A stretch of DNA of 32,000 nt from Candidatus Saccharimonadota bacterium. GTDB taxonomy: Archaea; Nanohalarchaeota; Nanosalinia; Nanosalinales; Nanosalinaceae. The notes under the pieces were generated by a model that saw only the letters and a program-made list of their open reading frames with translations, searched no databases and was not told the origin of the DNA. Within the stretch, counting starts at the first letter, position 1, and each line of letters starts with the position of its first letter. The position numbers and the translations under genes are program-made. The stretch is taken from contig CP012986.1 in the NCBI GenBank assembly GCA_001761425.1, positions 930,001 to 962,000 of the forward strand, read 5' to 3'. Below, in pieces: positions 1 through 32,000 of the stretch.

Positions 1-127
1 CGGTTTCCACCATCCTGTCGCCATAATTGATTACTTCATACTCTTCGCCAGATTTTTCTGTCGCTTTTTCGAGTACTGTTGATTTTCCGACTCCTGAAAG
101 GCCTACAACTATATTTACGCTACTCAT
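1..127 (-). CDS. adkA: archaeal-type adenylate kinase, first 42 codons only (gene continues past the left edge)
   Basis: Hand translation of the minus strand from the ATG at 127 gives MSSVNIVVGLSGVGKSTVLEKATEKSGEEYEVINYGDRMVET. It has a P-loop GxxGxGKST and an INYGD block like archaeal AdkA. The start overlaps the cca stop (ATGAGTAG), which suggests cca and adkA are co-transcribed. Confidence 0.6.
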   Translation of the reverse strand, partial: MSSVNIVVGLSGVGKSTVLEKATEKSGEEYEVINYGDRMVET

Positions 128-1481
128 TTTCCTTCACTTTCAGCTTCTCCGCCAAGTATTTTAACCATTCCTCGTCGTCAGGAACAGCCTCCGTGAACCG
201 GAACTCGACTATCTTCTTCGCCACATGATCCGGTATACCCTTCTTCTCCAGTTCCTCGACTTCTCCTGAAAGAAAATCGTTCAGAAAGGCCTTCGCTTCC
301 GTGTAGTCTCTGTCGATTTTAGCCCAGATCCTTTCATCTTCTATGAAAGTGTTCTCGTACTTCTCTGTAAACTGTTCGAGGTGTTCGACGCCGTGAAAGA
401 CTTTCGGACCTTTCTGCTTCCGGACTTCGGGAAGGGAGGCCTCAAGTTCGAGGAGGATGCGGGTTTTCTCCTCTCCGACGTGGAAACCGGTCTCGAAAAT
501 CCTGAACTGTTTTTCTTCCAGTACGTTTTCCAGGCGGCGAAGAGTTTTCCTCATCTGTGGATAGATCACGTCCTCTACCGCTTCAGGCCTCTCAAACTCC
601 ATAACCAGGAAGTCCGCTCTCCTGTCGATCTCCTGTTTTACCTCGAACTGGCTGATCTCTCTTTCCTCTTCCTGGAAGAATTTCATGCTAGGATCTCTGT
701 TGAACTGCCAGAACCTGTGGATAACCCTGGAATAGTTCTGCGCACTCATCACCGAGGCGACATTCCTCTCCGGATCCACAGGATCGATGACCACAAAGCT
801 TTCATCCGAAAACTTCTCTTTCAAGGCCTGAGGAAGGCCTCCCCCATGATGATTTTCAGGGTCTATTACCTCGTTTTCCCTCCAGTTCTCCGCTTCTTCC
901 GCCAGTTCCTTGAAGCCTCCGAAGTGTGCGATCAGTATCTCACACAGGTAACCGGAGAAGGCCTGTACTTTGAGTGATGAGCCGTAGAGGCCTCCCGAGT
1001 CGAGGAACTTCTTCAGTATGACTGCGTCTTTTTTCTGTCTCTGGTTAAGGTTTTCTGAGGCCCATTTCGAGTGGTGTGGTGTTCTGTCGACCGCTGATTT
1101 GATGTTTTCGGGGCTTACTTTGTAGCAGGGGACGATTTCGACTTCGTGACCGTTTATTTGGCCTTTTGTGTATGGATGCTCTGCGTATTCGACCTGGTAT
1201 TCGCCGTCAAAGTTTTCAAAGGCTTTTTTTCCGACTGTGAGGCCTTGCTGTTCTATTGTTTTTCTTTCAGTATCTCTGGGAAAGAGTACGAAAAGATCAA
1301 TGTCTTTGTCGCCTGACATGCATGTACCTCGGCCTGTGCTTCCTGCGAAATGTGTTTCAAGGCCGTACTCTCCTTCTATAAACGCTGAGATTTTCTCGTA
1401 TACGCTTCTGGCATCGCGGAGTTCTTTCTGCTCCGGGTAAACCTGTTCTATGATTTTTTCACGGACTCTTTCCCATTCCAT
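120..1481 (-). CDS. cca: CCA-adding enzyme (class I archaeal tRNA nucleotidyltransferase)
   Basis: 453-aa ORF with the Pol-beta NTase signature GSTGRGTCMSGDKDIDLFVLF near the N-terminus. Length and architecture are typical of archaeal Cca. Confidence 0.9.
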   Translation of the reverse strand: MEWERVREKIIEQVYPEQKELRDARSVYEKISAFIEGEYGLETHFAGSTGRGTCMSGDKDIDLFVLFPRDTERKTIEQQGLTVGKKAFENFDGEYQVEYAEHPYTKGQINGHEVEIVPCYKVSPENIKSAVDRTPHHSKWASENLNQRQKKDAVILKKFLDSGGLYGSSLKVQAFSGYLCEILIAHFGGFKELAEEAENWRENEVIDPENHHGGGLPQALKEKFSDESFVVIDPVDPERNVASVMSAQNYSRVIHRFWQFNRDPSMKFFQEEEREISQFEVKQEIDRRADFLVMEFERPEAVEDVIYPQMRKTLRRLENVLEEKQFRIFETGFHVGEEKTRILLELEASLPEVRKQKGPKVFHGVEHLEQFTEKYENTFIEDERIWAKIDRDYTEAKAFLNDFLSGEVEELEKKGIPDHVAKKIVEFRFTEAVPDDEEWLKYLAEKLKVKENE

Positions 1482-1504
1482 AAAACTGTTTTTGTCCGGA
1501 AGCC

Positions 1505-1514
1505 GATATTAATC
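1505..1514 (-). promoter_or_regulatory. TATA-like box for cca (probably a leaderless mRNA)
   Basis: GATTAATATC on the minus strand is centred about 28 nt upstream of the cca ATG (1481). There is no Shine-Dalgarno sequence in between. Confidence 0.4.
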
Positions 1515-1592
1515 TTGGGAAAAAACGCTGAAATCTGAAGAATAATGAGCGAAAGAGTAGTGAGGCCTTTATAGAGGCCTCGGAGGAGTTTT

Positions 1593-1976
1593 TTAGTTGT
1601 TGAGGCCTTTAACCTGTTTGCGGTCGCCGATGACCCAGAACTCTATTTCTTCTCCTTCTCCTGCTGAGAGGTCGTCTGGGAGTTCCATTTCTTCGGTCTC
1701 GTATGTGTCCATGTCCATGACCTGTGCAATGTTTCCGTCTCTGGAGACTACCTGGCCGACTTTTTTGTCGACGTCAGGGCTCATCATCATTGCGTCGCCT
1801 GGCTTGGTGATATGTCTGTCCTTGTCATCGAATACTCCTCTCGCCTTGATCTTGTGCTTGGCACTTCCATGCTTTCCTGGAGAGGATTTGCTTGTTGATC
1901 GGACGATGCATGGCTCTCCGTCGATCATGATGTATGTTCCGTCGCTGACGTTGGATGCTTCCATTTGTGTCGGCAT
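1593..1976 (-). CDS. eif5a: translation initiation factor 5A
   Basis: 127 aa, with the hypusination loop SSPGKHGSAKHKIKARG. Size is typical of aIF5A. Confidence 0.9.
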   Translation of the reverse strand: MPTQMEASNVSDGTYIMIDGEPCIVRSTSKSSPGKHGSAKHKIKARGVFDDKDRHITKPGDAMMMSPDVDKKVGQVVSRDGNIAQVMDMDTYETEEMELPDDLSAGEGEEIEFWVIGDRKQVKGLNN

Positions 1977-2018
1977 TGTTTAGTTCACCTTAGGTTGGAG
2001 TAGAGAAAAAAGAATCCT

Positions 2019-2216
2019 CTACTGTGTCGCCATTTCGACGTCTTCTTTCTTTACTGTGTTCCTGTTTGCGTGCTCTGCAAGATCGATCGCGTCCTGTGCG
2101 ATCTCGTCTCCTGCTTCCTGTACAGCTATTCTTAGTTCTTCTACAGCATCTTCAGATACTCTTTCTGCTCCTGCTTTACGAATAATTCTTTCAACTGGTG
2201 CATTTGGTAGGCTCAT
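2019..2216 (-). CDS. archaeal histone (HMf-type, single histone fold)
   Basis: 65 aa. LPNAPVERIIRKAGAERVSEDAVEEL...LAEHANRNTVKKEDVEMA matches the canonical archaeal histone fold, including the R-x-T-V...D block. Confidence 0.85.
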   Translation of the reverse strand: MSLPNAPVERIIRKAGAERVSEDAVEELRIAVQEAGDEIAQDAIDLAEHANRNTVKKEDVEMATQ

Positions 2217-2278
2217 TGTTCAATCACAAAAAGTTAATTGCGGACAACATTTTTTAATATAAACCGTTTTCTACAGGT

Positions 2279-2737
2279 ATGAGGCCTGTAATCGACGCAA
2301 ACGTCCTGATGCATGGAAGAAGAAACTACAACTTCAGAAAGGCCTCTACAGTACCTCAGGTAATAGACGAACTGGAAAGCAGCGACTCCAGATTAAAGGC
2401 AGATACACTTGACCTGGACGTGAGAAGGCCTTCGGAAGATAGTATGGAACAAGTTGAAGATAAGGCGGATGAGATCTTTGCAAAAGTTTCTAAGGCGGAC
2501 AAGGCCTTGCTCGCCCTGGCTTTGGACAGCGGTGAGAAGTTGATTACGGATGACAAGGATCTTCAGAACCTGGCCTCTCACCTTGACATAAGTTTTGAGG
2601 CCTTTCTAGGCAGTGAGATAGATGAGCAGCTGGAATGGAGGAAAGTGTGTTCCAACTGTGGTGAAGAAGTTTCTAGTCCTCCTTGTCCTCGATGCGGTTC
2701 TGGGCAGGTACGGAGGAAACTAGATCAGTGTAGTTGA
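2279..2737 (+). CDS. nob1: Nob1-like PIN-domain endonuclease with C-terminal zinc ribbon
   Basis: 152 aa. PIN acidic residues are present (VIDANVL, VIDELES, ITDDKDLQNLA), followed by CSNCG...CPRCG. This is the architecture of archaeal Nob1. Confidence 0.65.
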   Translation: MRPVIDANVLMHGRRNYNFRKASTVPQVIDELESSDSRLKADTLDLDVRRPSEDSMEQVEDKADEIFAKVSKADKALLALALDSGEKLITDDKDLQNLASHLDISFEAFLGSEIDEQLEWRKVCSNCGEEVSSPPCPRCGSGQVRRKLDQCS

Positions 2738-3740
2738 ACAGAAACTCCTTGGTCAGGATCAGGATTAACGGTCCGAGGATAAGGCCTTTGAGGCCTAGTA
2801 CGAGCGGGCCTGCGAGGAAACCTATGAATATGATCAATGGATGTTCGTCGAGGCTTTTGCTTCCGACGTAAGGCCTCAAAAAGATTTCTGGCAGGATCTG
2901 CAGGAATATTATTCCATAGATCAGGATCAGGCTTCCTTTGATCGGTTCCTGGGCTAATGTAAGATAGTAGAGGCCTACAGGGCCATAGACCATGAATCCT
3001 GCTATGATTGGGAGGAGTGCTGCGATTGCTATCAGTAGGCTCCAGAGCGGTATAAGTGGCATCTGTGTTGTTACGAGTGATATAGCGTAGAATCCTACTG
3101 CTGTGGCGAGAGCCATGGCCAATGCGACTATTACCTGTGTTACGAACACTCCTCTGAATATTGAGTCGATGCTTTGGAAGAGTGAGCGGATGATTTTTTC
3201 TTCTGTCTGTGGGAGGCCTGAGAGTATGCCTTCTATCTCTGCTTTTAGTTTGGTCCTGTCTCTGTAGAGGAAAATAGCTGTTACGAGGAATATACCGATG
3301 TCTATGAGGATGCCTGGCAGTGCGAAGAATATATCGACTACCCGCTGGGATGCCATGCTTGAGAAGCTTGAGAAGTATGTTCTTACGTTATCCTGGAATC
3401 TCTGTGGTATGTCTAGAGTTTCCAGGGCATCTATTACCCTGTCTTCAAGAGAGATTGCGAATACCTGGAACTGATCCTGTATGTAGAAAGCGTTGTTGAT
3501 GAAGAAGTAGATACCTATTATAAAGACGCCTAGCACCGATGATATGACGATTATGGAGGACAGCATCTCATTTTCAAGTCTGCTGTTGATCTGAGTGTGC
3601 GCAAAGCTGAGTAGGTAGGATACAGCTATAGCTATCAGTATCGCGTCCAGAAAAGGATAGACAATCACAAGACTTCCCAGGAAGAGAAATATCGCGACCA
3701 GAAGTGTCTCCCTTCTCGCTCTCAGTTCCCCCTCATCCAT
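2673..3740 (-). CDS. AI-2E / PerM (UPF0118) family membrane transporter
   Basis: 355 aa with multiple TM helices. The C-terminal block RPYVGSKSLDEHPLIIFIGFLAGPLVLGLKGLILGPL is typical of the family. Its 3' end overlaps nob1 by 65 nt in convergent orientation. Confidence 0.7.
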   Translation of the reverse strand: MDEGELRARRETLLVAIFLFLGSLVIVYPFLDAILIAIAVSYLLSFAHTQINSRLENEMLSSIIVISSVLGVFIIGIYFFINNAFYIQDQFQVFAISLEDRVIDALETLDIPQRFQDNVRTYFSSFSSMASQRVVDIFFALPGILIDIGIFLVTAIFLYRDRTKLKAEIEGILSGLPQTEEKIIRSLFQSIDSIFRGVFVTQVIVALAMALATAVGFYAISLVTTQMPLIPLWSLLIAIAALLPIIAGFMVYGPVGLYYLTLAQEPIKGSLILIYGIIFLQILPEIFLRPYVGSKSLDEHPLIIFIGFLAGPLVLGLKGLILGPLILILTKEFLFNYTDLVSSVPAQNRIEDKED

Positions 3741-3845
3741 AATATGAATAAGTTATACAGCACCGAAGTTAAATTACCTGCGACCGAGAAGTGTTGTCAC
3801 CGCAAGATAAAACCTTCAAGGATTACGTTTTTAAGAATTAGGGCC

Positions 3846-3857
3846 TTTTTAATTTTT
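3846..3857 (+). promoter_or_regulatory. TATA box for tfb (leaderless)
   Basis: TTTTTAATTTTT is centred about 27-28 nt upstream of the ATG at 3879. Confidence 0.5.
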
Positions 3858-3878
3858 GCCTAGGTGCTACTCAAAATT

Positions 3879-4964
3879 ATGACAGAAGATACTCCACAGA
3901 ATATTCCAAGACGCCAGATCGATGACTATGACGTTCCTGACGAATGGAAGGACGACGAAGAAGATAAGGAAGAAGTTCCAGAGGGAGAAGAGCCTGAAGA
4001 AGATGTAGAAGGAGAAGGCTACGAAGTCGTACAGGAAGAAGCAGAGGAAGGAGACACAGTACTGACATGTCCAGAATGTGGTTCTCAGCGCTTCGAAGAA
4101 GACTCAGCTAAAGGAGAACTGGTCTGTATCGAATGTGGAATGGTAATTGACGAAGACAGAATCGACGAATCCGCGGAGTGGAGAGCATTCAACGCAGAGG
4201 AAAAAGAAAAGAAAGCAAGAGCCGGACAGCCACTAACTTATACTAAACACGACATGGGAGTCTCCACAGAGATCGGAAAAGGATCAGGAGAACTCTACAA
4301 AGTCAGCGGAAACAAACGTGCCCAGTACTACAGACTCAGAAAATGGCATAAAAGACTGACCAAGTCAAAGGACCGCAACCTAGGATTCGCACTCAGCGAA
4401 CTAAACTCCATGATCTCCAACCTCAACCTGCCTGAATCAGTCCACGAAGAAGTCGCAAGACTTTACGAAAAAGCAGTGGACCAAGGCCTTGTCCGCGGGA
4501 GAAGCATGGAATCCATCATCTCGGCCATAATATATATTGTAGCCAGAAAACAGGGAACACCGAGAACCCTGGACGAAATCTCTGAAGCATCAGGCATCGA
4601 AAAAAGAGAGATCGGACGCGCATACAGATACGTAGCAAGAGAACTAGGCCTCAGAATCCTACCTGCGAAGCCACAGGACTACGTTCCACGTTTCGCCGGA
4701 AAACTACAGCTAAGCGGAACAGTACAGGCCCGCGCAAGAAACATCCTCAAAGAAGCACGCGAACGAGACCTCCTCTCAGGAAAAGGCCCTACAGGCCTCG
4801 CAGCAGCAGCACTCTACATCGCAGCAGTACTTGAAGGCGAAAAAAGAACACAGAGAGAAGTAGCCGACGTAGTCGGAGTCACAGAAGTAACAATCAGGAA
4901 CCGCTACAAAGAGCTTGCGGAGAAGCTAGGCCTCGAAGAGGAACTAGAAGAAAAATCCAGCTAG
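3879..4964 (+). CDS. tfb: transcription initiation factor TFB with an acidic N-terminal extension of about 60 aa
   Basis: It has a zinc ribbon (CPECGSQRFEE...CIECG), a B-reader/linker and two cyclin repeats (RGRSMESIISAIIYIVAR, GKGPTGLAAAALYIAA). The ATG at 3879 is preferred over the GTG at 3864 given by the ORF track. Confidence 0.9.
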   Translation: MTEDTPQNIPRRQIDDYDVPDEWKDDEEDKEEVPEGEEPEEDVEGEGYEVVQEEAEEGDTVLTCPECGSQRFEEDSAKGELVCIECGMVIDEDRIDESAEWRAFNAEEKEKKARAGQPLTYTKHDMGVSTEIGKGSGELYKVSGNKRAQYYRLRKWHKRLTKSKDRNLGFALSELNSMISNLNLPESVHEEVARLYEKAVDQGLVRGRSMESIISAIIYIVARKQGTPRTLDEISEASGIEKREIGRAYRYVARELGLRILPAKPQDYVPRFAGKLQLSGTVQARARNILKEARERDLLSGKGPTGLAAAALYIAAVLEGEKRTQREVADVVGVTEVTIRNRYKELAEKLGLEEELEEKSS

Positions 4965-4969
4965 TAGTT

Positions 4970-7159
4970 ATGTCATACGACGAAAATATATTCCAAGATG
5001 AAGAGTCCTATGAGAACTTTATCTTGGAATCCTTCCGTCAATTTATTCAAAAAACTCATGGTGGAAAAGATGGCTTTATTCGAGAAGCATCAGAGAACGG
5101 TGTAAACTACAATAAATCTTCAAGATATAGTGAGATCATAGAGAAAATAAGAAATAATGAAGATAGCAAGAAAGAAAAAATTCTGAAAGGGAAAACTGGC
5201 ATTCTAGAAGCGGTTGAATACTATAGCTTATATAAGTTTCAGGTAAGAGGGATAAGAAAAATAGACGAAAATGTAGTTAAAGAGTTTAATTCTTCTCTTA
5301 AAGATACAAAAAATAGCAAAGACAGTAAAAAATCTGCCATAGAACTATGTGAGTCATTAACTAGTAAGAATTTTTCGGAAAGATGGCGCAAATATTGGCT
5401 AAAACAAAATAGGAAACTGCCTCCAGTAATGCTTTTTCAAAATACAGTAATAGGTCCTTTGGGACCGATTCTCAAAAGAGATAAGGAACCTAAAAGATAT
5501 TCGGACTCCAGCCACATCTCACATGGCTATGAAATGGAATATATGACCACCTTAGACCTTTTGATGCTACCTCAAAATTACAGAAAGGCAAGACATAGCA
5601 ATTATCCCTTCAACTTACAAAAGACAGAATTTGTCAAACTTCTTTCCTCCATTTTGTCCTCATGCCGGAATAATATTAACTCATTTGAGGGAACTTATCA
5701 AAAATACATAGAGGACAAGGAAGACCAACTAACTTCTAAAATAGGTCAAATAAAGTCTAGATTAAGTAAAGAAGGTGCAAAATGCTCTGATAAACTGAGT
5801 AATGGCGAAATACCTCTTATCTATGCAGAGATTTCGCAGCTATCAGAAATTTTTCTAGAGAAAGACGAAGTTATTAAGGAGCTTAACGGATTAATTGGAG
5901 ATAATACACTAGTTGTGAGTGAAAGCACTACCCTTAACTTAGGATGGCGAGGCCCCGAATTTAAGGTAACTGAGGAAGGGATAATCGAAAGCAGTAGAGG
6001 TAGCTCGGCATTTAATCTTGCTCAAGATGTAAGCGACCTCAGCGATAAAGAGGCAGCCAGCCACTTAATAGAAATATCTGACAAGGGACTGATAAAATAT
6101 GTAGACGAGTTATCTAAGAAAGAATTTGAAACTTATAGAGAGTTGTTAGAGAAAAACAATCTAAACTACGAAGAAAGGCACCAAATGATAGCAGAGAAAA
6201 CTCAAAAGAGGCTTCTTGAGTCATATGGGATAAATTTACCGATAAGAGACTCAATGAGATTTAGAAACGATTTAGTATTGTTCTTCAAAAATTTAGAAGA
6301 ATTTGAAGAAAACTACAATAACTATGGAAGAAACTTAACTTCTAAAATCACTAACTTATTACGAGACACGAGAGTGAACTCCGAAAGATTCCTAAAAGAA
6401 CTTTTTACTTTAGAAACACTGCTAATAGAGCATATGAGAAAAAGAGAAGATCCATTTCAACAAAAAAATCCGTTATTAACACCTACCTTTGAAGAGAGAT
6501 TAGGCTTTAGCTACACGCCAGGTCGCGTGGGTAATTCCGAAAGAGGCGTAAAATTTTGCAAGAAATGCGTAAGACATCACCTGAACGAACTGAGACCCTA
6601 TATAACGGAAGAACTGGAATTGAAAATAGAGAAGTTTCTAGACACTTCTGAAGCGAGTTTTAGTTTAGGAGACTGGAGAAGCCTAGCGAAGGCCAATGAG
6701 GAACTTATTGAGGATCAAAATCTTAAATTACATGAATCACTTCCAGAAAGATTCTCAAATAGTTTGGAGGAAACAAAAGAAGAGTTTGAAAGATTCATGG
6801 AAAAAAACCATAGCTTGCTAAACACTGCAAGCCATGAAGGAGCTAAGAGAAAGTTTAGAAACAACAGTTCTTTGAGAGATGAATCTATCGGCTTATTAAA
6901 GGGAACAAAACAGGAGTTTAAGAAATTCTTCAGCTTCCTTCCGGGACCATATAGAATAGTTACAGAAAAAGAAGAAATAGATTCTGGATTGACTTCTTAC
7001 GGCGTAGAAAAAATAGGTCTGGACGGCGAGATAATTGAAGATTCAATCTATGGAGTTAACATAAGGGATAAGAAAAAAAGCTACTTCATACTGCCTAGAG
7101 GAAGAAAACATCTAGTTGAACCCATAATAGTTAGAGACGTCGCTGACGAGATTTTCTGA
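4970..7159 (+). CDS. hypothetical 729-aa protein, K/N/S-rich and near charge-neutral, compositionally foreign
   Basis: A long uninterrupted ORF starts 5 nt after the tfb stop. I recognised no catalytic motif. GC is much lower than in the flanks and it contains no AGGCCT copies. Confidence 0.6.
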   Translation: MSYDENIFQDEESYENFILESFRQFIQKTHGGKDGFIREASENGVNYNKSSRYSEIIEKIRNNEDSKKEKILKGKTGILEAVEYYSLYKFQVRGIRKIDENVVKEFNSSLKDTKNSKDSKKSAIELCESLTSKNFSERWRKYWLKQNRKLPPVMLFQNTVIGPLGPILKRDKEPKRYSDSSHISHGYEMEYMTTLDLLMLPQNYRKARHSNYPFNLQKTEFVKLLSSILSSCRNNINSFEGTYQKYIEDKEDQLTSKIGQIKSRLSKEGAKCSDKLSNGEIPLIYAEISQLSEIFLEKDEVIKELNGLIGDNTLVVSESTTLNLGWRGPEFKVTEEGIIESSRGSSAFNLAQDVSDLSDKEAASHLIEISDKGLIKYVDELSKKEFETYRELLEKNNLNYEERHQMIAEKTQKRLLESYGINLPIRDSMRFRNDLVLFFKNLEEFEENYNNYGRNLTSKITNLLRDTRVNSERFLKELFTLETLLIEHMRKREDPFQQKNPLLTPTFEERLGFSYTPGRVGNSERGVKFCKKCVRHHLNELRPYITEELELKIEKFLDTSEASFSLGDWRSLAKANEELIEDQNLKLHESLPERFSNSLEETKEEFERFMEKNHSLLNTASHEGAKRKFRNNSSLRDESIGLLKGTKQEFKKFFSFLPGPYRIVTEKEEIDSGLTSYGVEKIGLDGEIIEDSIYGVNIRDKKKSYFILPRGRKHLVEPIIVRDVADEIF

Positions 7160-7162
7160 TAA

Positions 7163-7576
7163 CTAGTTCAGGTTCTGTTTAGCTATCATTCCCAGTACGA
7201 TGAACACTATTGCGAAGACTATGCTGTATATGACGTTCATGTAGATGTTGCCCTGGTTTCCCAGCTTTATTACAGTTTCAACCAGTGTGGCCAGGGAGAG
7301 AGCTGTTACAAAAACTAGTAGGAGACGCTGTGTAAGCATCTGTTCTTCATGGGTCTTTTTCTCGCTGATGAACTCGAATCCTCTTTCCGTAAGGATGATC
7401 TCTTCCATATCTCTTCTGATAAGGCCTTGTTTCTGGAGGTTGTCAAGAAGTTCTTCGACATGTTCCTCATCATACTCTGTGGCTTCTTCAAGTCTCGAGA
7501 TCATGGATGTATCCATTTCCCAGAAATCTGATTCGCTGTAGATCACTTCAAGGAGATCGACCCATTCCTGCGCCAT
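7163..7576 (-). CDS. small membrane-anchored winged-helix protein
   Basis: The N-terminal segment EEHVEELLDNLQKQGLIRRDMEEIILTERGFEFI is wHTH-like, followed by two C-terminal hydrophobic helices. The ATG at 7576 is preferred over the TTG at 7582. Confidence 0.5.
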   Translation of the reverse strand: MAQEWVDLLEVIYSESDFWEMDTSMISRLEEATEYDEEHVEELLDNLQKQGLIRRDMEEIILTERGFEFISEKKTHEEQMLTQRLLLVFVTALSLATLVETVIKLGNQGNIYMNVIYSIVFAIVFIVLGMIAKQNLN

Positions 7577-7608
7577 AAACAATTCAAGAAGTTAGTCCTA
7601 TTTGAAAC

Positions 7609-8706
7609 CTAGGCCTTGAGATCCCTGATCACATCTTTAAGATCCTGGATCGGTGCATCCGTTTTAACGCCGGTAGGACTGAAATGCGTTCTCTCCACAG
7701 GATAACCTTTCTCCCGCAGAGCCTGTATAAATTCCTCCCTCCTCGGAGAGGAAGTGCCTATATTAGAGGCCAGCGCGTGTATATCGTAGTAAGGAGTTAT
7801 AATCTCCGCTTCCGCATCCAGTTTTTCCAGGAATTCGTAGGCCTCCCATTCCTCCGGCATATCCTCCAGCATATCAGAGGTAAACCTCTGATCGACGAAC
7901 TTTCCAGTCCATAGAGGCCCTGCTTCCTGCGTCTCTTCCCCGCATTCCGGGCAGTTTTTTACACGCTCGAACTTTCTCCACAGACAGTTCCCACAGTAGG
8001 AAAGGTATCCTACGTTTTCCAAGGCCTTGTTCGTCCTTTTCTTCGATTCTGTGACCCTGCCCATGACCCTGGTATAATGCCTTTCATGGAAACAGACTTT
8101 CGGATCAAAGCATTTATCGAAACGAGCGAAGTTCCGGAAAACCTCTTTCAGATAAATTCTGAGGCCTATCTCATGCATGAAATCATTTTTTATCGGCTTT
8201 GAGCCATACCTGCGTTCACAGACTGTCGGATAAGAGCCTGCTGGCGCAGCATTATCAGTGGATGTAAGGCCTACAAAACTTGTATGGTTAGCAGCTCTTG
8301 CTGTAGAATCAAGGAATTTTGTGAAAGATCCAAACGGATCAACATCTATAAAATGGAAGTAATTCCCGAATTCTGACAGAAAGACATTCGCATCCTCCTC
8401 GTGAACTGTTGCCTCAATACCGTTTTCATCAAGGCCTTTCCCAATTGCCTCTACCGCTTCTGGATTCACATCGTTTAAATGAAGATCTGTCGCGTATTCT
8501 CCGTATCTGAATCCTCTGATCCCTGAGGCTGCCAGTGCGTCTGCCACACGGAACTCTTCTTCAAGGCCTGCTCTTTCCCTGAACACTTTTACAGCTATCT
8601 GGGAGATATCACGGTTGTTAAGCATCTTTTCATTGAAAAATACTTCCGAGTCCTTGTCCGGCTCTTCCTCCTCGGGCGCGAAAACTTCCAGGCCTCTTTC
8701 TTCCAT
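7609..8706 (-). CDS. trm1: tRNA (guanine26-N2)-dimethyltransferase
   Basis: It has the FFNEKMLNNRDIS block, a SAM-methyltransferase core and the Cys cluster CGNCLW...CPECG typical of archaeal Trm1. The ATG at 8706 is chosen because a TATA-like element lies about 29 nt upstream. The ORF-track start at 8820 adds 38 unconserved-looking residues. Confidence 0.85.
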   Translation of the reverse strand: MEERGLEVFAPEEEEPDKDSEVFFNEKMLNNRDISQIAVKVFRERAGLEEEFRVADALAASGIRGFRYGEYATDLHLNDVNPEAVEAIGKGLDENGIEATVHEEDANVFLSEFGNYFHFIDVDPFGSFTKFLDSTARAANHTSFVGLTSTDNAAPAGSYPTVCERRYGSKPIKNDFMHEIGLRIYLKEVFRNFARFDKCFDPKVCFHERHYTRVMGRVTESKKRTNKALENVGYLSYCGNCLWRKFERVKNCPECGEETQEAGPLWTGKFVDQRFTSDMLEDMPEEWEAYEFLEKLDAEAEIITPYYDIHALASNIGTSSPRREEFIQALREKGYPVERTHFSPTGVKTDAPIQDLKDVIRDLKA

Positions 8707-8731
8707 GAACAAACTGGTTCCAGTCAAACTT

Positions 8732-8739
8732 CTTATAAC
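8732..8739 (-). promoter_or_regulatory. TATA-like box for trm1
   Basis: GTTATAAG on the minus strand is centred about 29 nt upstream of the ATG at 8706. Confidence 0.35.
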
Positions 8740-8800
8740 AGGAAGCCCGTAAGACTCAAAACTTTTATAAAGAAGTCCGGGTGAAGGCCTCTGCATTTGG

Positions 8801-8808
8801 TTTATAAA
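8801..8808 (+). promoter_or_regulatory. candidate TATA box of the atp operon
   Basis: TTTATAAA lies about 40 nt upstream of the atpH TTG start. GGTGA at 8833-8837 could act as a Shine-Dalgarno sequence. Confidence 0.35.
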
Positions 8809-8844
8809 CCTTACAACCACGAGTGCTAATACGGTGAATTTATC

Positions 8845-9162
8845 TTGGCTGACGTAGTTCAGGAAGTGAAGAAAGCAGAAACGGACGCTGACGAAATAAT
8901 CGAGGAAGCGAGGGAAAACAAAGAGGAAATGATAGACGAGGCTAGACAGAAAGCCGATGAGATAGTTGAAGACGCCAAGGAAAGTTCCCAGGAGCGGAAA
9001 GAAACCAGGCTCCAGGAGTTCAGAAAAGAACTCGAGGACAGAAAAAACGAAATCATTGAGGAAGGAGAGAACAAGGCAAATGACGTCAGAGAATCTGCCT
9101 CAGACAACATATCAGACGCTGAAAAACTCTTGATGGATAAATTCTCTGAAGAATACCTGTAG
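8845..9162 (+). CDS. atpH: A-type ATP synthase subunit H
   Basis: 105 aa, E/K-rich helical protein (AETDADEIIEEARENKEEMIDEARQKADEIV) in the first position of the canonical HIKECFABD order. The start codon is TTG. Confidence 0.75.
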   Translation: MADVVQEVKKAETDADEIIEEARENKEEMIDEARQKADEIVEDAKESSQERKETRLQEFRKELEDRKNEIIEEGENKANDVRESASDNISDAEKLLMDKFSEEYL

Positions 9163-9169
9163 AGACTAG

Positions 9170-11005
9170 GTGATAAAAATAAAACCTGCAGAGATGACCA
9201 AAATATCGATTACTGGCCCAAAATCCCAGCTAGAGACAACAATTGACACACTCCACAACCTAGGCCTTCTACACATCGAAGACTACGAGGGAGAGCTTGA
9301 AACCGGAGAACCAGGAGACGAGGCAGAAGAACTTTCCGAACTACTTGTTGACATCAGATCAGTTATCTCCAAACTACCTGAGAAAGAGGAAAAAAGAGAA
9401 GAAGTAAAGGCCTCGGTCGAAGAAGTTCAGGGGGAGTTCGAGGATATCAGAAATGATGTCGATCGTTTAAAGTCCGGTATCGAAGGCTCGAAGAGAGAAA
9501 TCAAAGAATTCGAGGAAGAAAAAGATTTTTACAGAAGTCTCAAAGGCTCAGGCCTTGATATACAGGAAGTAAGAGAGACGGAAAGTCTTGATGTTGCGGT
9601 TGCTGATTTTAAAGTTGATGAATTTAAAGAGGAAGTTAATACGGATCGCTATGATATCTTCAGAGGAAGTAAGGCCTCTGCTGTAGTTTTCGAGAAAAAT
9701 GTTTCCGCGGAGGTAAACTCTGCTCTGCAGGAGTCTGGAAGGAATATTTACAGTATCCCCGGTGATCTGCGGGAAGGTGTTCCCTCTGAGGCCTTGAGTA
9801 GTATTGACTCTGATATCGGTGATGCCGAGGCCGAGAAGGAAAAGTTTGAAAACGAGCTGAAGGTTCTTGCTGATGAATGGGCCGGGAAACTCCGTTTTGT
9901 CGAAGGTTTCCTGACTGAGAGGATTGAGAAGGCTGAGGCCCCTCTTAACTTTGCTACGACCGAAAGGGCTTTCATCGCCGAGGGATGGGTTCCTTCGGAC
10001 ATGTACGATGTTGTTGAGGAAGAGGTCGCTGAGTCAGCCGAGGGCAAAGTTCATATTCAGAAGGAGGAAGGCGAGGAGGCCCCTGTCAAGCACGATAATC
10101 CCGGAGCTGTCCAGTCATTCGAGTCTCTGACCGATCTGATGGCAGTTCCTAAATATAATGAGGTGGATCCTTCCGCCATTATCTTCCTGACCTTCCCGCT
10201 GTTCTTCGGTTTCATGATCGGAGACTTCGGATACGGTTTAACCACTTTCCTTGTGTTCTACGCAGGCTACAGAATGTTCGAAGGAGCAAGAGAGATATTC
10301 AAGTCTCTGATGTGGGCCTCAGTAGCGACCATGGCATTCGGACTCGCCTTTGGAGACGCCTTTGGCTTTGTAATATTCGGAAGCCATTCCATCTTGGCGG
10401 AGCAGTTCGGACTGGACATATTCGCCCAGATACCGTTACTATTCCACAGAGCGGAGCATCTTACCCAGGTATTCACAGTATCAGCACTGATAGGTCTTGT
10501 ACACGTTAACGCAGGCTATCTAGTAGGTGCTTACAACGAGTACAGCAGGCACGGTGCCAAAGAGGCCTTCCTTGAGAAAGGTTCATGGCTTCTGCTTGAG
10601 GCAGGAATCGCACTCTGGTACTTCATCGGTATGATGGCAGGCCTTCCAGTAGTACTGATCTCAATTATCGCTCTCTACCTGGGAGAAGGAGTCGAGGGTA
10701 TCGTAGAGATCCCTTCCCTCCTGTCGAATGTCCTGTCCTATTTCAGGATCTTCGGAGTCTCCGTCGCCGCAGTAGCACTGGCAGCAGTTGTGAACGGTAT
10801 CGCAGGCACAGCGTTTGCGACCGGAGGCCTGCTTGGAATAGCCTTGGGCACGGCGATCCTGGTAATCGGACATGTATTCAACACGTTCATCAAAATCATG
10901 GAAGGCTTCCTTCAGGGAATCCGACTTCACTACGTGGAGATGTTCGGAAAGTTCTATGAGGGAGGCGGTAAAAAATACGCTCCTTTCGGAGCACAGGAAC
11001 CATAA
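9170..11005 (+). CDS. atpI: A-type ATP synthase subunit I (stator a-subunit)
   Basis: 611 aa, with a soluble N-terminal half and a polytopic C-terminal half containing the LSYFRIFGVSVAA block (conserved Arg). The start codon is GTG. Confidence 0.9.
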   Translation: MIKIKPAEMTKISITGPKSQLETTIDTLHNLGLLHIEDYEGELETGEPGDEAEELSELLVDIRSVISKLPEKEEKREEVKASVEEVQGEFEDIRNDVDRLKSGIEGSKREIKEFEEEKDFYRSLKGSGLDIQEVRETESLDVAVADFKVDEFKEEVNTDRYDIFRGSKASAVVFEKNVSAEVNSALQESGRNIYSIPGDLREGVPSEALSSIDSDIGDAEAEKEKFENELKVLADEWAGKLRFVEGFLTERIEKAEAPLNFATTERAFIAEGWVPSDMYDVVEEEVAESAEGKVHIQKEEGEEAPVKHDNPGAVQSFESLTDLMAVPKYNEVDPSAIIFLTFPLFFGFMIGDFGYGLTTFLVFYAGYRMFEGAREIFKSLMWASVATMAFGLAFGDAFGFVIFGSHSILAEQFGLDIFAQIPLLFHRAEHLTQVFTVSALIGLVHVNAGYLVGAYNEYSRHGAKEAFLEKGSWLLLEAGIALWYFIGMMAGLPVVLISIIALYLGEGVEGIVEIPSLLSNVLSYFRIFGVSVAAVALAAVVNGIAGTAFATGGLLGIALGTAILVIGHVFNTFIKIMEGFLQGIRLHYVEMFGKFYEGGGKKYAPFGAQEP

Positions 11006-11019
11006 GGTTCCAGTTAGCA

Positions 11020-11041
11020 GAAAATCCCCTTAAGGATTTTC
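11020..11041 (+). promoter_or_regulatory. 8-bp stem hairpin in the atpI-atpK spacer
   Basis: GAAAATCC-ccttaa-GGATTTTC. A GAGGTGA Shine-Dalgarno sequence (11055-11061) and the atpK ATG at 11072 follow it. Confidence 0.4.
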
Positions 11042-11071
11042 AAAAATTATGTTTGAGGTGAAAATCAACTA

Positions 11072-11311
11072 ATGGCAACAGGAGCAGAAGCAGCAGGAAT
11101 CGGAGCCTATCCTGCAATCGGTGCTGCAGTAGCTATCGCAGTTACTGCACTTGCTACAGCATGGGCTCAGGCAAAAATCGGAGCAGCTGGCGTTGGAGCA
11201 CTTGCAGAAGACGACAGCCTCTTCGGTAACGTCCTGATCCTCACAGTTATCCCGGAGACAATGGTTATCTTCGGACTTGTAGTAGCACTGGTTGTAACAG
11301 GCTTCATCTAA
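11072..11311 (+). CDS. atpK: A-type ATP synthase proteolipid subunit K (c)
   Basis: 79 aa forming one hairpin of two TM helices, G/A-rich, with the ion-binding Glu in VIPETMVIFG. Confidence 0.9.
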   Translation: MATGAEAAGIGAYPAIGAAVAIAVTALATAWAQAKIGAAGVGALAEDDSLFGNVLILTVIPETMVIFGLVVALVVTGFI

Positions 11312-11319
11312 AAACCATC

Positions 11320-11340
11320 GAAGGGCCACCAAGGCCCTTC
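11320..11340 (+). terminator. GC-rich hairpin plus T-rich tract after atpK (possible intra-operon attenuator)
   Basis: GAAGGGCC-accaa-GGCCCTTC begins 9 nt after the atpK stop and is followed by CCTTACCATTTATTT. Confidence 0.4.
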
Positions 11341-11390
11341 CCTTACCATTTATTTAACACAGAACAAAGAAAACGAGGAAAAAAGATACT

Positions 11391-11945
11391 ATGGGACTTG
11401 AAGAAGTTAAATCCGACATCTTGAAAGAAGCACAGCAGAAATCAGACGAAATCATCGAAGAAGCAGAAGAGGAAAAAGACAAGATCCTCGAAGAAGCAGA
11501 AACTGAAGCGGAAGAAATCAGGGCTGAGACGGAAAAAGAGATCAAGAGAGAGAAAGAGGCCCTGGAGAAGCAGGAGCTTTCTAACGCCCGTATGAAGGCA
11601 AAACAGGAAAAGCTGTCCGCCAAACAGAAAGAACTTGACAGAGCCTTCAACGAGTTCAGAAGCAAACTTGAAGACCTGGACAGTGAGGAAAGGAAGGCCT
11701 TTGTTGAAAACGTTATCCAGGAAACCAGCTTTGAAGTCTCGAAGGTTCAGGGCAGTGAAGAGTTCAAAGAAGCTCTGGATCAGGGGAAAACTGATTTCGA
11801 GGAGACTGAAAGGCCTGGAGTTGTCCTGATCTCCGAAGATGGTTCTATGAGGCGTGATTTCAGTTTTGAACGTATCCTGGAAAATTTCAGGTCCGAGTAC
11901 AGGAAGGATGTAGCGGAGACTCTGTTTCCGGAGGGCGAAGAATGA
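11391..11945 (+). CDS. atpE: A-type ATP synthase subunit E
   Basis: 184 aa with a long charged N-terminal helix and a globular C-terminus, in the expected operon position. It overlaps atpC by ATGA. Confidence 0.85.
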   Translation: MGLEEVKSDILKEAQQKSDEIIEEAEEEKDKILEEAETEAEEIRAETEKEIKREKEALEKQELSNARMKAKQEKLSAKQKELDRAFNEFRSKLEDLDSEERKAFVENVIQETSFEVSKVQGSEEFKEALDQGKTDFEETERPGVVLISEDGSMRRDFSFERILENFRSEYRKDVAETLFPEGEE

Positions 11946-12940
11946 GAGATTATCCCTACATGACCGCTAGAGTATCGGCGAAAAAGAAGAAGCTGCTTGA
12001 CCAGGGAGATTACGAGAACCTGCTGAAGATGCAGCCGAACGAGATAGCCCGCAGACTGGGCGAAGGAGCTTACCAGGACGATATAGATGAGCTTGGATCC
12101 AAGTACGAGGGCGCAAGACTTGTAGAACTTGCTCTAACGAGAAATCTTTCCAGGACACTTTCAGATCTTGTTGATATGTCCCCGGAGACACTTCAGAGAA
12201 TTATAACTGTATATTTAAGACGCTACGATATTCTCAGCCTGAAAAGACTCTTGAGATGGAAAAAATCAGGAGAAAAAGGAGATATCCATGATCTACTGAC
12301 TCCTGTAGGAAGCTACACGTACGGAGACCTGAAAGAGCTTTCAGAAAAAACTACAGAAGAGATAATAAACGACATAGAATTCACGGACTCGGAGATCGAT
12401 TACTCAGAGTACCTGGAAGGCAAAAAAGAGATTTCTGGACTGGAGACAGCTCTGGACCAGGCCTACTTCGATGAACTAGGCCTTCTAGCAGACAGCACCC
12501 GGAACAGCGATCTCAAGGAATTCATCCAGACTGAAATGGAGCATCAGAACATCAAGATTGCATTGAGATTGAAGAAATACGGTATCAGCAGTGAAGAAGT
12601 CAGCAAAAGGATGCTCAAGATCGACAACGGCAAGGTCGTGGAAAAGATCGTGGAAGCCCGTGATTTCGAGGAAGGTATAGAGAGAGTGAAGGATTCAGGC
12701 CTTTTGCCTGAACGGGCTTCTGATGATCTCGAGGATATCGAGCATGAGATGCAGGTTAAAAGGCTTTCTGAGGCCTTATCTACTTTCCACAGGGAGCCTC
12801 TGGGCATCACTCCGATCATCGGTTATGTTATCGCAAAGATTACAGAGGTCAGGAACCTGAGGATGCTGATCCGTGCGAAGGAAACCGGTATTCAGAACAA
12901 TGATACGATCAGGCGCAACCTGGTCATGGAGCACAGGTGA
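11942..12940 (+). CDS. atpC: A-type ATP synthase subunit C
   Basis: 332 aa. The N-terminus YPYMTARVSAKKKKLL...Y..LL is typical of AtpC (V-type d homologue). Confidence 0.85.
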   Translation: MRDYPYMTARVSAKKKKLLDQGDYENLLKMQPNEIARRLGEGAYQDDIDELGSKYEGARLVELALTRNLSRTLSDLVDMSPETLQRIITVYLRRYDILSLKRLLRWKKSGEKGDIHDLLTPVGSYTYGDLKELSEKTTEEIINDIEFTDSEIDYSEYLEGKKEISGLETALDQAYFDELGLLADSTRNSDLKEFIQTEMEHQNIKIALRLKKYGISSEEVSKRMLKIDNGKVVEKIVEARDFEEGIERVKDSGLLPERASDDLEDIEHEMQVKRLSEALSTFHREPLGITPIIGYVIAKITEVRNLRMLIRAKETGIQNNDTIRRNLVMEHR

Positions 12941-13257
12941 TTAGAATGGAAAAACAGCGCAAGAAAGAAATTGCAGCGATCGGCAGCGAGGAGTTCACTC
13001 TAGGCTTCGAGCTTGCTGGTGTAAAGAAAGTTTTCAACCCCGAGAACTACACGGAAAAGATCCAGGAACTGACCGAAAGAGAAGATCTAGGCATAGTGAT
13101 CGTTGAGGAATCAGACCTAGAAAAGATCCCGGCCAGGATCAGAAGAGATGTAGAGGAATCAGTAGAACCAGTAGTTGTCGCACTGAGCGAAGAAGCAGAA
13201 AGCGAAAGACTTCAGGACAAAATCAAGAGAGCTATTGGAGCAGACATCACACAGTAG
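12937..13257 (+). CDS. atpF: A-type ATP synthase subunit F
   Basis: About 103-106 aa, with the IAAIGSEEFTLGFELAGV block. It starts at a GTG at 12937 (GTGA overlap with atpC) or at the ATG at 12946. Confidence 0.85.
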   Translation: MIRMEKQRKKEIAAIGSEEFTLGFELAGVKKVFNPENYTEKIQELTEREDLGIVIVEESDLEKIPARIRRDVEESVEPVVVALSEEAESERLQDKIKRAIGADITQ

Positions 13258-13272
13258 AGGATCAGAATTTCA

Positions 13273-13377
13273 ATGAACACACAAGCACAGATTTCAGAAA
13301 ACAGATACTACAAGGTGAATCAACAAAATGAAAATTCAAACAACTTTCATAGAGAAGACCAGAGAGGTGGTCTCTAA
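13273..13377 (+). other. candidate small ORF A (34 codons) in the atpF-atpA spacer
   Basis: The ATG is preceded by GAGGA (13257-13261). Translation is MNTQAQISENRYYKVNQQNENSNNFHREDQRGGL. Its TAA stop is immediately followed by the ATG at 13378. Confidence 0.25.
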
Positions 13378-13381
13378 ATGA
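13328..13381 (+). other. candidate small ORF (17 codons, MKIQTTFIEKTREVVSK), alternative frame
   Basis: AAGGTGA at 13312-13318 lies upstream of the ATG. The stop overlaps the ATG at 13378 as ATGA. It shares the start context AAAATGAAAATT with the small ORF at 15177. Confidence 0.25.
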
Positions 13382-13437
13382 GTCAACAGGATCTTGAAAG
13401 GAAAGACAAATCCGAAGATTACGGAGGTGGTCTTTGA
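13378..13437 (+). other. candidate small ORF B (19 codons, [19 protein letters not shown])
   Basis: It is preceded by GAGGTGGTCT (13364-13373). Its TGA overlaps the atpA ATG as TGATG. Confidence 0.3.
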
Positions 13438-15164
13438 TGGGCGAAATCCACAAAGTCACAGGACCGGTTGTAGTAGCGACCGGGATGAACCCTCAGATGT
13501 ACGACGTCGTATCTGTAGGAGAAGAAGGCCTGATGGGCGAGGTCATCCAGATCGAAGGAGACCACGCATACATACAGGTATACGAAGACACGACAGGAGT
13601 AAAACCGGGAGAACCAGTAGAAAACACAGAAGAACCGCTCTCAGTGGAACTTGGGCCAGGCCTACTTGGTTCGATCTACGACGGACTTCAGAGGCCTCTT
13701 CCACAGCTCCAGGACCAGACTGGAGACTTCATCGCAAGAGGAGAGTCCGCAGCAGGAATTGACCTTGATCAAGAGTTCGACTTCAGGCCTTCCGTTGAGG
13801 AAGGAGATACTGTCAAGCAGGGAGATATTATCGGACGCGTAGAGGTAGATTACGGAACCCACAAAGTACTGGTACCTCCTGGGACAGAAGGAAAGGTAGC
13901 ACAGGTCAGTTCCGGAGAACACACGGTAACAGAGACAGTCGTCGCACTTGAAAACGGCGAAGAAATCCAGATGAGACAGGAATGGCCTATCAGGCAGGAA
14001 AGACCTGTCGAAGACGACAAAAGGCCTGAAGTACCGCTGATCACAGGTCAGAGAGTGCTTGACGGCATGTTCCCGATCGCAAAAGGAGGAACAGCAGCGA
14101 TTCCAGGGCCTTTCGGTTCAGGGAAGACAGTTACACAGCAATCTTTGGCCAAGTTCTCCGACGCAGACATTATTGTCTACATCGGATGCGGAGAACGTGG
14201 AAACGAGATGACAGAGGTACTTGAAGAGTTCCCGGAACTTGAGGATCCGCAGACAGGCGACAAGATAATCAACAGAACAGTACTGATTGCGAACACTTCG
14301 AACATGCCTGTAGCAGCGAGAGAGGCCTCGATCTATACTGGAGTAACTATCGCAGAGTATTTCAGAGACATGGGTCTAGACGTTGCGCTGATGGCAGATT
14401 CTACAAGCCGTTGGGCAGAGGCCATGCGTGAGGTATCAGCAAGACTCGAAGAGATGCCCGGTGAGAGAGGATACCCGGCATACCTTGCTTCCAGGCTCGC
14501 TGAGTTCTATGAGAGAGCAGGAAGAGTCGAGCCTCTTGCAGATGAGGATCCTGGTTCTGTCTCAATTATCGGAGCAGTTTCTCCACCAGGAGGAGATTTC
14601 TCGGAGCCTGTAACCCAGAACACGCTCAGAGTTGTGAAAAACTTCTGGGCACTTGACTCCGATCTTGCGGAGAAGAGGCACTTCCCTGCGATCAACTGGG
14701 AGGATAGTTATTCAGGTTACAGCGAGATGCTTTCCGATTACTTCGAGGAAGAGGTTCATGAGGACTGGACACAGAAGATCCAGCGTGCTCGTGACCTGCT
14801 TCAGAAGGATGGAGATCTTCAGGAAACAGTCCAGCTCGTTGGTAAGGACGCATTACCTGACAGGGAAAGACTTACACTTGAGATCGCAACACTGATCAAG
14901 GAGTTCTTCCTTCAACAGAATGCGTTCCACTCAGTCGACGAGTATTCCTCTCCTGAGAAATCCTATCACGTACTTGATCTGATCCTGAAATGGGGTGACA
15001 AGGCCTACAAAGCTCTGGAAGATGGAGCACTTGTAGAGGATATAGTCGGCCTGGACTCCAAGAACAGGATCGCAGAGCTCAAGTTCAACGAGGATTACAT
15101 GGAGATCAAGGAAGACGTTCAAAACCAGATGAGAGAAGAGTTCGACCAGGTTGTCGAACAGTAG
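13437..15164 (+). CDS. atpA: A-type ATP synthase catalytic subunit A
   Basis: Walker [13 protein letters not shown] is present and the overall AtpA blocks align. The ATG at 13437 has a GGAGGTGG Shine-Dalgarno sequence at 13423-13430. Length gives no sign of an intein. Confidence 0.95.
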
Positions 15165-15176
15165 AGGTAACCGAAA

Positions 15177-15230
15177 ATGAAAATTTCAGGAAATTTTCTT
15201 GGTTGCCAATCACAAGGTGATAGCCAATGA
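15177..15230 (+). other. candidate small ORF (17 codons, [17 protein letters not shown]) in the atpA-atpB spacer
   Basis: GAGGTAA at 15164-15170 lies upstream of the ATG. The stop overlaps the atpB ATG as ATGA. Confidence 0.25.
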
Positions 15231-16630
15231 CACAGAAAGAATATCAGACGATCAAAGAAGTTAAGGACCCGCTTGTATTCGTGGAGAAAACCGAAAACGT
15301 AGCCTACGGAGACATCGTAGAGGTAGAGACAGCTGACGGAGAAGTCAAGACAGGAGAAGTCCTGGAGACTTCAAAGGACGTAGTAATCGTCCAGCTCTAC
15401 GAGGAGACAACAGGAGTAGGGAGAGACGCGCGCGTAAGGTTCATGAACCAGAACGTCAAGATGCCAGTAACAGAAGACCTGCTTGGAAGAGTCCTTGACG
15501 GAACAGGAGATCCTATCGACGAAGGCCCGGAGATCATCCCTGAAGAAGAAAGAGATATCCAGGGAGAAGCTATCAACCCTTACAGCAGAGAGCTTCCAGA
15601 GGACTTCATCCAGACAGGGATCTCGAGTATTGACGTTATGAACACGCTTGTTCGTGGACAGAAGCTTCCTATCTTCTCAGGATCAGGCCTTCCCCACAAC
15701 GACCTCGCTATGCAGGTCGCAAGACAGGCCGATGTACAGGGAGAAGATGAGGAATTCGCAGTAATCTTCGCAGGAATGGGAATCACAGAAGAAGAATCCC
15801 AGGAATTCATCGAGGAGTTCGAAGAGACAGGGGCACTGGAAAGATCAGTAGTATTCCTGAACAAAGCTTCAGATCCAGCGCCGGAGAGAATCATCACACC
15901 ACGTCTGGCACTGACAACAGCGGAATACCTCGCATACGAGAAAGGGTATGAAGTGCTTGTCATTATGACAGACATGACCAACTACTGCAACGCCCTGAGA
16001 GAGGTTTCCGCAGCAAGAGAAGAAGTTCCAGGACGCAGAGGATACCCTGGATACATGTACACAGACCTGGCAGAACTTTACGAACGTGCTGGTATCATCC
16101 AGGGAAGAAGTGGTTCTGTAACACAGATCCCGATCCTCTCGATGCCTAACGATGATATGACACATCCGATCCCTGACCTCACAGGATATATCACAGAGGG
16201 ACAGATCGTAGTAGACAGAGATCTCGACAGCCAGGGATACAGGCCTCCAGTCGATGTCCTTCCAAGCCTTTCCAGACTTGAGGATAACGGAATTGGGGAA
16301 GGATACACACGTGAAGATCATGGAGACCTATCCGACCAGCTGTACGCAATGTACGCTGAAGGACAGGACCTTAGAGACCTGGTATCAATTGTCGGAGAAG
16401 ACGCACTCTCCGAGAGGGATGAAAAGATTCTGAACTTCACAAGAGAGTTCGAGAAAGAGTTCATCAACCAGGGATGGAAGACGGACAGAGACATCGAACA
16501 GTCACTGGACAAGGGATGGGAACTGCTATCCATGATCCCTGAAGGAGAACTCACAAGAATCGACCAGGAAACCAAGGATAAATACCTCGACATCCAAACC
16601 CAGGAAACAGAACAAGAGGAAGAAGAGTAA
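15227..16630 (+). CDS. atpB: A-type ATP synthase subunit B
   Basis: 467 aa with typical AtpB blocks ([30 protein letters not shown]). An AAGGTGA Shine-Dalgarno sequence is at 15214-15220. Confidence 0.95.
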
Positions 16631-16638
16631 AAACCTTC

Positions 16639-16660
16639 AAGGCCTCTCAAGGCCTTTTTT
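16639..16660 (+). terminator. hairpin built from two AGGCCT copies plus a T6 run after atpB
   Basis: AAGGCCT-ctca-AGGCCTT followed by TTTTTT (16655-16660). It begins 9 nt after the atpB stop. Confidence 0.45.
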
Positions 16661-16681
16661 CCCTCTATTCACTGATATACG

Positions 16682-17317
16682 ATGGCACAGGACGTTAAAC
16701 CTACAAGGTCTGAAGAACTTCGTTTGAAGGAGCGTATCGAGCTTGCGGAGAACGGTCATGAGATCCTTGAGAAAAAGCGTGATGGTTTGATTCACGAATT
16801 CATGGAGATCATAGACGATGCAAAGGAGGTCAACCAGGAACTTGCTGATCTTTACTCCCAGGCCCAGCTCAAGATGATGCTCGGAAAGGTCTATGACGGA
16901 GAGGATACAGTGAAAGCGAACGCTATGGCTGTTGAACAGGAGATCGAGATCTCTCTTGAAGCACAGAACATTATGGGAGTCAAGGTCCCGGAGATCGAAT
17001 CAGAGAACAAGATACAGAGAAAGATACTCGACAGAGAATACGGAACTACATCCACATCCTCCAGGATAGACTCCACAGCAGACAAATACGAGGAACTTCT
17101 GGAACAGATCGTTGACGCAGCCGAGACCCAGACAAAAATCCTCAAACTCCTGGATGAGATAGAAAAAACCAAGAGAAGAGTAAACGCATTAGAACACAAG
17201 ACAATCCCGGAAATGAAAGACGCACAGAGCCAGGTCTCACAGGTCCTCCAGGAACGGGCAAGAGAAGAAACCTTCCGGATGAAAAAAATCAAAGAAATGC
17301 AGGAAGAAAACGAATAA
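16682..17317 (+). CDS. atpD: A-type ATP synthase subunit D
   Basis: 211 aa. The N-terminus KPTRSEELRLKERIELAENGHEILEKKRDGLIHEF is typical of AtpD. Confidence 0.9.
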   Translation: MAQDVKPTRSEELRLKERIELAENGHEILEKKRDGLIHEFMEIIDDAKEVNQELADLYSQAQLKMMLGKVYDGEDTVKANAMAVEQEIEISLEAQNIMGVKVPEIESENKIQRKILDREYGTTSTSSRIDSTADKYEELLEQIVDAAETQTKILKLLDEIEKTKRRVNALEHKTIPEMKDAQSQVSQVLQERAREETFRMKKIKEMQEENE

Positions 17318-17443
17318 ACAACAAAGGCCTTCTTCCCCTCATCTTTCTTAGAGATTCAGCGCCTATTTCTCTACTGTCCAGAGCAAAAATCTCAACCATA
17401 GCTATCTGTAGAGGTCTCTGAAGTCCGTCGTAGAGTTCAAATC

Positions 17444-17881
17444 TCAAGGCCTTAAAGGGTTATAACCTGTGTCTATGCCCAGGAAACTGTTGAAATGCCG
17501 TGAAACGTATTTTTCTATCTCTTCCTCGAGTTCAGGGTTTTCTACCTGGAATGAGGCCTTTATTCTGCCTGAGCCTTCTCCCGGGAGATGGCTTTCATAA
17601 CGGATTTTTCCGCTTACACCTTCTGTTTCTAGCTCCATATCTGCTAGGGCTACATCGATGTCTCCAGCATATGCCATTTCCCTGAACTTGTCAAAATCAA
17701 GTCTTCCGTTTGTCTCTCCTGCGACGTAGAAGTTTTCATCTATCTCGGGGTCTTCAACTGTATCTCTGAAATCCTGATCGTACTCTCTGAAGTTTTCGTA
17801 GATCTCGTGAGGATGCCAGTCGTTGCTTAGAAAGAGAAATTCAGGCCTTCTTGGGGCTTTGTAGCCTTTAAATTCTGTCAT
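17444..17881 (-). CDS. hypothetical acidic protein, 145 aa
   Basis: The ORF starts 9 nt downstream of the nucleotidyltransferase gene on the same strand. I recognised no motif. Confidence 0.5.
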   Translation of the reverse strand: MTEFKGYKAPRRPEFLFLSNDWHPHEIYENFREYDQDFRDTVEDPEIDENFYVAGETNGRLDFDKFREMAYAGDIDVALADMELETEGVSGKIRYESHLPGEGSGRIKASFQVENPELEEEIEKYVSRHFNSFLGIDTGYNPLRP

Positions 17882-17890
17882 TTTTCAGGC

Positions 17891-19147
17891 CTATTTTTTG
17901 TCCTGTTCCTGTTCTTCTTCCTGTTTCTCTACTTCTTTTTCAGCCTTTTTTTCCAGGTTGGGTACCGCCTCCTCTGGATCTGCGGCTTTGGCTATGGAGG
18001 ATGGGTCCATGTCTGGTGTCATGTCTTCGGCTTCTTCCTGTTTCTGTTTCTGGATGTCTTTGCCGACGTCTGAGACGAATTCCTTGGTCTCGTTTTTGAG
18101 TTCGTAGACTTCTTTTTCGTCTACGTCGTCCATTTCCTTGTTTTTGACTTTTTCAATTACATCTTCCCAGCGGTCGAACATCTGGACGTGTTCTTCTCCG
18201 ACATCGAGGTTTTCCGCAACTACCCCTGGGAGGTCGTCCTTGTCTTCTGGAGGTTCTACGCCCTGGCTCTTGAGTGCTGCTACGTTGGCCTTGAGGAATT
18301 TTTTGTAGTCGTCTACTATACCTTTGACTTTTTTCCTTGAACCTAGCTGGCTGACCAGTTTGTGCATCCTTCTGACGAAGTCGTCCGTCATCTGCATGTG
18401 ATCTTCTACGGCCTCTCCTGTAACCTTTTCCGGATCTTTCTCTCCCAGATCTCCGAAGTCGTAGATCTTCCGGGCCTTCTCAATGTATTCTTCTTCCAGC
18501 ATTTCCTTTTCCACAAACATCTCTTCAAGAACATCTGAAACATTCTCCTTGGCAGGAGGCTTTTTACCTGCGAGCATGATCGGTGCCTGTCCAGCGTTAG
18601 CCATCGCCTGCTCCAGCTTATGGGGGATAGAGGAACGGAAATTTTTCTCAGCCTTTTTGTAGCCTGCTGCACCCATCTTCAAACGCTTCTTGACGGATTC
18701 CTGTGTCCCTGTGATCTTTCCTCTCTCGAGAAGTCTCTTCGCAGGCATAAAAATACCTGTATCGTAGACAGGCTCCCCGTTTCTCACCGCTTCGATAGCG
18801 AGAGGCTCTCCTTTCCTCAGAGAGTCCCAGAACTCAGTTAAGAAGGGAAAGTACTGGATGGTAATTCTATCATCAGTCTCCTTTGCGAGATCTGTGACTT
18901 TCTTCCTGATCTTGTTCTTCGCCTCATCAGGAACGTCTTTCCGAAGTTTAGTATCATCTAAAATTACAAGCGTATCGATATCTGAGTCATGTCCATGCTC
19001 TCCTTTCGCAACGCTGCCCCAGACGGCTACAACTTTCACTTTATCCTCTAATTTATCCTTCAACTTGTCCGCAAACTCATTAGCAGACTCCATTCTGCGC
19101 TCCTGGGACTTTTTCCTCATCTCTTTCATCTTATCTTTAGAACTCAT
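17891..19147 (-). CDS. Pol-beta superfamily nucleotidyltransferase with a long helical C-terminal region and KE-rich tail
   Basis: VVAVWGSVAKGEHGHDSDIDTLVILDD is a minimal-NTase signature (GS...DxD). The ATG at 19147 is preferred over the TTG at 19162. Confidence 0.7.
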   Translation of the reverse strand: MSSKDKMKEMRKKSQERRMESANEFADKLKDKLEDKVKVVAVWGSVAKGEHGHDSDIDTLVILDDTKLRKDVPDEAKNKIRKKVTDLAKETDDRITIQYFPFLTEFWDSLRKGEPLAIEAVRNGEPVYDTGIFMPAKRLLERGKITGTQESVKKRLKMGAAGYKKAEKNFRSSIPHKLEQAMANAGQAPIMLAGKKPPAKENVSDVLEEMFVEKEMLEEEYIEKARKIYDFGDLGEKDPEKVTGEAVEDHMQMTDDFVRRMHKLVSQLGSRKKVKGIVDDYKKFLKANVAALKSQGVEPPEDKDDLPGVVAENLDVGEEHVQMFDRWEDVIEKVKNKEMDDVDEKEVYELKNETKEFVSDVGKDIQKQKQEEAEDMTPDMDPSSIAKAADPEEAVPNLEKKAEKEVEKQEEEQEQDKK

Positions 19148-19218
19148 GGAGAGATCACACAAACCGTTGAAACTCTCAAACTTATAAAACTTTAAAGATC
19201 TTTTGTCACTGAAAAGTC

Positions 19219-19953
19219 ATGATAGAAGGCCTTCTCTCCCCTCCTCACGCCAGAAACCACGAAGACTATGACAGGGAGATCAATCTATCGAGTGCTGAGG
19301 CCTGGATCAGAGATGAGGTCGATGGTTTTGACAGTGCTGTCCTGATGGGTGTCCCAGGCTCCGAGAAAGATATGTTTGTACAATCTGTTGAAGAATTATT
19401 AACTGATGAGGCCTTCCACGGTGCTGATATCTACGCTCATGATCCTATCGGAGAAGAGCTTGATTACTTTGATACGGAAAGTATAGAGTACGACAGGAAG
19501 CCCAGCAGAATATCTGATATAGAATGGATCAGCGAAAATATCTCTGAAGACGATGACATCGCTGTCTTTTCCTTCGACTACAATATCAGGACAGGAAAGG
19601 AGTTAGACCGTAGACTGGAAGATCATGAGACCTTCGGACAGTTCCCTCTACAGTTCGATGATTTCAATGATTTAACAGTTTCTAACTACTTGAAAGGCCT
19701 TGTGCCTGGTTTCGAAAGCTTTGAAGATGAGGTTGATGACCAGGAGAAATCTTTCAGTTATACTGTTCCGGAGACAGGAAGTTCCAATGCTGTGGTTCTT
19801 AGCGTTCCTTTCAGCGACAGTTTCAGCGGTTACAGTGGAAAGATGCGGAGTGAAACTCTTCGGTACGGCCTTGCTGTGCTTCCGTACGGTCAGAAGATGA
19901 AGGATATAGGTAAGAAAGGCCTTGATAGGGTTATGGATGGTTTCGAGTACTGA
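19219..19953 (+). CDS. hypothetical acidic protein, 244 aa
   Basis: Clean ORF with an AT-rich TATA-like upstream region (19182-19197) and a T7 run directly after the stop. Confidence 0.5.
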   Translation: MIEGLLSPPHARNHEDYDREINLSSAEAWIRDEVDGFDSAVLMGVPGSEKDMFVQSVEELLTDEAFHGADIYAHDPIGEELDYFDTESIEYDRKPSRISDIEWISENISEDDDIAVFSFDYNIRTGKELDRRLEDHETFGQFPLQFDDFNDLTVSNYLKGLVPGFESFEDEVDDQEKSFSYTVPETGSSNAVVLSVPFSDSFSGYSGKMRSETLRYGLAVLPYGQKMKDIGKKGLDRVMDGFEY

Positions 19954-19960
19954 TTTTTTT
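19954..19960 (+). terminator. T7 run immediately after the stop of the 244-aa gene
   Basis: TGA followed by TTTTTTT. Archaeal termination typically uses oligo-T tracts. Confidence 0.4.
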
Positions 19961-22685
19961 ACTGGTATTCTTCGCTTTTCCATTCGTTTGGTCTGTTTCC
20001 GCCCTGTTCTATGGCTCCGCTTCCACTCCATGTGAAGTCAAAGCCTTCTGCCTGAAGTAGTCCGTCAAGAGGATCGAATGCATGTTCCTCGATCTTGGAC
20101 CATTCTCTGTTGAAGTTAGGCCTGTCCATGCGGAAGAAACGTGCCATAAGTGCTTCTTTCTCGTTTTCGTACTGGGAGTCCGGATCAACCTTGCTTGGGT
20201 CAAGTTCATCTGGTTCTACGCCTAGTTCGATCAGGTCCATGGCTATCTGGGCCATATAGACTGTTCCTGTCTGTTCTCCGCCGACCTCGTACATTACATA
20301 GGCCTCTTCTCCCGGGTTTTTCCCGAATCCTGCATCCACCATTTTATACAGCCATTCGTAGAGTTCTACGTCTCCTCTACGGAACGGTCCGTGGGTATGA
20401 CCTGTTCCCTGGCTGGTCTCCCATCCTGGCTTGGTCAGGTGGTACATTCTGACAATATAGGCAAGAGGATTATCTTCATCCACTTTAACATCGTAGTCTT
20501 TTCCTGCCAGCCATTTTTCCTGTTCGATAAGTAATTCCATCTCTTCCCATGGTTCGACTCCGAATCCTGCGACGTGTTCCATATCTATGGTGAACTTGGC
20601 GACAGCACCATCCAGGGCCTCATGTATCTCATCAAGCTCGTTTCTCGCTGTGATATTTACGGCTCTACAGGCTGCTACCATGTCTTTAGGCCTCCAGAGT
20701 TTGAACATTTCGTTAGGCCCTCCCGCCATCGCTTCCATGTTGACTCCTATCCCGTACTTGTTCATCCATTCGATCCAGGTATAGTTGCCTTCGTCTGGGT
20801 CAACGTAACTGTTTCCTTCGATCCTGAAATCATCCTGTATCTGGGTGAAATGACTCCAGAAGTAGACGCTGGCTGAAGCAGCTGCGACATCCATCCTGAA
20901 CTCCCTGTTTTCCTCCAGCAGGTCAAGGAACTTCGGATCCTCGCCTTCCTCAGCTCTGGGATCAGTCAGATCAAGATCGTAGTCATCACCCCATTTTCTC
21001 TCGACTACAGTCTCCCAGAGGAACTTGGCAGCCGGAAAACCATCATGGCCTTCCTCATCCTCATCTGCAACCGCCATCCAGGCCGGCATAATCCTGTAAA
21101 AGATGTTGGACTCCATCCATATCTGCTGTTCAAAGTTAGCCGAGAAAAGGTTGCGCAGAAGTTCACCGTGCTTATCAAGCTCCATCTCCTCTTCAGGCCC
21201 TTCCTTCTCAAAGTACTCAGGCACACCCATCAGAACTCTCTCAGCATGAGTCTCGATATCCTCATCCAGATCCTCTGACTCTAACTCATAAGCCAGCTCC
21301 TGGATCTTCATCTGCTGAACGTCAAAGTGACTGCTCAAGGCCTGAATCTTGGCATCAATCGAAATCGGCTCTTCACCGTTCCCTTCCCAGAGCTTATCCA
21401 TTAACTGTCCAAGTTTCTCCTGTATCTTTTCCACAGCATCCTCATAGACCCCCTGCTCTTCAGGTATCTCCTCAAGACCTTCTTTGATGTCCTGCTGGAG
21501 GCCTGGATTCTGCTCTGCCGTTTGAACGACATTCTGTGTTGCCTCTACTTCCAGTGCCACTCTCTCAATACCCTGTAACATTCTTGGAATCAGCTGTGCA
21601 ATCTGGACCTCATCTGGATCAAGGCCTACCTGGCTGGCAGCGTTTTTCCTCAGATTGTAGAGTAGGCCTGCCATCTGACGAATAGAGACTATACCCCTTT
21701 CCCCTCCGATAACATCAGAAATCTGTTTTTCCTTCGTTTTCTGGGTCACATCTGCCTTTAACTCGTCATTCTGATCCAGGTCAAACTCTATCTCCACTAC
21801 AGGTACTTCAAAATCTCCGTACTCATCTACTATCCTGTACCATTCTGTTTCGATACCTCTGTCGCTCTGGCCCGCTGTCGTGATAACGGAGATCTTTGCT
21901 TCAAGAGACTCTATCAAGTTGTCTACTTCGTCGGCTTCTGGATCTGTTTTCCAGCGGTAGTATTCGTTTGTAGCGGATCTTCGAGCCTGTTCCCATTTAT
22001 CTTCGAATTTTTTGGAGTAACGTGAGAAAAGGTTGTAGTACTGGAAGTCATAATCCACTTCTTCCAGTAGGAACGTGTAGTATATCCTTCTGAGGAACTC
22101 CTTGTTCTGAAAGATGTTTTGACCTCTCTCCGATCTTCTCCTGTTAACTTCTTCTGAAAGCTCTGTTATTTTGAAGCCGAAAGGATCAAGGCTGACATCG
22201 TCCGCCATCCTCTCGTGAAGCGGAGGTATGTTATCCGTCGAGATATGCGGATTGATACGGCCAGACTTGAAACTGATATCATCCCTGTTATCGACCTCTT
22301 CCTTGAAAGAAGCATAGTTCTGGAGATATTTTCTGAAATAATCCTGGGTGATATCGAAACCTCTACCCCTACCAGTCTTATAGGAAGAAGTGTAACCGAT
22401 GTTAGGATCACTGTGGAAGGATACATCCAGTCCAAGGCCTTCCACTGTACTTATCAGATCCTGTCTGTCGATGAAAAAAGTGGAGGGGTTCTCAAGCTTG
22501 ATCTCCATCACTCCGCCTCCTCTCTGAGCTAGCTGGCCAACCCTCTGGGCGATCTCAGAAGGTATATCTCCTGTCACGTCCATGCCTGAAGTGTTCCCGA
22601 CCTCGTAGTTGAACTGTTTAAGATCAAGGCCTTCTTCACCGCCGAAATCAAAGTTCTCTTTCAGTTTGTCGATCAGGAAACTCAT
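19959..22685 (-). CDS. endonuclease IV / xylose-isomerase-like TIM-barrel metalloprotein split by an insertion of about 470 aa
   Basis: 908 aa. By-eye signature blocks are FHSD (H91), INPH (H147), GVNMEAMAGG (E651), IDMEH (D701, H704), MYHLTK (H749), GHTHG (H763, H765) and VMYEVGG (E800). Their order and spacing match the AP-endonuclease-2 fold, apart from a gap of about 500 residues. Confidence 0.6.
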   Translation of the reverse strand: MSFLIDKLKENFDFGGEEGLDLKQFNYEVGNTSGMDVTGDIPSEIAQRVGQLAQRGGGVMEIKLENPSTFFIDRQDLISTVEGLGLDVSFHSDPNIGYTSSYKTGRGRGFDITQDYFRKYLQNYASFKEEVDNRDDISFKSGRINPHISTDNIPPLHERMADDVSLDPFGFKITELSEEVNRRRSERGQNIFQNKEFLRRIYYTFLLEEVDYDFQYYNLFSRYSKKFEDKWEQARRSATNEYYRWKTDPEADEVDNLIESLEAKISVITTAGQSDRGIETEWYRIVDEYGDFEVPVVEIEFDLDQNDELKADVTQKTKEKQISDVIGGERGIVSIRQMAGLLYNLRKNAASQVGLDPDEVQIAQLIPRMLQGIERVALEVEATQNVVQTAEQNPGLQQDIKEGLEEIPEEQGVYEDAVEKIQEKLGQLMDKLWEGNGEEPISIDAKIQALSSHFDVQQMKIQELAYELESEDLDEDIETHAERVLMGVPEYFEKEGPEEEMELDKHGELLRNLFSANFEQQIWMESNIFYRIMPAWMAVADEDEEGHDGFPAAKFLWETVVERKWGDDYDLDLTDPRAEEGEDPKFLDLLEENREFRMDVAAASASVYFWSHFTQIQDDFRIEGNSYVDPDEGNYTWIEWMNKYGIGVNMEAMAGGPNEMFKLWRPKDMVAACRAVNITARNELDEIHEALDGAVAKFTIDMEHVAGFGVEPWEEMELLIEQEKWLAGKDYDVKVDEDNPLAYIVRMYHLTKPGWETSQGTGHTHGPFRRGDVELYEWLYKMVDAGFGKNPGEEAYVMYEVGGEQTGTVYMAQIAMDLIELGVEPDELDPSKVDPDSQYENEKEALMARFFRMDRPNFNREWSKIEEHAFDPLDGLLQAEGFDFTWSGSGAIEQGGNRPNEWKSEEYQ

Positions 22686-22697
22686 CTATTTTTCACC

Positions 22698-24329
22698 CTA
22701 GTTCATTGTATAGAGGCCGAAGCCCAGCTTGAAGTTCCAGTAATAGTTGAACCACATGTCATGGGTCAGATCGCCTAGAGGATCAGTACCAGGCGGTATC
22801 ACGAATGGATCAGTCTGCCCGGTAAATTTCCTCAGCTTTTTCTCGAAGCCACCGTACATATCCTCTCCCTTGTCATTGTCCTCATGCAGCGAGGTCTCAA
22901 GGACCTCATCAAGGCCTTTGATATAATCCTCCTGGAGTATATCTACAGGGTCAAGGCCGTCCTCGATTCTTCTTATCTTGGAGGAGGTTTCCAGAGGAAT
23001 ATCTTCATCAAGTTCCTTGCTCAAGGCCTCACGGAGTTTTCTGACCGACATATCCTCGTCTTTTCTTGCTTCTTTGAGTTCTTCCCCGTACTCTGTCTCG
23101 AAGTCTCCAGTGTAGTCTTTCATCAGTTCATCTGTCTGATCCTGGTACTTCTCGATCTTGGCCTTGAAAAAGTTCTCAAAGACGTGTTTGCAGACGATCG
23201 CCGGATGCCACATCACGACGCCGGATGAAGGGCCTTCTGCCGGGCTTTGAGGGTTACCTGGGCTTGCCATGTTGACGTGGACTCCGTGGATATAGATTAT
23301 CCTGTAGTGCGTGGCTTCGTCTTCACTGTCCGCTACGACTATATCGCCGTGTTCTTTCTTCAAAGGTTTGTAGCAGATGAACTCCAGGTTTCTTTCCATC
23401 GAAGAGTTTCCTTTCCACTCGTAGTAATTGGTGTAATCGCTCTGGAGGTCTCCCATCTTGTTTATCTGTACCATGTCCTTCACGTAAGGCTCCAGCCATT
23501 CTTTGGTCTCTCCTATTGATCTCTCGATACTCTTCAACTGTCCTTTGAGATCCTCCAGTTTCCTGTTGACTTCGGAGCCGTAGAGATCCTTCCATTTCTC
23601 GTACATCGAGTACTTCTTTTTCAGGATAGCTTTCTCGTTGTTAGGCCTATCTGCCAGGACACCATCTTTGTCATCCTCTCTGTCCTCGGCTGGCTTCAGA
23701 TCATCCAGCGAATCCATCTCGTAGAAATCAGATACGATCGTCGGATAGATATTTCTCTCAACAAGAGTCTTCATTGCTGCCTCTCCGCCCTGCTGGGAAC
23801 CTGCGTTCGCTCCATCAACCAGTTCAACGAAGTCTCCTTTCAAAACTGCCTCATCTTTCTCACTCATGGCCTCAGCACGCGAACGGAGCTTCCTGATATC
23901 GTGTTCAAGCATATGCTTCTGCTTCATCAGCTCGGAGATGTTACGCATGTTCTCCTTGACCTTGGACTCCGCCTGCTGTTTTCTCTGCATAAACTCATCA
24001 TGAAGTTGACTTTGAGGAGCTACATAGATACCTTCCTCAGTTCTCTCCACACTATAGTCCTTATTCTCATCCAGGTTATCCGCAGCAGTAAGTACTACAG
24101 CAAAAGGCGTCCCTTGACTCGAGGCCGAGACCTTCAACTTCTTCCAGTTATCCCCCATAAGCGGTTTGAGAAAGTCATCTCCCAATTCCTCTCTAACCCC
24201 TCTGAGGCCTTGTATCTCACCCCTCCTGATCTTTTCCACGACATCTTTCCCTGGACTGCTCAAATCTCCGTCTGTCTCGAAGACGTGTCCGAACTTACAG
24301 GTTTCAGGGTGATCTCCGCCATGGCTCAT
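22698..24329 (-). CDS. hypothetical coiled-coil protein with an aromatic/hydrophobic C-terminal tail, 543 aa
   Basis: It is the upstream gene of the pair, 12 nt from the 908-aa gene. A heptad-like segment spans about residues 105-165. The C-terminus is DMWFNYYWNFKLGFGLYTMN. Confidence 0.55.
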   Translation of the reverse strand: MSHGGDHPETCKFGHVFETDGDLSSPGKDVVEKIRRGEIQGLRGVREELGDDFLKPLMGDNWKKLKVSASSQGTPFAVVLTAADNLDENKDYSVERTEEGIYVAPQSQLHDEFMQRKQQAESKVKENMRNISELMKQKHMLEHDIRKLRSRAEAMSEKDEAVLKGDFVELVDGANAGSQQGGEAAMKTLVERNIYPTIVSDFYEMDSLDDLKPAEDREDDKDGVLADRPNNEKAILKKKYSMYEKWKDLYGSEVNRKLEDLKGQLKSIERSIGETKEWLEPYVKDMVQINKMGDLQSDYTNYYEWKGNSSMERNLEFICYKPLKKEHGDIVVADSEDEATHYRIIYIHGVHVNMASPGNPQSPAEGPSSGVVMWHPAIVCKHVFENFFKAKIEKYQDQTDELMKDYTGDFETEYGEELKEARKDEDMSVRKLREALSKELDEDIPLETSSKIRRIEDGLDPVDILQEDYIKGLDEVLETSLHEDNDKGEDMYGGFEKKLRKFTGQTDPFVIPPGTDPLGDLTHDMWFNYYWNFKLGFGLYTMN

Positions 24330-24396
24330 ATAATTACAGTATTCGTTTTTCCACTACTTAAAATTCGAACATGTTTTCCATGACCAGTCGAAATAA

Positions 24397-24906
24397 ATGG
24401 ATAAGGCCTTGAACCATATGATAGAGATGGAAGCTCCTCTTCTGAAGAGACGGTTGAACCCTTTCCTGCTGGTATCCACGGTGGTGGTTCTGTCTTTGCT
24501 TGCCGGTCTATCGGTGCTTTACCAGTCAGAGCTTAACGACCTGGTTACTGACAGAAAAAATCTTTCCTCAACCATCGAGGAGAAAAACTCCAGGATAGCA
24601 AGTCTTGAAAGCCAGGTGAACAACCTTTCTACCCGGAGCAGTGACCTGAACCAGAGCGTGAAGAATCTCAGGGAAGGCCTGGCTGAGAGAATCAGTACGA
24701 TAGAGGAGAAAAACAGTACTGTAGAACGGTTACGAAACGACCTTGAAGACAAAAACAGCTCTGTAGAATTGCTGAGAGCTGAAAACCAGAAGCTTAACAG
24801 CACTATCAACGACATGAGACTGGACTTCGGAACCCTGTGCGAGAACAACAGAGAAAACATTACACAGCGCGGAAGAGAAATCTGTGACGAGTACTTCGGA
24901 CAATGA
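24397..24906 (+). CDS. N-terminally anchored coiled-coil protein rich in N-glycosylation sequons
   Basis: There is one TM helix (LLVSTVVVLSLLAGLSVL), followed by a coiled coil with a repeated STIEEKNS unit. There are about seven N-x-S/T sequons and two C-terminal Cys residues. Confidence 0.55.
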   Translation: MDKALNHMIEMEAPLLKRRLNPFLLVSTVVVLSLLAGLSVLYQSELNDLVTDRKNLSSTIEEKNSRIASLESQVNNLSTRSSDLNQSVKNLREGLAERISTIEEKNSTVERLRNDLEDKNSSVELLRAENQKLNSTINDMRLDFGTLCENNRENITQRGREICDEYFGQ

Positions 24907-25664
24907 GAGTAGAAAAACTGCTTAAAAGGCTGAAAAGAGAATTCATCAAGGTAAACATAATCCAGGCCTCACTGGACTCTATAGGCCTTTTCCTTGGTCT
25001 TAATCTGTTTACTTTCCTTTTCTCGATTGAACTGGTTTCAGGAGTCGATAACCCGCAGATCCTGCTGGCATTTTCGGTTCTCTTCTTTATAGGCGACCTT
25101 ATTTACAGGGTAAAGAACTACAGGCTGGAGATCTACGAGCAGGAGAATCCTAAGCTGAAAGAAGTCCTGAGAACAGCCAGGGACAACCTGGATAAAAGCG
25201 ATATTGCCTCTCAGGCCTTGTTCGATGATCTTATGGATCGTGCACGTTCAGTTACTTCTGACAGTATTATTCCAAGCAAGGTTATCATCCAGAAGATCCT
25301 TGTAGTCGGCGGGTTAAGTTTCATGACTGCGCTATCTGGAATTGCAGATTTCCAGATACAGCAGAATCCTACAGAAGTCCTGAGCGATGTAGATAATTTA
25401 ATACCCGGCGATAACTCTGTTGAGGAGGACGGCGTAGATGAAGTCGAGTTTAACGATACTTCGAGGATCCTGGGTGAAGCTGAGAATATCGATTTTAATT
25501 CTGAAATTAACATCAGCATCCAGGGCGAGGGAAACGAGAGTGAGGCCGGTTTCGAGGCCTACAGTGGAGAAGAGGAAATGACTTTCGAGGCTGCGGATCC
25601 TAACAGGCCTGATAACCTTGAGCTGGCGAGGGATTACAGTTTGGCGATAAGAGATTTTGAGTAG
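24903..25664 (+). CDS. membrane protein with an acidic C-terminal domain, 253 aa
   Basis: It overlaps the previous gene by ATGA. It has 2-3 TM helices (IGLFLGLNLFTFLF, ILLAFSVLFFIGDLI, VVGGLSFMTALSGI). Confidence 0.55.
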   Translation: MRVEKLLKRLKREFIKVNIIQASLDSIGLFLGLNLFTFLFSIELVSGVDNPQILLAFSVLFFIGDLIYRVKNYRLEIYEQENPKLKEVLRTARDNLDKSDIASQALFDDLMDRARSVTSDSIIPSKVIIQKILVVGGLSFMTALSGIADFQIQQNPTEVLSDVDNLIPGDNSVEEDGVDEVEFNDTSRILGEAENIDFNSEINISIQGEGNESEAGFEAYSGEEEMTFEAADPNRPDNLELARDYSLAIRDFE

Positions 25665-25710
25665 AGGCCTGTATCCGAATTTAAATATCTGAAAGACCGT
25701 TGTTATTGTT

Positions 25711-26676
25711 ATGAAGATAAAAAGCATGAATGAGTCGAAGAAGTACGAGAAAGCTAACGAGAAACTTGCCGATATCAAGGAGGAGGTTGGAAAAGTAATT
25801 GTTGGTCAGGAAAAGATCCTGGACCAGATCCTTGTCGCGATCCTGTGTGACGGAAATATCCTTCTGGAATCAAACCCTGGTATGGGTAAGACCAAGATGG
25901 TCAGTACTGTTTCACGTGTTGTAGGCCTTGAGTTTTCCCGTATTCAGTCGACTCCTGATCTGATGCCTTCTGATATTACAGGTACACACATCATCAATGA
26001 AGAAGGTGATGAGGCCGAATTTGTCTTCCAGAAAGGCCCTATCTTTGCGAATATGGTTCTGGCGGATGAGATCAACCGTGCGACTCCGAAAACCCAGTCC
26101 GCTTTGTTAGAAGCGATGCAGGAGAAGCAGGTAACGGTCGGTAATCAGAGCTATACTCTGGAGGATCCTTTCTTCCTTATGGCGACACAGAACCCTATCG
26201 AGCAGGAAGGAACCTATCCGCTTCCAGAGGCTCAGAGAGACAGGTTCATGATGAAAGTGGAGCTTGACTTCCCGGAGAGCGGGGAGGAAGTAGAGATCGT
26301 GGAACGTTTCACAGAGGAATTAAACTACGATCCAGATCTGGAACAGGTCATCTCCCAGCCATCGCTGATAAAACTACAGCAGTTCACACGTCAGGTCCCT
26401 ATAGCGGATGATATCAGAGAACACGCAGTAGAGATTGTCCGGGAGACCAGAGAACACGAAGATCTTGATTACGGAGCATCCCCACGTGGATCAATGAACC
26501 TCGTACTCGCTGCGAAGGCTAAGGCCCTGATCGAGGGAAGAAATCATGTATCTGTCTCTGACATCAACGCTATGGCACAGCCAGTTCTGAGACACAGGAT
26601 AGGCCTTAACTTCAAAGCAGAAAAAGAAGGTAAGGACGAAGACAAGGTCGTAAAGGAGATCGTTCACCAGGTATGA
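25711..26676 (+). CDS. moxR: MoxR-family AAA+ ATPase
   Basis: Walker A is LLESNPGMGKTKM, Walker B and sensor are VLADEINRATPKTQSALLEAMQE, and QNPIEQEGTYPLPEAQRDRF is present. An alternative start exists at 25726. Confidence 0.85.
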   Translation: MKIKSMNESKKYEKANEKLADIKEEVGKVIVGQEKILDQILVAILCDGNILLESNPGMGKTKMVSTVSRVVGLEFSRIQSTPDLMPSDITGTHIINEEGDEAEFVFQKGPIFANMVLADEINRATPKTQSALLEAMQEKQVTVGNQSYTLEDPFFLMATQNPIEQEGTYPLPEAQRDRFMMKVELDFPESGEEVEIVERFTEELNYDPDLEQVISQPSLIKLQQFTRQVPIADDIREHAVEIVRETREHEDLDYGASPRGSMNLVLAAKAKALIEGRNHVSVSDINAMAQPVLRHRIGLNFKAEKEGKDEDKVVKEIVHQV

Positions 26677-27530
26677 TAGAGCTTGACTTCCTTGAGGATC
26701 TCGATAACTTTCAGGTCGCCCTGAAAAAGAACTCAACCGAGATAAGGGAAGGAGAGCAGAAAAGCCTGCGAAGCGGACAGGGAATGATCTTCAAAGATCA
26801 TAAACAGTACGTACCGGGCGACGATATCAGAAAAATCGACTGGAAGGCCTACGCACGTACAAAGGACTTCTTTATCAAACGTTTCGAAGAGGAAAAAAAC
26901 GTTACAGTCCATATAATCCTGGACAGAAGCAGTTCCATGGACTACGGTGAAAACAACAAGTATGATTACGCTGGAAAACTAGGCCTTGCCTCTGCATACA
27001 TGGCCTCGAAGACGAACGACCGCTTCCGGTTCTCAGTGTTCTCAGAGACCCTGACTGATCTGACAGCTGCGAGAAGGAACGGCAACCTGGCCAGCCTGGT
27101 GAAAAGTCTGAACGGTATCCGGAAGACTCCGGAGAGCAGGATCGAGCGATGTATCACAGAATACAGCTCCAGGATAAAGAACAAATCTATTGTGATAATC
27201 CTTTCTGACTTCCTGACAGATACGGAAGAGATAGAATCCGCACTGGAAAGCCTCCAGCACACTGACGCCATCCTGGTAAATGTACTGGATGAAAATGAGA
27301 TAAACCCTGATATCGAGGGCGATGCCATCCTGAAAGATCCTGAATCCAGCTCGAAACTGCGTACATACCTTTCTCCGAGGACGAAAAACAGGTACAAGTC
27401 CAGGCTGGACGAACACACAGCGTCCATAGAGGAAAGTGCACTGAAGAACGGCGCCGAGTACCTGAAAGTGTCGACAGGCGATGACTTCTTCGAATCCTTC
27501 ATAAGTATCTGGAGACTGGTCAACAGATAA
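26673..27530 (+). CDS. DUF58 (vWA-like) protein, MoxR partner
   Basis: GDDIRKIDWKAYARTKDFFIKRFEEEKNVTVHIILDRSSSMDYG is the DUF58 hallmark. It overlaps moxR by ATGA. Confidence 0.8.
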   Translation: MIELDFLEDLDNFQVALKKNSTEIREGEQKSLRSGQGMIFKDHKQYVPGDDIRKIDWKAYARTKDFFIKRFEEEKNVTVHIILDRSSSMDYGENNKYDYAGKLGLASAYMASKTNDRFRFSVFSETLTDLTAARRNGNLASLVKSLNGIRKTPESRIERCITEYSSRIKNKSIVIILSDFLTDTEEIESALESLQHTDAILVNVLDENEINPDIEGDAILKDPESSSKLRTYLSPRTKNRYKSRLDEHTASIEESALKNGAEYLKVSTGDDFFESFISIWRLVNR

Positions 27531-27568
27531 GTAGAGTTTAAAGAAATTAGAGGCCTCAAATCTTTATC

Positions 27569-28309
27569 ATGAAAGTTCTAAACTTTGAAACAGTAAGCTC
27601 CATACCGGCGCTGTACCACCCAGGACTCGACCTGATCGTTATTTCGGATCTCCATCTAGGCCTTGAAGGCGGTATGACTTCCAAAGGCAGTTACGTGCCA
27701 GAGTTCCAGCTGGACGAACTGCTGGAGGACCTCCACGAGATCCGGAAACGGACAGAGGCCTCACGTTTGCTTGTCAACGGCGATCTAAAAAACGAGTTCA
27801 AGACCAGCCTGTACTCTGAAAAGGCCGAGATAGAGGAGTTTATCGATGAGACGGAAAGCCTTTTCGATGAATTAATCCTGGTAGAGGGAAACCACGACAC
27901 TTTTATCGAATCAACTGTAGAGGAAAAAGGCTATGAACTAGAGAAATTCTTCCTTGAAGACGGAGTTCTCTTCACGCACGGCCATATCTCGCTCGAAGAA
28001 CTCGAAATAGAGGAAGAGTTCGATACCGTGGTTATAGGCCATGAGCATCCGGCTCTGGAACTGAAAGATGAAATCGGTGTCAAGGAAAAAGTAAACTGCT
28101 TCCTCTACGGAAAAAACACAGATGGGAAAGGCCTTATCGTGATGCCAGCGTTTTCAACAATCTCAAACGGATCTGGAGTAAACAACATGCCTTCGAGAGA
28201 GCTTCTGTCTCCTGTCCTCCGTGATTTTGTTGAAAAAAGTTCTCTGAAGGCCCTGGCAGTCTCACGTGAGGCCGGAATGTTCGAGTTCCCGGAACTGGGA
28301 AAGATCTAG
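27569..28309 (+). CDS. calcineurin-like metallophosphoesterase (archaeal SbcD/Mre11-related small family)
   Basis: The motifs SDLHLG, NGDLKNE, VEGNHD, THGH and IGHEHP occur in canonical order. Confidence 0.75.
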   Translation: MKVLNFETVSSIPALYHPGLDLIVISDLHLGLEGGMTSKGSYVPEFQLDELLEDLHEIRKRTEASRLLVNGDLKNEFKTSLYSEKAEIEEFIDETESLFDELILVEGNHDTFIESTVEEKGYELEKFFLEDGVLFTHGHISLEELEIEEEFDTVVIGHEHPALELKDEIGVKEKVNCFLYGKNTDGKGLIVMPAFSTISNGSGVNNMPSRELLSPVLRDFVEKSSLKALAVSREAGMFEFPELGKI

Positions 28310-29481
28310 TTTCTTAATCCATAAAGGGAGAAACACAGGATTCCCAGTGCGACTCCAGCTGCTGTGAGGAAAGATAACTGCAGTGTCCAGATGGAGGCGA
28401 TTGTTCCTGCGAGTGTAGGGCCTATTGTCTGTCCGGAGTGTTTGAAGAACTCGAAGAAACCTGTCAGTTCCCCTTCAAGTTCGTCAGGACATCTTGCGTC
28501 AAACTCGGTCTGTATAACCGGCGACATACCGGATGAGAAAGTCCTTGCTACGAAGAAAAGAATTCCCAGTGCCAGTGCTTCGGTGAAAAAGCTCATCGAT
28601 ACCAGTACAGGTGTCAGTAACAGTGCTAGGCCTGAAAGAACTTTCATTCTTCCGAACCTGTCAGCCAGTTCCCCGAACAGGAACTGGAAGACTTTAGGAA
28701 TGGCTGCGACTCCGAATATTATACCCATCATGATATAGCCTGTACCGACCTGATCAAGAAGTAACGGGATAGCAAGCCAGTAAAACGAGAAGATAATACT
28801 GTACAGAAATACCAGAGTAAATGGGAACCACAGCTCACCCCAGTTCTCCTTTACATCATGCCATTCATCAGCATAAGTCTGTCTGTGCAAAAGATCTTCA
28901 ACAGACTCAGAGATACTCTGTTTTATCTCAAGGCCTATATAACTATAGAAAACAAAGATGGACAGTGTAGAGGCAAATATCCACAGAAGGAAAGGTACCT
29001 GGAACCCGTAGGATTCTATCAGGAAACCTCCCATCATAGGCCCTATAACAACAGCAAGATTAACTCCCAAAAGGAAAATAGAAAGTGACTCACCCTCCAC
29101 TTCTTCATCAGCCGATTTCATGGACAGACTCCAGCCACCGTTCCAGATAAAGACCTTTGCAAGGCCTTCAAATGCTTTTCCAGCTACCAGAAGCAGTGGA
29201 ACAGCTGTAAAGTACATTATACCAGGTAAAACAGCTGTTGTAAGGCCTAGAAGTATGACGAATTTTTCCCCTACTTTCTGGACCAAGTTGCCTACCGGTA
29301 TGTCGAAGAATATCGGGACCAGTGATGGTAGCGACGTCATTAGGCCTATGAGGAAGACGCTGTTGACGTGCTGTTTGAAAAAGACTGGTAGAAAGTTCCA
29401 GACCGTGCTCCTTCCTATCCAGGCGAAAAGGAAGACTACTGAAAGGTATTTTGCTATATCCGGTATTTTATCGAGGTCCAC
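28306..29481 (-). CDS. MFS transporter
   Basis: 391 aa with about 12 TM helices. MFS motif A-like loops are present in both halves (GNLVQKVGEKF and GELADRFGRMK). Confidence 0.7.
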   Translation of the reverse strand: MDLDKIPDIAKYLSVVFLFAWIGRSTVWNFLPVFFKQHVNSVFLIGLMTSLPSLVPIFFDIPVGNLVQKVGEKFVILLGLTTAVLPGIMYFTAVPLLLVAGKAFEGLAKVFIWNGGWSLSMKSADEEVEGESLSIFLLGVNLAVVIGPMMGGFLIESYGFQVPFLLWIFASTLSIFVFYSYIGLEIKQSISESVEDLLHRQTYADEWHDVKENWGELWFPFTLVFLYSIIFSFYWLAIPLLLDQVGTGYIMMGIIFGVAAIPKVFQFLFGELADRFGRMKVLSGLALLLTPVLVSMSFFTEALALGILFFVARTFSSGMSPVIQTEFDARCPDELEGELTGFFEFFKHSGQTIGPTLAGTIASIWTLQLSFLTAAGVALGILCFSLYGLRN

Positions 29482-29498
29482 AGAAAAGTTATCGGTTC

Positions 29499-29807
29499 CT
29501 AGTAAGTTATAAATGATTCCTCGTTAGTTTCGTCATCCTCAAACTCCTCTTCTTCATAACTTAGTTCCTGTGCTGAGGCCTTTTGTCCGTTTTCAGCCCT
29601 GTTTTCCTCTTCTCCTTCCTTCATCAGTTCTTTCTTTGCTTTCTCCTTGATCTCATCGTACCTCTGTTTGGCTGGGTCGACTTCAGTAGTGCCTGCCTCC
29701 TCTTTTTTCAGTTTCTCGTATCTTTCCTCGCTGGAATCATCTCTTTCTCCAGGCGAGTCTTCATTTGAAGAGTTTGCTGCATCCAGCAGATCATTCATCG
29801 TTTTCAC
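29499..29807 (-). CDS. small highly charged (E/K/D-rich), probably disordered protein
   Basis: 99-102 aa. The start is a GTG at 29807 or the ATG at 29798. It overlaps the end of the upstream small membrane gene. Confidence 0.4.
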   Translation of the reverse strand: MKTMNDLLDAANSSNEDSPGERDDSSEERYEKLKKEEAGTTEVDPAKQRYDEIKEKAKKELMKEGEEENRAENGQKASAQELSYEEEEFEDDETNEESFITY

Positions 29808-30042
29808 CTACCTGTTTTTTGAACTCCTTTCTCTTGGAACCTATGAACGGCAGAAAGTTCGCAAGATCGATCATCCTATCCACGGTCTCAGCAGTATGTT
29901 CAAGCGATTCAGCAGATCTTTCCGCAGATTCCAGAACGTCATCCATCTTCCTGAGAACCATGAAACCAAATCCTATCATAACCAGAAAGACGAACTTGAC
30001 AAGAATATCAAGGAAGAGATTGACTGTTTCAAGCGTTATCAT
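29791..30042 (-). CDS. small membrane protein (about 83 aa)
   Basis: The ATG at 30042 has a TATA-like TAATTATAAAC centred about 30 nt upstream. There is one hydrophobic helix (LDILVKFVFLVMIGFGFMVL). The ORF-track start at 30093 is a TTG. Confidence 0.4.
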   Translation of the reverse strand: MITLETVNLFLDILVKFVFLVMIGFGFMVLRKMDDVLESAERSAESLEHTAETVDRMIDLANFLPFIGSKRKEFKKQVGENDE

Positions 30043-30159
30043 AACCAAGATTTGGTGAAAAACCTGTTTATAATTACTGGTTCCTGGGTGCAAAGAACCT
30101 CTGAAACAGTTTCAGGAAACCATTAAAAGCCTGTAACCCGAAATTTTTCCTGTGATAAC

Positions 30160-30501
30160 ATGGTAGAAGTCCCAGAAGATACTGAAGTAGAAGACCTTCC
30201 GTTCACACACGCAAGGATCAAAAGAATGATCAGGGAGAAAGCAGACGAAGGCCAGTACGTACGCTCAAACGTTTACTACGGCCTCAACCTGCTTCTCGGC
30301 GAAATCGCAGAAGAAATCATCGACAACATGATGGAAACAGACGCAGCATACGTCGAAAAACACCACCTCGACCACGCAGCAAGGAAATATGAAAAAGTCG
30401 AAAACATCATCCAGGAAAAAGAACGCGTCTCCAGAAAACTCGAGGCACTCTCCGCAGACGTCCAAAAACTATCCCGCGAAGTACAGCAAAGCGACCACTG
30501 A
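30160..30501 (+). CDS. divergent histone-fold-like protein with a C-terminal coiled coil
   Basis: LPFTHARIKRMIRE...VRSNVYYGLNLLLGEIAEEIIDNMM...YVEKHHLDHA aligns by eye with the histone at 2019-2216 and with the LPxARIKxIM motif of NF-YC/H2A-type folds. It lacks the R-x-T DNA-contact pair. It has a heptad-like tail of about 40 aa. Confidence 0.45.
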   Translation: MVEVPEDTEVEDLPFTHARIKRMIREKADEGQYVRSNVYYGLNLLLGEIAEEIIDNMMETDAAYVEKHHLDHAARKYEKVENIIQEKERVSRKLEALSADVQKLSREVQQSDH

Positions 30502-30532
30502 AGGCCTCAAAAACAAGGCCTCACATATTTTT
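30502..30532 (+). terminator. two AGGCCT copies (potential 6-bp stem) plus a T5 run after the histone-fold-like gene
   Basis: AGGCCT at 30502 and 30516 are separated by CAAAAACA. TTTTT lies at 30528-30532. Confidence 0.35.
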
Positions 30533-30550
30533 CCCCAGTTCTTCACACCA

Positions 30551-30561
30551 TTTGATTTATT
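30551..30561 (+). promoter_or_regulatory. TATA-like box for the HTH regulator (leaderless)
   Basis: TTTGATTTATT is centred about 28 nt upstream of the ATG at 30584. Confidence 0.4.
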
Positions 30562-30583
30562 CTTTGACCCCAACTTTCACATT

Positions 30584-30928
30584 ATGAGGTTCGAAAGCGA
30601 AGTAGTAAGCGAGGAACTTCTCCCAGCGATCAGATCCATCATGGCCTCACAGCTCAAACAGGAATACGGCCTCAAACAGAAAGAAATCGCAGACAAAATA
30701 GACATCACACAGCCCGCAGTAAGCCAGTACCTCTCAGGAAACCGCGCCAACCAGAAAATAGTCGACAAGATGAAAGACGACCCACAGATCGAAATCATAA
30801 TCAGAGACGCAGTCAGCAACGCAGCCAAAGACCAAGAATTCAGCCAGGAAATAAGCCAGGCCATACAAACCGTCAGAGACAAAGGCCTCCTCAAAGAAAA
30901 ATTCTCAGACACCGAAAAAATCATCTGA
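30584..30928 (+). CDS. small HTH (XRE/COG2522-like) transcriptional regulator
   Basis: GLKQKEIADKIDITQPAVSQYLSGNRAN is a helix-turn-helix motif. The internal ATG at 30584 is chosen. The upstream part of the 179-aa ORF overlaps the previous gene and its terminator. Confidence 0.65.
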   Translation: MRFESEVVSEELLPAIRSIMASQLKQEYGLKQKEIADKIDITQPAVSQYLSGNRANQKIVDKMKDDPQIEIIIRDAVSNAAKDQEFSQEISQAIQTVRDKGLLKEKFSDTEKII

Positions 30929-30935
30929 TTTTTTT
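30929..30935 (+). terminator. T7 run directly after the regulator stop
   Basis: TGA followed by TTTTTTT. A 7-bp hairpin TCTCTGG-tttccat-CCAGAGA follows at 30952-30972. Oligo-T runs are also present on the minus strand for the convergent gene. Confidence 0.4.
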
Positions 30936-31011
30936 CCAGGTTTTTAGAAAATCTCTGGTTTCCATCCAGAGAAAATCATTTACTGACATAAAAAGAAGGA
31001 AAAAATATGTT

Positions 31012-32000
31012 TTACGTGAATCCCTGGAAGGCATAACTCTCCGCTTCCTCAAGTTCTTCCTCTTCTTCCGCGACAAGTTCGCTGAACTTTTCGACCGCAT
31101 TCTCCAGAGGCTCTGCTGAAAGCTCGTACTGCCCTGCGGTTTCCTGAACTTTCTGGACAGGTTCCTCAAGAACTTCAAACTCTTCCTGAAGAGCCTCAAA
31201 GTCAAGGTAGTATTCCTCGCTGAAGAACGCGACATAGGCCAGACCTCCGCCTCCAAGGCCTACGAAAAGAAGCAGGAAAAGGCCTACAGCCTGGTTCCTC
31301 TGCGCTGTCTCATGCTGTTTTTTGACTTCTTCATAGGTATTTGACGCAGCCTGGAACCGGTTCTCAACGTTTTGCAGATGACTTTTGACCCTGTAAAGAT
31401 TGCCGTTGCTTTTGGCTTTCTCTGCTGACTCCATGCTGGAGAAGAAGCCGGAGGTATTTGACTCAAGTTTCTCCTTTCTTGAATCCGAGAGGCCTTTCTC
31501 AAGGTCTGAAACATTTTTCTCCAGAGCCTCGTACTTCTTATAATATTCACTGTACTTACTGGTTATCCTGTCTTCCTGATTCTTGTTTGCCTCTACAACG
31601 AAATCCATTTCCCGGGATGTATCAGGACTTTCTGTAGAAAAAGTCAGACTGTGTTTCCCGAGGTCAGTGTCTTCAGTGTCGATTGAAAACATCAGTTCAG
31701 TGCTGTTTCCAGGCCTCAAGTCTTGAACAGTCCTTGAATCATTCAAAACCTGTGAATCAATGTTTAGCTCCATTTCACCGATGAAAAGATCGCCTGTGTT
31801 GGTCACGTTGGCATAGATTATCTTCGAGTCTCCTGCCGTGACACTGGCAGAGTCATCTACACTCAGGCTTGCAGAAGGCTCTGCATCAGGCCTGAAATCG
31901 AAACTGAATTCTTCACGGACACTTATCTTCCCGGACTTATCTCTTACCCAGACATAGACCGTGTGCTTCCCGGCTTCAAGGCCTTCAGTGCCGACCCTGA
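31012..32000 (-). CDS. surface protein with CARDB/Ig-like repeats, coiled coil, C-terminal TM anchor and acidic tail (5' end outside the window)
   Basis: The reading frame stays open from 31806 to the right edge (hand translation ...GKHTVYVWVRDKSGKISVREEFSFDFRPDAEPSASLSVDDSASVTAGDSKIIYANVTNTGDLF...). The NVTNTG...LRPGNSTELMF...GKHSLTF pattern is CARDB-like. The TM segment is AVGLFLLLFVGLGGGGLAYVAFF. Confidence 0.6.
   Translation of the reverse strand, partial: RVGTEGLEAGKHTVYVWVRDKSGKISVREEFSFDFRPDAEPSASLSVDDSASVTAGDSKIIYANVTNTGDLFIGEMELNIDSQVLNDSRTVQDLRPGNSTELMFSIDTEDTDLGKHSLTFSTESPDTSREMDFVVEANKNQEDRITSKYSEYYKKYEALEKNVSDLEKGLSDSRKEKLESNTSGFFSSMESAEKAKSNGNLYRVKSHLQNVENRFQAASNTYEEVKKQHETAQRNQAVGLFLLLFVGLGGGGLAYVAFFSEEYYLDFEALQEEFEVLEEPVQKVQETAGQYELSAEPLENAVEKFSELVAEEEEELEEAESYAFQGFT

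Follow-up and report, generated by a model that had tools for sequence, protein, structure and literature searches.

Iteration of the palindrome AGGCCT in one clade of Nanohaloarchaeota, a DNA-level signal resembling cyanobacterial HIP1

The palindromic hexamer AGGCCT is iterated along the DNA of Nanohaloarchaea archaeon SG9 (Atacama halite), and within the Nanohaloarchaeota this iteration is confined to the clade to which SG9 belongs. A directional process working at the DNA level promotes the full hexamer and, more softly, its extension (A)AGGCCT(T), and acts on spacers as on coding DNA. We tentatively regard AGGCCT as a HIP-type iterated palindrome, and the process as one in which a clade-specific DNA methyltransferase may act together with recombination or DNA exchange, an explanation to which we give somewhat less than an even chance. 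A literature search found no earlier report of such a palindrome signal in archaea, in agreement with the sequence-only reading of this DNA that preceded the present analysis.

Results

In the window, which is the whole 32,000-bp stretch of SG9 DNA analysed, the exact count of AGGCCT was 115 (3.6/kb, about one copy per 260-280 bp), which matches the earlier tally of about 115 and the coordinates listed with it. The copies start at positions 99, 287, 437, 585, 824, 835, 959, 988, 1240, 1563, 1575, 1603, 2282, 2340, 2426, 2502, 2598, 2782, 2791, 2871, 2971, 3214, 4484, 4646, 4793, 4928, 7422, 7611, 7839, 8022, 8162, 8267, 8432, 8564, 8690, 8785, 9262, 9408, 9550, 9672, 9789, 10563, 10639, 10825, 11695, 11811, 12459, 12478, 12697, 12771, 13526, 13658, 13692, 13785, 14022, 14323, 15001, 15685, 16241, 16640, 16650, 17325, 17447, 17554, 17843, 17887, 19227, 19298, 19409, 19695, 19917, 20118, 20300, 20688, 21338, 21499, 21622, 21664, 22435, 22627, 22912, 23024, 23643, 24205, 24404, 24675, 24964, 24983, 25213, 25555, 25605, 25665, 25923, 26601, 26845, 26981, 27551, 27658, 27756, 28129, 28628, 28931, 29162, 29243, 29342, 29576, 30502, 30516, 30883, 31256, 31280, 31490, 31711, 31888 and 31979; since the word is palindromic, it reads the same on both strands. 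The mononucleotide expectation was 6.5 (about 6 had been estimated), dinucleotide-preserving shuffles gave 8.0 (sd 2.3, max 15), and codon-order shuffles gave 8.1 (sd 2.8). Shuffling synonymous codons within genes, which preserves each protein and its codon usage, gave 14.2 (sd 3.4, max 25) vs 100 copies observed in coding sequences. The enrichment is 14-fold over the dinucleotide shuffles and 7-fold over the codon-preserving ones, and the excess claimed by the sequence-only reading withstands both types of null. AGGCCT is the most frequent 6-mer of the window (the runner-up, GAAGAA, occurs 65 times) and its sole strongly enriched 6-bp palindrome (next, AGATCT, 19). The maximal-order Markov test proposed earlier proved uninformative: its expectation of 108.9 is circular, because 77-83% of the 5-mers from which it is computed come from AGGCCT itself.

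The excess belongs to the full hexamer. The one-base neighbours AGGCCA (7) and AGGCCG (11) lie within the range of 7-14 reported before, but AGGCCC (17) exceeds it, and the other GGCC-centred palindromes are rare (TGGCCA 5, CGGCCG 0, GGGCCC 0). As 60% of the GGCC in the window lies inside AGGCCT, there is no general GGCC preference, and the codon shuffles likewise speak against a preference for AGG or CCT. Of the 115 copies, 69% have a purine on the 5' side (A 50, G 29); 'nearly always' was too strong, and in place of the proposed RAGGCCTY the flank tendency is (A)AGGCCT(T). Flanks are not conserved past +/-1, so AGGCCT does not belong to some longer repeated element.

All three codon phases are used by the 100 copies in coding sequences (AGG-CCT 17, nAG-GCC-Tnn 31, nnA-GGC-CTn 52), and the remaining 15 copies fall outside the confidently called genes, where they are no less dense, with an enrichment of about 17x in spacers vs about 12x in coding DNA. 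In atpA (13434..15164, + strand), seven copies cover the three phases: nnA-GGC-CTn at 13526 and 14022, AGG-CCT at 13692, 13785 and a third copy, and nAG-GCC-Tnn at 14323 and a second copy. The four atpA examples and eight spacer positions cited earlier are all correct, and the view of a frame-independent DNA-level signal rather than a peptide motif is borne out. Among the peptide contexts able to encode the word synonymously, 100/129 (about 78%) are filled, namely Arg-Pro 17/19, x-Gly-Leu 52/63 and [EKQ]-Ala-[T-start] 31/47.

The signal follows the phylogeny. Densities of 3.3-4.2 copies/kb were found in five independently assembled relatives, and these rich lineages group as a single clade in a neighbour-joining tree of concatenated ATPase proteins (no bootstrap). 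An intermediate density (1.7/kb) marks strain M3_22, with the 5-mer AGGCC as the enriched unit, and in the same syntenic genes of five further nanohaloarchaeal lineages, Nanohalobium constans and Nanohalococcus occultus among them, the density is 0.1-0.7/kb. The conserved block of Trm1 and the A-type ATPase operon (atpH-I-K-E-C-F-A-B-D; 7609..17317, genes assigned by Pfam), compared as orthologues across 8-11 nanohaloarchaeal lineages, holds 31 copies in SG9 vs 0-3 in the same genes of the outgroups. Across the same 8 orthologous genes, each of four lineages of the rich clade has 26-32 copies, whereas M3_22 has 17 and the three outgroups have 0-3. The proteins themselves have changed: the rich clade has 38.5 peptide contexts compatible with AGGCCT vs 23 in outgroups (rank 2 of 3450 hexamers, z 3.7), and amino-acid sequences have been shifted so as to create more places capable of holding the word.

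An artefact of composition or coding, repeats or assembly (codon usage, dipeptides, GGCC preference, a mobile element, contamination) might draw on the moderate use of AGG, GGC, GCC and CCT as codons, on the common dipeptide Gly-Leu and on the circular Markov expectation. Such a reading, which retains practically no probability, is refuted by the synonymous-codon shuffles, the presence of the word in all codon phases and spacers, the rarity of other NGGCCN words and the unconserved flanks, the 0-3 copies in orthologous proteins of other genera, and the occurrence of the trait in six independent assemblies from different studies.

An orphan ORF of 729 aa (4970..7159, + strand, 35% GC), located between the TFB gene and a small wHTH gene, serves as an internal control. 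AGGCCT is absent from it: 0/7 possible sites are filled vs 100/129 in native genes (P about 3e-5). The ORF is missing from strain L209, which is 98.4% identical, and is absent or replaced in other relatives; it has no family match and one distant homologue only. It is a recent, strain-specific foreign insertion that the process has yet to touch. The density is conserved in close relatives and absent both from the same genes of other genera and from inserted foreign DNA, a positive outcome for the comparative test that the sequence-only reading had suggested.

In the conserved ATPase genes, sites are gained both silently and through amino-acid replacement. Synonymous gains in atpA include GGA to GGC and AGA to AGG at conserved Pro-Gly-Leu and Arg-Pro, and replacements that create the word include K to R before Pro, M to Q in atpA and E to A in atpF; at atpA alignment site 351, SG9 has Arg-Pro vs Lys/Asn/Gln-Pro in outgroups. 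Gains include transversions at every position (GGA to GGC; C to A at position 1), touch all six positions, often with two changes per site, and have recurred independently at the same alignment column. At 77% nucleotide identity, 34/56 sites are kept in place vs 23% of all hexamers. Between SG9 and L209 there are about 3 gains and 3 losses, where neutral change would by a rough estimate give about 0.5 gains and 8 losses; gains roughly equal losses, and the favouring process is still running. Substitutions inside sites number 7 vs 8.6 expected in this pair, a deficit that is not significant.

Sequence-specific biased mismatch repair, either Elhai's methyl-dependent model or a Vsr-like one, would convert near-cognate mismatched sites to AGGCCT, creating and maintaining the word with neither function nor DNA exchange. 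Frame independence, clade specificity, ongoing gains, the upkeep of existing sites and their absence from new DNA would all follow from it. Moreover, one-base deviants are enriched solely at the two outer positions, the pattern from which Elhai argued in HIP1 (PMC4390886). The classic signature of very-short-patch repair is missing, however: relative to outgroup frequency, the deamination products AGGTCT/AGACCT stand at 0.91x and AGGCTT/AAGCCT at 1.6x, and these undepleted neighbours argue against a simple origin of this kind. The gains require transversions and affect each of the six positions, frequently with two changes in one site, no Vsr-like gene was found in 49 kb of SG9, and the conservation analysis of HIP1 argued for selection over replenishment by biased repair (PMC5861425). 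We consider this explanation unlikely, and among the analogies offered earlier the one with methylation and very-short-patch repair is, in its simple form, disfavoured.

That selection acts directly on a chromosome-level function of the single copies, or of site density, is in our judgement similarly improbable. The word could be bound by a nucleoid or condensation protein peculiar to the clade, or could direct methyl- or nick-dependent strand discrimination during mismatch repair; at one per 260-280 bp, it is about as dense as GATC is in E. coli. Similar enrichment in coding and non-coding DNA (about 12x and 17x), suggestive of a target density, would fit such a function, as would site conservation above background and the balance of gains and losses, but the spacing is near-exponential (CV 1.17), with no sign of regularity over 32 kb. 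About 4,000 sites of tiny effect would be hard to hold in a small-population symbiont, and the trait is dispensable in sister genera with the same genes. The HIP1 literature does propose a role in nucleoid structure (PMC5861425), although no candidate protein was identified here.

A few copies form two-copy dyads at gene ends. The dyad AAGGCCT-CTC-AAGGCCTT (16640..16655, + strand) lies directly 3' of the atpB stop codon, is followed by TTTTT and has a hairpin energy of -9.8 kcal/mol (z -3.0); a two-copy dyad with a different loop occurs in the atpB-atpD spacer of 5/5 rich-clade lineages and 0/4 outgroups. Another, with copies 12 bp apart (1563..1580, - strand), lies downstream of aIF5A in the aIF5A-CCA enzyme spacer (-12.9 kcal/mol, z -5.5) and is shared with L209. 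The third, with copies 14 bp apart (30502..30521, + strand), directly follows the TGA of ORF 30160-30501, and a run of T lies 9 nt downstream (-9.8 kcal/mol, z -2.4). Dyads placed like terminators are conserved across the clade, and in this they resemble uptake sequences.

Discussion

The tentatively preferred explanation is that AGGCCT is recognised by a symmetric (dimeric) DNA enzyme peculiar to the clade, most plausibly an orphan DNA methyltransferase with AGGCCT or its GGCC core as target. Copies would accumulate because motif-bearing, methylated DNA is favoured in exchange, recombination or recombinational repair among conspecifics, a molecular drive like that proposed for uptake sequences and akin to the boost of transformation and recombination that HIP1 methylation was recently reported to give, and a few copies may have been co-opted as the hairpin dyads. 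If accumulation proceeds in this way, single copies need not serve the gene that hosts them. A search of 49 kb of SG9 (genome about 1.1 Mb) found no gene for a methyltransferase, a restriction enzyme, Vsr or competence, so the mechanism is one that we infer. To our knowledge, natural transformation or conspecific recombination has not been documented in nanohaloarchaea, which counts against an exchange model; furthermore, a 6-bp word separates self from non-self poorly compared with uptake sequences of 9-12 bp, and pure unlimited drive might fill unconstrained DNA further than about 17x vs 12x.

The word itself is a known specificity of Type II methyltransferases and restriction enzymes, with cytosine methylation AgGCcT in Alcanivorax (PMC12128166). 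The active StuI-type system of A. borkumensis SK2 methylates this identical word on both strands, and its genome has 1,674 sites, far sparser than the about 3.9/kb of SG9 (PMC12128166). A REBASE survey lists a single Type II methyltransferase and one m4C-class gene for M3_22 (CP046106), which is partly enriched, and no m4C-class gene for N. constans, which is not enriched in AGGCCT (PMC10609329). The link between M3_22 and a methyltransferase concerns one genome and a predicted specificity. The sole nanohaloarchaeal methylome, that of N. occultus (an AGGCCT-poor genus), contains only GDGCHC.

The same specificity could point to a by-product of restriction-modification or defence, in which methylated AGGCCT marks self and blocks a nuclease used on imported host DNA, so that high density would protect the chromosome. 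Restriction pressure is real in these genomes, as there is strong avoidance of other 6-bp palindromes (GAGCTC, CTTAAG, TCTAGA) in this DNA, and nanohaloarchaea depend on their hosts for nucleotides, with export of a methyltransferase to the host proposed (PMC11001535). Known restriction-modification targets are, however, avoided or neutral in their own genomes, and a 14-fold enrichment has the opposite sign. Given that protection by density would be an unprecedented mechanism, and that neither nuclease nor methyltransferase was found nearby, we hold this reading to be very doubtful.

The closest counterpart is HIP1 (GCGATCGC) which, with the alternate HIPs of cyanobacteria, is a short GC-rich palindrome enriched at least 15-fold (AGGCCT 14x). 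Both words occur in every reading frame and in intergenic DNA, are conserved in place above background, are lineage-specific (related lineages lack the word or have a variant), have one-base deviants at the outermost positions and are scarce in foreign DNA. The function of HIP1, long unknown, has since been connected with methylation and with recombination or transformation (PMC4390886, PMC5861425; bioRxiv 10.1101/2024.09.10.611283 and 10.64898/2026.06.24.733823): methylated HIP1 raises both transformation and recombination (bioRxiv 10.1101/2024.09.10.611283), and its inner core is the methyltransferase site, with one-base deviants also at the outer positions (PMC4390886). AGGCCT differs in being another word, of 6 rather than 8 bp, at higher density (1 per 260-280 bp), and in its setting, a symbiotic DPANN archaeon with a genome of about 1.1 Mb, whereas cyanobacterial symbionts tend to lose HIP1. 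It is also of recent origin in one clade within a phylum, unlike the phylum-wide HIP1, and its enzyme is only a candidate where HIP1 has a cognate methyltransferase.

Like AGGCCT, the uptake sequences of Neisseria (DUS) and Pasteurellaceae (USS) occur at about 1 to several copies per kb, stand in whichever coding frames tolerate them, affect peptide content, are under-represented in recently acquired DNA and form inverted pairs as gene-end hairpins, whose counterpart here is the conserved dyads of the atpB-atpD spacer. They are explained by molecular drive, that is, biased uptake plus recombination. Unlike AGGCCT, they are 9-12 bp long, non-palindromic and strand-specific, while a 6-bp word discriminates weakly; their competence machinery and receptor are known, whereas a transformation system is not known in nanohaloarchaea. 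Dcm/Vsr very-short-patch repair in E. coli (CCWGG, CTAG) also raises a methyltransferase target word by repair bias, but its effect is small and depletes the T:G-derived neighbour, in contrast to the 14-fold enrichment, undepleted neighbours, and gains through transversions and outer positions seen for AGGCCT. The analogies with HIP1 and with uptake sequences, both drawn in the sequence-only reading, fit well.

Summarizing, AGGCCT belongs with HIP1 among the unexplained signals at the DNA level, here in one clade of tiny, salt-loving symbiotic archaea.

Results

The AGGCCT excess in the window

An exact scan of the 32,000-bp window found 115 copies of AGGCCT, at positions that agree with those in the earlier sequence-only reading, and the excess itself is certain. 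Exact protein matches assign the window to Nanohaloarchaea archaeon SG9, known from Atacama halite as "Ca. Nanopetramus SG9", on a contig of 1,125,078 bp (JGI 3300010222). The composition of the window (A 28.3, T 25.7, G 23.0 and C 23.0%) gives a mononucleotide expectation of 6.5, and 100 dinucleotide-preserving shuffles gave 8.0 ± 2.3 copies with a maximum of 15; the enrichment is 14-fold. AGGCCT ranks first among all hexamers of the window, followed by GAAGAA (65 copies), and is the sole strongly enriched 6-bp palindrome, the next being AGATCT with 19 copies, which is below its own expectation. The expectation of 108.9 from a maximal-order Markov model was discarded as circular, because 77-83% of the occurrences of its constituent 5-mers come from AGGCCT itself. 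The other NGGCCN words are rare (AGGCCA 7, AGGCCC 17, AGGCCG 11, TGGCCA 5, CGGCCG 0, GGGCCC 0) and 60% of all GGCC tetramers sit within AGGCCT, which bears out the earlier view that the full palindrome, and no general preference for GGCC, accounts for the excess.

The base preceding the palindrome is A in 50 and G in 29 of the 115 copies, and the following base is T in 49 and C in 29. The claimed purine at the 5′ side is thus a real tendency, found in 69% of copies and not "nearly always". Beyond ±1 the flanks of the window copies are of near-background composition and nothing is conserved, and therefore AGGCCT is not part of a longer repeat. This rules out a longer repeat or mobile element as the source of the copies, and the same flanks, together with the location of 87% of copies within genes, speak against a dispersed repeat of the REP/MITE type. 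Spacing is approximately exponential (CV 1.17), which rules out regular spacing at short range, the range at which it was judged, as the contiguous SG9 sequence spans 49 kb. The window with both flanks contains 192 copies in 49.4 kb (3.9/kb), which extrapolates to roughly 4,000 or more copies in the 1.1-Mb SG9 chromosome, on which a CRISPR-cas island of low GC (41.5%) has been reported.

Relation to coding sequence

The 28 genes called with confidence, among them those for the CCA-adding enzyme, aIF5A, TFB, Trm1, the A-type ATPase operon and MoxR/DUF58, cover 89% of the window. They contain 100 copies of AGGCCT, 17 in the phase AGG-CCT (Arg-Pro), 31 in nAG-GCC-Tnn and 52 in nnA-GGC-CTn (x-Gly-Leu). 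Genes of either strand and spacers alike contain copies, and the 15 that fall outside confident genes have a density at least equal to the genic one. When synonymous codons were shuffled within genes, with protein and codon usage kept, 14.2 ± 3.4 copies were obtained (maximum 25), and shuffling of codon order gave 8.1 ± 2.8. Both shuffles and the phase distribution rule out a peptide or codon-usage explanation. A compositional artefact is refuted as well, since the dinucleotide and synonymous-codon nulls are exceeded by 115 to 8.0 and 100 to 14.2.

Among peptide sites able to spell AGGCCT by synonymous codon choice, hereafter compatible contexts, 100 of 129 in the native window genes do so: 17/19 for Arg-Pro, 52/63 for x-Gly-Leu and 31/47 for Glu, Lys or Gln followed by Ala and a codon starting with T. 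The genes that lack AGGCCT (atpD, atpH, atpF and that of a 423-aa nucleotidyltransferase) do so because they offer no compatible context. Given the shuffles, the spread over all three phases and spacers, and this saturation, none of the outcomes that the sequence-only reading had named as fatal (no excess over codon- and dinucleotide-preserving nulls, confinement to one phase or dipeptide, a general GGCC preference) was obtained, and the DNA-level, non-coding nature of the signal is very well supported.

Such a signal could also arise by direct selection for a chromosome-level role of AGGCCT. The similar enrichment of coding and non-coding DNA is in line with that explanation; the random spacing and the small population size weigh against it, and it appears improbable.

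Two other features of these genes are recorded here. The 423-aa protein (17891-19162, minus strand) is conserved and carries a nucleotidyltransferase domain, through which it gives weak PADLOC matches to candidate defence models (PDC-S09, oligonucleotide cyclase); the absence of any compatible context is unusual at such a length. At 2673-2737 a convergent pair, a PIN-domain ORF (2279-2737, plus strand) and an AI-2E transporter ORF (2673-3740, minus strand), overlaps by 65 bp as called, and the arrangement is also called in the syntenic loci L083, L084, L085 and L209.

Distribution among relatives

Syntenic loci were picked along a divergence ladder of atpI homologues and AGGCCT was counted in each. 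The density is 3.9/kb in L209, a close strain of SG9 (99% atpI identity to SG9), 4.2/kb in L083 (82%), 3.4/kb in L079 (74%) and 3.3/kb in L087 (64%). It amounts to 1.7/kb in the Dead Sea strain M3_22 (L084, CP046106; 61%), and to 0.41/kb in L211 (61%), 0.67/kb in L212 (60%), 0.37/kb in Nanosalina sp. (L088; 59%), 0.09/kb in Nanohalobium constans LC1Nh (L085; 57%) and 0.41/kb in Nanohalococcus occultus (L086; 54%). Across the other 79 archaeal and bacterial atpA loci, among the matches listed, the density stayed at or below 0.65/kb. A neighbour-joining tree of concatenated ATPase proteins, built without bootstrap, groups the five rich lineages in a single clade that excludes M3_22. Conservation of the density in close relatives (3.3-4.2/kb), proposed earlier as a check, was thus confirmed, and an artefact is excluded because the assemblies stem from different studies and sites.

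In the 21.8-kb M3_22 locus the 5-mer AGGCC occurs 150 times on both strands, compared with about 42 expected from the AGGCCT-poor outgroups. The most enriched words there are AGGCC and AAGGCC, not the palindrome, and AGGCCA, AGGCCC, AGGCCG and their complements are all raised. At GGCC cores, a 5′ A and a 3′ T tend to occur together in the rich clade (odds ratios 2.4-4.4) and are independent in M3_22 (odds ratio 0.8). Judged from these words, the preference of M3_22 may reflect a specificity that is akin to that of the rich clade but distinct or weaker, or else an earlier stage.

Further word biases were seen at the same loci. In N. constans (21.8 kb) GGCC is scarce, with 21 copies compared with about 34 expected, and AGGCCT occurs twice; this scarcity runs opposite to the tendency of the SG9 clade across the same genes. 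The window strongly avoids several other 6-bp palindromes (GAGCTC 1 vs 16 expected, CTTAAG 1 vs 11, TCTAGA 6 vs 18, AGCGCT 1 vs 5), and avoidance is also seen across L083, L079, L084, L085 and L086, with CTTAAG absent from M3_22 and N. constans and GAGCTC from N. occultus. Such avoidance is typical of restriction pressure, and therefore restriction-modification systems shape these genomes. GATATC reaches 26 copies in the 21.8-kb locus of the Nanosalina sp. MAG, 4.7x its dinucleotide expectation, and AGTACT is 2.5-3.9x over expectation in the window (16), L084 (18) and L079 (12); these excesses may be minor lineage-specific iterated palindromes.

Gain and conservation of sites

Orthologues of Trm1 and seven ATPase subunits (eight genes, 8.6 kb) were compared. 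They contain 26-32 copies in four rich-clade lineages, 17 in M3_22 and 0-3 in three outgroups, which fill 68-86%, 63% and 0-12% of the compatible contexts, respectively. The contexts on offer differ too, 35-41 in the rich clade vs 18-27 in the outgroups, and in the ratio of contexts between these groups AGGCCT is second of the 3,450 hexamers with enough data (z 3.7). Therefore, the protein sequences themselves have shifted. Lys-Pro is replaced by Arg-Pro at several positions of atpA, atpB and Trm1, a Met-Gly-Leu of atpA that is common to the seven other lineages is Gln-Gly-Leu in L087, and in atpF a change from Gln-Glu-Leu to Lys-Ala-Leu creates a site. Synonymous gains needed transversions (GGA to GGC; C to A at position 1) as well as transitions. 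Singleton sites are frequent (10 in L087, 7 in L079, 6 in M3_22) and several sites are homoplasious, such as three common to SG9 and M3_22 only, which indicates that the process is ongoing and independent in each lineage.

In a whole-locus alignment of SG9 and L079 (77% nucleotide identity), 34 of 56 AGGCCT copies are kept in place, compared with 22.8% of all hexamers; independent filling of the same contexts in each lineage can account for much of this retention. Between SG9 and L209 (98.4% identity, 21.6 kb) 82 copies are shared, three are found only in L209 and four only in SG9. Substitutions within sites number 7 vs 8.6 expected, which is not significant, and the changed fraction, 4.7% vs 9.1% of hexamers, lies in the expected direction and is likewise not significant. 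One L209-only copy falls in sequence unaligned to SG9, and the remaining six differences, polarised with L083 and L079, comprise about three gains and three losses. Under neutrality, by a rough estimate, some 100 one-mismatch neighbours would yield about 0.5 gains, and about 8 losses would be expected. These small counts lean towards a balance of gain and loss that holds the AGGCCT density far over the neutral level.

An orphan ORF as internal control

The ORF at 4970-7159 (plus strand), inserted between the genes for TFB and a small wHTH protein, encodes a 729-aa orphan with 35% GC, compared with a window average of 46%. None of its 7 compatible contexts carries AGGCCT, compared with 78% filled elsewhere (P ~3e-5). 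It is absent from the 98.4%-identical L209, from M3_22 and from N. constans, and in L083 a different ORF takes its place. Pfam, PHROG and PADLOC gave no match to it, and a homologue search among 5.8 billion proteins returned a sole distant homologue (25% identity) and no viral relatives. Recently arrived DNA devoid of AGGCCT is what would be expected if resident DNA gains the palindrome over time. A search for viral contigs by a triple-AGGCCT pattern gave mostly random or tandem-repeat contigs among the matches listed.

Hairpins at gene ends

Three of the seven close AGGCCT pairs (9-14 bp apart), a small sample, lie in spacers just 3′ of stop codons, at 1563-1580, 16640-16655 and 30502-30521. 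All three form 7-8-bp hairpins, two of which are followed by T-runs. Comparable dyads occur in relatives (L083 17439-17457, L079 10173-10188, L087 10016-10032); over window and relatives the hairpins measure 7-10 bp with -9.8 to -13.2 kcal/mol, and some precede T-runs. The atpB-atpD spacer dyad is present in 5/5 rich-clade lineages, with a varying loop sequence, and in 0/4 outgroups. The dyads resemble paired uptake sequences in bacterial terminators and may be terminator or RNA-stabilising structures built from AGGCCT, and some copies may have been co-opted as 3′-end structures.

Discussion

The conclusion that AGGCCT is an iterated palindrome of the HIP (highly iterated palindrome) type, which a directional process at the DNA level creates and maintains in a single clade of nanohaloarchaea, is well supported. 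It shares with the known HIP an order-of-magnitude over-representation of a short GC-rich palindrome against composition-aware nulls, independence of reading frame with occurrence on both strands and in spacers, conservation of sites over the surrounding sequence (34/56 vs 22.8%), and a bias of deviant words to the first and last positions. HIP1 proper is GCGATCGC in cyanobacteria, the word here is AGGCCT in Nanohaloarchaea archaeon SG9; the palindrome behaves like a HIP, yet it is not HIP1. It is new as a HIP-like case in belonging to another domain of life, in its different word and in its recent and phylogenetically sharp origin. In the literature searched, neither an AGGCCT excess nor an iterated palindrome of any kind is described for archaea, nanohaloarchaea included, which agrees with the earlier statement that an archaeal equivalent is undescribed, and the SG9 genome paper does not mention the excess.

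The signatures left around the palindrome bear on the process that makes it. AGGCCT is 12.6-fold enriched relative to outgroup syntenic DNA, and its 18 one-base neighbours stand at 0.7x-2x of the outgroups with the exception of GGGCCT/AGGCCC at 5.2x. The latter is an outer-position deviant, as are TGGCCT/AGGCCA (2.0x) and CGGCCT/AGGCCG (0.75x), and inner-position deviants stand at 0.7-1.6x. Deviants of HIP1 also concentrate at the outer positions, the inner core being the methyltransferase site (Elhai, PMC4390886). The deamination products are not depleted (AGGTCT/AGACCT 0.91x, AGGCTT/AAGCCT 1.58x of outgroup frequency), and the gains include transversions (A to C, C to A and G to T), substitutions at positions 1 and 6, and sites reached in several steps. 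Therefore, a simple origin by very-short-patch repair of the Dcm/Vsr type, which the sequence-only reading had offered together with methylation as one option, is disfavoured, as it would deplete the T:G neighbours and yield gains only by T to C (A to G) at the methylated cytosine. A more general sequence-specific bias of mismatch repair, as in Elhai's model, would also generate the palindrome from its neighbours; the lack of neighbour depletion and the kinds of substitution among the gains weaken it, and we regard it as unlikely.

The symmetry of the palindrome suggests that a symmetric protein reads it in double-stranded DNA, and speaks against a signal at the RNA or peptide level. Among Type II systems the specificity AGGCCT is known, with an active system in Alcanivorax and cytosine methylation as AgGCcT (PMC12128166). 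According to a REBASE-based survey, M3_22 has a single Type II methyltransferase, one gene of the m4C class and no restriction enzyme, and the genes of N. constans are confined to the m6A and m5C classes (PMC10609329). N. occultus, which does not have the AGGCCT trait, methylates GDGCHC only (PMC11001535). The M3_22 methyltransferase, whose specificity is predicted, is only suggestive as a link to AGGCCT. In the 49 kb of SG9, scanned as 33 window ORFs against Pfam and by precomputed Pfam calls of the flanking genes, no DNA methyltransferase, restriction enzyme, Vsr, nuclease or competence gene was found, and PADLOC (six) and PHROGs (five) searches of unassigned window proteins gave no restriction-modification component.

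A defence-type self-mark would likewise rely on such an enzyme. Type II restriction targets are avoided or at expected frequency in their own genome, whereas AGGCCT is strongly enriched; the opposite sign makes this explanation very doubtful. Classical uptake sequences (DUS/USS) are non-palindromic words of 9-12 bp read by a competence receptor, whereas AGGCCT is a perfect 6-bp palindrome with a weak extension at ±1. HIP1 is reported to raise transformation and recombination in a methylation-dependent manner (bioRxiv 10.1101/2024.09.10.611283), and a role as uptake signal has been put forward for it (bioRxiv 10.64898/2026.06.24.733823).

By analogy with HIP1 and classical uptake sequences, AGGCCT could be the site of a clade-specific methyltransferase. 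Marked copies would be favoured in exchange, recombination or recombinational repair, and the drive from favoured copies would fill every tolerable position. This combination of a putative methyltransferase site with a drive by exchange or recombination is put forward tentatively as the most likely mechanism, with somewhat less than even confidence. A bolder form is rather unlikely: AGGCCT would be the first archaeal "self" signal for uptake or recombination, with about 4,000 methyltransferase-marked sites per 1.1-Mb genome, in which marked DNA would be preferentially taken up, spared from degradation or recombined, saturation would be driven, and own DNA would be told apart from scavenged host DNA.

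HIP-type palindromes are only partly explained after 30 years and are known essentially from one bacterial phylum; the AGGCCT case arose independently in an archaeon and involves genomes of just about 1 Mb. Its boundary is sharp and recent, as the same syntenic genes occur in rich lineages, in an intermediate one with a 5-mer variant and in poor ones, and therefore the causal gene should be findable as one whose presence tracks the trait. On natural populations, this contrast would also put the models of selection, repair and exchange drive to the test. In core ATPase subunits the DNA-level pressure overrides protein conservation. Moreover, AGGCCT density is a simple compositional marker by which contigs, plasmids and viruses from hypersaline metagenomes can be assigned to the clade. 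The palindrome also bears on how DPANN symbionts handle self and host DNA and, if the "self" signal reading were true, these host-dependent cells could tell DNA of their own species from scavenged host DNA.

What the first reader, a model, noticed from the sequence alone, without database searches (positions are those of the whole stretch)
4970..7159. AT-rich, AGGCCT-free, non-acidic 729-aa orphan gene inserted directly behind tfb
Hand GC counts per 60-nt line are 22/60 at 5041 and 14/60 at 6301 inside the gene. The flanks give 34/60 at 4741 (tfb) and 26/60 at 7381 (downstream gene). The gene has no AGGCCT in 2190 bp, where the window-wide density predicts about 8.

In the first 100 residues, D+E roughly equals K+R by my count, while the neighbouring proteins are strongly acidic.

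The ORF starts 5 nt after the tfb stop, with no TATA box or Shine-Dalgarno sequence, and ends 3 nt before a convergent gene. It therefore appears to be expressed on the transcript of an essential general transcription factor.

Three independent signals (GC, motif depletion, charge) point to a recent horizontal acquisition of unknown function. It is a candidate defence, host-interaction or selfish gene. I recognised no known domain.
Basis: partly seen in the sequence, partly recalled or inferred. Interest (0 to 1): 0.65.

Follow-up and report, generated by a model that had tools for sequence, protein, structure and literature searches.

The report
Foreign orphan gene wedged behind tfb
A 729-residue gene of foreign composition sits directly behind the transcription factor B gene of a tiny salt-loving archaeon; it belongs to an undescribed protein family that hops between distant archaea, often among antiviral and mobile-element genes, and its function is unknown.

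Summary
ORF 4970..7159 (+) is 35.4% GC against 46.8% for the rest of the window. It is the strongest tetranucleotide outlier (z about 10). It has no AGGCCT, against 115 in the window, and its pI is 6.25 where most neighbours are 4.2-5.5. It starts 5 nt after the tfb stop with no TATA box or Shine-Dalgarno sequence, and ends 3 nt before a convergent gene.

The order AI-2E, tfb, trm1, atpH, atpI is conserved in about 45 Nanohaloarchaeota genomes. None of them carries this gene, and the tfb/trm1 spacer ranges from 2 bp to 4.5 kb with different orphan ORFs. The gene is therefore a lineage-specific insertion in a hypervariable site.

It is not a strict orphan. About 30 full-length relatives (17-31% identical to it, 624-732 aa) occur in Bathyarchaeota-like, thermophile and halophile contigs. 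They are nearly always AT-rich islands without a conserved partner gene. Several lie beside pAgo, Dsr1/SIR2, BrnT, HEPN, integrases, a provirus or tRNA genes. Two copies share a 2,451-bp unit in unrelated contexts.

Pfam, NCBIfam, PADLOC, PHROGs, PDB sequences and Foldseek (model pLDDT 77) found nothing.

Best reading: a laterally acquired cassette from the archaeal defence and mobile-element gene pool, probably read through from tfb. Its biochemical function is unknown.

The parts
3864..4964 (+). tfb (transcription factor B): the native upstream gene, whose transcript probably carries X
   Evidence: It has Zn_Ribbon_TF and TFIIB domains. It is 84-94% identical to the syntenic TFB of about 45 Nanohaloarchaeota, with the C-terminus conserved up to the stop codon. 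Its own TATA-like box TTTTTAATTTTT lies upstream.
4965..4969 (+). 5-nt spacer (TAGTT) between the tfb stop and the X start
   Evidence: Read directly from the sequence. There is no TATA box or Shine-Dalgarno motif in the 60 nt upstream, and no TATA-like hexamer anywhere in the tfb coding sequence.
4970..7159 (+). Gene X: 729 aa, a member of an undescribed archaeal protein family, laterally acquired
   Evidence: ORF. GC is 35.4%, GC3 0.333, pI 6.25 and tetranucleotide z 10.3. Full-length homologues are 17-31% identical to it. dN/dS is 0.18 for one close pair in the family. The gene is absent from all other tfb loci.
4934..7421 (.). Longest AGGCCT-free run in the window
   Evidence: The flanking sites are at 4928 and 7422, a gap of 2494 nt. 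The next longest gap is 1340 nt.
5447..5464 (+). Family motif (T/V)IGPLG, residues 160-165, in a predicted beta-hairpin
   Evidence: G162, P163 and G165 are invariant in 16 of 16 aligned sequences. Strands 154-168 are predicted in the AlphaFold2 model.
6818..6838 (+). Family motif LNxASHE, residues 617-623, containing the invariant H622
   Evidence: H622 is conserved in 18 of 18 sequences, N618 in 13 of 13, and R636 in 16 of 17. The motif lacks the arginine of the HEPN Rx4-6H motif, and hhalign against two HEPN proteins gave probability below 1%.
6944..7135 (+). C-terminal beta-rich domain, residues 659-722
   Evidence: Five strands are predicted. G673, Y677, Y705 and P718 are invariant, and Y694 is conserved in 16 of 17 sequences.
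7160..7162 (.). 3-nt spacer (TAA) between the X stop and the stop of the convergent gene
   Evidence: Read directly from the sequence.
7163..7582 (-). Native 139-aa acidic membrane protein, convergent with X
   Evidence: Homologues that are 51-62% identical lie between tfb and trm1 in L007, L019, L021, L024, L032 and L059, all of which lack X.
7609..8820 (-). trm1 (tRNA methyltransferase, Pfam TRM): the native right-hand anchor of the variable spacer
   Evidence: Pfam PF02005. It is syntenic with tfb in about 45 genomes, with a tfb-trm1 gap of 2 to 4466 bp.

Best explanation
**What it is.** Gene X is an intact, laterally acquired accessory gene. It belongs to a protein family of about 720 aa that has not been described before and that circulates among distantly related archaea. 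It usually travels as a solitary, AT-rich, single-gene cassette with its own promoter and ORF.

**Where it landed.** In this nanohaloarchaeon the ORF sits in the convergent spacer between tfb and trm1. This spacer is hypervariable across Nanohaloarchaeota. The ORF is now packed 5 nt behind tfb and 3 nt before the next gene, with no promoter or ribosome-binding site of its own.

**How it is probably expressed (inferred).** It can only be expressed by transcriptional read-through from tfb and by re-initiation of translation after the tfb stop codon.

**What it probably does (inferred).** Judged from the company its relatives keep, the protein is most likely a stand-alone effector from the defence and mobile-element gene pool, acting against viruses or other mobile elements. 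A small set of invariant polar residues hints at an enzymatic or nucleic-acid-binding site. These are K33, Y53, Q290, N306, E472, H622, Y677 and Y705, with R636 and Y694 conserved in 16 of 17 sequences.

**What is shown and what is not.** The foreign origin, lineage specificity, family membership, purifying selection, solitary cassette behaviour and defence/mobile-element neighbourhoods are shown. Expression through tfb and the defence function are inferred. The stated confidence applies to the whole statement. The lateral-acquisition part alone is about 0.85.
For: **Composition**
- GC is 35.4% against 46.8%, GC3 is 0.333, the tetranucleotide z-score is 10.3, AGGCCT count is 0 of 115, and pI is 6.25.

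**Presence and absence**
- The AI-2E, tfb, trm1, atpH, atpI order is conserved in about 45 Nanohaloarchaeota.
- The family HMM hits none of those loci.
- The tfb-trm1 gap is 2-4466 bp and holds different ORFs, mostly without Pfam domains.
- L006, whose TFB is 94% identical, has a different gene after tfb.

**The family**
- 13 representatives were found among 1.8 billion clusters, and 17 metagenome loci.
- Hosts include Bathyarchaeota and mostly non-halophiles with median pI 8-9.
- dN/dS is 0.18 for one close pair in the family.

**Always AT-rich**
- X is 3-20 GC points below its contig in 13 of 14 loci.

**Solitary and mobile**
- No neighbour family recurs across the loci.
- L001 and L086 share one 2,451-bp block at 94% identity and nothing else. 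The block includes about 180 bp of the 3' end of a flanking gene.
- tRNA genes lie next to X in two contexts.
- A tyrosine integrase lies on the same contig in L088, with a partial one in L105, and a large serine recombinase in L097.
- X lies at the edge of a provirus-like region in L090.

**Defence neighbours**
- A short pAgo lies 7 nt from X in L088 (E = 3e-39), with HEPN_LA2681 and SLFN-AlbA_2 on the other side.
- Dsr1 (E = 1e-80) and a SIR2-like protein lie next to X in L097.
- A BrnT toxin lies 1 nt upstream in L081-85.
- An AbiLi/AriA-like ATPase and a HEPN protein are in L001.
- TnpB, a PIN toxin-antitoxin pair and DUF2201 are in L112.

**Expression signals**
- Homologues have TATA-like boxes near -30.
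- The window copy has no TATA box or Shine-Dalgarno motif, and there is no TATA-like hexamer in the tfb coding sequence.
Against: - Nothing points to a function directly. There was no hit in PADLOC, Pfam, NCBIfam or PHROGs, in PDB sequences, or by Foldseek against PDB and BFVD.
- The defence enrichment is not formally demonstrated. A control set of 84 ORFs near tfb in genomes that lack X also gives generic PADLOC hits such as LmuB, mad2/3 and TnpB.
- Several X copies lie among housekeeping genes, namely the window, L004, L096 and L101/L107.
- The window contains no integrase, tRNA gene or flanking repeat that would show how the gene got in.
- A near-neutral protein may fold poorly in a 'salt-in' cytoplasm, and it has no expression signals, so this particular copy could be silent.
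- No transcript or protein data are available.
Confidence: 0.4

Rival explanations
1. X is the recombinase or transposase of its own small mobile cassette of about 2.3-2.6 kb, which would be a new kind of archaeal insertion element. The window copy would then be a stranded copy that has lost its ends.
For: - In L096 the ORF is bracketed by a perfect 14-nt inverted repeat, TTTTTCGGGGCACT (starting 41 nt before the ATG) and AGTGCCCCGAAAAA (+40).
- L096 also has subterminal repeats in opposite orientation: three copies of AWTTCGTATAT on the left and two copies of a 30-mer on the right.
- The related loci L098, L101 and L103 carry TTTCGGGAGGT and ACCTCCGGAAA at the same positions. Both arms have changed together.
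- X is the only ORF between the repeats.
- A discrete shared block lies in unrelated contexts in L001 and L086.
- X is always solitary and always AT-rich.
- One copy is frameshifted, in L107.
- Many X-bearing contigs are only 2-5 kb long.
Against: - No inverted repeats were found in L001, L086, L088, L097 or the window.
- No target-site duplication was seen.
- The unit shared by L001 and L086 ends inside a fragment of a flanking gene and has no terminal repeats.
- There is no DDE/RNase H, HUH, tyrosine-recombinase or serine-recombinase signature by Pfam or Foldseek.
- The searches found no second copy from the 1.1-Mb genome; the protein's cluster has one member on one contig.
- Family members are highly diverged from one another, and no near-identical multi-copy sets were found.
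- In several loci a separate integrase lies on the same contig.
Confidence: 0.15
2. The window copy is a decaying or silent passenger. It was acquired by illegitimate recombination, is not expressed and has no function in this host.
For: - It has no promoter or Shine-Dalgarno sequence.
- It has 4 T5 runs in the sense strand, 1.8 per kb against 0.38 per kb in other genes.
- Its codon and GC3 usage has not shifted toward the host's, and it is non-acidic in an acidic proteome.
- A homologue in L107 carries a frameshift.
Against: - A 2,190-nt ORF free of stop codons in 35% GC DNA is very unlikely without selection.
- All family-invariant residues are retained.
- The start codon aligns with the N-termini of homologues.
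- The protein is identical in two independent assemblies.
- The 5-nt and 3-nt packing suggests long residence under selection for compactness while the ORF stayed intact.
Confidence: 0.2
3. X is functionally linked to TFB, for example as a modulator of transcription initiation. That would explain why it sits next to tfb.
For: A second, very distant family member, P0003 in L004, also abuts a tfb gene, in convergent orientation. Given about 16 other independent contexts, one further tfb neighbour has a rough chance probability of a few percent. This is my own estimate.
Against: - About 15 other contexts have no tfb nearby.
- About 45 nanohaloarchaeal tfb loci lack X.
- The orientation differs between the two cases.
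- The 3' side of tfb in Nanohaloarchaeota is a general insertion hotspot.
Confidence: 0.05
4. X is an old resident gene, and its odd composition simply reflects its amino-acid content.
For: The family is rich in K, N, I, E, L, F and Y, and it is AT-rich everywhere.
Against: - The gene is absent from every other nanohaloarchaeal tfb locus, and no nanohaloarchaeal homologue turned up in the protein searches.
- GC3, which is largely free of amino-acid constraint, is 0.333 against 0.44-0.60.
- The closest relatives are only 25-31% identical and most are in non-halophiles.
Confidence: 0.03

Closest known systems
Stand-alone genes of prokaryotic defence islands, such as single-protein Abi systems and the uncharacterised 'PDC' candidates of PADLOC
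   Same: X is a solitary gene and is AT-rich relative to its host. It is patchily distributed across phyla. It lies next to pAgo, Dsr1/SIR2, HEPN, toxin-antitoxin toxins, integrases and tRNA genes, and one copy is frameshifted.
   Different: There is no sequence or fold similarity to any catalogued defence protein. Enrichment over a control set was not demonstrated. No phenotype is known.
Small genomic islets, or 'dark matter' islands, in archaeal genomes that were acquired by lateral transfer at hypervariable sites
   Same: X shows compositional deviation, is absent from syntenic loci of relatives, and lies in a spacer that carries different orphan ORFs in different genomes.
   Different: The window holds no integrase, att repeats or tRNA gene. 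The insert is a bare ORF with no intergenic DNA. It is fused into the transcription unit of a general transcription factor.
Insertion sequences and single-gene transposons with terminal inverted repeats
   Same: One subfamily has inverted repeats and subterminal repeats bracketing the single ORF. A discrete unit is shared between unrelated contexts.
   Different: There is no recognisable transposase fold or motif. No target-site duplications were found. No repeats were found in most loci or in the window. The gene appears single-copy in this genome.
BrnT/BrnA type II toxin-antitoxin modules
   Same: In L081-85 the X homologue starts 1 nt after a brnT gene, in the position normally held by the antitoxin brnA.
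   Different: X is 657-729 aa and has no ribbon-helix-helix or other BrnA-like domain. BrnT is absent from all other X loci, including the window.
HEPN-domain RNases
   Same: The region is all-helical and has a conserved N-x3-H motif (LNxASHE). My own recollection is that this resembles the RNxxxH motif of HEPN domains. X also lies beside HEPN genes in L001 and L088.
   Different: The motif's arginine is replaced by an invariant leucine. hhalign against two HEPN proteins gave probability below 1%. Neither Pfam nor Foldseek gave a HEPN match.

Membership tests
Laterally acquired genomic islet | Composition deviates from the host genome (GC, GC3, k-mers) | tested here: met
   GC is 35.4% against 46.8%, GC3 is 0.333 against 0.44-0.60, and the tetranucleotide z-score is 10.3.
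Laterally acquired genomic islet | Absent from the syntenic locus of related genomes | tested here: met
   The family HMM finds no hit in about 70 other tfb loci, including about 45 syntenic nanohaloarchaeal loci. L006 has a different gene after tfb. The caveat is that the nearest relative is only 81-87% identical in tfb DNA.
Laterally acquired genomic islet | Closest homologues lie in unrelated lineages | tested here: met
   The best hits are 25-31% identical. They come from Bathyarchaeota and other contigs, mostly non-halophile.
Laterally acquired genomic islet | Mobility signatures at the insertion (integrase, tRNA, att or direct repeats) | tested here: not met
   The window has no tRNA gene. 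No flanking repeats were found. No integrase was seen among the called genes of the 22-kb surrounding locus. These features are present at homologue loci.
Known anti-phage defence systems (PADLOC-DB v2) | Match to a defence-protein HMM | tested here: not met
   There were 0 families at E <= 1.
Defence-island resident (guilt by association) | Neighbourhood enriched in defence genes relative to background | tested here: inconclusive
   Specific strong neighbours are pAgo at 3e-39, Dsr1 at 1e-80, BrnT, HEPN and an AbiLi-like ATPase. An equally sized control set also gave generic PADLOC hits.
Transposase / insertion sequence | Terminal inverted repeats at the ends of the element | tested here: inconclusive
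   A perfect 14-nt inverted repeat occurs in L096, and co-varying imperfect repeats occur in L098, L101 and L103. None was found in the window, L001, L086, L088 or L097.
Transposase / insertion sequence | Recognisable catalytic domain (DDE/RNase H, HUH, tyrosine or serine recombinase) | tested here: not met
   Pfam found nothing for any of the 20 members. Foldseek gave no match at E <= 0.001 against PDB or BFVD.
Transposase / insertion sequence | Target-site duplications and multiple copies per genome | tested here: not met
   No duplications were seen at the unit boundaries. The protein's cluster has one member on one contig. Whole genomes could not be scanned.
HEPN superfamily | Rx4-6H motif in a four-helix bundle, with profile similarity | tested here: not met
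   The motif is L617-N618-x3-H622 with no arginine. hhalign probability was 0.3% and 0.9%. Pfam found nothing.
BrnA antitoxin | Small protein with a ribbon-helix-helix domain encoded after brnT | tested here: not met
   The position after brnT is seen only in L081-85. No RHH or BrnA domain was found. The protein is 657-729 aa.
tfb operon partner | Conserved adjacency to tfb across genomes | tested here: not met
   Only 2 of about 17 family contexts are adjacent to tfb. None of about 45 other nanohaloarchaeal tfb loci carries X.
tfb-X co-transcription | Read-through transcript and translational re-initiation | not testable with these tools
   Only sequence evidence is available: a 5-nt gap, no TATA box or Shine-Dalgarno motif, and no T-run after tfb.

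The most novel reading that the evidence does not exclude
The X family may be a new, structurally unprecedented class of archaeal protein. It could be a self-mobilising single-gene element whose roughly 720-aa protein is a recombinase of a new type. The inverted and subterminal repeats around the ORF in L096 and L098-L103, and the discrete 2.45-kb shared unit, point that way. Alternatively it could be a new single-protein antiviral system that spreads between archaeal phyla. In either case, a promoterless copy welded onto the tfb transcript of an episymbiotic nanohaloarchaeon would couple a foreign effector to the expression of a core transcription factor.
Probability: 0.25. Interest if true: 0.75.

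Novelty: new member of a known kind. Interest (0 to 1): 0.45.

Why it matters
- **A new family.** It adds a conserved family of about 720-aa proteins under purifying selection to the list of archaeal proteins that are completely uncharacterised. The family has no detectable sequence or fold relative. It travels between Bathyarchaeota-like, thermophilic and halophilic archaea and keeps company with pAgo, Dsr1, toxins and integrases. That makes it a concrete candidate for a new archaeal defence or mobile-element function, and archaeal systems are under-explored.
- **An insertion hotspot.** The convergent tfb/trm1 spacer turns out to be an insertion hotspot across Nanohaloarchaeota. This is useful for finding lineage-specific genes in these reduced symbiont genomes.
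- **A test case for expression.** A foreign ORF with no expression signals of its own, 5 nt behind an essential transcription-factor gene, is a natural test case for read-through and re-initiation in archaea.
- **If function stays unknown.** The finding is then an ordinary, though well documented, laterally transferred islet.

Tried and rejected
- **Family libraries.** Pfam, NCBIfam, PADLOC and PHROGs on X gave nothing significant. Pfam on all 20 family members also gave nothing.
- **PDB sequence profiles.** Alignments A1 and A5 gave only noise, with E >= 0.07.
- **First AlphaFold2 run.** A 4-sequence alignment gave pLDDT 43.6, which is unusable. The second run, with 20 sequences, gave pLDDT 77.4 and pTM 0.60.
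- **Foldseek.** The good model had its best PDB match at E = 0.13 with TM <= 0.11, and its best BFVD match at E = 0.3.
- **Third homologous-protein search.** The 13-sequence alignment returned nothing new.
- **Virus and plasmid collections.** The IMG/VR viral contigs (family alignment A6) and the GenBank phage and PLSDB plasmid collections (X protein) gave no X homologue.
- **HEPN lead.** The LNxASHE motif was tested by hhalign against two HEPN proteins and rejected.
- **Conserved partner gene.** All-against-all BLASTP of neighbours found none.
- **Defence enrichment.** The comparison with a control set was inconclusive, because generic PADLOC models also hit housekeeping ATPases and TnpB.
- **Insertion scars.** A search for att sites, inverted repeats or a tRNA gene around X in the window found none.
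- **Source organism.** The source record is a 1,125,078-bp contig of JGI sample 3300010222. This is consistent with the 1.1-Mb single-scaffold genome 'Candidatus Nanopetramus SG9' (bioRxiv 10.1101/029934). The paper gives no matching accession, so the assignment is an unverified inference.
- **Literature on AGGCCT.** Searches for AGGCCT over-representation in archaea or Nanohaloarchaea found nothing relevant.
Full report
**1. The observation**

The ORF at 4970..7159 (+) is real: ATG start, 729 aa.

The gene is 35.4% GC and the rest of the window 46.8%. The lowest-GC 2,190-nt window in the 32 kb coincides with the gene. GC3 is 0.333, against 0.44-0.60 for all 27 other genes. The tetranucleotide distance to the window average is 0.482. 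The background is 0.215 +/- 0.026 with a maximum of 0.281, so z = 10.3.

AGGCCT occurs 115 times in the window and never in the gene. The run from 4928 to 7422 is the longest AGGCCT-free stretch. Once the gene's own base composition is allowed for, about 3.6 sites would be expected (P(0) about 0.03). This signal is real but partly redundant with the low GC.

The protein has pI 6.25 and a (D+E)/(K+R) ratio of 1.05. Of the other genes, 26 of 27 have pI 4.2-5.5.

The tfb stop is followed by TAGTT and then the ATG. The TGA of X is followed by TAA and then the stop of a convergent 139-aa gene.

Genes in this window that head a transcription unit have a TATA-like box 25-40 nt before the start codon. 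Genes inside operons have GGAGG or GGTGA. X has neither. No TATA-like hexamer exists anywhere in the 1.1-kb tfb coding sequence.

**2. Is it foreign?**

The exact protein is found on a 1,125,078-bp contig (JGI 3300010222) and on an independent Logan assembly.

I used TFB as an anchor and fetched 75 tfb loci from GTDB species representatives. The order AI-2E transporter (-), tfb (+), trm1 (-), atpH, atpI recurs in about 45 Nanohaloarchaeota. An HMM of the X family hits no ORF in any of these loci.

The distance from tfb to trm1 ranges from 2 bp (L010) to 4,466 bp (L052). Six genomes carry only the homologue of the 139-aa membrane protein there. Others carry unrelated ORFs, and nine of the ten I tested have no credible Pfam domain. 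These inserts often have lower GC than their flanks, for example 0.405 against 0.57 in L020.

The closest relative with sequence beyond tfb is L006, whose TFB is 94% identical with the same C-terminus. It has a 61-nt spacer with a TATA-like box, followed by a different, acidic gene that contains AGGCCT.

Both flanking genes in the window are intact up to their native stop codons. X is therefore a lineage-specific insertion into a hypervariable convergent spacer.

'Recent' cannot be established, for two reasons. The nearest relatives are only 81-87% identical in tfb DNA. Low GC also turns out to be a property of the family (section 3).

**3. The family**

X is not a strict orphan. An exhaustive phmmer search of 1.8 billion cluster representatives found 13 proteins. 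A metagenome scan found 17 loci. Two further distant members, P0003 and P0004, are 624 and 657 aa.

Members are 624-732 aa, colinear over their full length, and 17-31% identical to X. One member is annotated in 'Candidatus Bathyarchaeota'. Most host contigs encode basic proteomes, so the hosts are non-halophiles. Only the window and L088 look halophilic.

A close pair within the family has dN/dS = 0.18, which indicates purifying selection on that pair.

Residues conserved across the family:
- K33, Y53, the G162-P163-x-G165 hairpin, Q290, N306, E472, G567, H622, P658, G673, Y677, Y705 and P718 are invariant.
- R636 and Y694 are conserved in 16 of 17 sequences.

In 13 of 14 loci the X gene is 3-20 GC points below the rest of its contig. 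X itself is 29-35% GC in every host examined, including hosts of about 50% GC.

**4. Context of homologues**

No neighbouring gene family recurs across the loci, so X is a stand-alone gene. The neighbourhoods fall into three groups.

(a) Defence or toxin genes:
- L088 holds the best homologue, at 30% identity. There X lies 7 nt from a short pAgo operon (PADLOC E = 3e-39). HEPN_LA2681 and Schlafen-AlbA_2 are on the other side, and a tyrosine integrase is on the same contig.
- In L097 X lies beside Dsr1 (E = 1e-80) and a SIR2-like protein, with a large serine recombinase two genes away.
- In L081-85 X starts 1 nt after a BrnT toxin gene.
- L001 contains a HEPN protein and an AbiLi/AriA-like ATPase.
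- L112 contains TnpB, a PIN/AF2212 pair and DUF2201.
- L093 contains DUF3800 and PRiA4_ORF3.

(b) Mobile-element borders:
- In L090 X lies at the edge of a provirus-like run of small ORFs that includes DUF5131 and a Dam methylase.
- A tRNA-Gln gene lies about 230 nt upstream of X in L098, L101, L103 and L107. An intron-containing tRNA gene lies 47 nt downstream in L104.

(c) Solitary islets between housekeeping genes:
- These are the window, L004, L096 and L101/L107.

A control set of 84 ORFs near tfb also produced generic PADLOC hits. I therefore treat the defence association as suggestive and not proven.

The gene moves as a discrete unit:
- L001 and L086 are 94% identical over one 2,451-bp block, from -49 to +239 around the ORF, and share nothing outside it. 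The block also includes about 180 bp of the 3' end of a flanking gene.
- L099 and L101 are 89% identical from -3 to +104 only.

In one thermophile subfamily the ORF is bracketed by inverted repeats:
- L096 has a perfect 14/14 pair, plus 3 and 2 subterminal repeats in opposite orientation.
- L098, L101 and L103 have imperfect repeats in which both arms have changed together.

No target-site duplication was seen. Other loci and the window have no such repeats.

Homologues have TATA-like boxes near -30. The window copy kept only the ORF.

**5. What the protein is**

There was no hit in Pfam, NCBIfam, PADLOC or PHROGs for X. Pfam also found nothing for any of the 20 members. PDB sequence profiles gave nothing.

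A 20-sequence alignment gave an AlphaFold2 model with mean pLDDT 77.4 and pTM 0.60. Its predicted architecture is:
- helical domain, residues 1-145
- GPxG beta-hairpin, 154-168
- low-confidence insert, 176-210
- helical domain, 214-310
- small beta-meander, 320-341
- helical domain with two long helices, 346-490
- variable linker, 493-524
- helical domain containing H622 and R636, 522-656
- five-stranded C-terminal beta domain, 659-722

Foldseek found no match at E <= 0.001 in the PDB (best E = 0.13, TM <= 0.11) or in BFVD.

The LNxASHE motif recalls the HEPN RNxxxH motif (from memory). It lacks the arginine, and hhalign against two HEPN proteins gave probability below 1%.

No homologue was found in IMG/VR viral contigs (searched with a family alignment), or in GenBank phages or PLSDB plasmids (searched with X).

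**6. Most likely explanation and rivals**

Shown:
- X is an intact, laterally acquired member of an undescribed family.
- One close pair in the family shows purifying selection.
- The gene behaves as a solitary AT-rich cassette in the archaeal accessory gene pool.
- It is inserted at a hypervariable site behind tfb.

Inferred:
- It is expressed only through tfb read-through and translational re-initiation.
- It acts as a defence-type or mobile-element-type effector.

Confidence is about 0.85 for the acquisition and 0.4 for the whole statement. The rivals are:

| Rival | Confidence |
|---|---|
| Self-mobilising element encoding a new recombinase | 0.15 |
| Silent passenger in this host | 0.2 |
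| Functional link to TFB (a second member, P0003, also abuts a tfb) | 0.05 |
| Old resident gene (effectively refuted) | 0.03 |

**7. Verdict**

The gene is not a strict orphan. 'Recent' cannot be dated. The three signals are not independent. Expression from the tfb transcript is untested.

Novelty: this is a new member of a known kind, namely a laterally acquired accessory islet. The protein family itself has no known relative. Interest is moderate at 0.45. It would rise to about 0.75 if the family proves to be a new defence system or a new type of mobile element.

Noticed in passing
whole window (for example 99, 287, 437 ... 31979); also L006, L015, L016, L017, L022, L034, L057 and L060: The palindrome AGGCCT occurs 115 times in 32 kb. 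That is 17.6 times the mononucleotide expectation, and it is by far the most over-represented hexamer. It is found in all three codon phases (15, 30 and 53 sites) and in intergenic DNA (17 sites), so the selection acts at the DNA level. Only some nanohaloarchaeal genomes share the excess (2-4.7 sites per kb), while others have 0-0.5 per kb. In the same window the palindromes CGGCCG, GCATGC and GGGCCC are absent. No explanation was found in the literature.
   Followed up: partly
window 16640-16665: Two AGGCCT copies in tandem (CAAGGCCTCTCAAGGCCTTTTTTCC) are followed by a T-run just after the atpB-like gene. Some AGGCCT sites may form part of terminator-like structures.
   Followed up: no
L004 10001-13275: A very distant family member, P0003 (624 aa), also lies next to a tfb gene, in convergent orientation with a 387-nt gap and Gar1 beyond it. 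The host is an unrelated archaeon of about 41% GC. This is a second tfb adjacency among about 17 contexts, and it may be coincidence.
   Followed up: partly
L096 5159-5272 and 7529-7761: The X homologue is bracketed by nested repeat architecture. There is a perfect 14-nt inverted repeat. On the left are three copies of AWTTCGTATAT at 36-nt spacing. On the right are two copies of a 30-mer containing the inverse motif at 67-nt spacing. This looks like transposon ends or protein-binding arrays.
   Followed up: partly
L099, L102, L098, L101 and L103, about 60-200 nt downstream of X, and upstream of X in L099 and L102: A conserved non-coding unit of about 110 nt (…GGTCACTTAAC…CAAATT…GCAAACTTC.GATA…GAACGTTA) lies downstream of X. 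In L099 and L102 it also lies upstream. It has no Rfam or tRNA match. It could be an element end, an att-like duplication or a host repeat.
   Followed up: partly
L020 9092-12707, L052 9038-13505, L041 9044-11480, L055 8900-12112: Other Nanohaloarchaeota carry different inserts of 2.4-4.5 kb at the same tfb/trm1 spacer. The inserts are mostly low in GC and hold orphan ORFs. L020 is 0.405 GC against 0.57 in its flanks. One insert, in L041, encodes an APH-family kinase.
   Followed up: partly
L107 10001-12168: This X homologue differs from the intact L101 copy by 27 substitutions and one 1-nt indel that breaks the frame. It is either a pseudogene or an assembly error.
   Followed up: yes
L024, L071, L077 and L079 (record titles): Genome records titled Colwellia polaris, Eggerthellaceae, Faecalibacterium and Acutalibacteraceae carry archaeal TFB loci. 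L024 has the full nanohaloarchaeal tfb, trm1, atp synteny. These bins look contaminated or mislabelled.
   Followed up: no
window 3957-4053: Three imperfect copies of a 19-nt GAAGAAGA-rich repeat at 39-nt spacing encode an acidic low-complexity N-terminal extension of TFB.
   Followed up: no
L081-L085 (for example L082 9724-11974): A brnT toxin gene is followed 1 nt later by the 657-aa X homologue, where the small BrnA antitoxin would normally be. This member has an extra N-terminal segment of about 40 aa compared with P0003.
   Followed up: partly

Follow-up and report, generated by a model that had tools for sequence, protein, structure and literature searches.

The minus strand of a contig of Nanohaloarchaea SG9 carries two ORFs, of 543 aa (p543) and 908 aa (p908), separated by 12 nt. 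The second one displays likely counterparts of the metal-binding residues of an endonuclease IV (Endo IV) in the right order, with a break of several hundred residues in their midst. What such a protein is, and what it does beside its neighbours, is the question raised by this locus. The original prediction read p908 as an Endo IV-like TIM barrel split by a large insertion and encoded in a two-gene operon. The features relevant to the question are listed below, numbered within the window, that is, the whole 32,000-nt stretch of DNA that was analysed.

22698..24329, minus strand: p543 gene, coding for a 543-aa helical partner (ORF call and homologues)
22686..22697, minus strand: p543-p908 spacer of 12 nt, GGTGAAAAATAG (sequence read)
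19959..22685, minus strand: p908 gene, coding for a 908-aa split TIM-barrel protein (ORF call and AF2 model)
24330..24396, minus strand: intergenic region 5' of p543, common to a divergent 169-aa gene (sequence read)
19219..19953, plus strand: 244-aa acidic ORF between the p908 and nucleotidyltransferase genes (ORF)
17891..19162, minus strand: gene of an MNT/KNTase-type nucleotidyltransferase of 423 aa, p423 (PF01909 match and synteny)

The coordinates of both ORFs and their distance are exactly as predicted. The spacer GGTGAAAAATAG contains a Shine-Dalgarno-like GGTGA motif, an arrangement suggesting that the two genes are co-transcribed and that their translation is coupled; in the relatives L045, L050 and L051 they abut or overlap. 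An A/T-rich TTTTAAG box found ~30 nt ahead of the p543 ATG is a candidate archaeal promoter, as judged from sequence.

The p908 sequence alone has no match in Pfam, NCBIfam or PDB sequences. Its links to the superfamily all depend on profiles of the family, whose E-values versus Endo IV are modest (1e-5 to 1e-2). PF01261 (xylose-isomerase-like TIM barrel) is matched by 30 of the 68 members of the p908 family (best E = 8.6e-22), and a precomputed PF01261 match exists for one Aenigmarchaeota member. The AF2 model of p908 (pLDDT 84.9, pTM 0.80) retrieves only TIM barrels with Foldseek, all weakly (E >= 8.6e-3), among them L-ribulose and D-psicose 3-epimerases. The family profile from which the insertion was excised (A6) has Endo IV structures as top PDB matches (2x7v, 5.2e-5; 4hno, 6.4e-5; 6khy, 7e-5; 5zhz, 8.5e-4), with APN1 and E. 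coli Nfo likewise among its matches. The TIM barrel of the original prediction is supported, and p908 belongs, as a divergent member, to the superfamily of AP_endonuc_2 / xylose-isomerase-like TIM barrels. The alignments of A6 to Endo IV are single and collinear and run across the excision point; both halves of p908 thus align, at the level of sequence profiles, to one Endo IV domain. Comparison by hhalign of the barrel profile with the real E. coli Nfo gives a score of 36.1, versus 13.8 +/- 2.2 for 60 shuffles, 27.9 for Hyi, 19.2 for SgbU, 15.9 for XylA and ~15 for unrelated TIM barrels. The closest NCBIfam family is CbiR, a phosphodiesterase (9 of 68 members, best 5e-9); none of the family passes the cut-off of any NCBIfam model, and the 25 families listed include no nfo model. 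The polypeptide is divided as follows.

22236..22628, minus strand: N-terminal half-barrel, residues ~20-150 (AF2 DSSP, PF01261 and Endo IV alignment)
20841..22235, minus strand: inserted domain, residues ~151-615 (AF2 and family alignment)
20226..20840, minus strand: C-terminal half-barrel, residues ~616-820 (AF2 DSSP, Foldseek and Endo IV alignment)
19962..20225, minus strand: conserved C-terminal tail, residues 821-908 (family alignment and AF2)

The N-terminal half-barrel comprises strands 1-4 (27-32, 59-63, 87-91 and 141-144 by AF2 DSSP), contributes H91 and H147 as ligand candidates, and corresponds in the alignments to Endo IV residues ~22-109; its counterparts in relatives match PF01261 positions ~8-89. 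Strands 5-8 (648-651, 696-701, 745-750 and 795-799) form the C-terminal half-barrel, whose ligand candidates are E651, D701, E703, H704, H749, H765 and E800. The tail features family-wide the motifs EHAxDPLxGLL (H868, P872) and, at its terminus, EEW-x-x-EE-[YLF]. Model confidence is low in this tail, which may therefore serve to bind a partner or a substrate.

All seven sequence blocks proposed to hold the ligands are found at the predicted residues: FHSD (H91), INPH (H147), NMEA (E651), IDMEH (D701, H704), MYHLTK (H749), GHTHG (H763, H765) and MYEVGG (E800). Their spacings are also right (3/14/2/35 versus 3/13/2/30 in Nfo), and the ligand numbers that the prediction gave for Nfo fall on residues of the right type in the actual protein of E. 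coli K-12. The alignment of 68 family members has a mean column identity of 18% and only four invariant columns, H147, E651, D701 and E800, all of which lie within the nine positions named beforehand out of 908 (hypergeometric p ~4.5e-9). Conservation is at least 90% at H91, H704, H749 and H765, and the full set of eight is present in 62 of the 68 diverse members. Alignment by hhalign pairs H91, H147, E651 and D701 with Nfo H69, H109, E145 and D179, and H704, H749, H765 and E800 with Nfo H182, H216, H231 and E261. By strand assignment these residues fall at strand ends, H91 at strand 3, H147 at strand 4, E651 at strand 5, D701 and H704 at strand 6, H749 at strand 7 and E800 at strand 8, with H765 in the loop that joins strand 7 to helix 7. 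The predicted active site thereby retains the set of His, Glu and Asp residues that makes up the Endo IV trinuclear metal centre. Of the nine ligands expected to be conserved eight therefore stand, while the ninth, H763, is split between H (31), T (29) and S (2) in 62 Nanohaloarchaea; with such variability at the counterpart of Nfo D229, the family need not have a third metal site. The conserved E703 may act as its stand-in.

The insertion lies between strands 4 and 5, as expected from the H147-E651 gap, correctly predicted to be 504 residues. Nfo has 36 residues in this gap. Far from being confined to p908, the insertion is present in every family member, with an H-to-E spacing of 166-504 residues. 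Its ends are conserved, starting with a D167-P168-F169-G170 segment and finishing with a helix that bears H612, and its middle is variable and enlarged in Nanohaloarchaea. The AF2 model agrees with the "mostly helical" description, displaying helices of no more than 23 residues and two long hairpins (291-321). The predicted acidity is real in the p908 insertion (net charge -60), but it is a halophile trait since the insertions of non-halophilic relatives have a charge of ~0.

The partner p543 (AF2 model pLDDT 74) opens with a small N-terminal region, followed by an alpha/beta domain at ~residues 63-103. Two long helices (108-156 and 230-300), a beta-sheet domain (311-380) and a weak Xre/MBF1-like HTH at ~413-482 (HTH_31 E = 0.069) come next, and the protein ends in an aromatic C-terminal tail. 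The motif L141-x-H143-D144-x-R146-K147 is invariant in its family (alignments A2 and A5). There is no match to p543 in the PDB by fold or by sequence. It has 187 full-length homologues, and those that carry a name are all from Nanohaloarchaea; in Aenigmarchaeota loci, too, the barrel gene is preceded by a p543 homologue. In non-halophiles p543 and the barrel protein are near neutral, not basic.

The third protein, p423, matches PF01909 (E = 1.7e-10) and, by its profile, KNTase (8e-9), and its catalytic motif G49-S50...D61-x-D63 is intact (alignment A4). Its other parts are a helical domain of HEPN/UPF0332-like type and a tail that is acidic; relatives bear the JGI name "nucleotidyltransferase/UPF0332". 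Translation probably begins at the ATG at 19147 (MSSKDKMK). The protein is 71-91% identical across Nanohaloarchaea loci and has an Aenigmarchaeota orthologue (E = 2e-40). The convergent gene that sits between the p908 and p423 genes in the source genome, the 244-aa ORF, has no family match in domain searches and homologues only in L001, L002 and L035 among the loci compared; it is lineage-specific and outside the conserved module.

Named relatives of p908 belong only to Nanohaloarchaeota and Aenigmarchaeota. The p543 gene is upstream of p908 in 36/36 Nanohaloarchaea loci with upstream DNA and, outside this main set, the pair is syntenic in 8 of the 10 loci checked, which upholds the predicted gene pair. 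The unit is nonetheless a trio: every one of the 37 Nanohaloarchaea loci whose downstream DNA is available has the nucleotidyltransferase gene after p908, as do most Aenigmarchaeota loci, and the three genes occur within ~6 kb in 7 of the same 10 loci. Two relatives (L044 and L049) have a barrel gene with neither partner nearby; in L054 no barrel gene lies between p543 and the nucleotidyltransferase. Practically all Nanohaloarchaea have the cluster, always at the same position, within a conserved gene order that takes in the ATPase D subunit and MoxR and extends to Trm1 and TFIIB; this fixed synteny argues for a core function. The three genes are a conserved module, undescribed so far, and the p908 family is a new form of a known superfamily.

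The likeliest role of p908, proposed tentatively and a little short of an even chance, is that of a metal-dependent Endo IV-like phosphodiesterase acting with p543 and p423 in nucleic-acid end or lesion processing. We infer the hydrolytic chemistry, a p543-p908 complex, the nucleic-acid substrate and the coupling to the nucleotidyltransferase. The lineage-specific domain between strands 4 and 5 would cap or gate the active site, and p543 and p908 would be made from one operon and probably bind each other. The enzyme might cleave an AP site or strip a 3'-blocking group to leave a 3'-OH, which could be extended by the adjacent, very conserved MNT/KNTase-type nucleotidyltransferase working in the same process. 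Counting against this role are the near-neutral charge of p543 and the barrel protein in non-halophiles, the weak epimerase and isomerase matches of the family, the convergent gene ahead of p423 in the source genome, and L044 and L049, where both partners are missing from the neighbourhood.

A role in cofactor, small-molecule or lipid head-group remodelling, following the logic of CbiR, is unlikely yet deserves some weight. The barrel would hydrolyse a scavenged phosphodiester and the nucleotidyltransferase re-activate the phosphomonoester or hydroxyl with an NMP, a salvage that would suit host-dependent DPANN cells without biosynthetic pathways. The best NCBIfam neighbour of the family, the cobamide-remodelling CbiR, is an experimentally shown phosphodiesterase of the same superfamily whose substrate is not a nucleic acid and which requires a reductant and anoxia (PMC7733943). 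One Aenigmarchaeota family member has an N-terminal glutaredoxin domain that recalls this need, and the nearest solved relatives of p423 are KNTase-type enzymes, which modify small-molecule hydroxyls. However, the CbiR matches (15-25 bits in the members detailed) are far under the 105-bit cut-off, the loci show no cobamide or lipid gene context save one PF01923 gene in L050, and solved Endo IV proteins rank above everything else when the insertion is removed. The HTH-like segment of p543 and the basic nucleotidyltransferases (pI 9.1-9.7) of most non-halophile relatives also speak against a small-molecule substrate. That p908 isomerises or epimerises a sugar or keto-acid, its cap domain being regulatory, is quite improbable. 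This is the commonest function in the superfamily, two relatives have the JGI name "sugar phosphate isomerase/epimerase", and weak matches include D-tagatose 3-epimerase (E 0.011-0.15), D-psicose 3-epimerase, L-ribulose-5-P 3-epimerase and hydroxypyruvate isomerase, which share with p908 the E-D-H-E core (E651, D701, H749, E800). Yet H91, H147, H704 and H765, near-invariant at Endo IV metal-ligand positions, have equivalents that to our knowledge single-metal epimerases do not need, and Nfo outscores SgbU, XylA and Hyi of E. coli in the one hhalign test. The information-processing and housekeeping neighbourhood, the obligate helical partner and nucleotidyltransferase, and the minimal sugar metabolism of these organisms point the same way.

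More doubtful still is a regulatory switch in which the nucleotidyltransferase adds an NMP to a nucleic-acid end or to a protein, perhaps p543, and the barrel takes it off again. MntA/HepT systems include MNT-type nucleotidyltransferases that AMPylate proteins, structures of this type (5yep, 7ae2) are among the p423 profile matches, NMP removal from a hydroxyl is a phosphodiester hydrolysis that would fit an Endo IV-type centre, and the tight co-occurrence of the three genes favours such a pair of activities. No modified-residue motif was identified, however, and the barrel gene occurs in some genomes without the other two nearby, L054 being the reverse case. A Rad50/SbcC-like DNA-bridging or tethering machine, with a split head, a coiled-coil arm and a partner, or an anti-phage defence system, as evoked by the original prediction, is highly improbable and largely refuted. 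The catalytic domain does carry a long splitting insertion, p543 has two long helices, and SMC coiled-coil fragments appear in its Foldseek list, only at E ~1. Rad50/SbcC combines a long antiparallel coiled coil with an ATPase, whereas domain searches find an ABC-ATPase/SMC domain in neither p908 nor p543; with a longest helix of ~23 residues, hairpins and a pTM of 0.80, the model does not indicate a long coiled-coil arm in the insertion. PADLOC found nothing for p908 or p543. Mobile defence islands have a patchy distribution, but this cluster is near-universal in Nanohaloarchaea at one position, and defence is unlikely given that it is core, vertically inherited and fixed in synteny. The observation behind the original prediction is confirmed as a whole, and its interpretation partly supported.

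If p908 is indeed an Endo IV-like phosphodiesterase that acts with p543 and p423, the trio would serve Nanohaloarchaeota and Aenigmarchaeota in a housekeeping role.

Two minus-strand open reading frames, coding for 543 and 908 amino acids and lying 12 nt apart, are found in the window as claimed in the original prediction:

22698-24329 (-), p543 gene, 543 aa (ORF call)
19959-22685 (-), p908 gene, 908 aa (ORF call)

The spacer between them, GGTGAAAAATAG, includes the ribosome-binding-like motif GGTGA. The amino termini of both proteins are kept in alignments of their homologues, and their start codons are therefore sound. p543 is identical (100%) to AQV86_05190 of Nanohaloarchaea archaeon SG9, and homologues of either protein are publicly annotated as 'hypothetical protein'. 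A search of the window for RNA genes found none.

p908 alone has no match in Pfam, NCBIfam or the PDB at the level of sequence. A first homologue search retrieved 77 full-length relatives with 40-100% identity, the named ones all from Nanohaloarchaea, and H91, H147, E651, D701, E703, H704, H749, H765 and E800 are invariant in a 62-sequence alignment. A profile made from Nanohaloarchaea sequences retrieved nothing relevant from the PDB. Exhaustive profile searching of 1.84 billion representatives led to 112 proteins, among which a second tier of 490-750 residues matches p908 chiefly in its carboxyl-terminal third; where named, their sources are Aenigmarchaeota and the basal Nanohaloarchaeota MAG QJJ-7. 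When 68 diverse family members were scanned one by one (E <= 0.05), 30 matched PF01261 (AP_endonuc_2, xylose-isomerase-like TIM barrel), the best with E = 8.6e-22, and no other family recurred among them. A precomputed PF01261 match exists for one member. The p908 family belongs to the AP_endonuc_2/xylose-isomerase-like TIM-barrel superfamily. Since p908 alone gives no Pfam match, its own membership is transitive, through the mixed-family profile of its relatives.

The PF01261 match of several relatives is found at the amino terminus and covers model positions ~8-89, and matches to the CbiR family of NCBIfam span positions 2-128 or 146-233, depending on the member. These positions identify the two ends of p908 as neighbouring stretches of a single domain. 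The AF2 model of p908, built from the alignment (mean pLDDT 84.9, pTM 0.80), features four beta-alpha units before residue 150 (strands 27-32, 59-63, 87-91 and 141-144) and four more after residue 645 (strands 648-651, 696-701, 745-750 and 795-799), which is the organization of a (beta/alpha)8 barrel. The conserved residues are positioned at strand ends or just beyond. Strands 5-8 carry a conserved E-D-H-E metal core: E651, D701 and E800 never vary, and 73 of 75 sequences have H749.

The family is like endonuclease IV (Endo IV: Nfo/Apn1; 1qtw, 2x7v, 4hno, 5zhz, 6khy) in superfamily and in the strand-by-strand placement of its candidate ligands, at eight of nine positions. In the E. coli K-12 nfo gene, residues 69/109/145/179/182/216/229/231/261 are H/H/E/D/H/H/D/H/E, as listed in the original prediction. 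Each ligand block listed for p908 is found at the residue claimed and the inter-block spacings are correct.

Residues of p908 paired with metal ligands of E. coli Nfo by global and local alignment
H91, Nfo H69
H147, Nfo H109
E651, Nfo E145
D701, Nfo D179
H704, Nfo H182
H749, Nfo H216
H765, Nfo H231
E800, Nfo E261

H147, E651, D701 and E800 are the sole invariant columns of the 68-sequence alignment (18% mean column identity), H91, E703, H704, H749 and H765 are conserved in at least 90% of its sequences, and all eight ligand-position residues occur in 62 of the 68. Of the nine proposed Nfo-type ligand positions, eight are kept across this alignment; the ninth, H763, at the position of Nfo D229, is not. 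Among 62 Nanohaloarchaea this residue is histidine in 31, threonine in 29 and serine in two, and its equivalent outside this group is variable, often absent or different. A third metal site in p908 is consequently not assured, and the invariant E703 is a candidate substitute for the ninth ligand. The segment H-x(10-17)-H-x(5)-G that follows strand 7 resembles H216...D229-x-H231..LGEG of Nfo. Two further histidines are near-invariant off the canonical barrel positions, H612 at the end of the insertion (nt about 20850) and H868 in the carboxyl-terminal tail (nt about 20082), and may contribute to the active site. The Aenigmarchaeota member P0257 (locus L041, 8001-9854) has an amino-terminal glutaredoxin domain fused to the split barrel and breaks the ligand pattern twice, with D and M instead of H749 and H765.

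Among PDB entries, the best match of the mixed-family profile is MJ1311 (3wqo, E = 2e-5), a predicted Endo IV homologue of M. jannaschii (Table 1 of Kiyonari et al., PMC2770678). The alignment is to the carboxyl-terminal half, where the E, D-x-x-H and H...H motifs are matched to each other. The AP endonuclease 6khy and Thermotoga Endo IV (2x7v) come next, with D-tagatose 3-epimerase behind them. A barrel-only profile of 282 positions was built from 26 diverse members that were re-aligned after excision of the insertion. Endo IV structures head its PDB matches (2x7v, 5.2e-5; 4hno, 6.4e-5; 6khy, 7e-5; 5zhz, 8.5e-4), with single alignments that are continuous across the excision point. APN1 (0.015) and E. 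coli Nfo (0.03-0.04) are found lower, interleaved with D-tagatose 3-epimerase (0.011-0.15), and MJ1311 (3wqo) is not among the matches of this profile. Nfo is also the best-scoring E. coli paralogue in hhalign, where sixty shuffles of its sequence gave 13.8 +/- 2.2 with a maximum of 21.2.

Scores of the barrel profile in hhalign
E. coli Nfo, 36.1 (P = 1.6e-4)
E. coli Hyi, 27.9
E. coli SgbU, 19.2
E. coli XylA, 15.9
Three unrelated TIM barrels, about 15

The similarity of the p908 family to Endo IV lies below every curated threshold, and the nfo model is absent among the 25 NCBIfam families listed for the 68 members at E <= 0.05.

Unlike Endo IV, whose compact single domain comprises about 280-300 residues, the p908 family has 130-470 residues inserted between strands 4 and 5, a conserved carboxyl-terminal tail of about 100 residues, a variable D229-equivalent, the extra invariant glutamate E703 and a gene paired with that of a helical partner. 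MJ1311, a single-domain protein of 293 residues, likewise has neither insertion nor partner, while the p908 family has both. The spacing between H147 and E651 is 504 residues in p908, 423-504 in Nanohaloarchaea and 166-504 in the whole family (median 277), against 36 in Nfo. The insertion is therefore a defining, family-wide feature, largest in p908. It starts after strand 4 with a conserved D-P-x-G...W-F segment and ends before strand 5 with a conserved A-x-x-Y-x-x-G-H helix that includes H612, its middle being variable among family members. Its net charge is -60 in p908 and about zero in non-halophile relatives, which attributes its acidity to halophily. The carboxyl-terminal tail carries the family-wide motifs EHAxDPLxGLL and, at its very end, EEW..EE[YLF]; it is modelled with low confidence and may fold only on the partner or the substrate.

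The model of the insertion has two long hairpins and no helix longer than about 23 residues. Such short helices and hairpins do not indicate a long coiled-coil arm, and no SMC or ABC domain is present, so that the likeness to Rad50/SbcC suggested in the original prediction was not borne out.

A first search with p543 yielded 187 homologues. Its model, of moderate confidence (pLDDT 74), features long helices at residues 108-156 and 230-300, two beta-containing domains and a helical carboxyl-terminal part. Neither its sequence nor its fold resembles any PDB entry, and Foldseek searches with the model returned noise (E >= 0.27). A weak HTH_31/aMBF1 match covers residues 413-482, and some annotators name homologues after such a match. 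Conservation reaches as far as Aenigmarchaeota in the core of p543 (residues about 60-300), which carries the motif L-x-H-D-x-R-K.

Synteny was surveyed in 40 genome loci, of which 36 include upstream and 37 downstream DNA. The adjacency of the pair, on which the original prediction depended, is found throughout: the p543 gene lies directly upstream of the p908 gene, on the same strand, in 36/36 loci. Downstream of the p908 gene, the gene of the MNT/KNTase-type nucleotidyltransferase p423 (423 aa; 17891-19162 (-) in the window) is present in 37/37. The trio of genes is found within about 6 kb in seven of the ten loci outside the main Nanohaloarchaea set, some of these seven having the nucleotidyltransferase duplicated or one extra gene inserted; two others have the barrel gene alone and one has the p543 and nucleotidyltransferase genes with no barrel gene between them. 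The tandem duplication occurs outside Nanohaloarchaea at loci L046 (7928-9923) and L050 (6840-8674), where a copy of 254-290 aa precedes one of 357-372 aa.

Trm1 and TFIIB come, in this order, directly after the trio in QJJ-7 (Nanohaloarchaeota) and in one Aenigmarchaeota genome. In the window the latter two genes are 9-14 kb away from the trio, with an A-type ATPase operon and small genes between:

L041 11361-13985, Trm1-TFIIB after the trio
L051 8409-10812, Trm1-TFIIB after the trio
Window 7609-8820 (-), Trm1
Window 3864-4964 (+), TFIIB
Window 16682-17317, A-type ATPase D-subunit gene

The order trio-Trm1-TFIIB looks like an old, vertically inherited arrangement, and the A-type ATPase operon appears as if inserted into it. 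The cluster is core and not mobile. A role in defence, which the original prediction had entertained, is not supported: PADLOC has no match for p908 or p543, the cluster occupies a fixed position in all Nanohaloarchaea loci, and p423 matches generic nucleotidyltransferase models only. The repair genes UDG, ligase, FEN1, NurA, Hjc and TopA are each found near the cluster in single loci, an occurrence that by a rough estimate is not above chance for such small genomes.

Other genes of the neighbourhood vary in their distribution. Two acidic ORFs of unassigned function flank p423, 19219-19953(+) of 244 aa and 17444-17881(-) of 145 aa; their homologues are confined to the closest relatives (L001, L002 and L035), which makes them lineage-specific additions. 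Divergent from p543, a conserved block at 24397-27530(+) is syntenic in many Nanohaloarchaea loci and codes for a 169-aa membrane-anchored coiled-coil protein, DUF7502, a MoxR AAA+ ATPase and a DUF58-like protein, the last two labelled by sequence inspection. In several loci outside Nanohaloarchaea, two or three small proteins of about 165-185 aa, paralogous to each other and with no Pfam match, are encoded on the opposite strand upstream of the p543-like gene:

L045 2597-3946 (-), small paralogues
L046 2402-3844 (-), small paralogues
L050 1884-2947 (-), small paralogues

These proteins are related across loci (BLASTP to 1e-52), and those of Aenigmarchaeota loci have no BLASTP similarity to the 169-aa or DUF7502 products of the window. 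A 729-aa ORF at 4970-7159(+), with no Pfam match, has a G+C content of 0.35 against 0.44-0.51 elsewhere, and this stretch may be foreign or fast-evolving DNA. A complete nanohaloarchaeal cluster is also found under a MAG named Colwellia polaris (L026, JBLGBK010000006.1), probably through a binning or labelling error.

p423 matches PF01909 and has an intact G-S...D-x-D motif; among solved structures, kanamycin nucleotidyltransferase and MntA-type proteins are nearest to it. Translation probably does not start at the annotated TTG, the conserved amino terminus MSSKDKMK starting at 19147. The identity across Nanohaloarchaea is 71-91% for p423, 35-69% for p908 and 46-80% for p543, which puts the conservation of p423 on a par with that of ATP synthase subunit D and far above that of its neighbours. 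It is basic in most non-halophile relatives. No polymerase domain was detected in p423 and its Pfam scan gave no HEPN match; a [RK]SSxPH string considered as the R-x4-H motif of HEPN RNases is restricted to Nanohaloarchaea and not conserved in the family. p423 was also rejected as the CCA-adding enzyme, the canonical archaeal class I enzyme being encoded elsewhere in the window:

120-1481 (-), class I CCA-adding enzyme (NTP_transf_2 + tRNA_NucTransf2 + CAA_C)

Passages of Makarova, Wolf and Koonin 2019 (PMC6393860) describe a DPANN-specific family of 'MNT fused to HEPN', unusually conserved and typically in a house-keeping context, which they flag as enigmatic but important. The families named there include cls.004259 (NEQ050), MNT-HEPN, and cls.004340 (NEQ484), alpha-helical. 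By description p423 may belong to cls.004259: it has an MNT-type domain combined with a helical domain (relatives are labelled 'nucleotidyltransferase/UPF0332' by JGI), a DPANN housekeeping context and unusual conservation. By description also, p543, alpha-helical and encoded in a housekeeping setting in DPANN, may be akin to cls.004340. The same passages of PMC6393860 make no mention of a TIM-barrel partner or of this gene cluster.

p908 would bind two or three metal ions and hydrolyse a phosphodiester, its substrate site being shaped or gated by the insertion and perhaps also by the carboxyl-terminal tail, and p543 would be its stoichiometric partner. A nucleic-acid substrate, in lesion or 3'-end processing, is favoured with only moderate probability because Endo IV is the nearest characterised family, an HTH-like element is present in p543 and the nucleotidyltransferase encoded nearby is basic. 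A small-molecule phosphodiesterase like CbiR is a serious alternative. Some family members have as their best NCBIfam neighbour CbiR (NF041277), a cobamide-remodelling phosphodiesterase (Mok et al. 2020, PMC7733943), the best E-value among the 68 being 5.2e-9. Scores in the members inspected closely are 15-25 bits against a cut-off of 105, no cobamide operon is present in the loci examined, and CbiR, without an insertion, is found among cobamide genes in bacteria whereas the p908 family is found in DPANN archaea in a housekeeping context. A sugar isomerase or epimerase is another serious alternative: D-tagatose 3-epimerase recurs in the profile matches, with Endo IV structures at their head, and JGI labels two second-tier relatives 'sugar phosphate isomerase/epimerase'.

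It is also a serious possibility that p908 is an 'eraser' that removes NMP groups and is paired with the nucleotidyltransferase encoded next to it. In bacterial PolX, a nucleotidyltransferase of the Pol-beta superfamily is joined to PHP, a His-rich multi-metal barrel phosphoesterase acting in the clean-up of 3' ends or AP sites. The trio may be compared to it by functional analogy only: the barrel of PHP belongs to another family, PolX is one fused chain that includes polymerase fingers and thumb, and p423 is of the KNTase/MNT type. It is conceivable, if rather doubtful, that the trio is an unrecognised machine of Nanohaloarchaeota and Aenigmarchaeota only, dedicated to nucleic-acid end processing or nucleotidyl removal, in which a cap-gated Endo IV-type multi-metal phosphodiesterase, a helical adaptor and an 'MNT-HEPN' nucleotidyltransferase replace canonical repair or RNA-end-healing enzymes.

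Within the AP_endonuc_2 superfamily, the p908 family forms a separate clade marked by its insertion, and the three-gene module, confined to Nanohaloarchaeota and Aenigmarchaeota, is undescribed: the literature searched has no description of the split-barrel architecture or of the three-gene cluster. An Endo IV-type barrel thus tolerates a domain of 130-470 residues between two of its strands. A family of 'hypothetical proteins' is now given a fold and a probable chemistry of multi-metal phosphodiester hydrolysis. Conserved gene order ties it to the helical p543 and to p423, a nucleotidyltransferase answering to the description of a DPANN signature family that the 2019 paper (PMC6393860) names as a priority target. 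The outcome is a concrete hypothesis on three proteins that lends itself to biochemical testing. DPANN genomes are tiny, and each conserved gene without an assigned function is likely to act in an essential process or in the symbiotic way of life. If the substrate of p908 is damaged DNA or RNA ends, the trio would show how nucleic acids are maintained in these reduced organisms.
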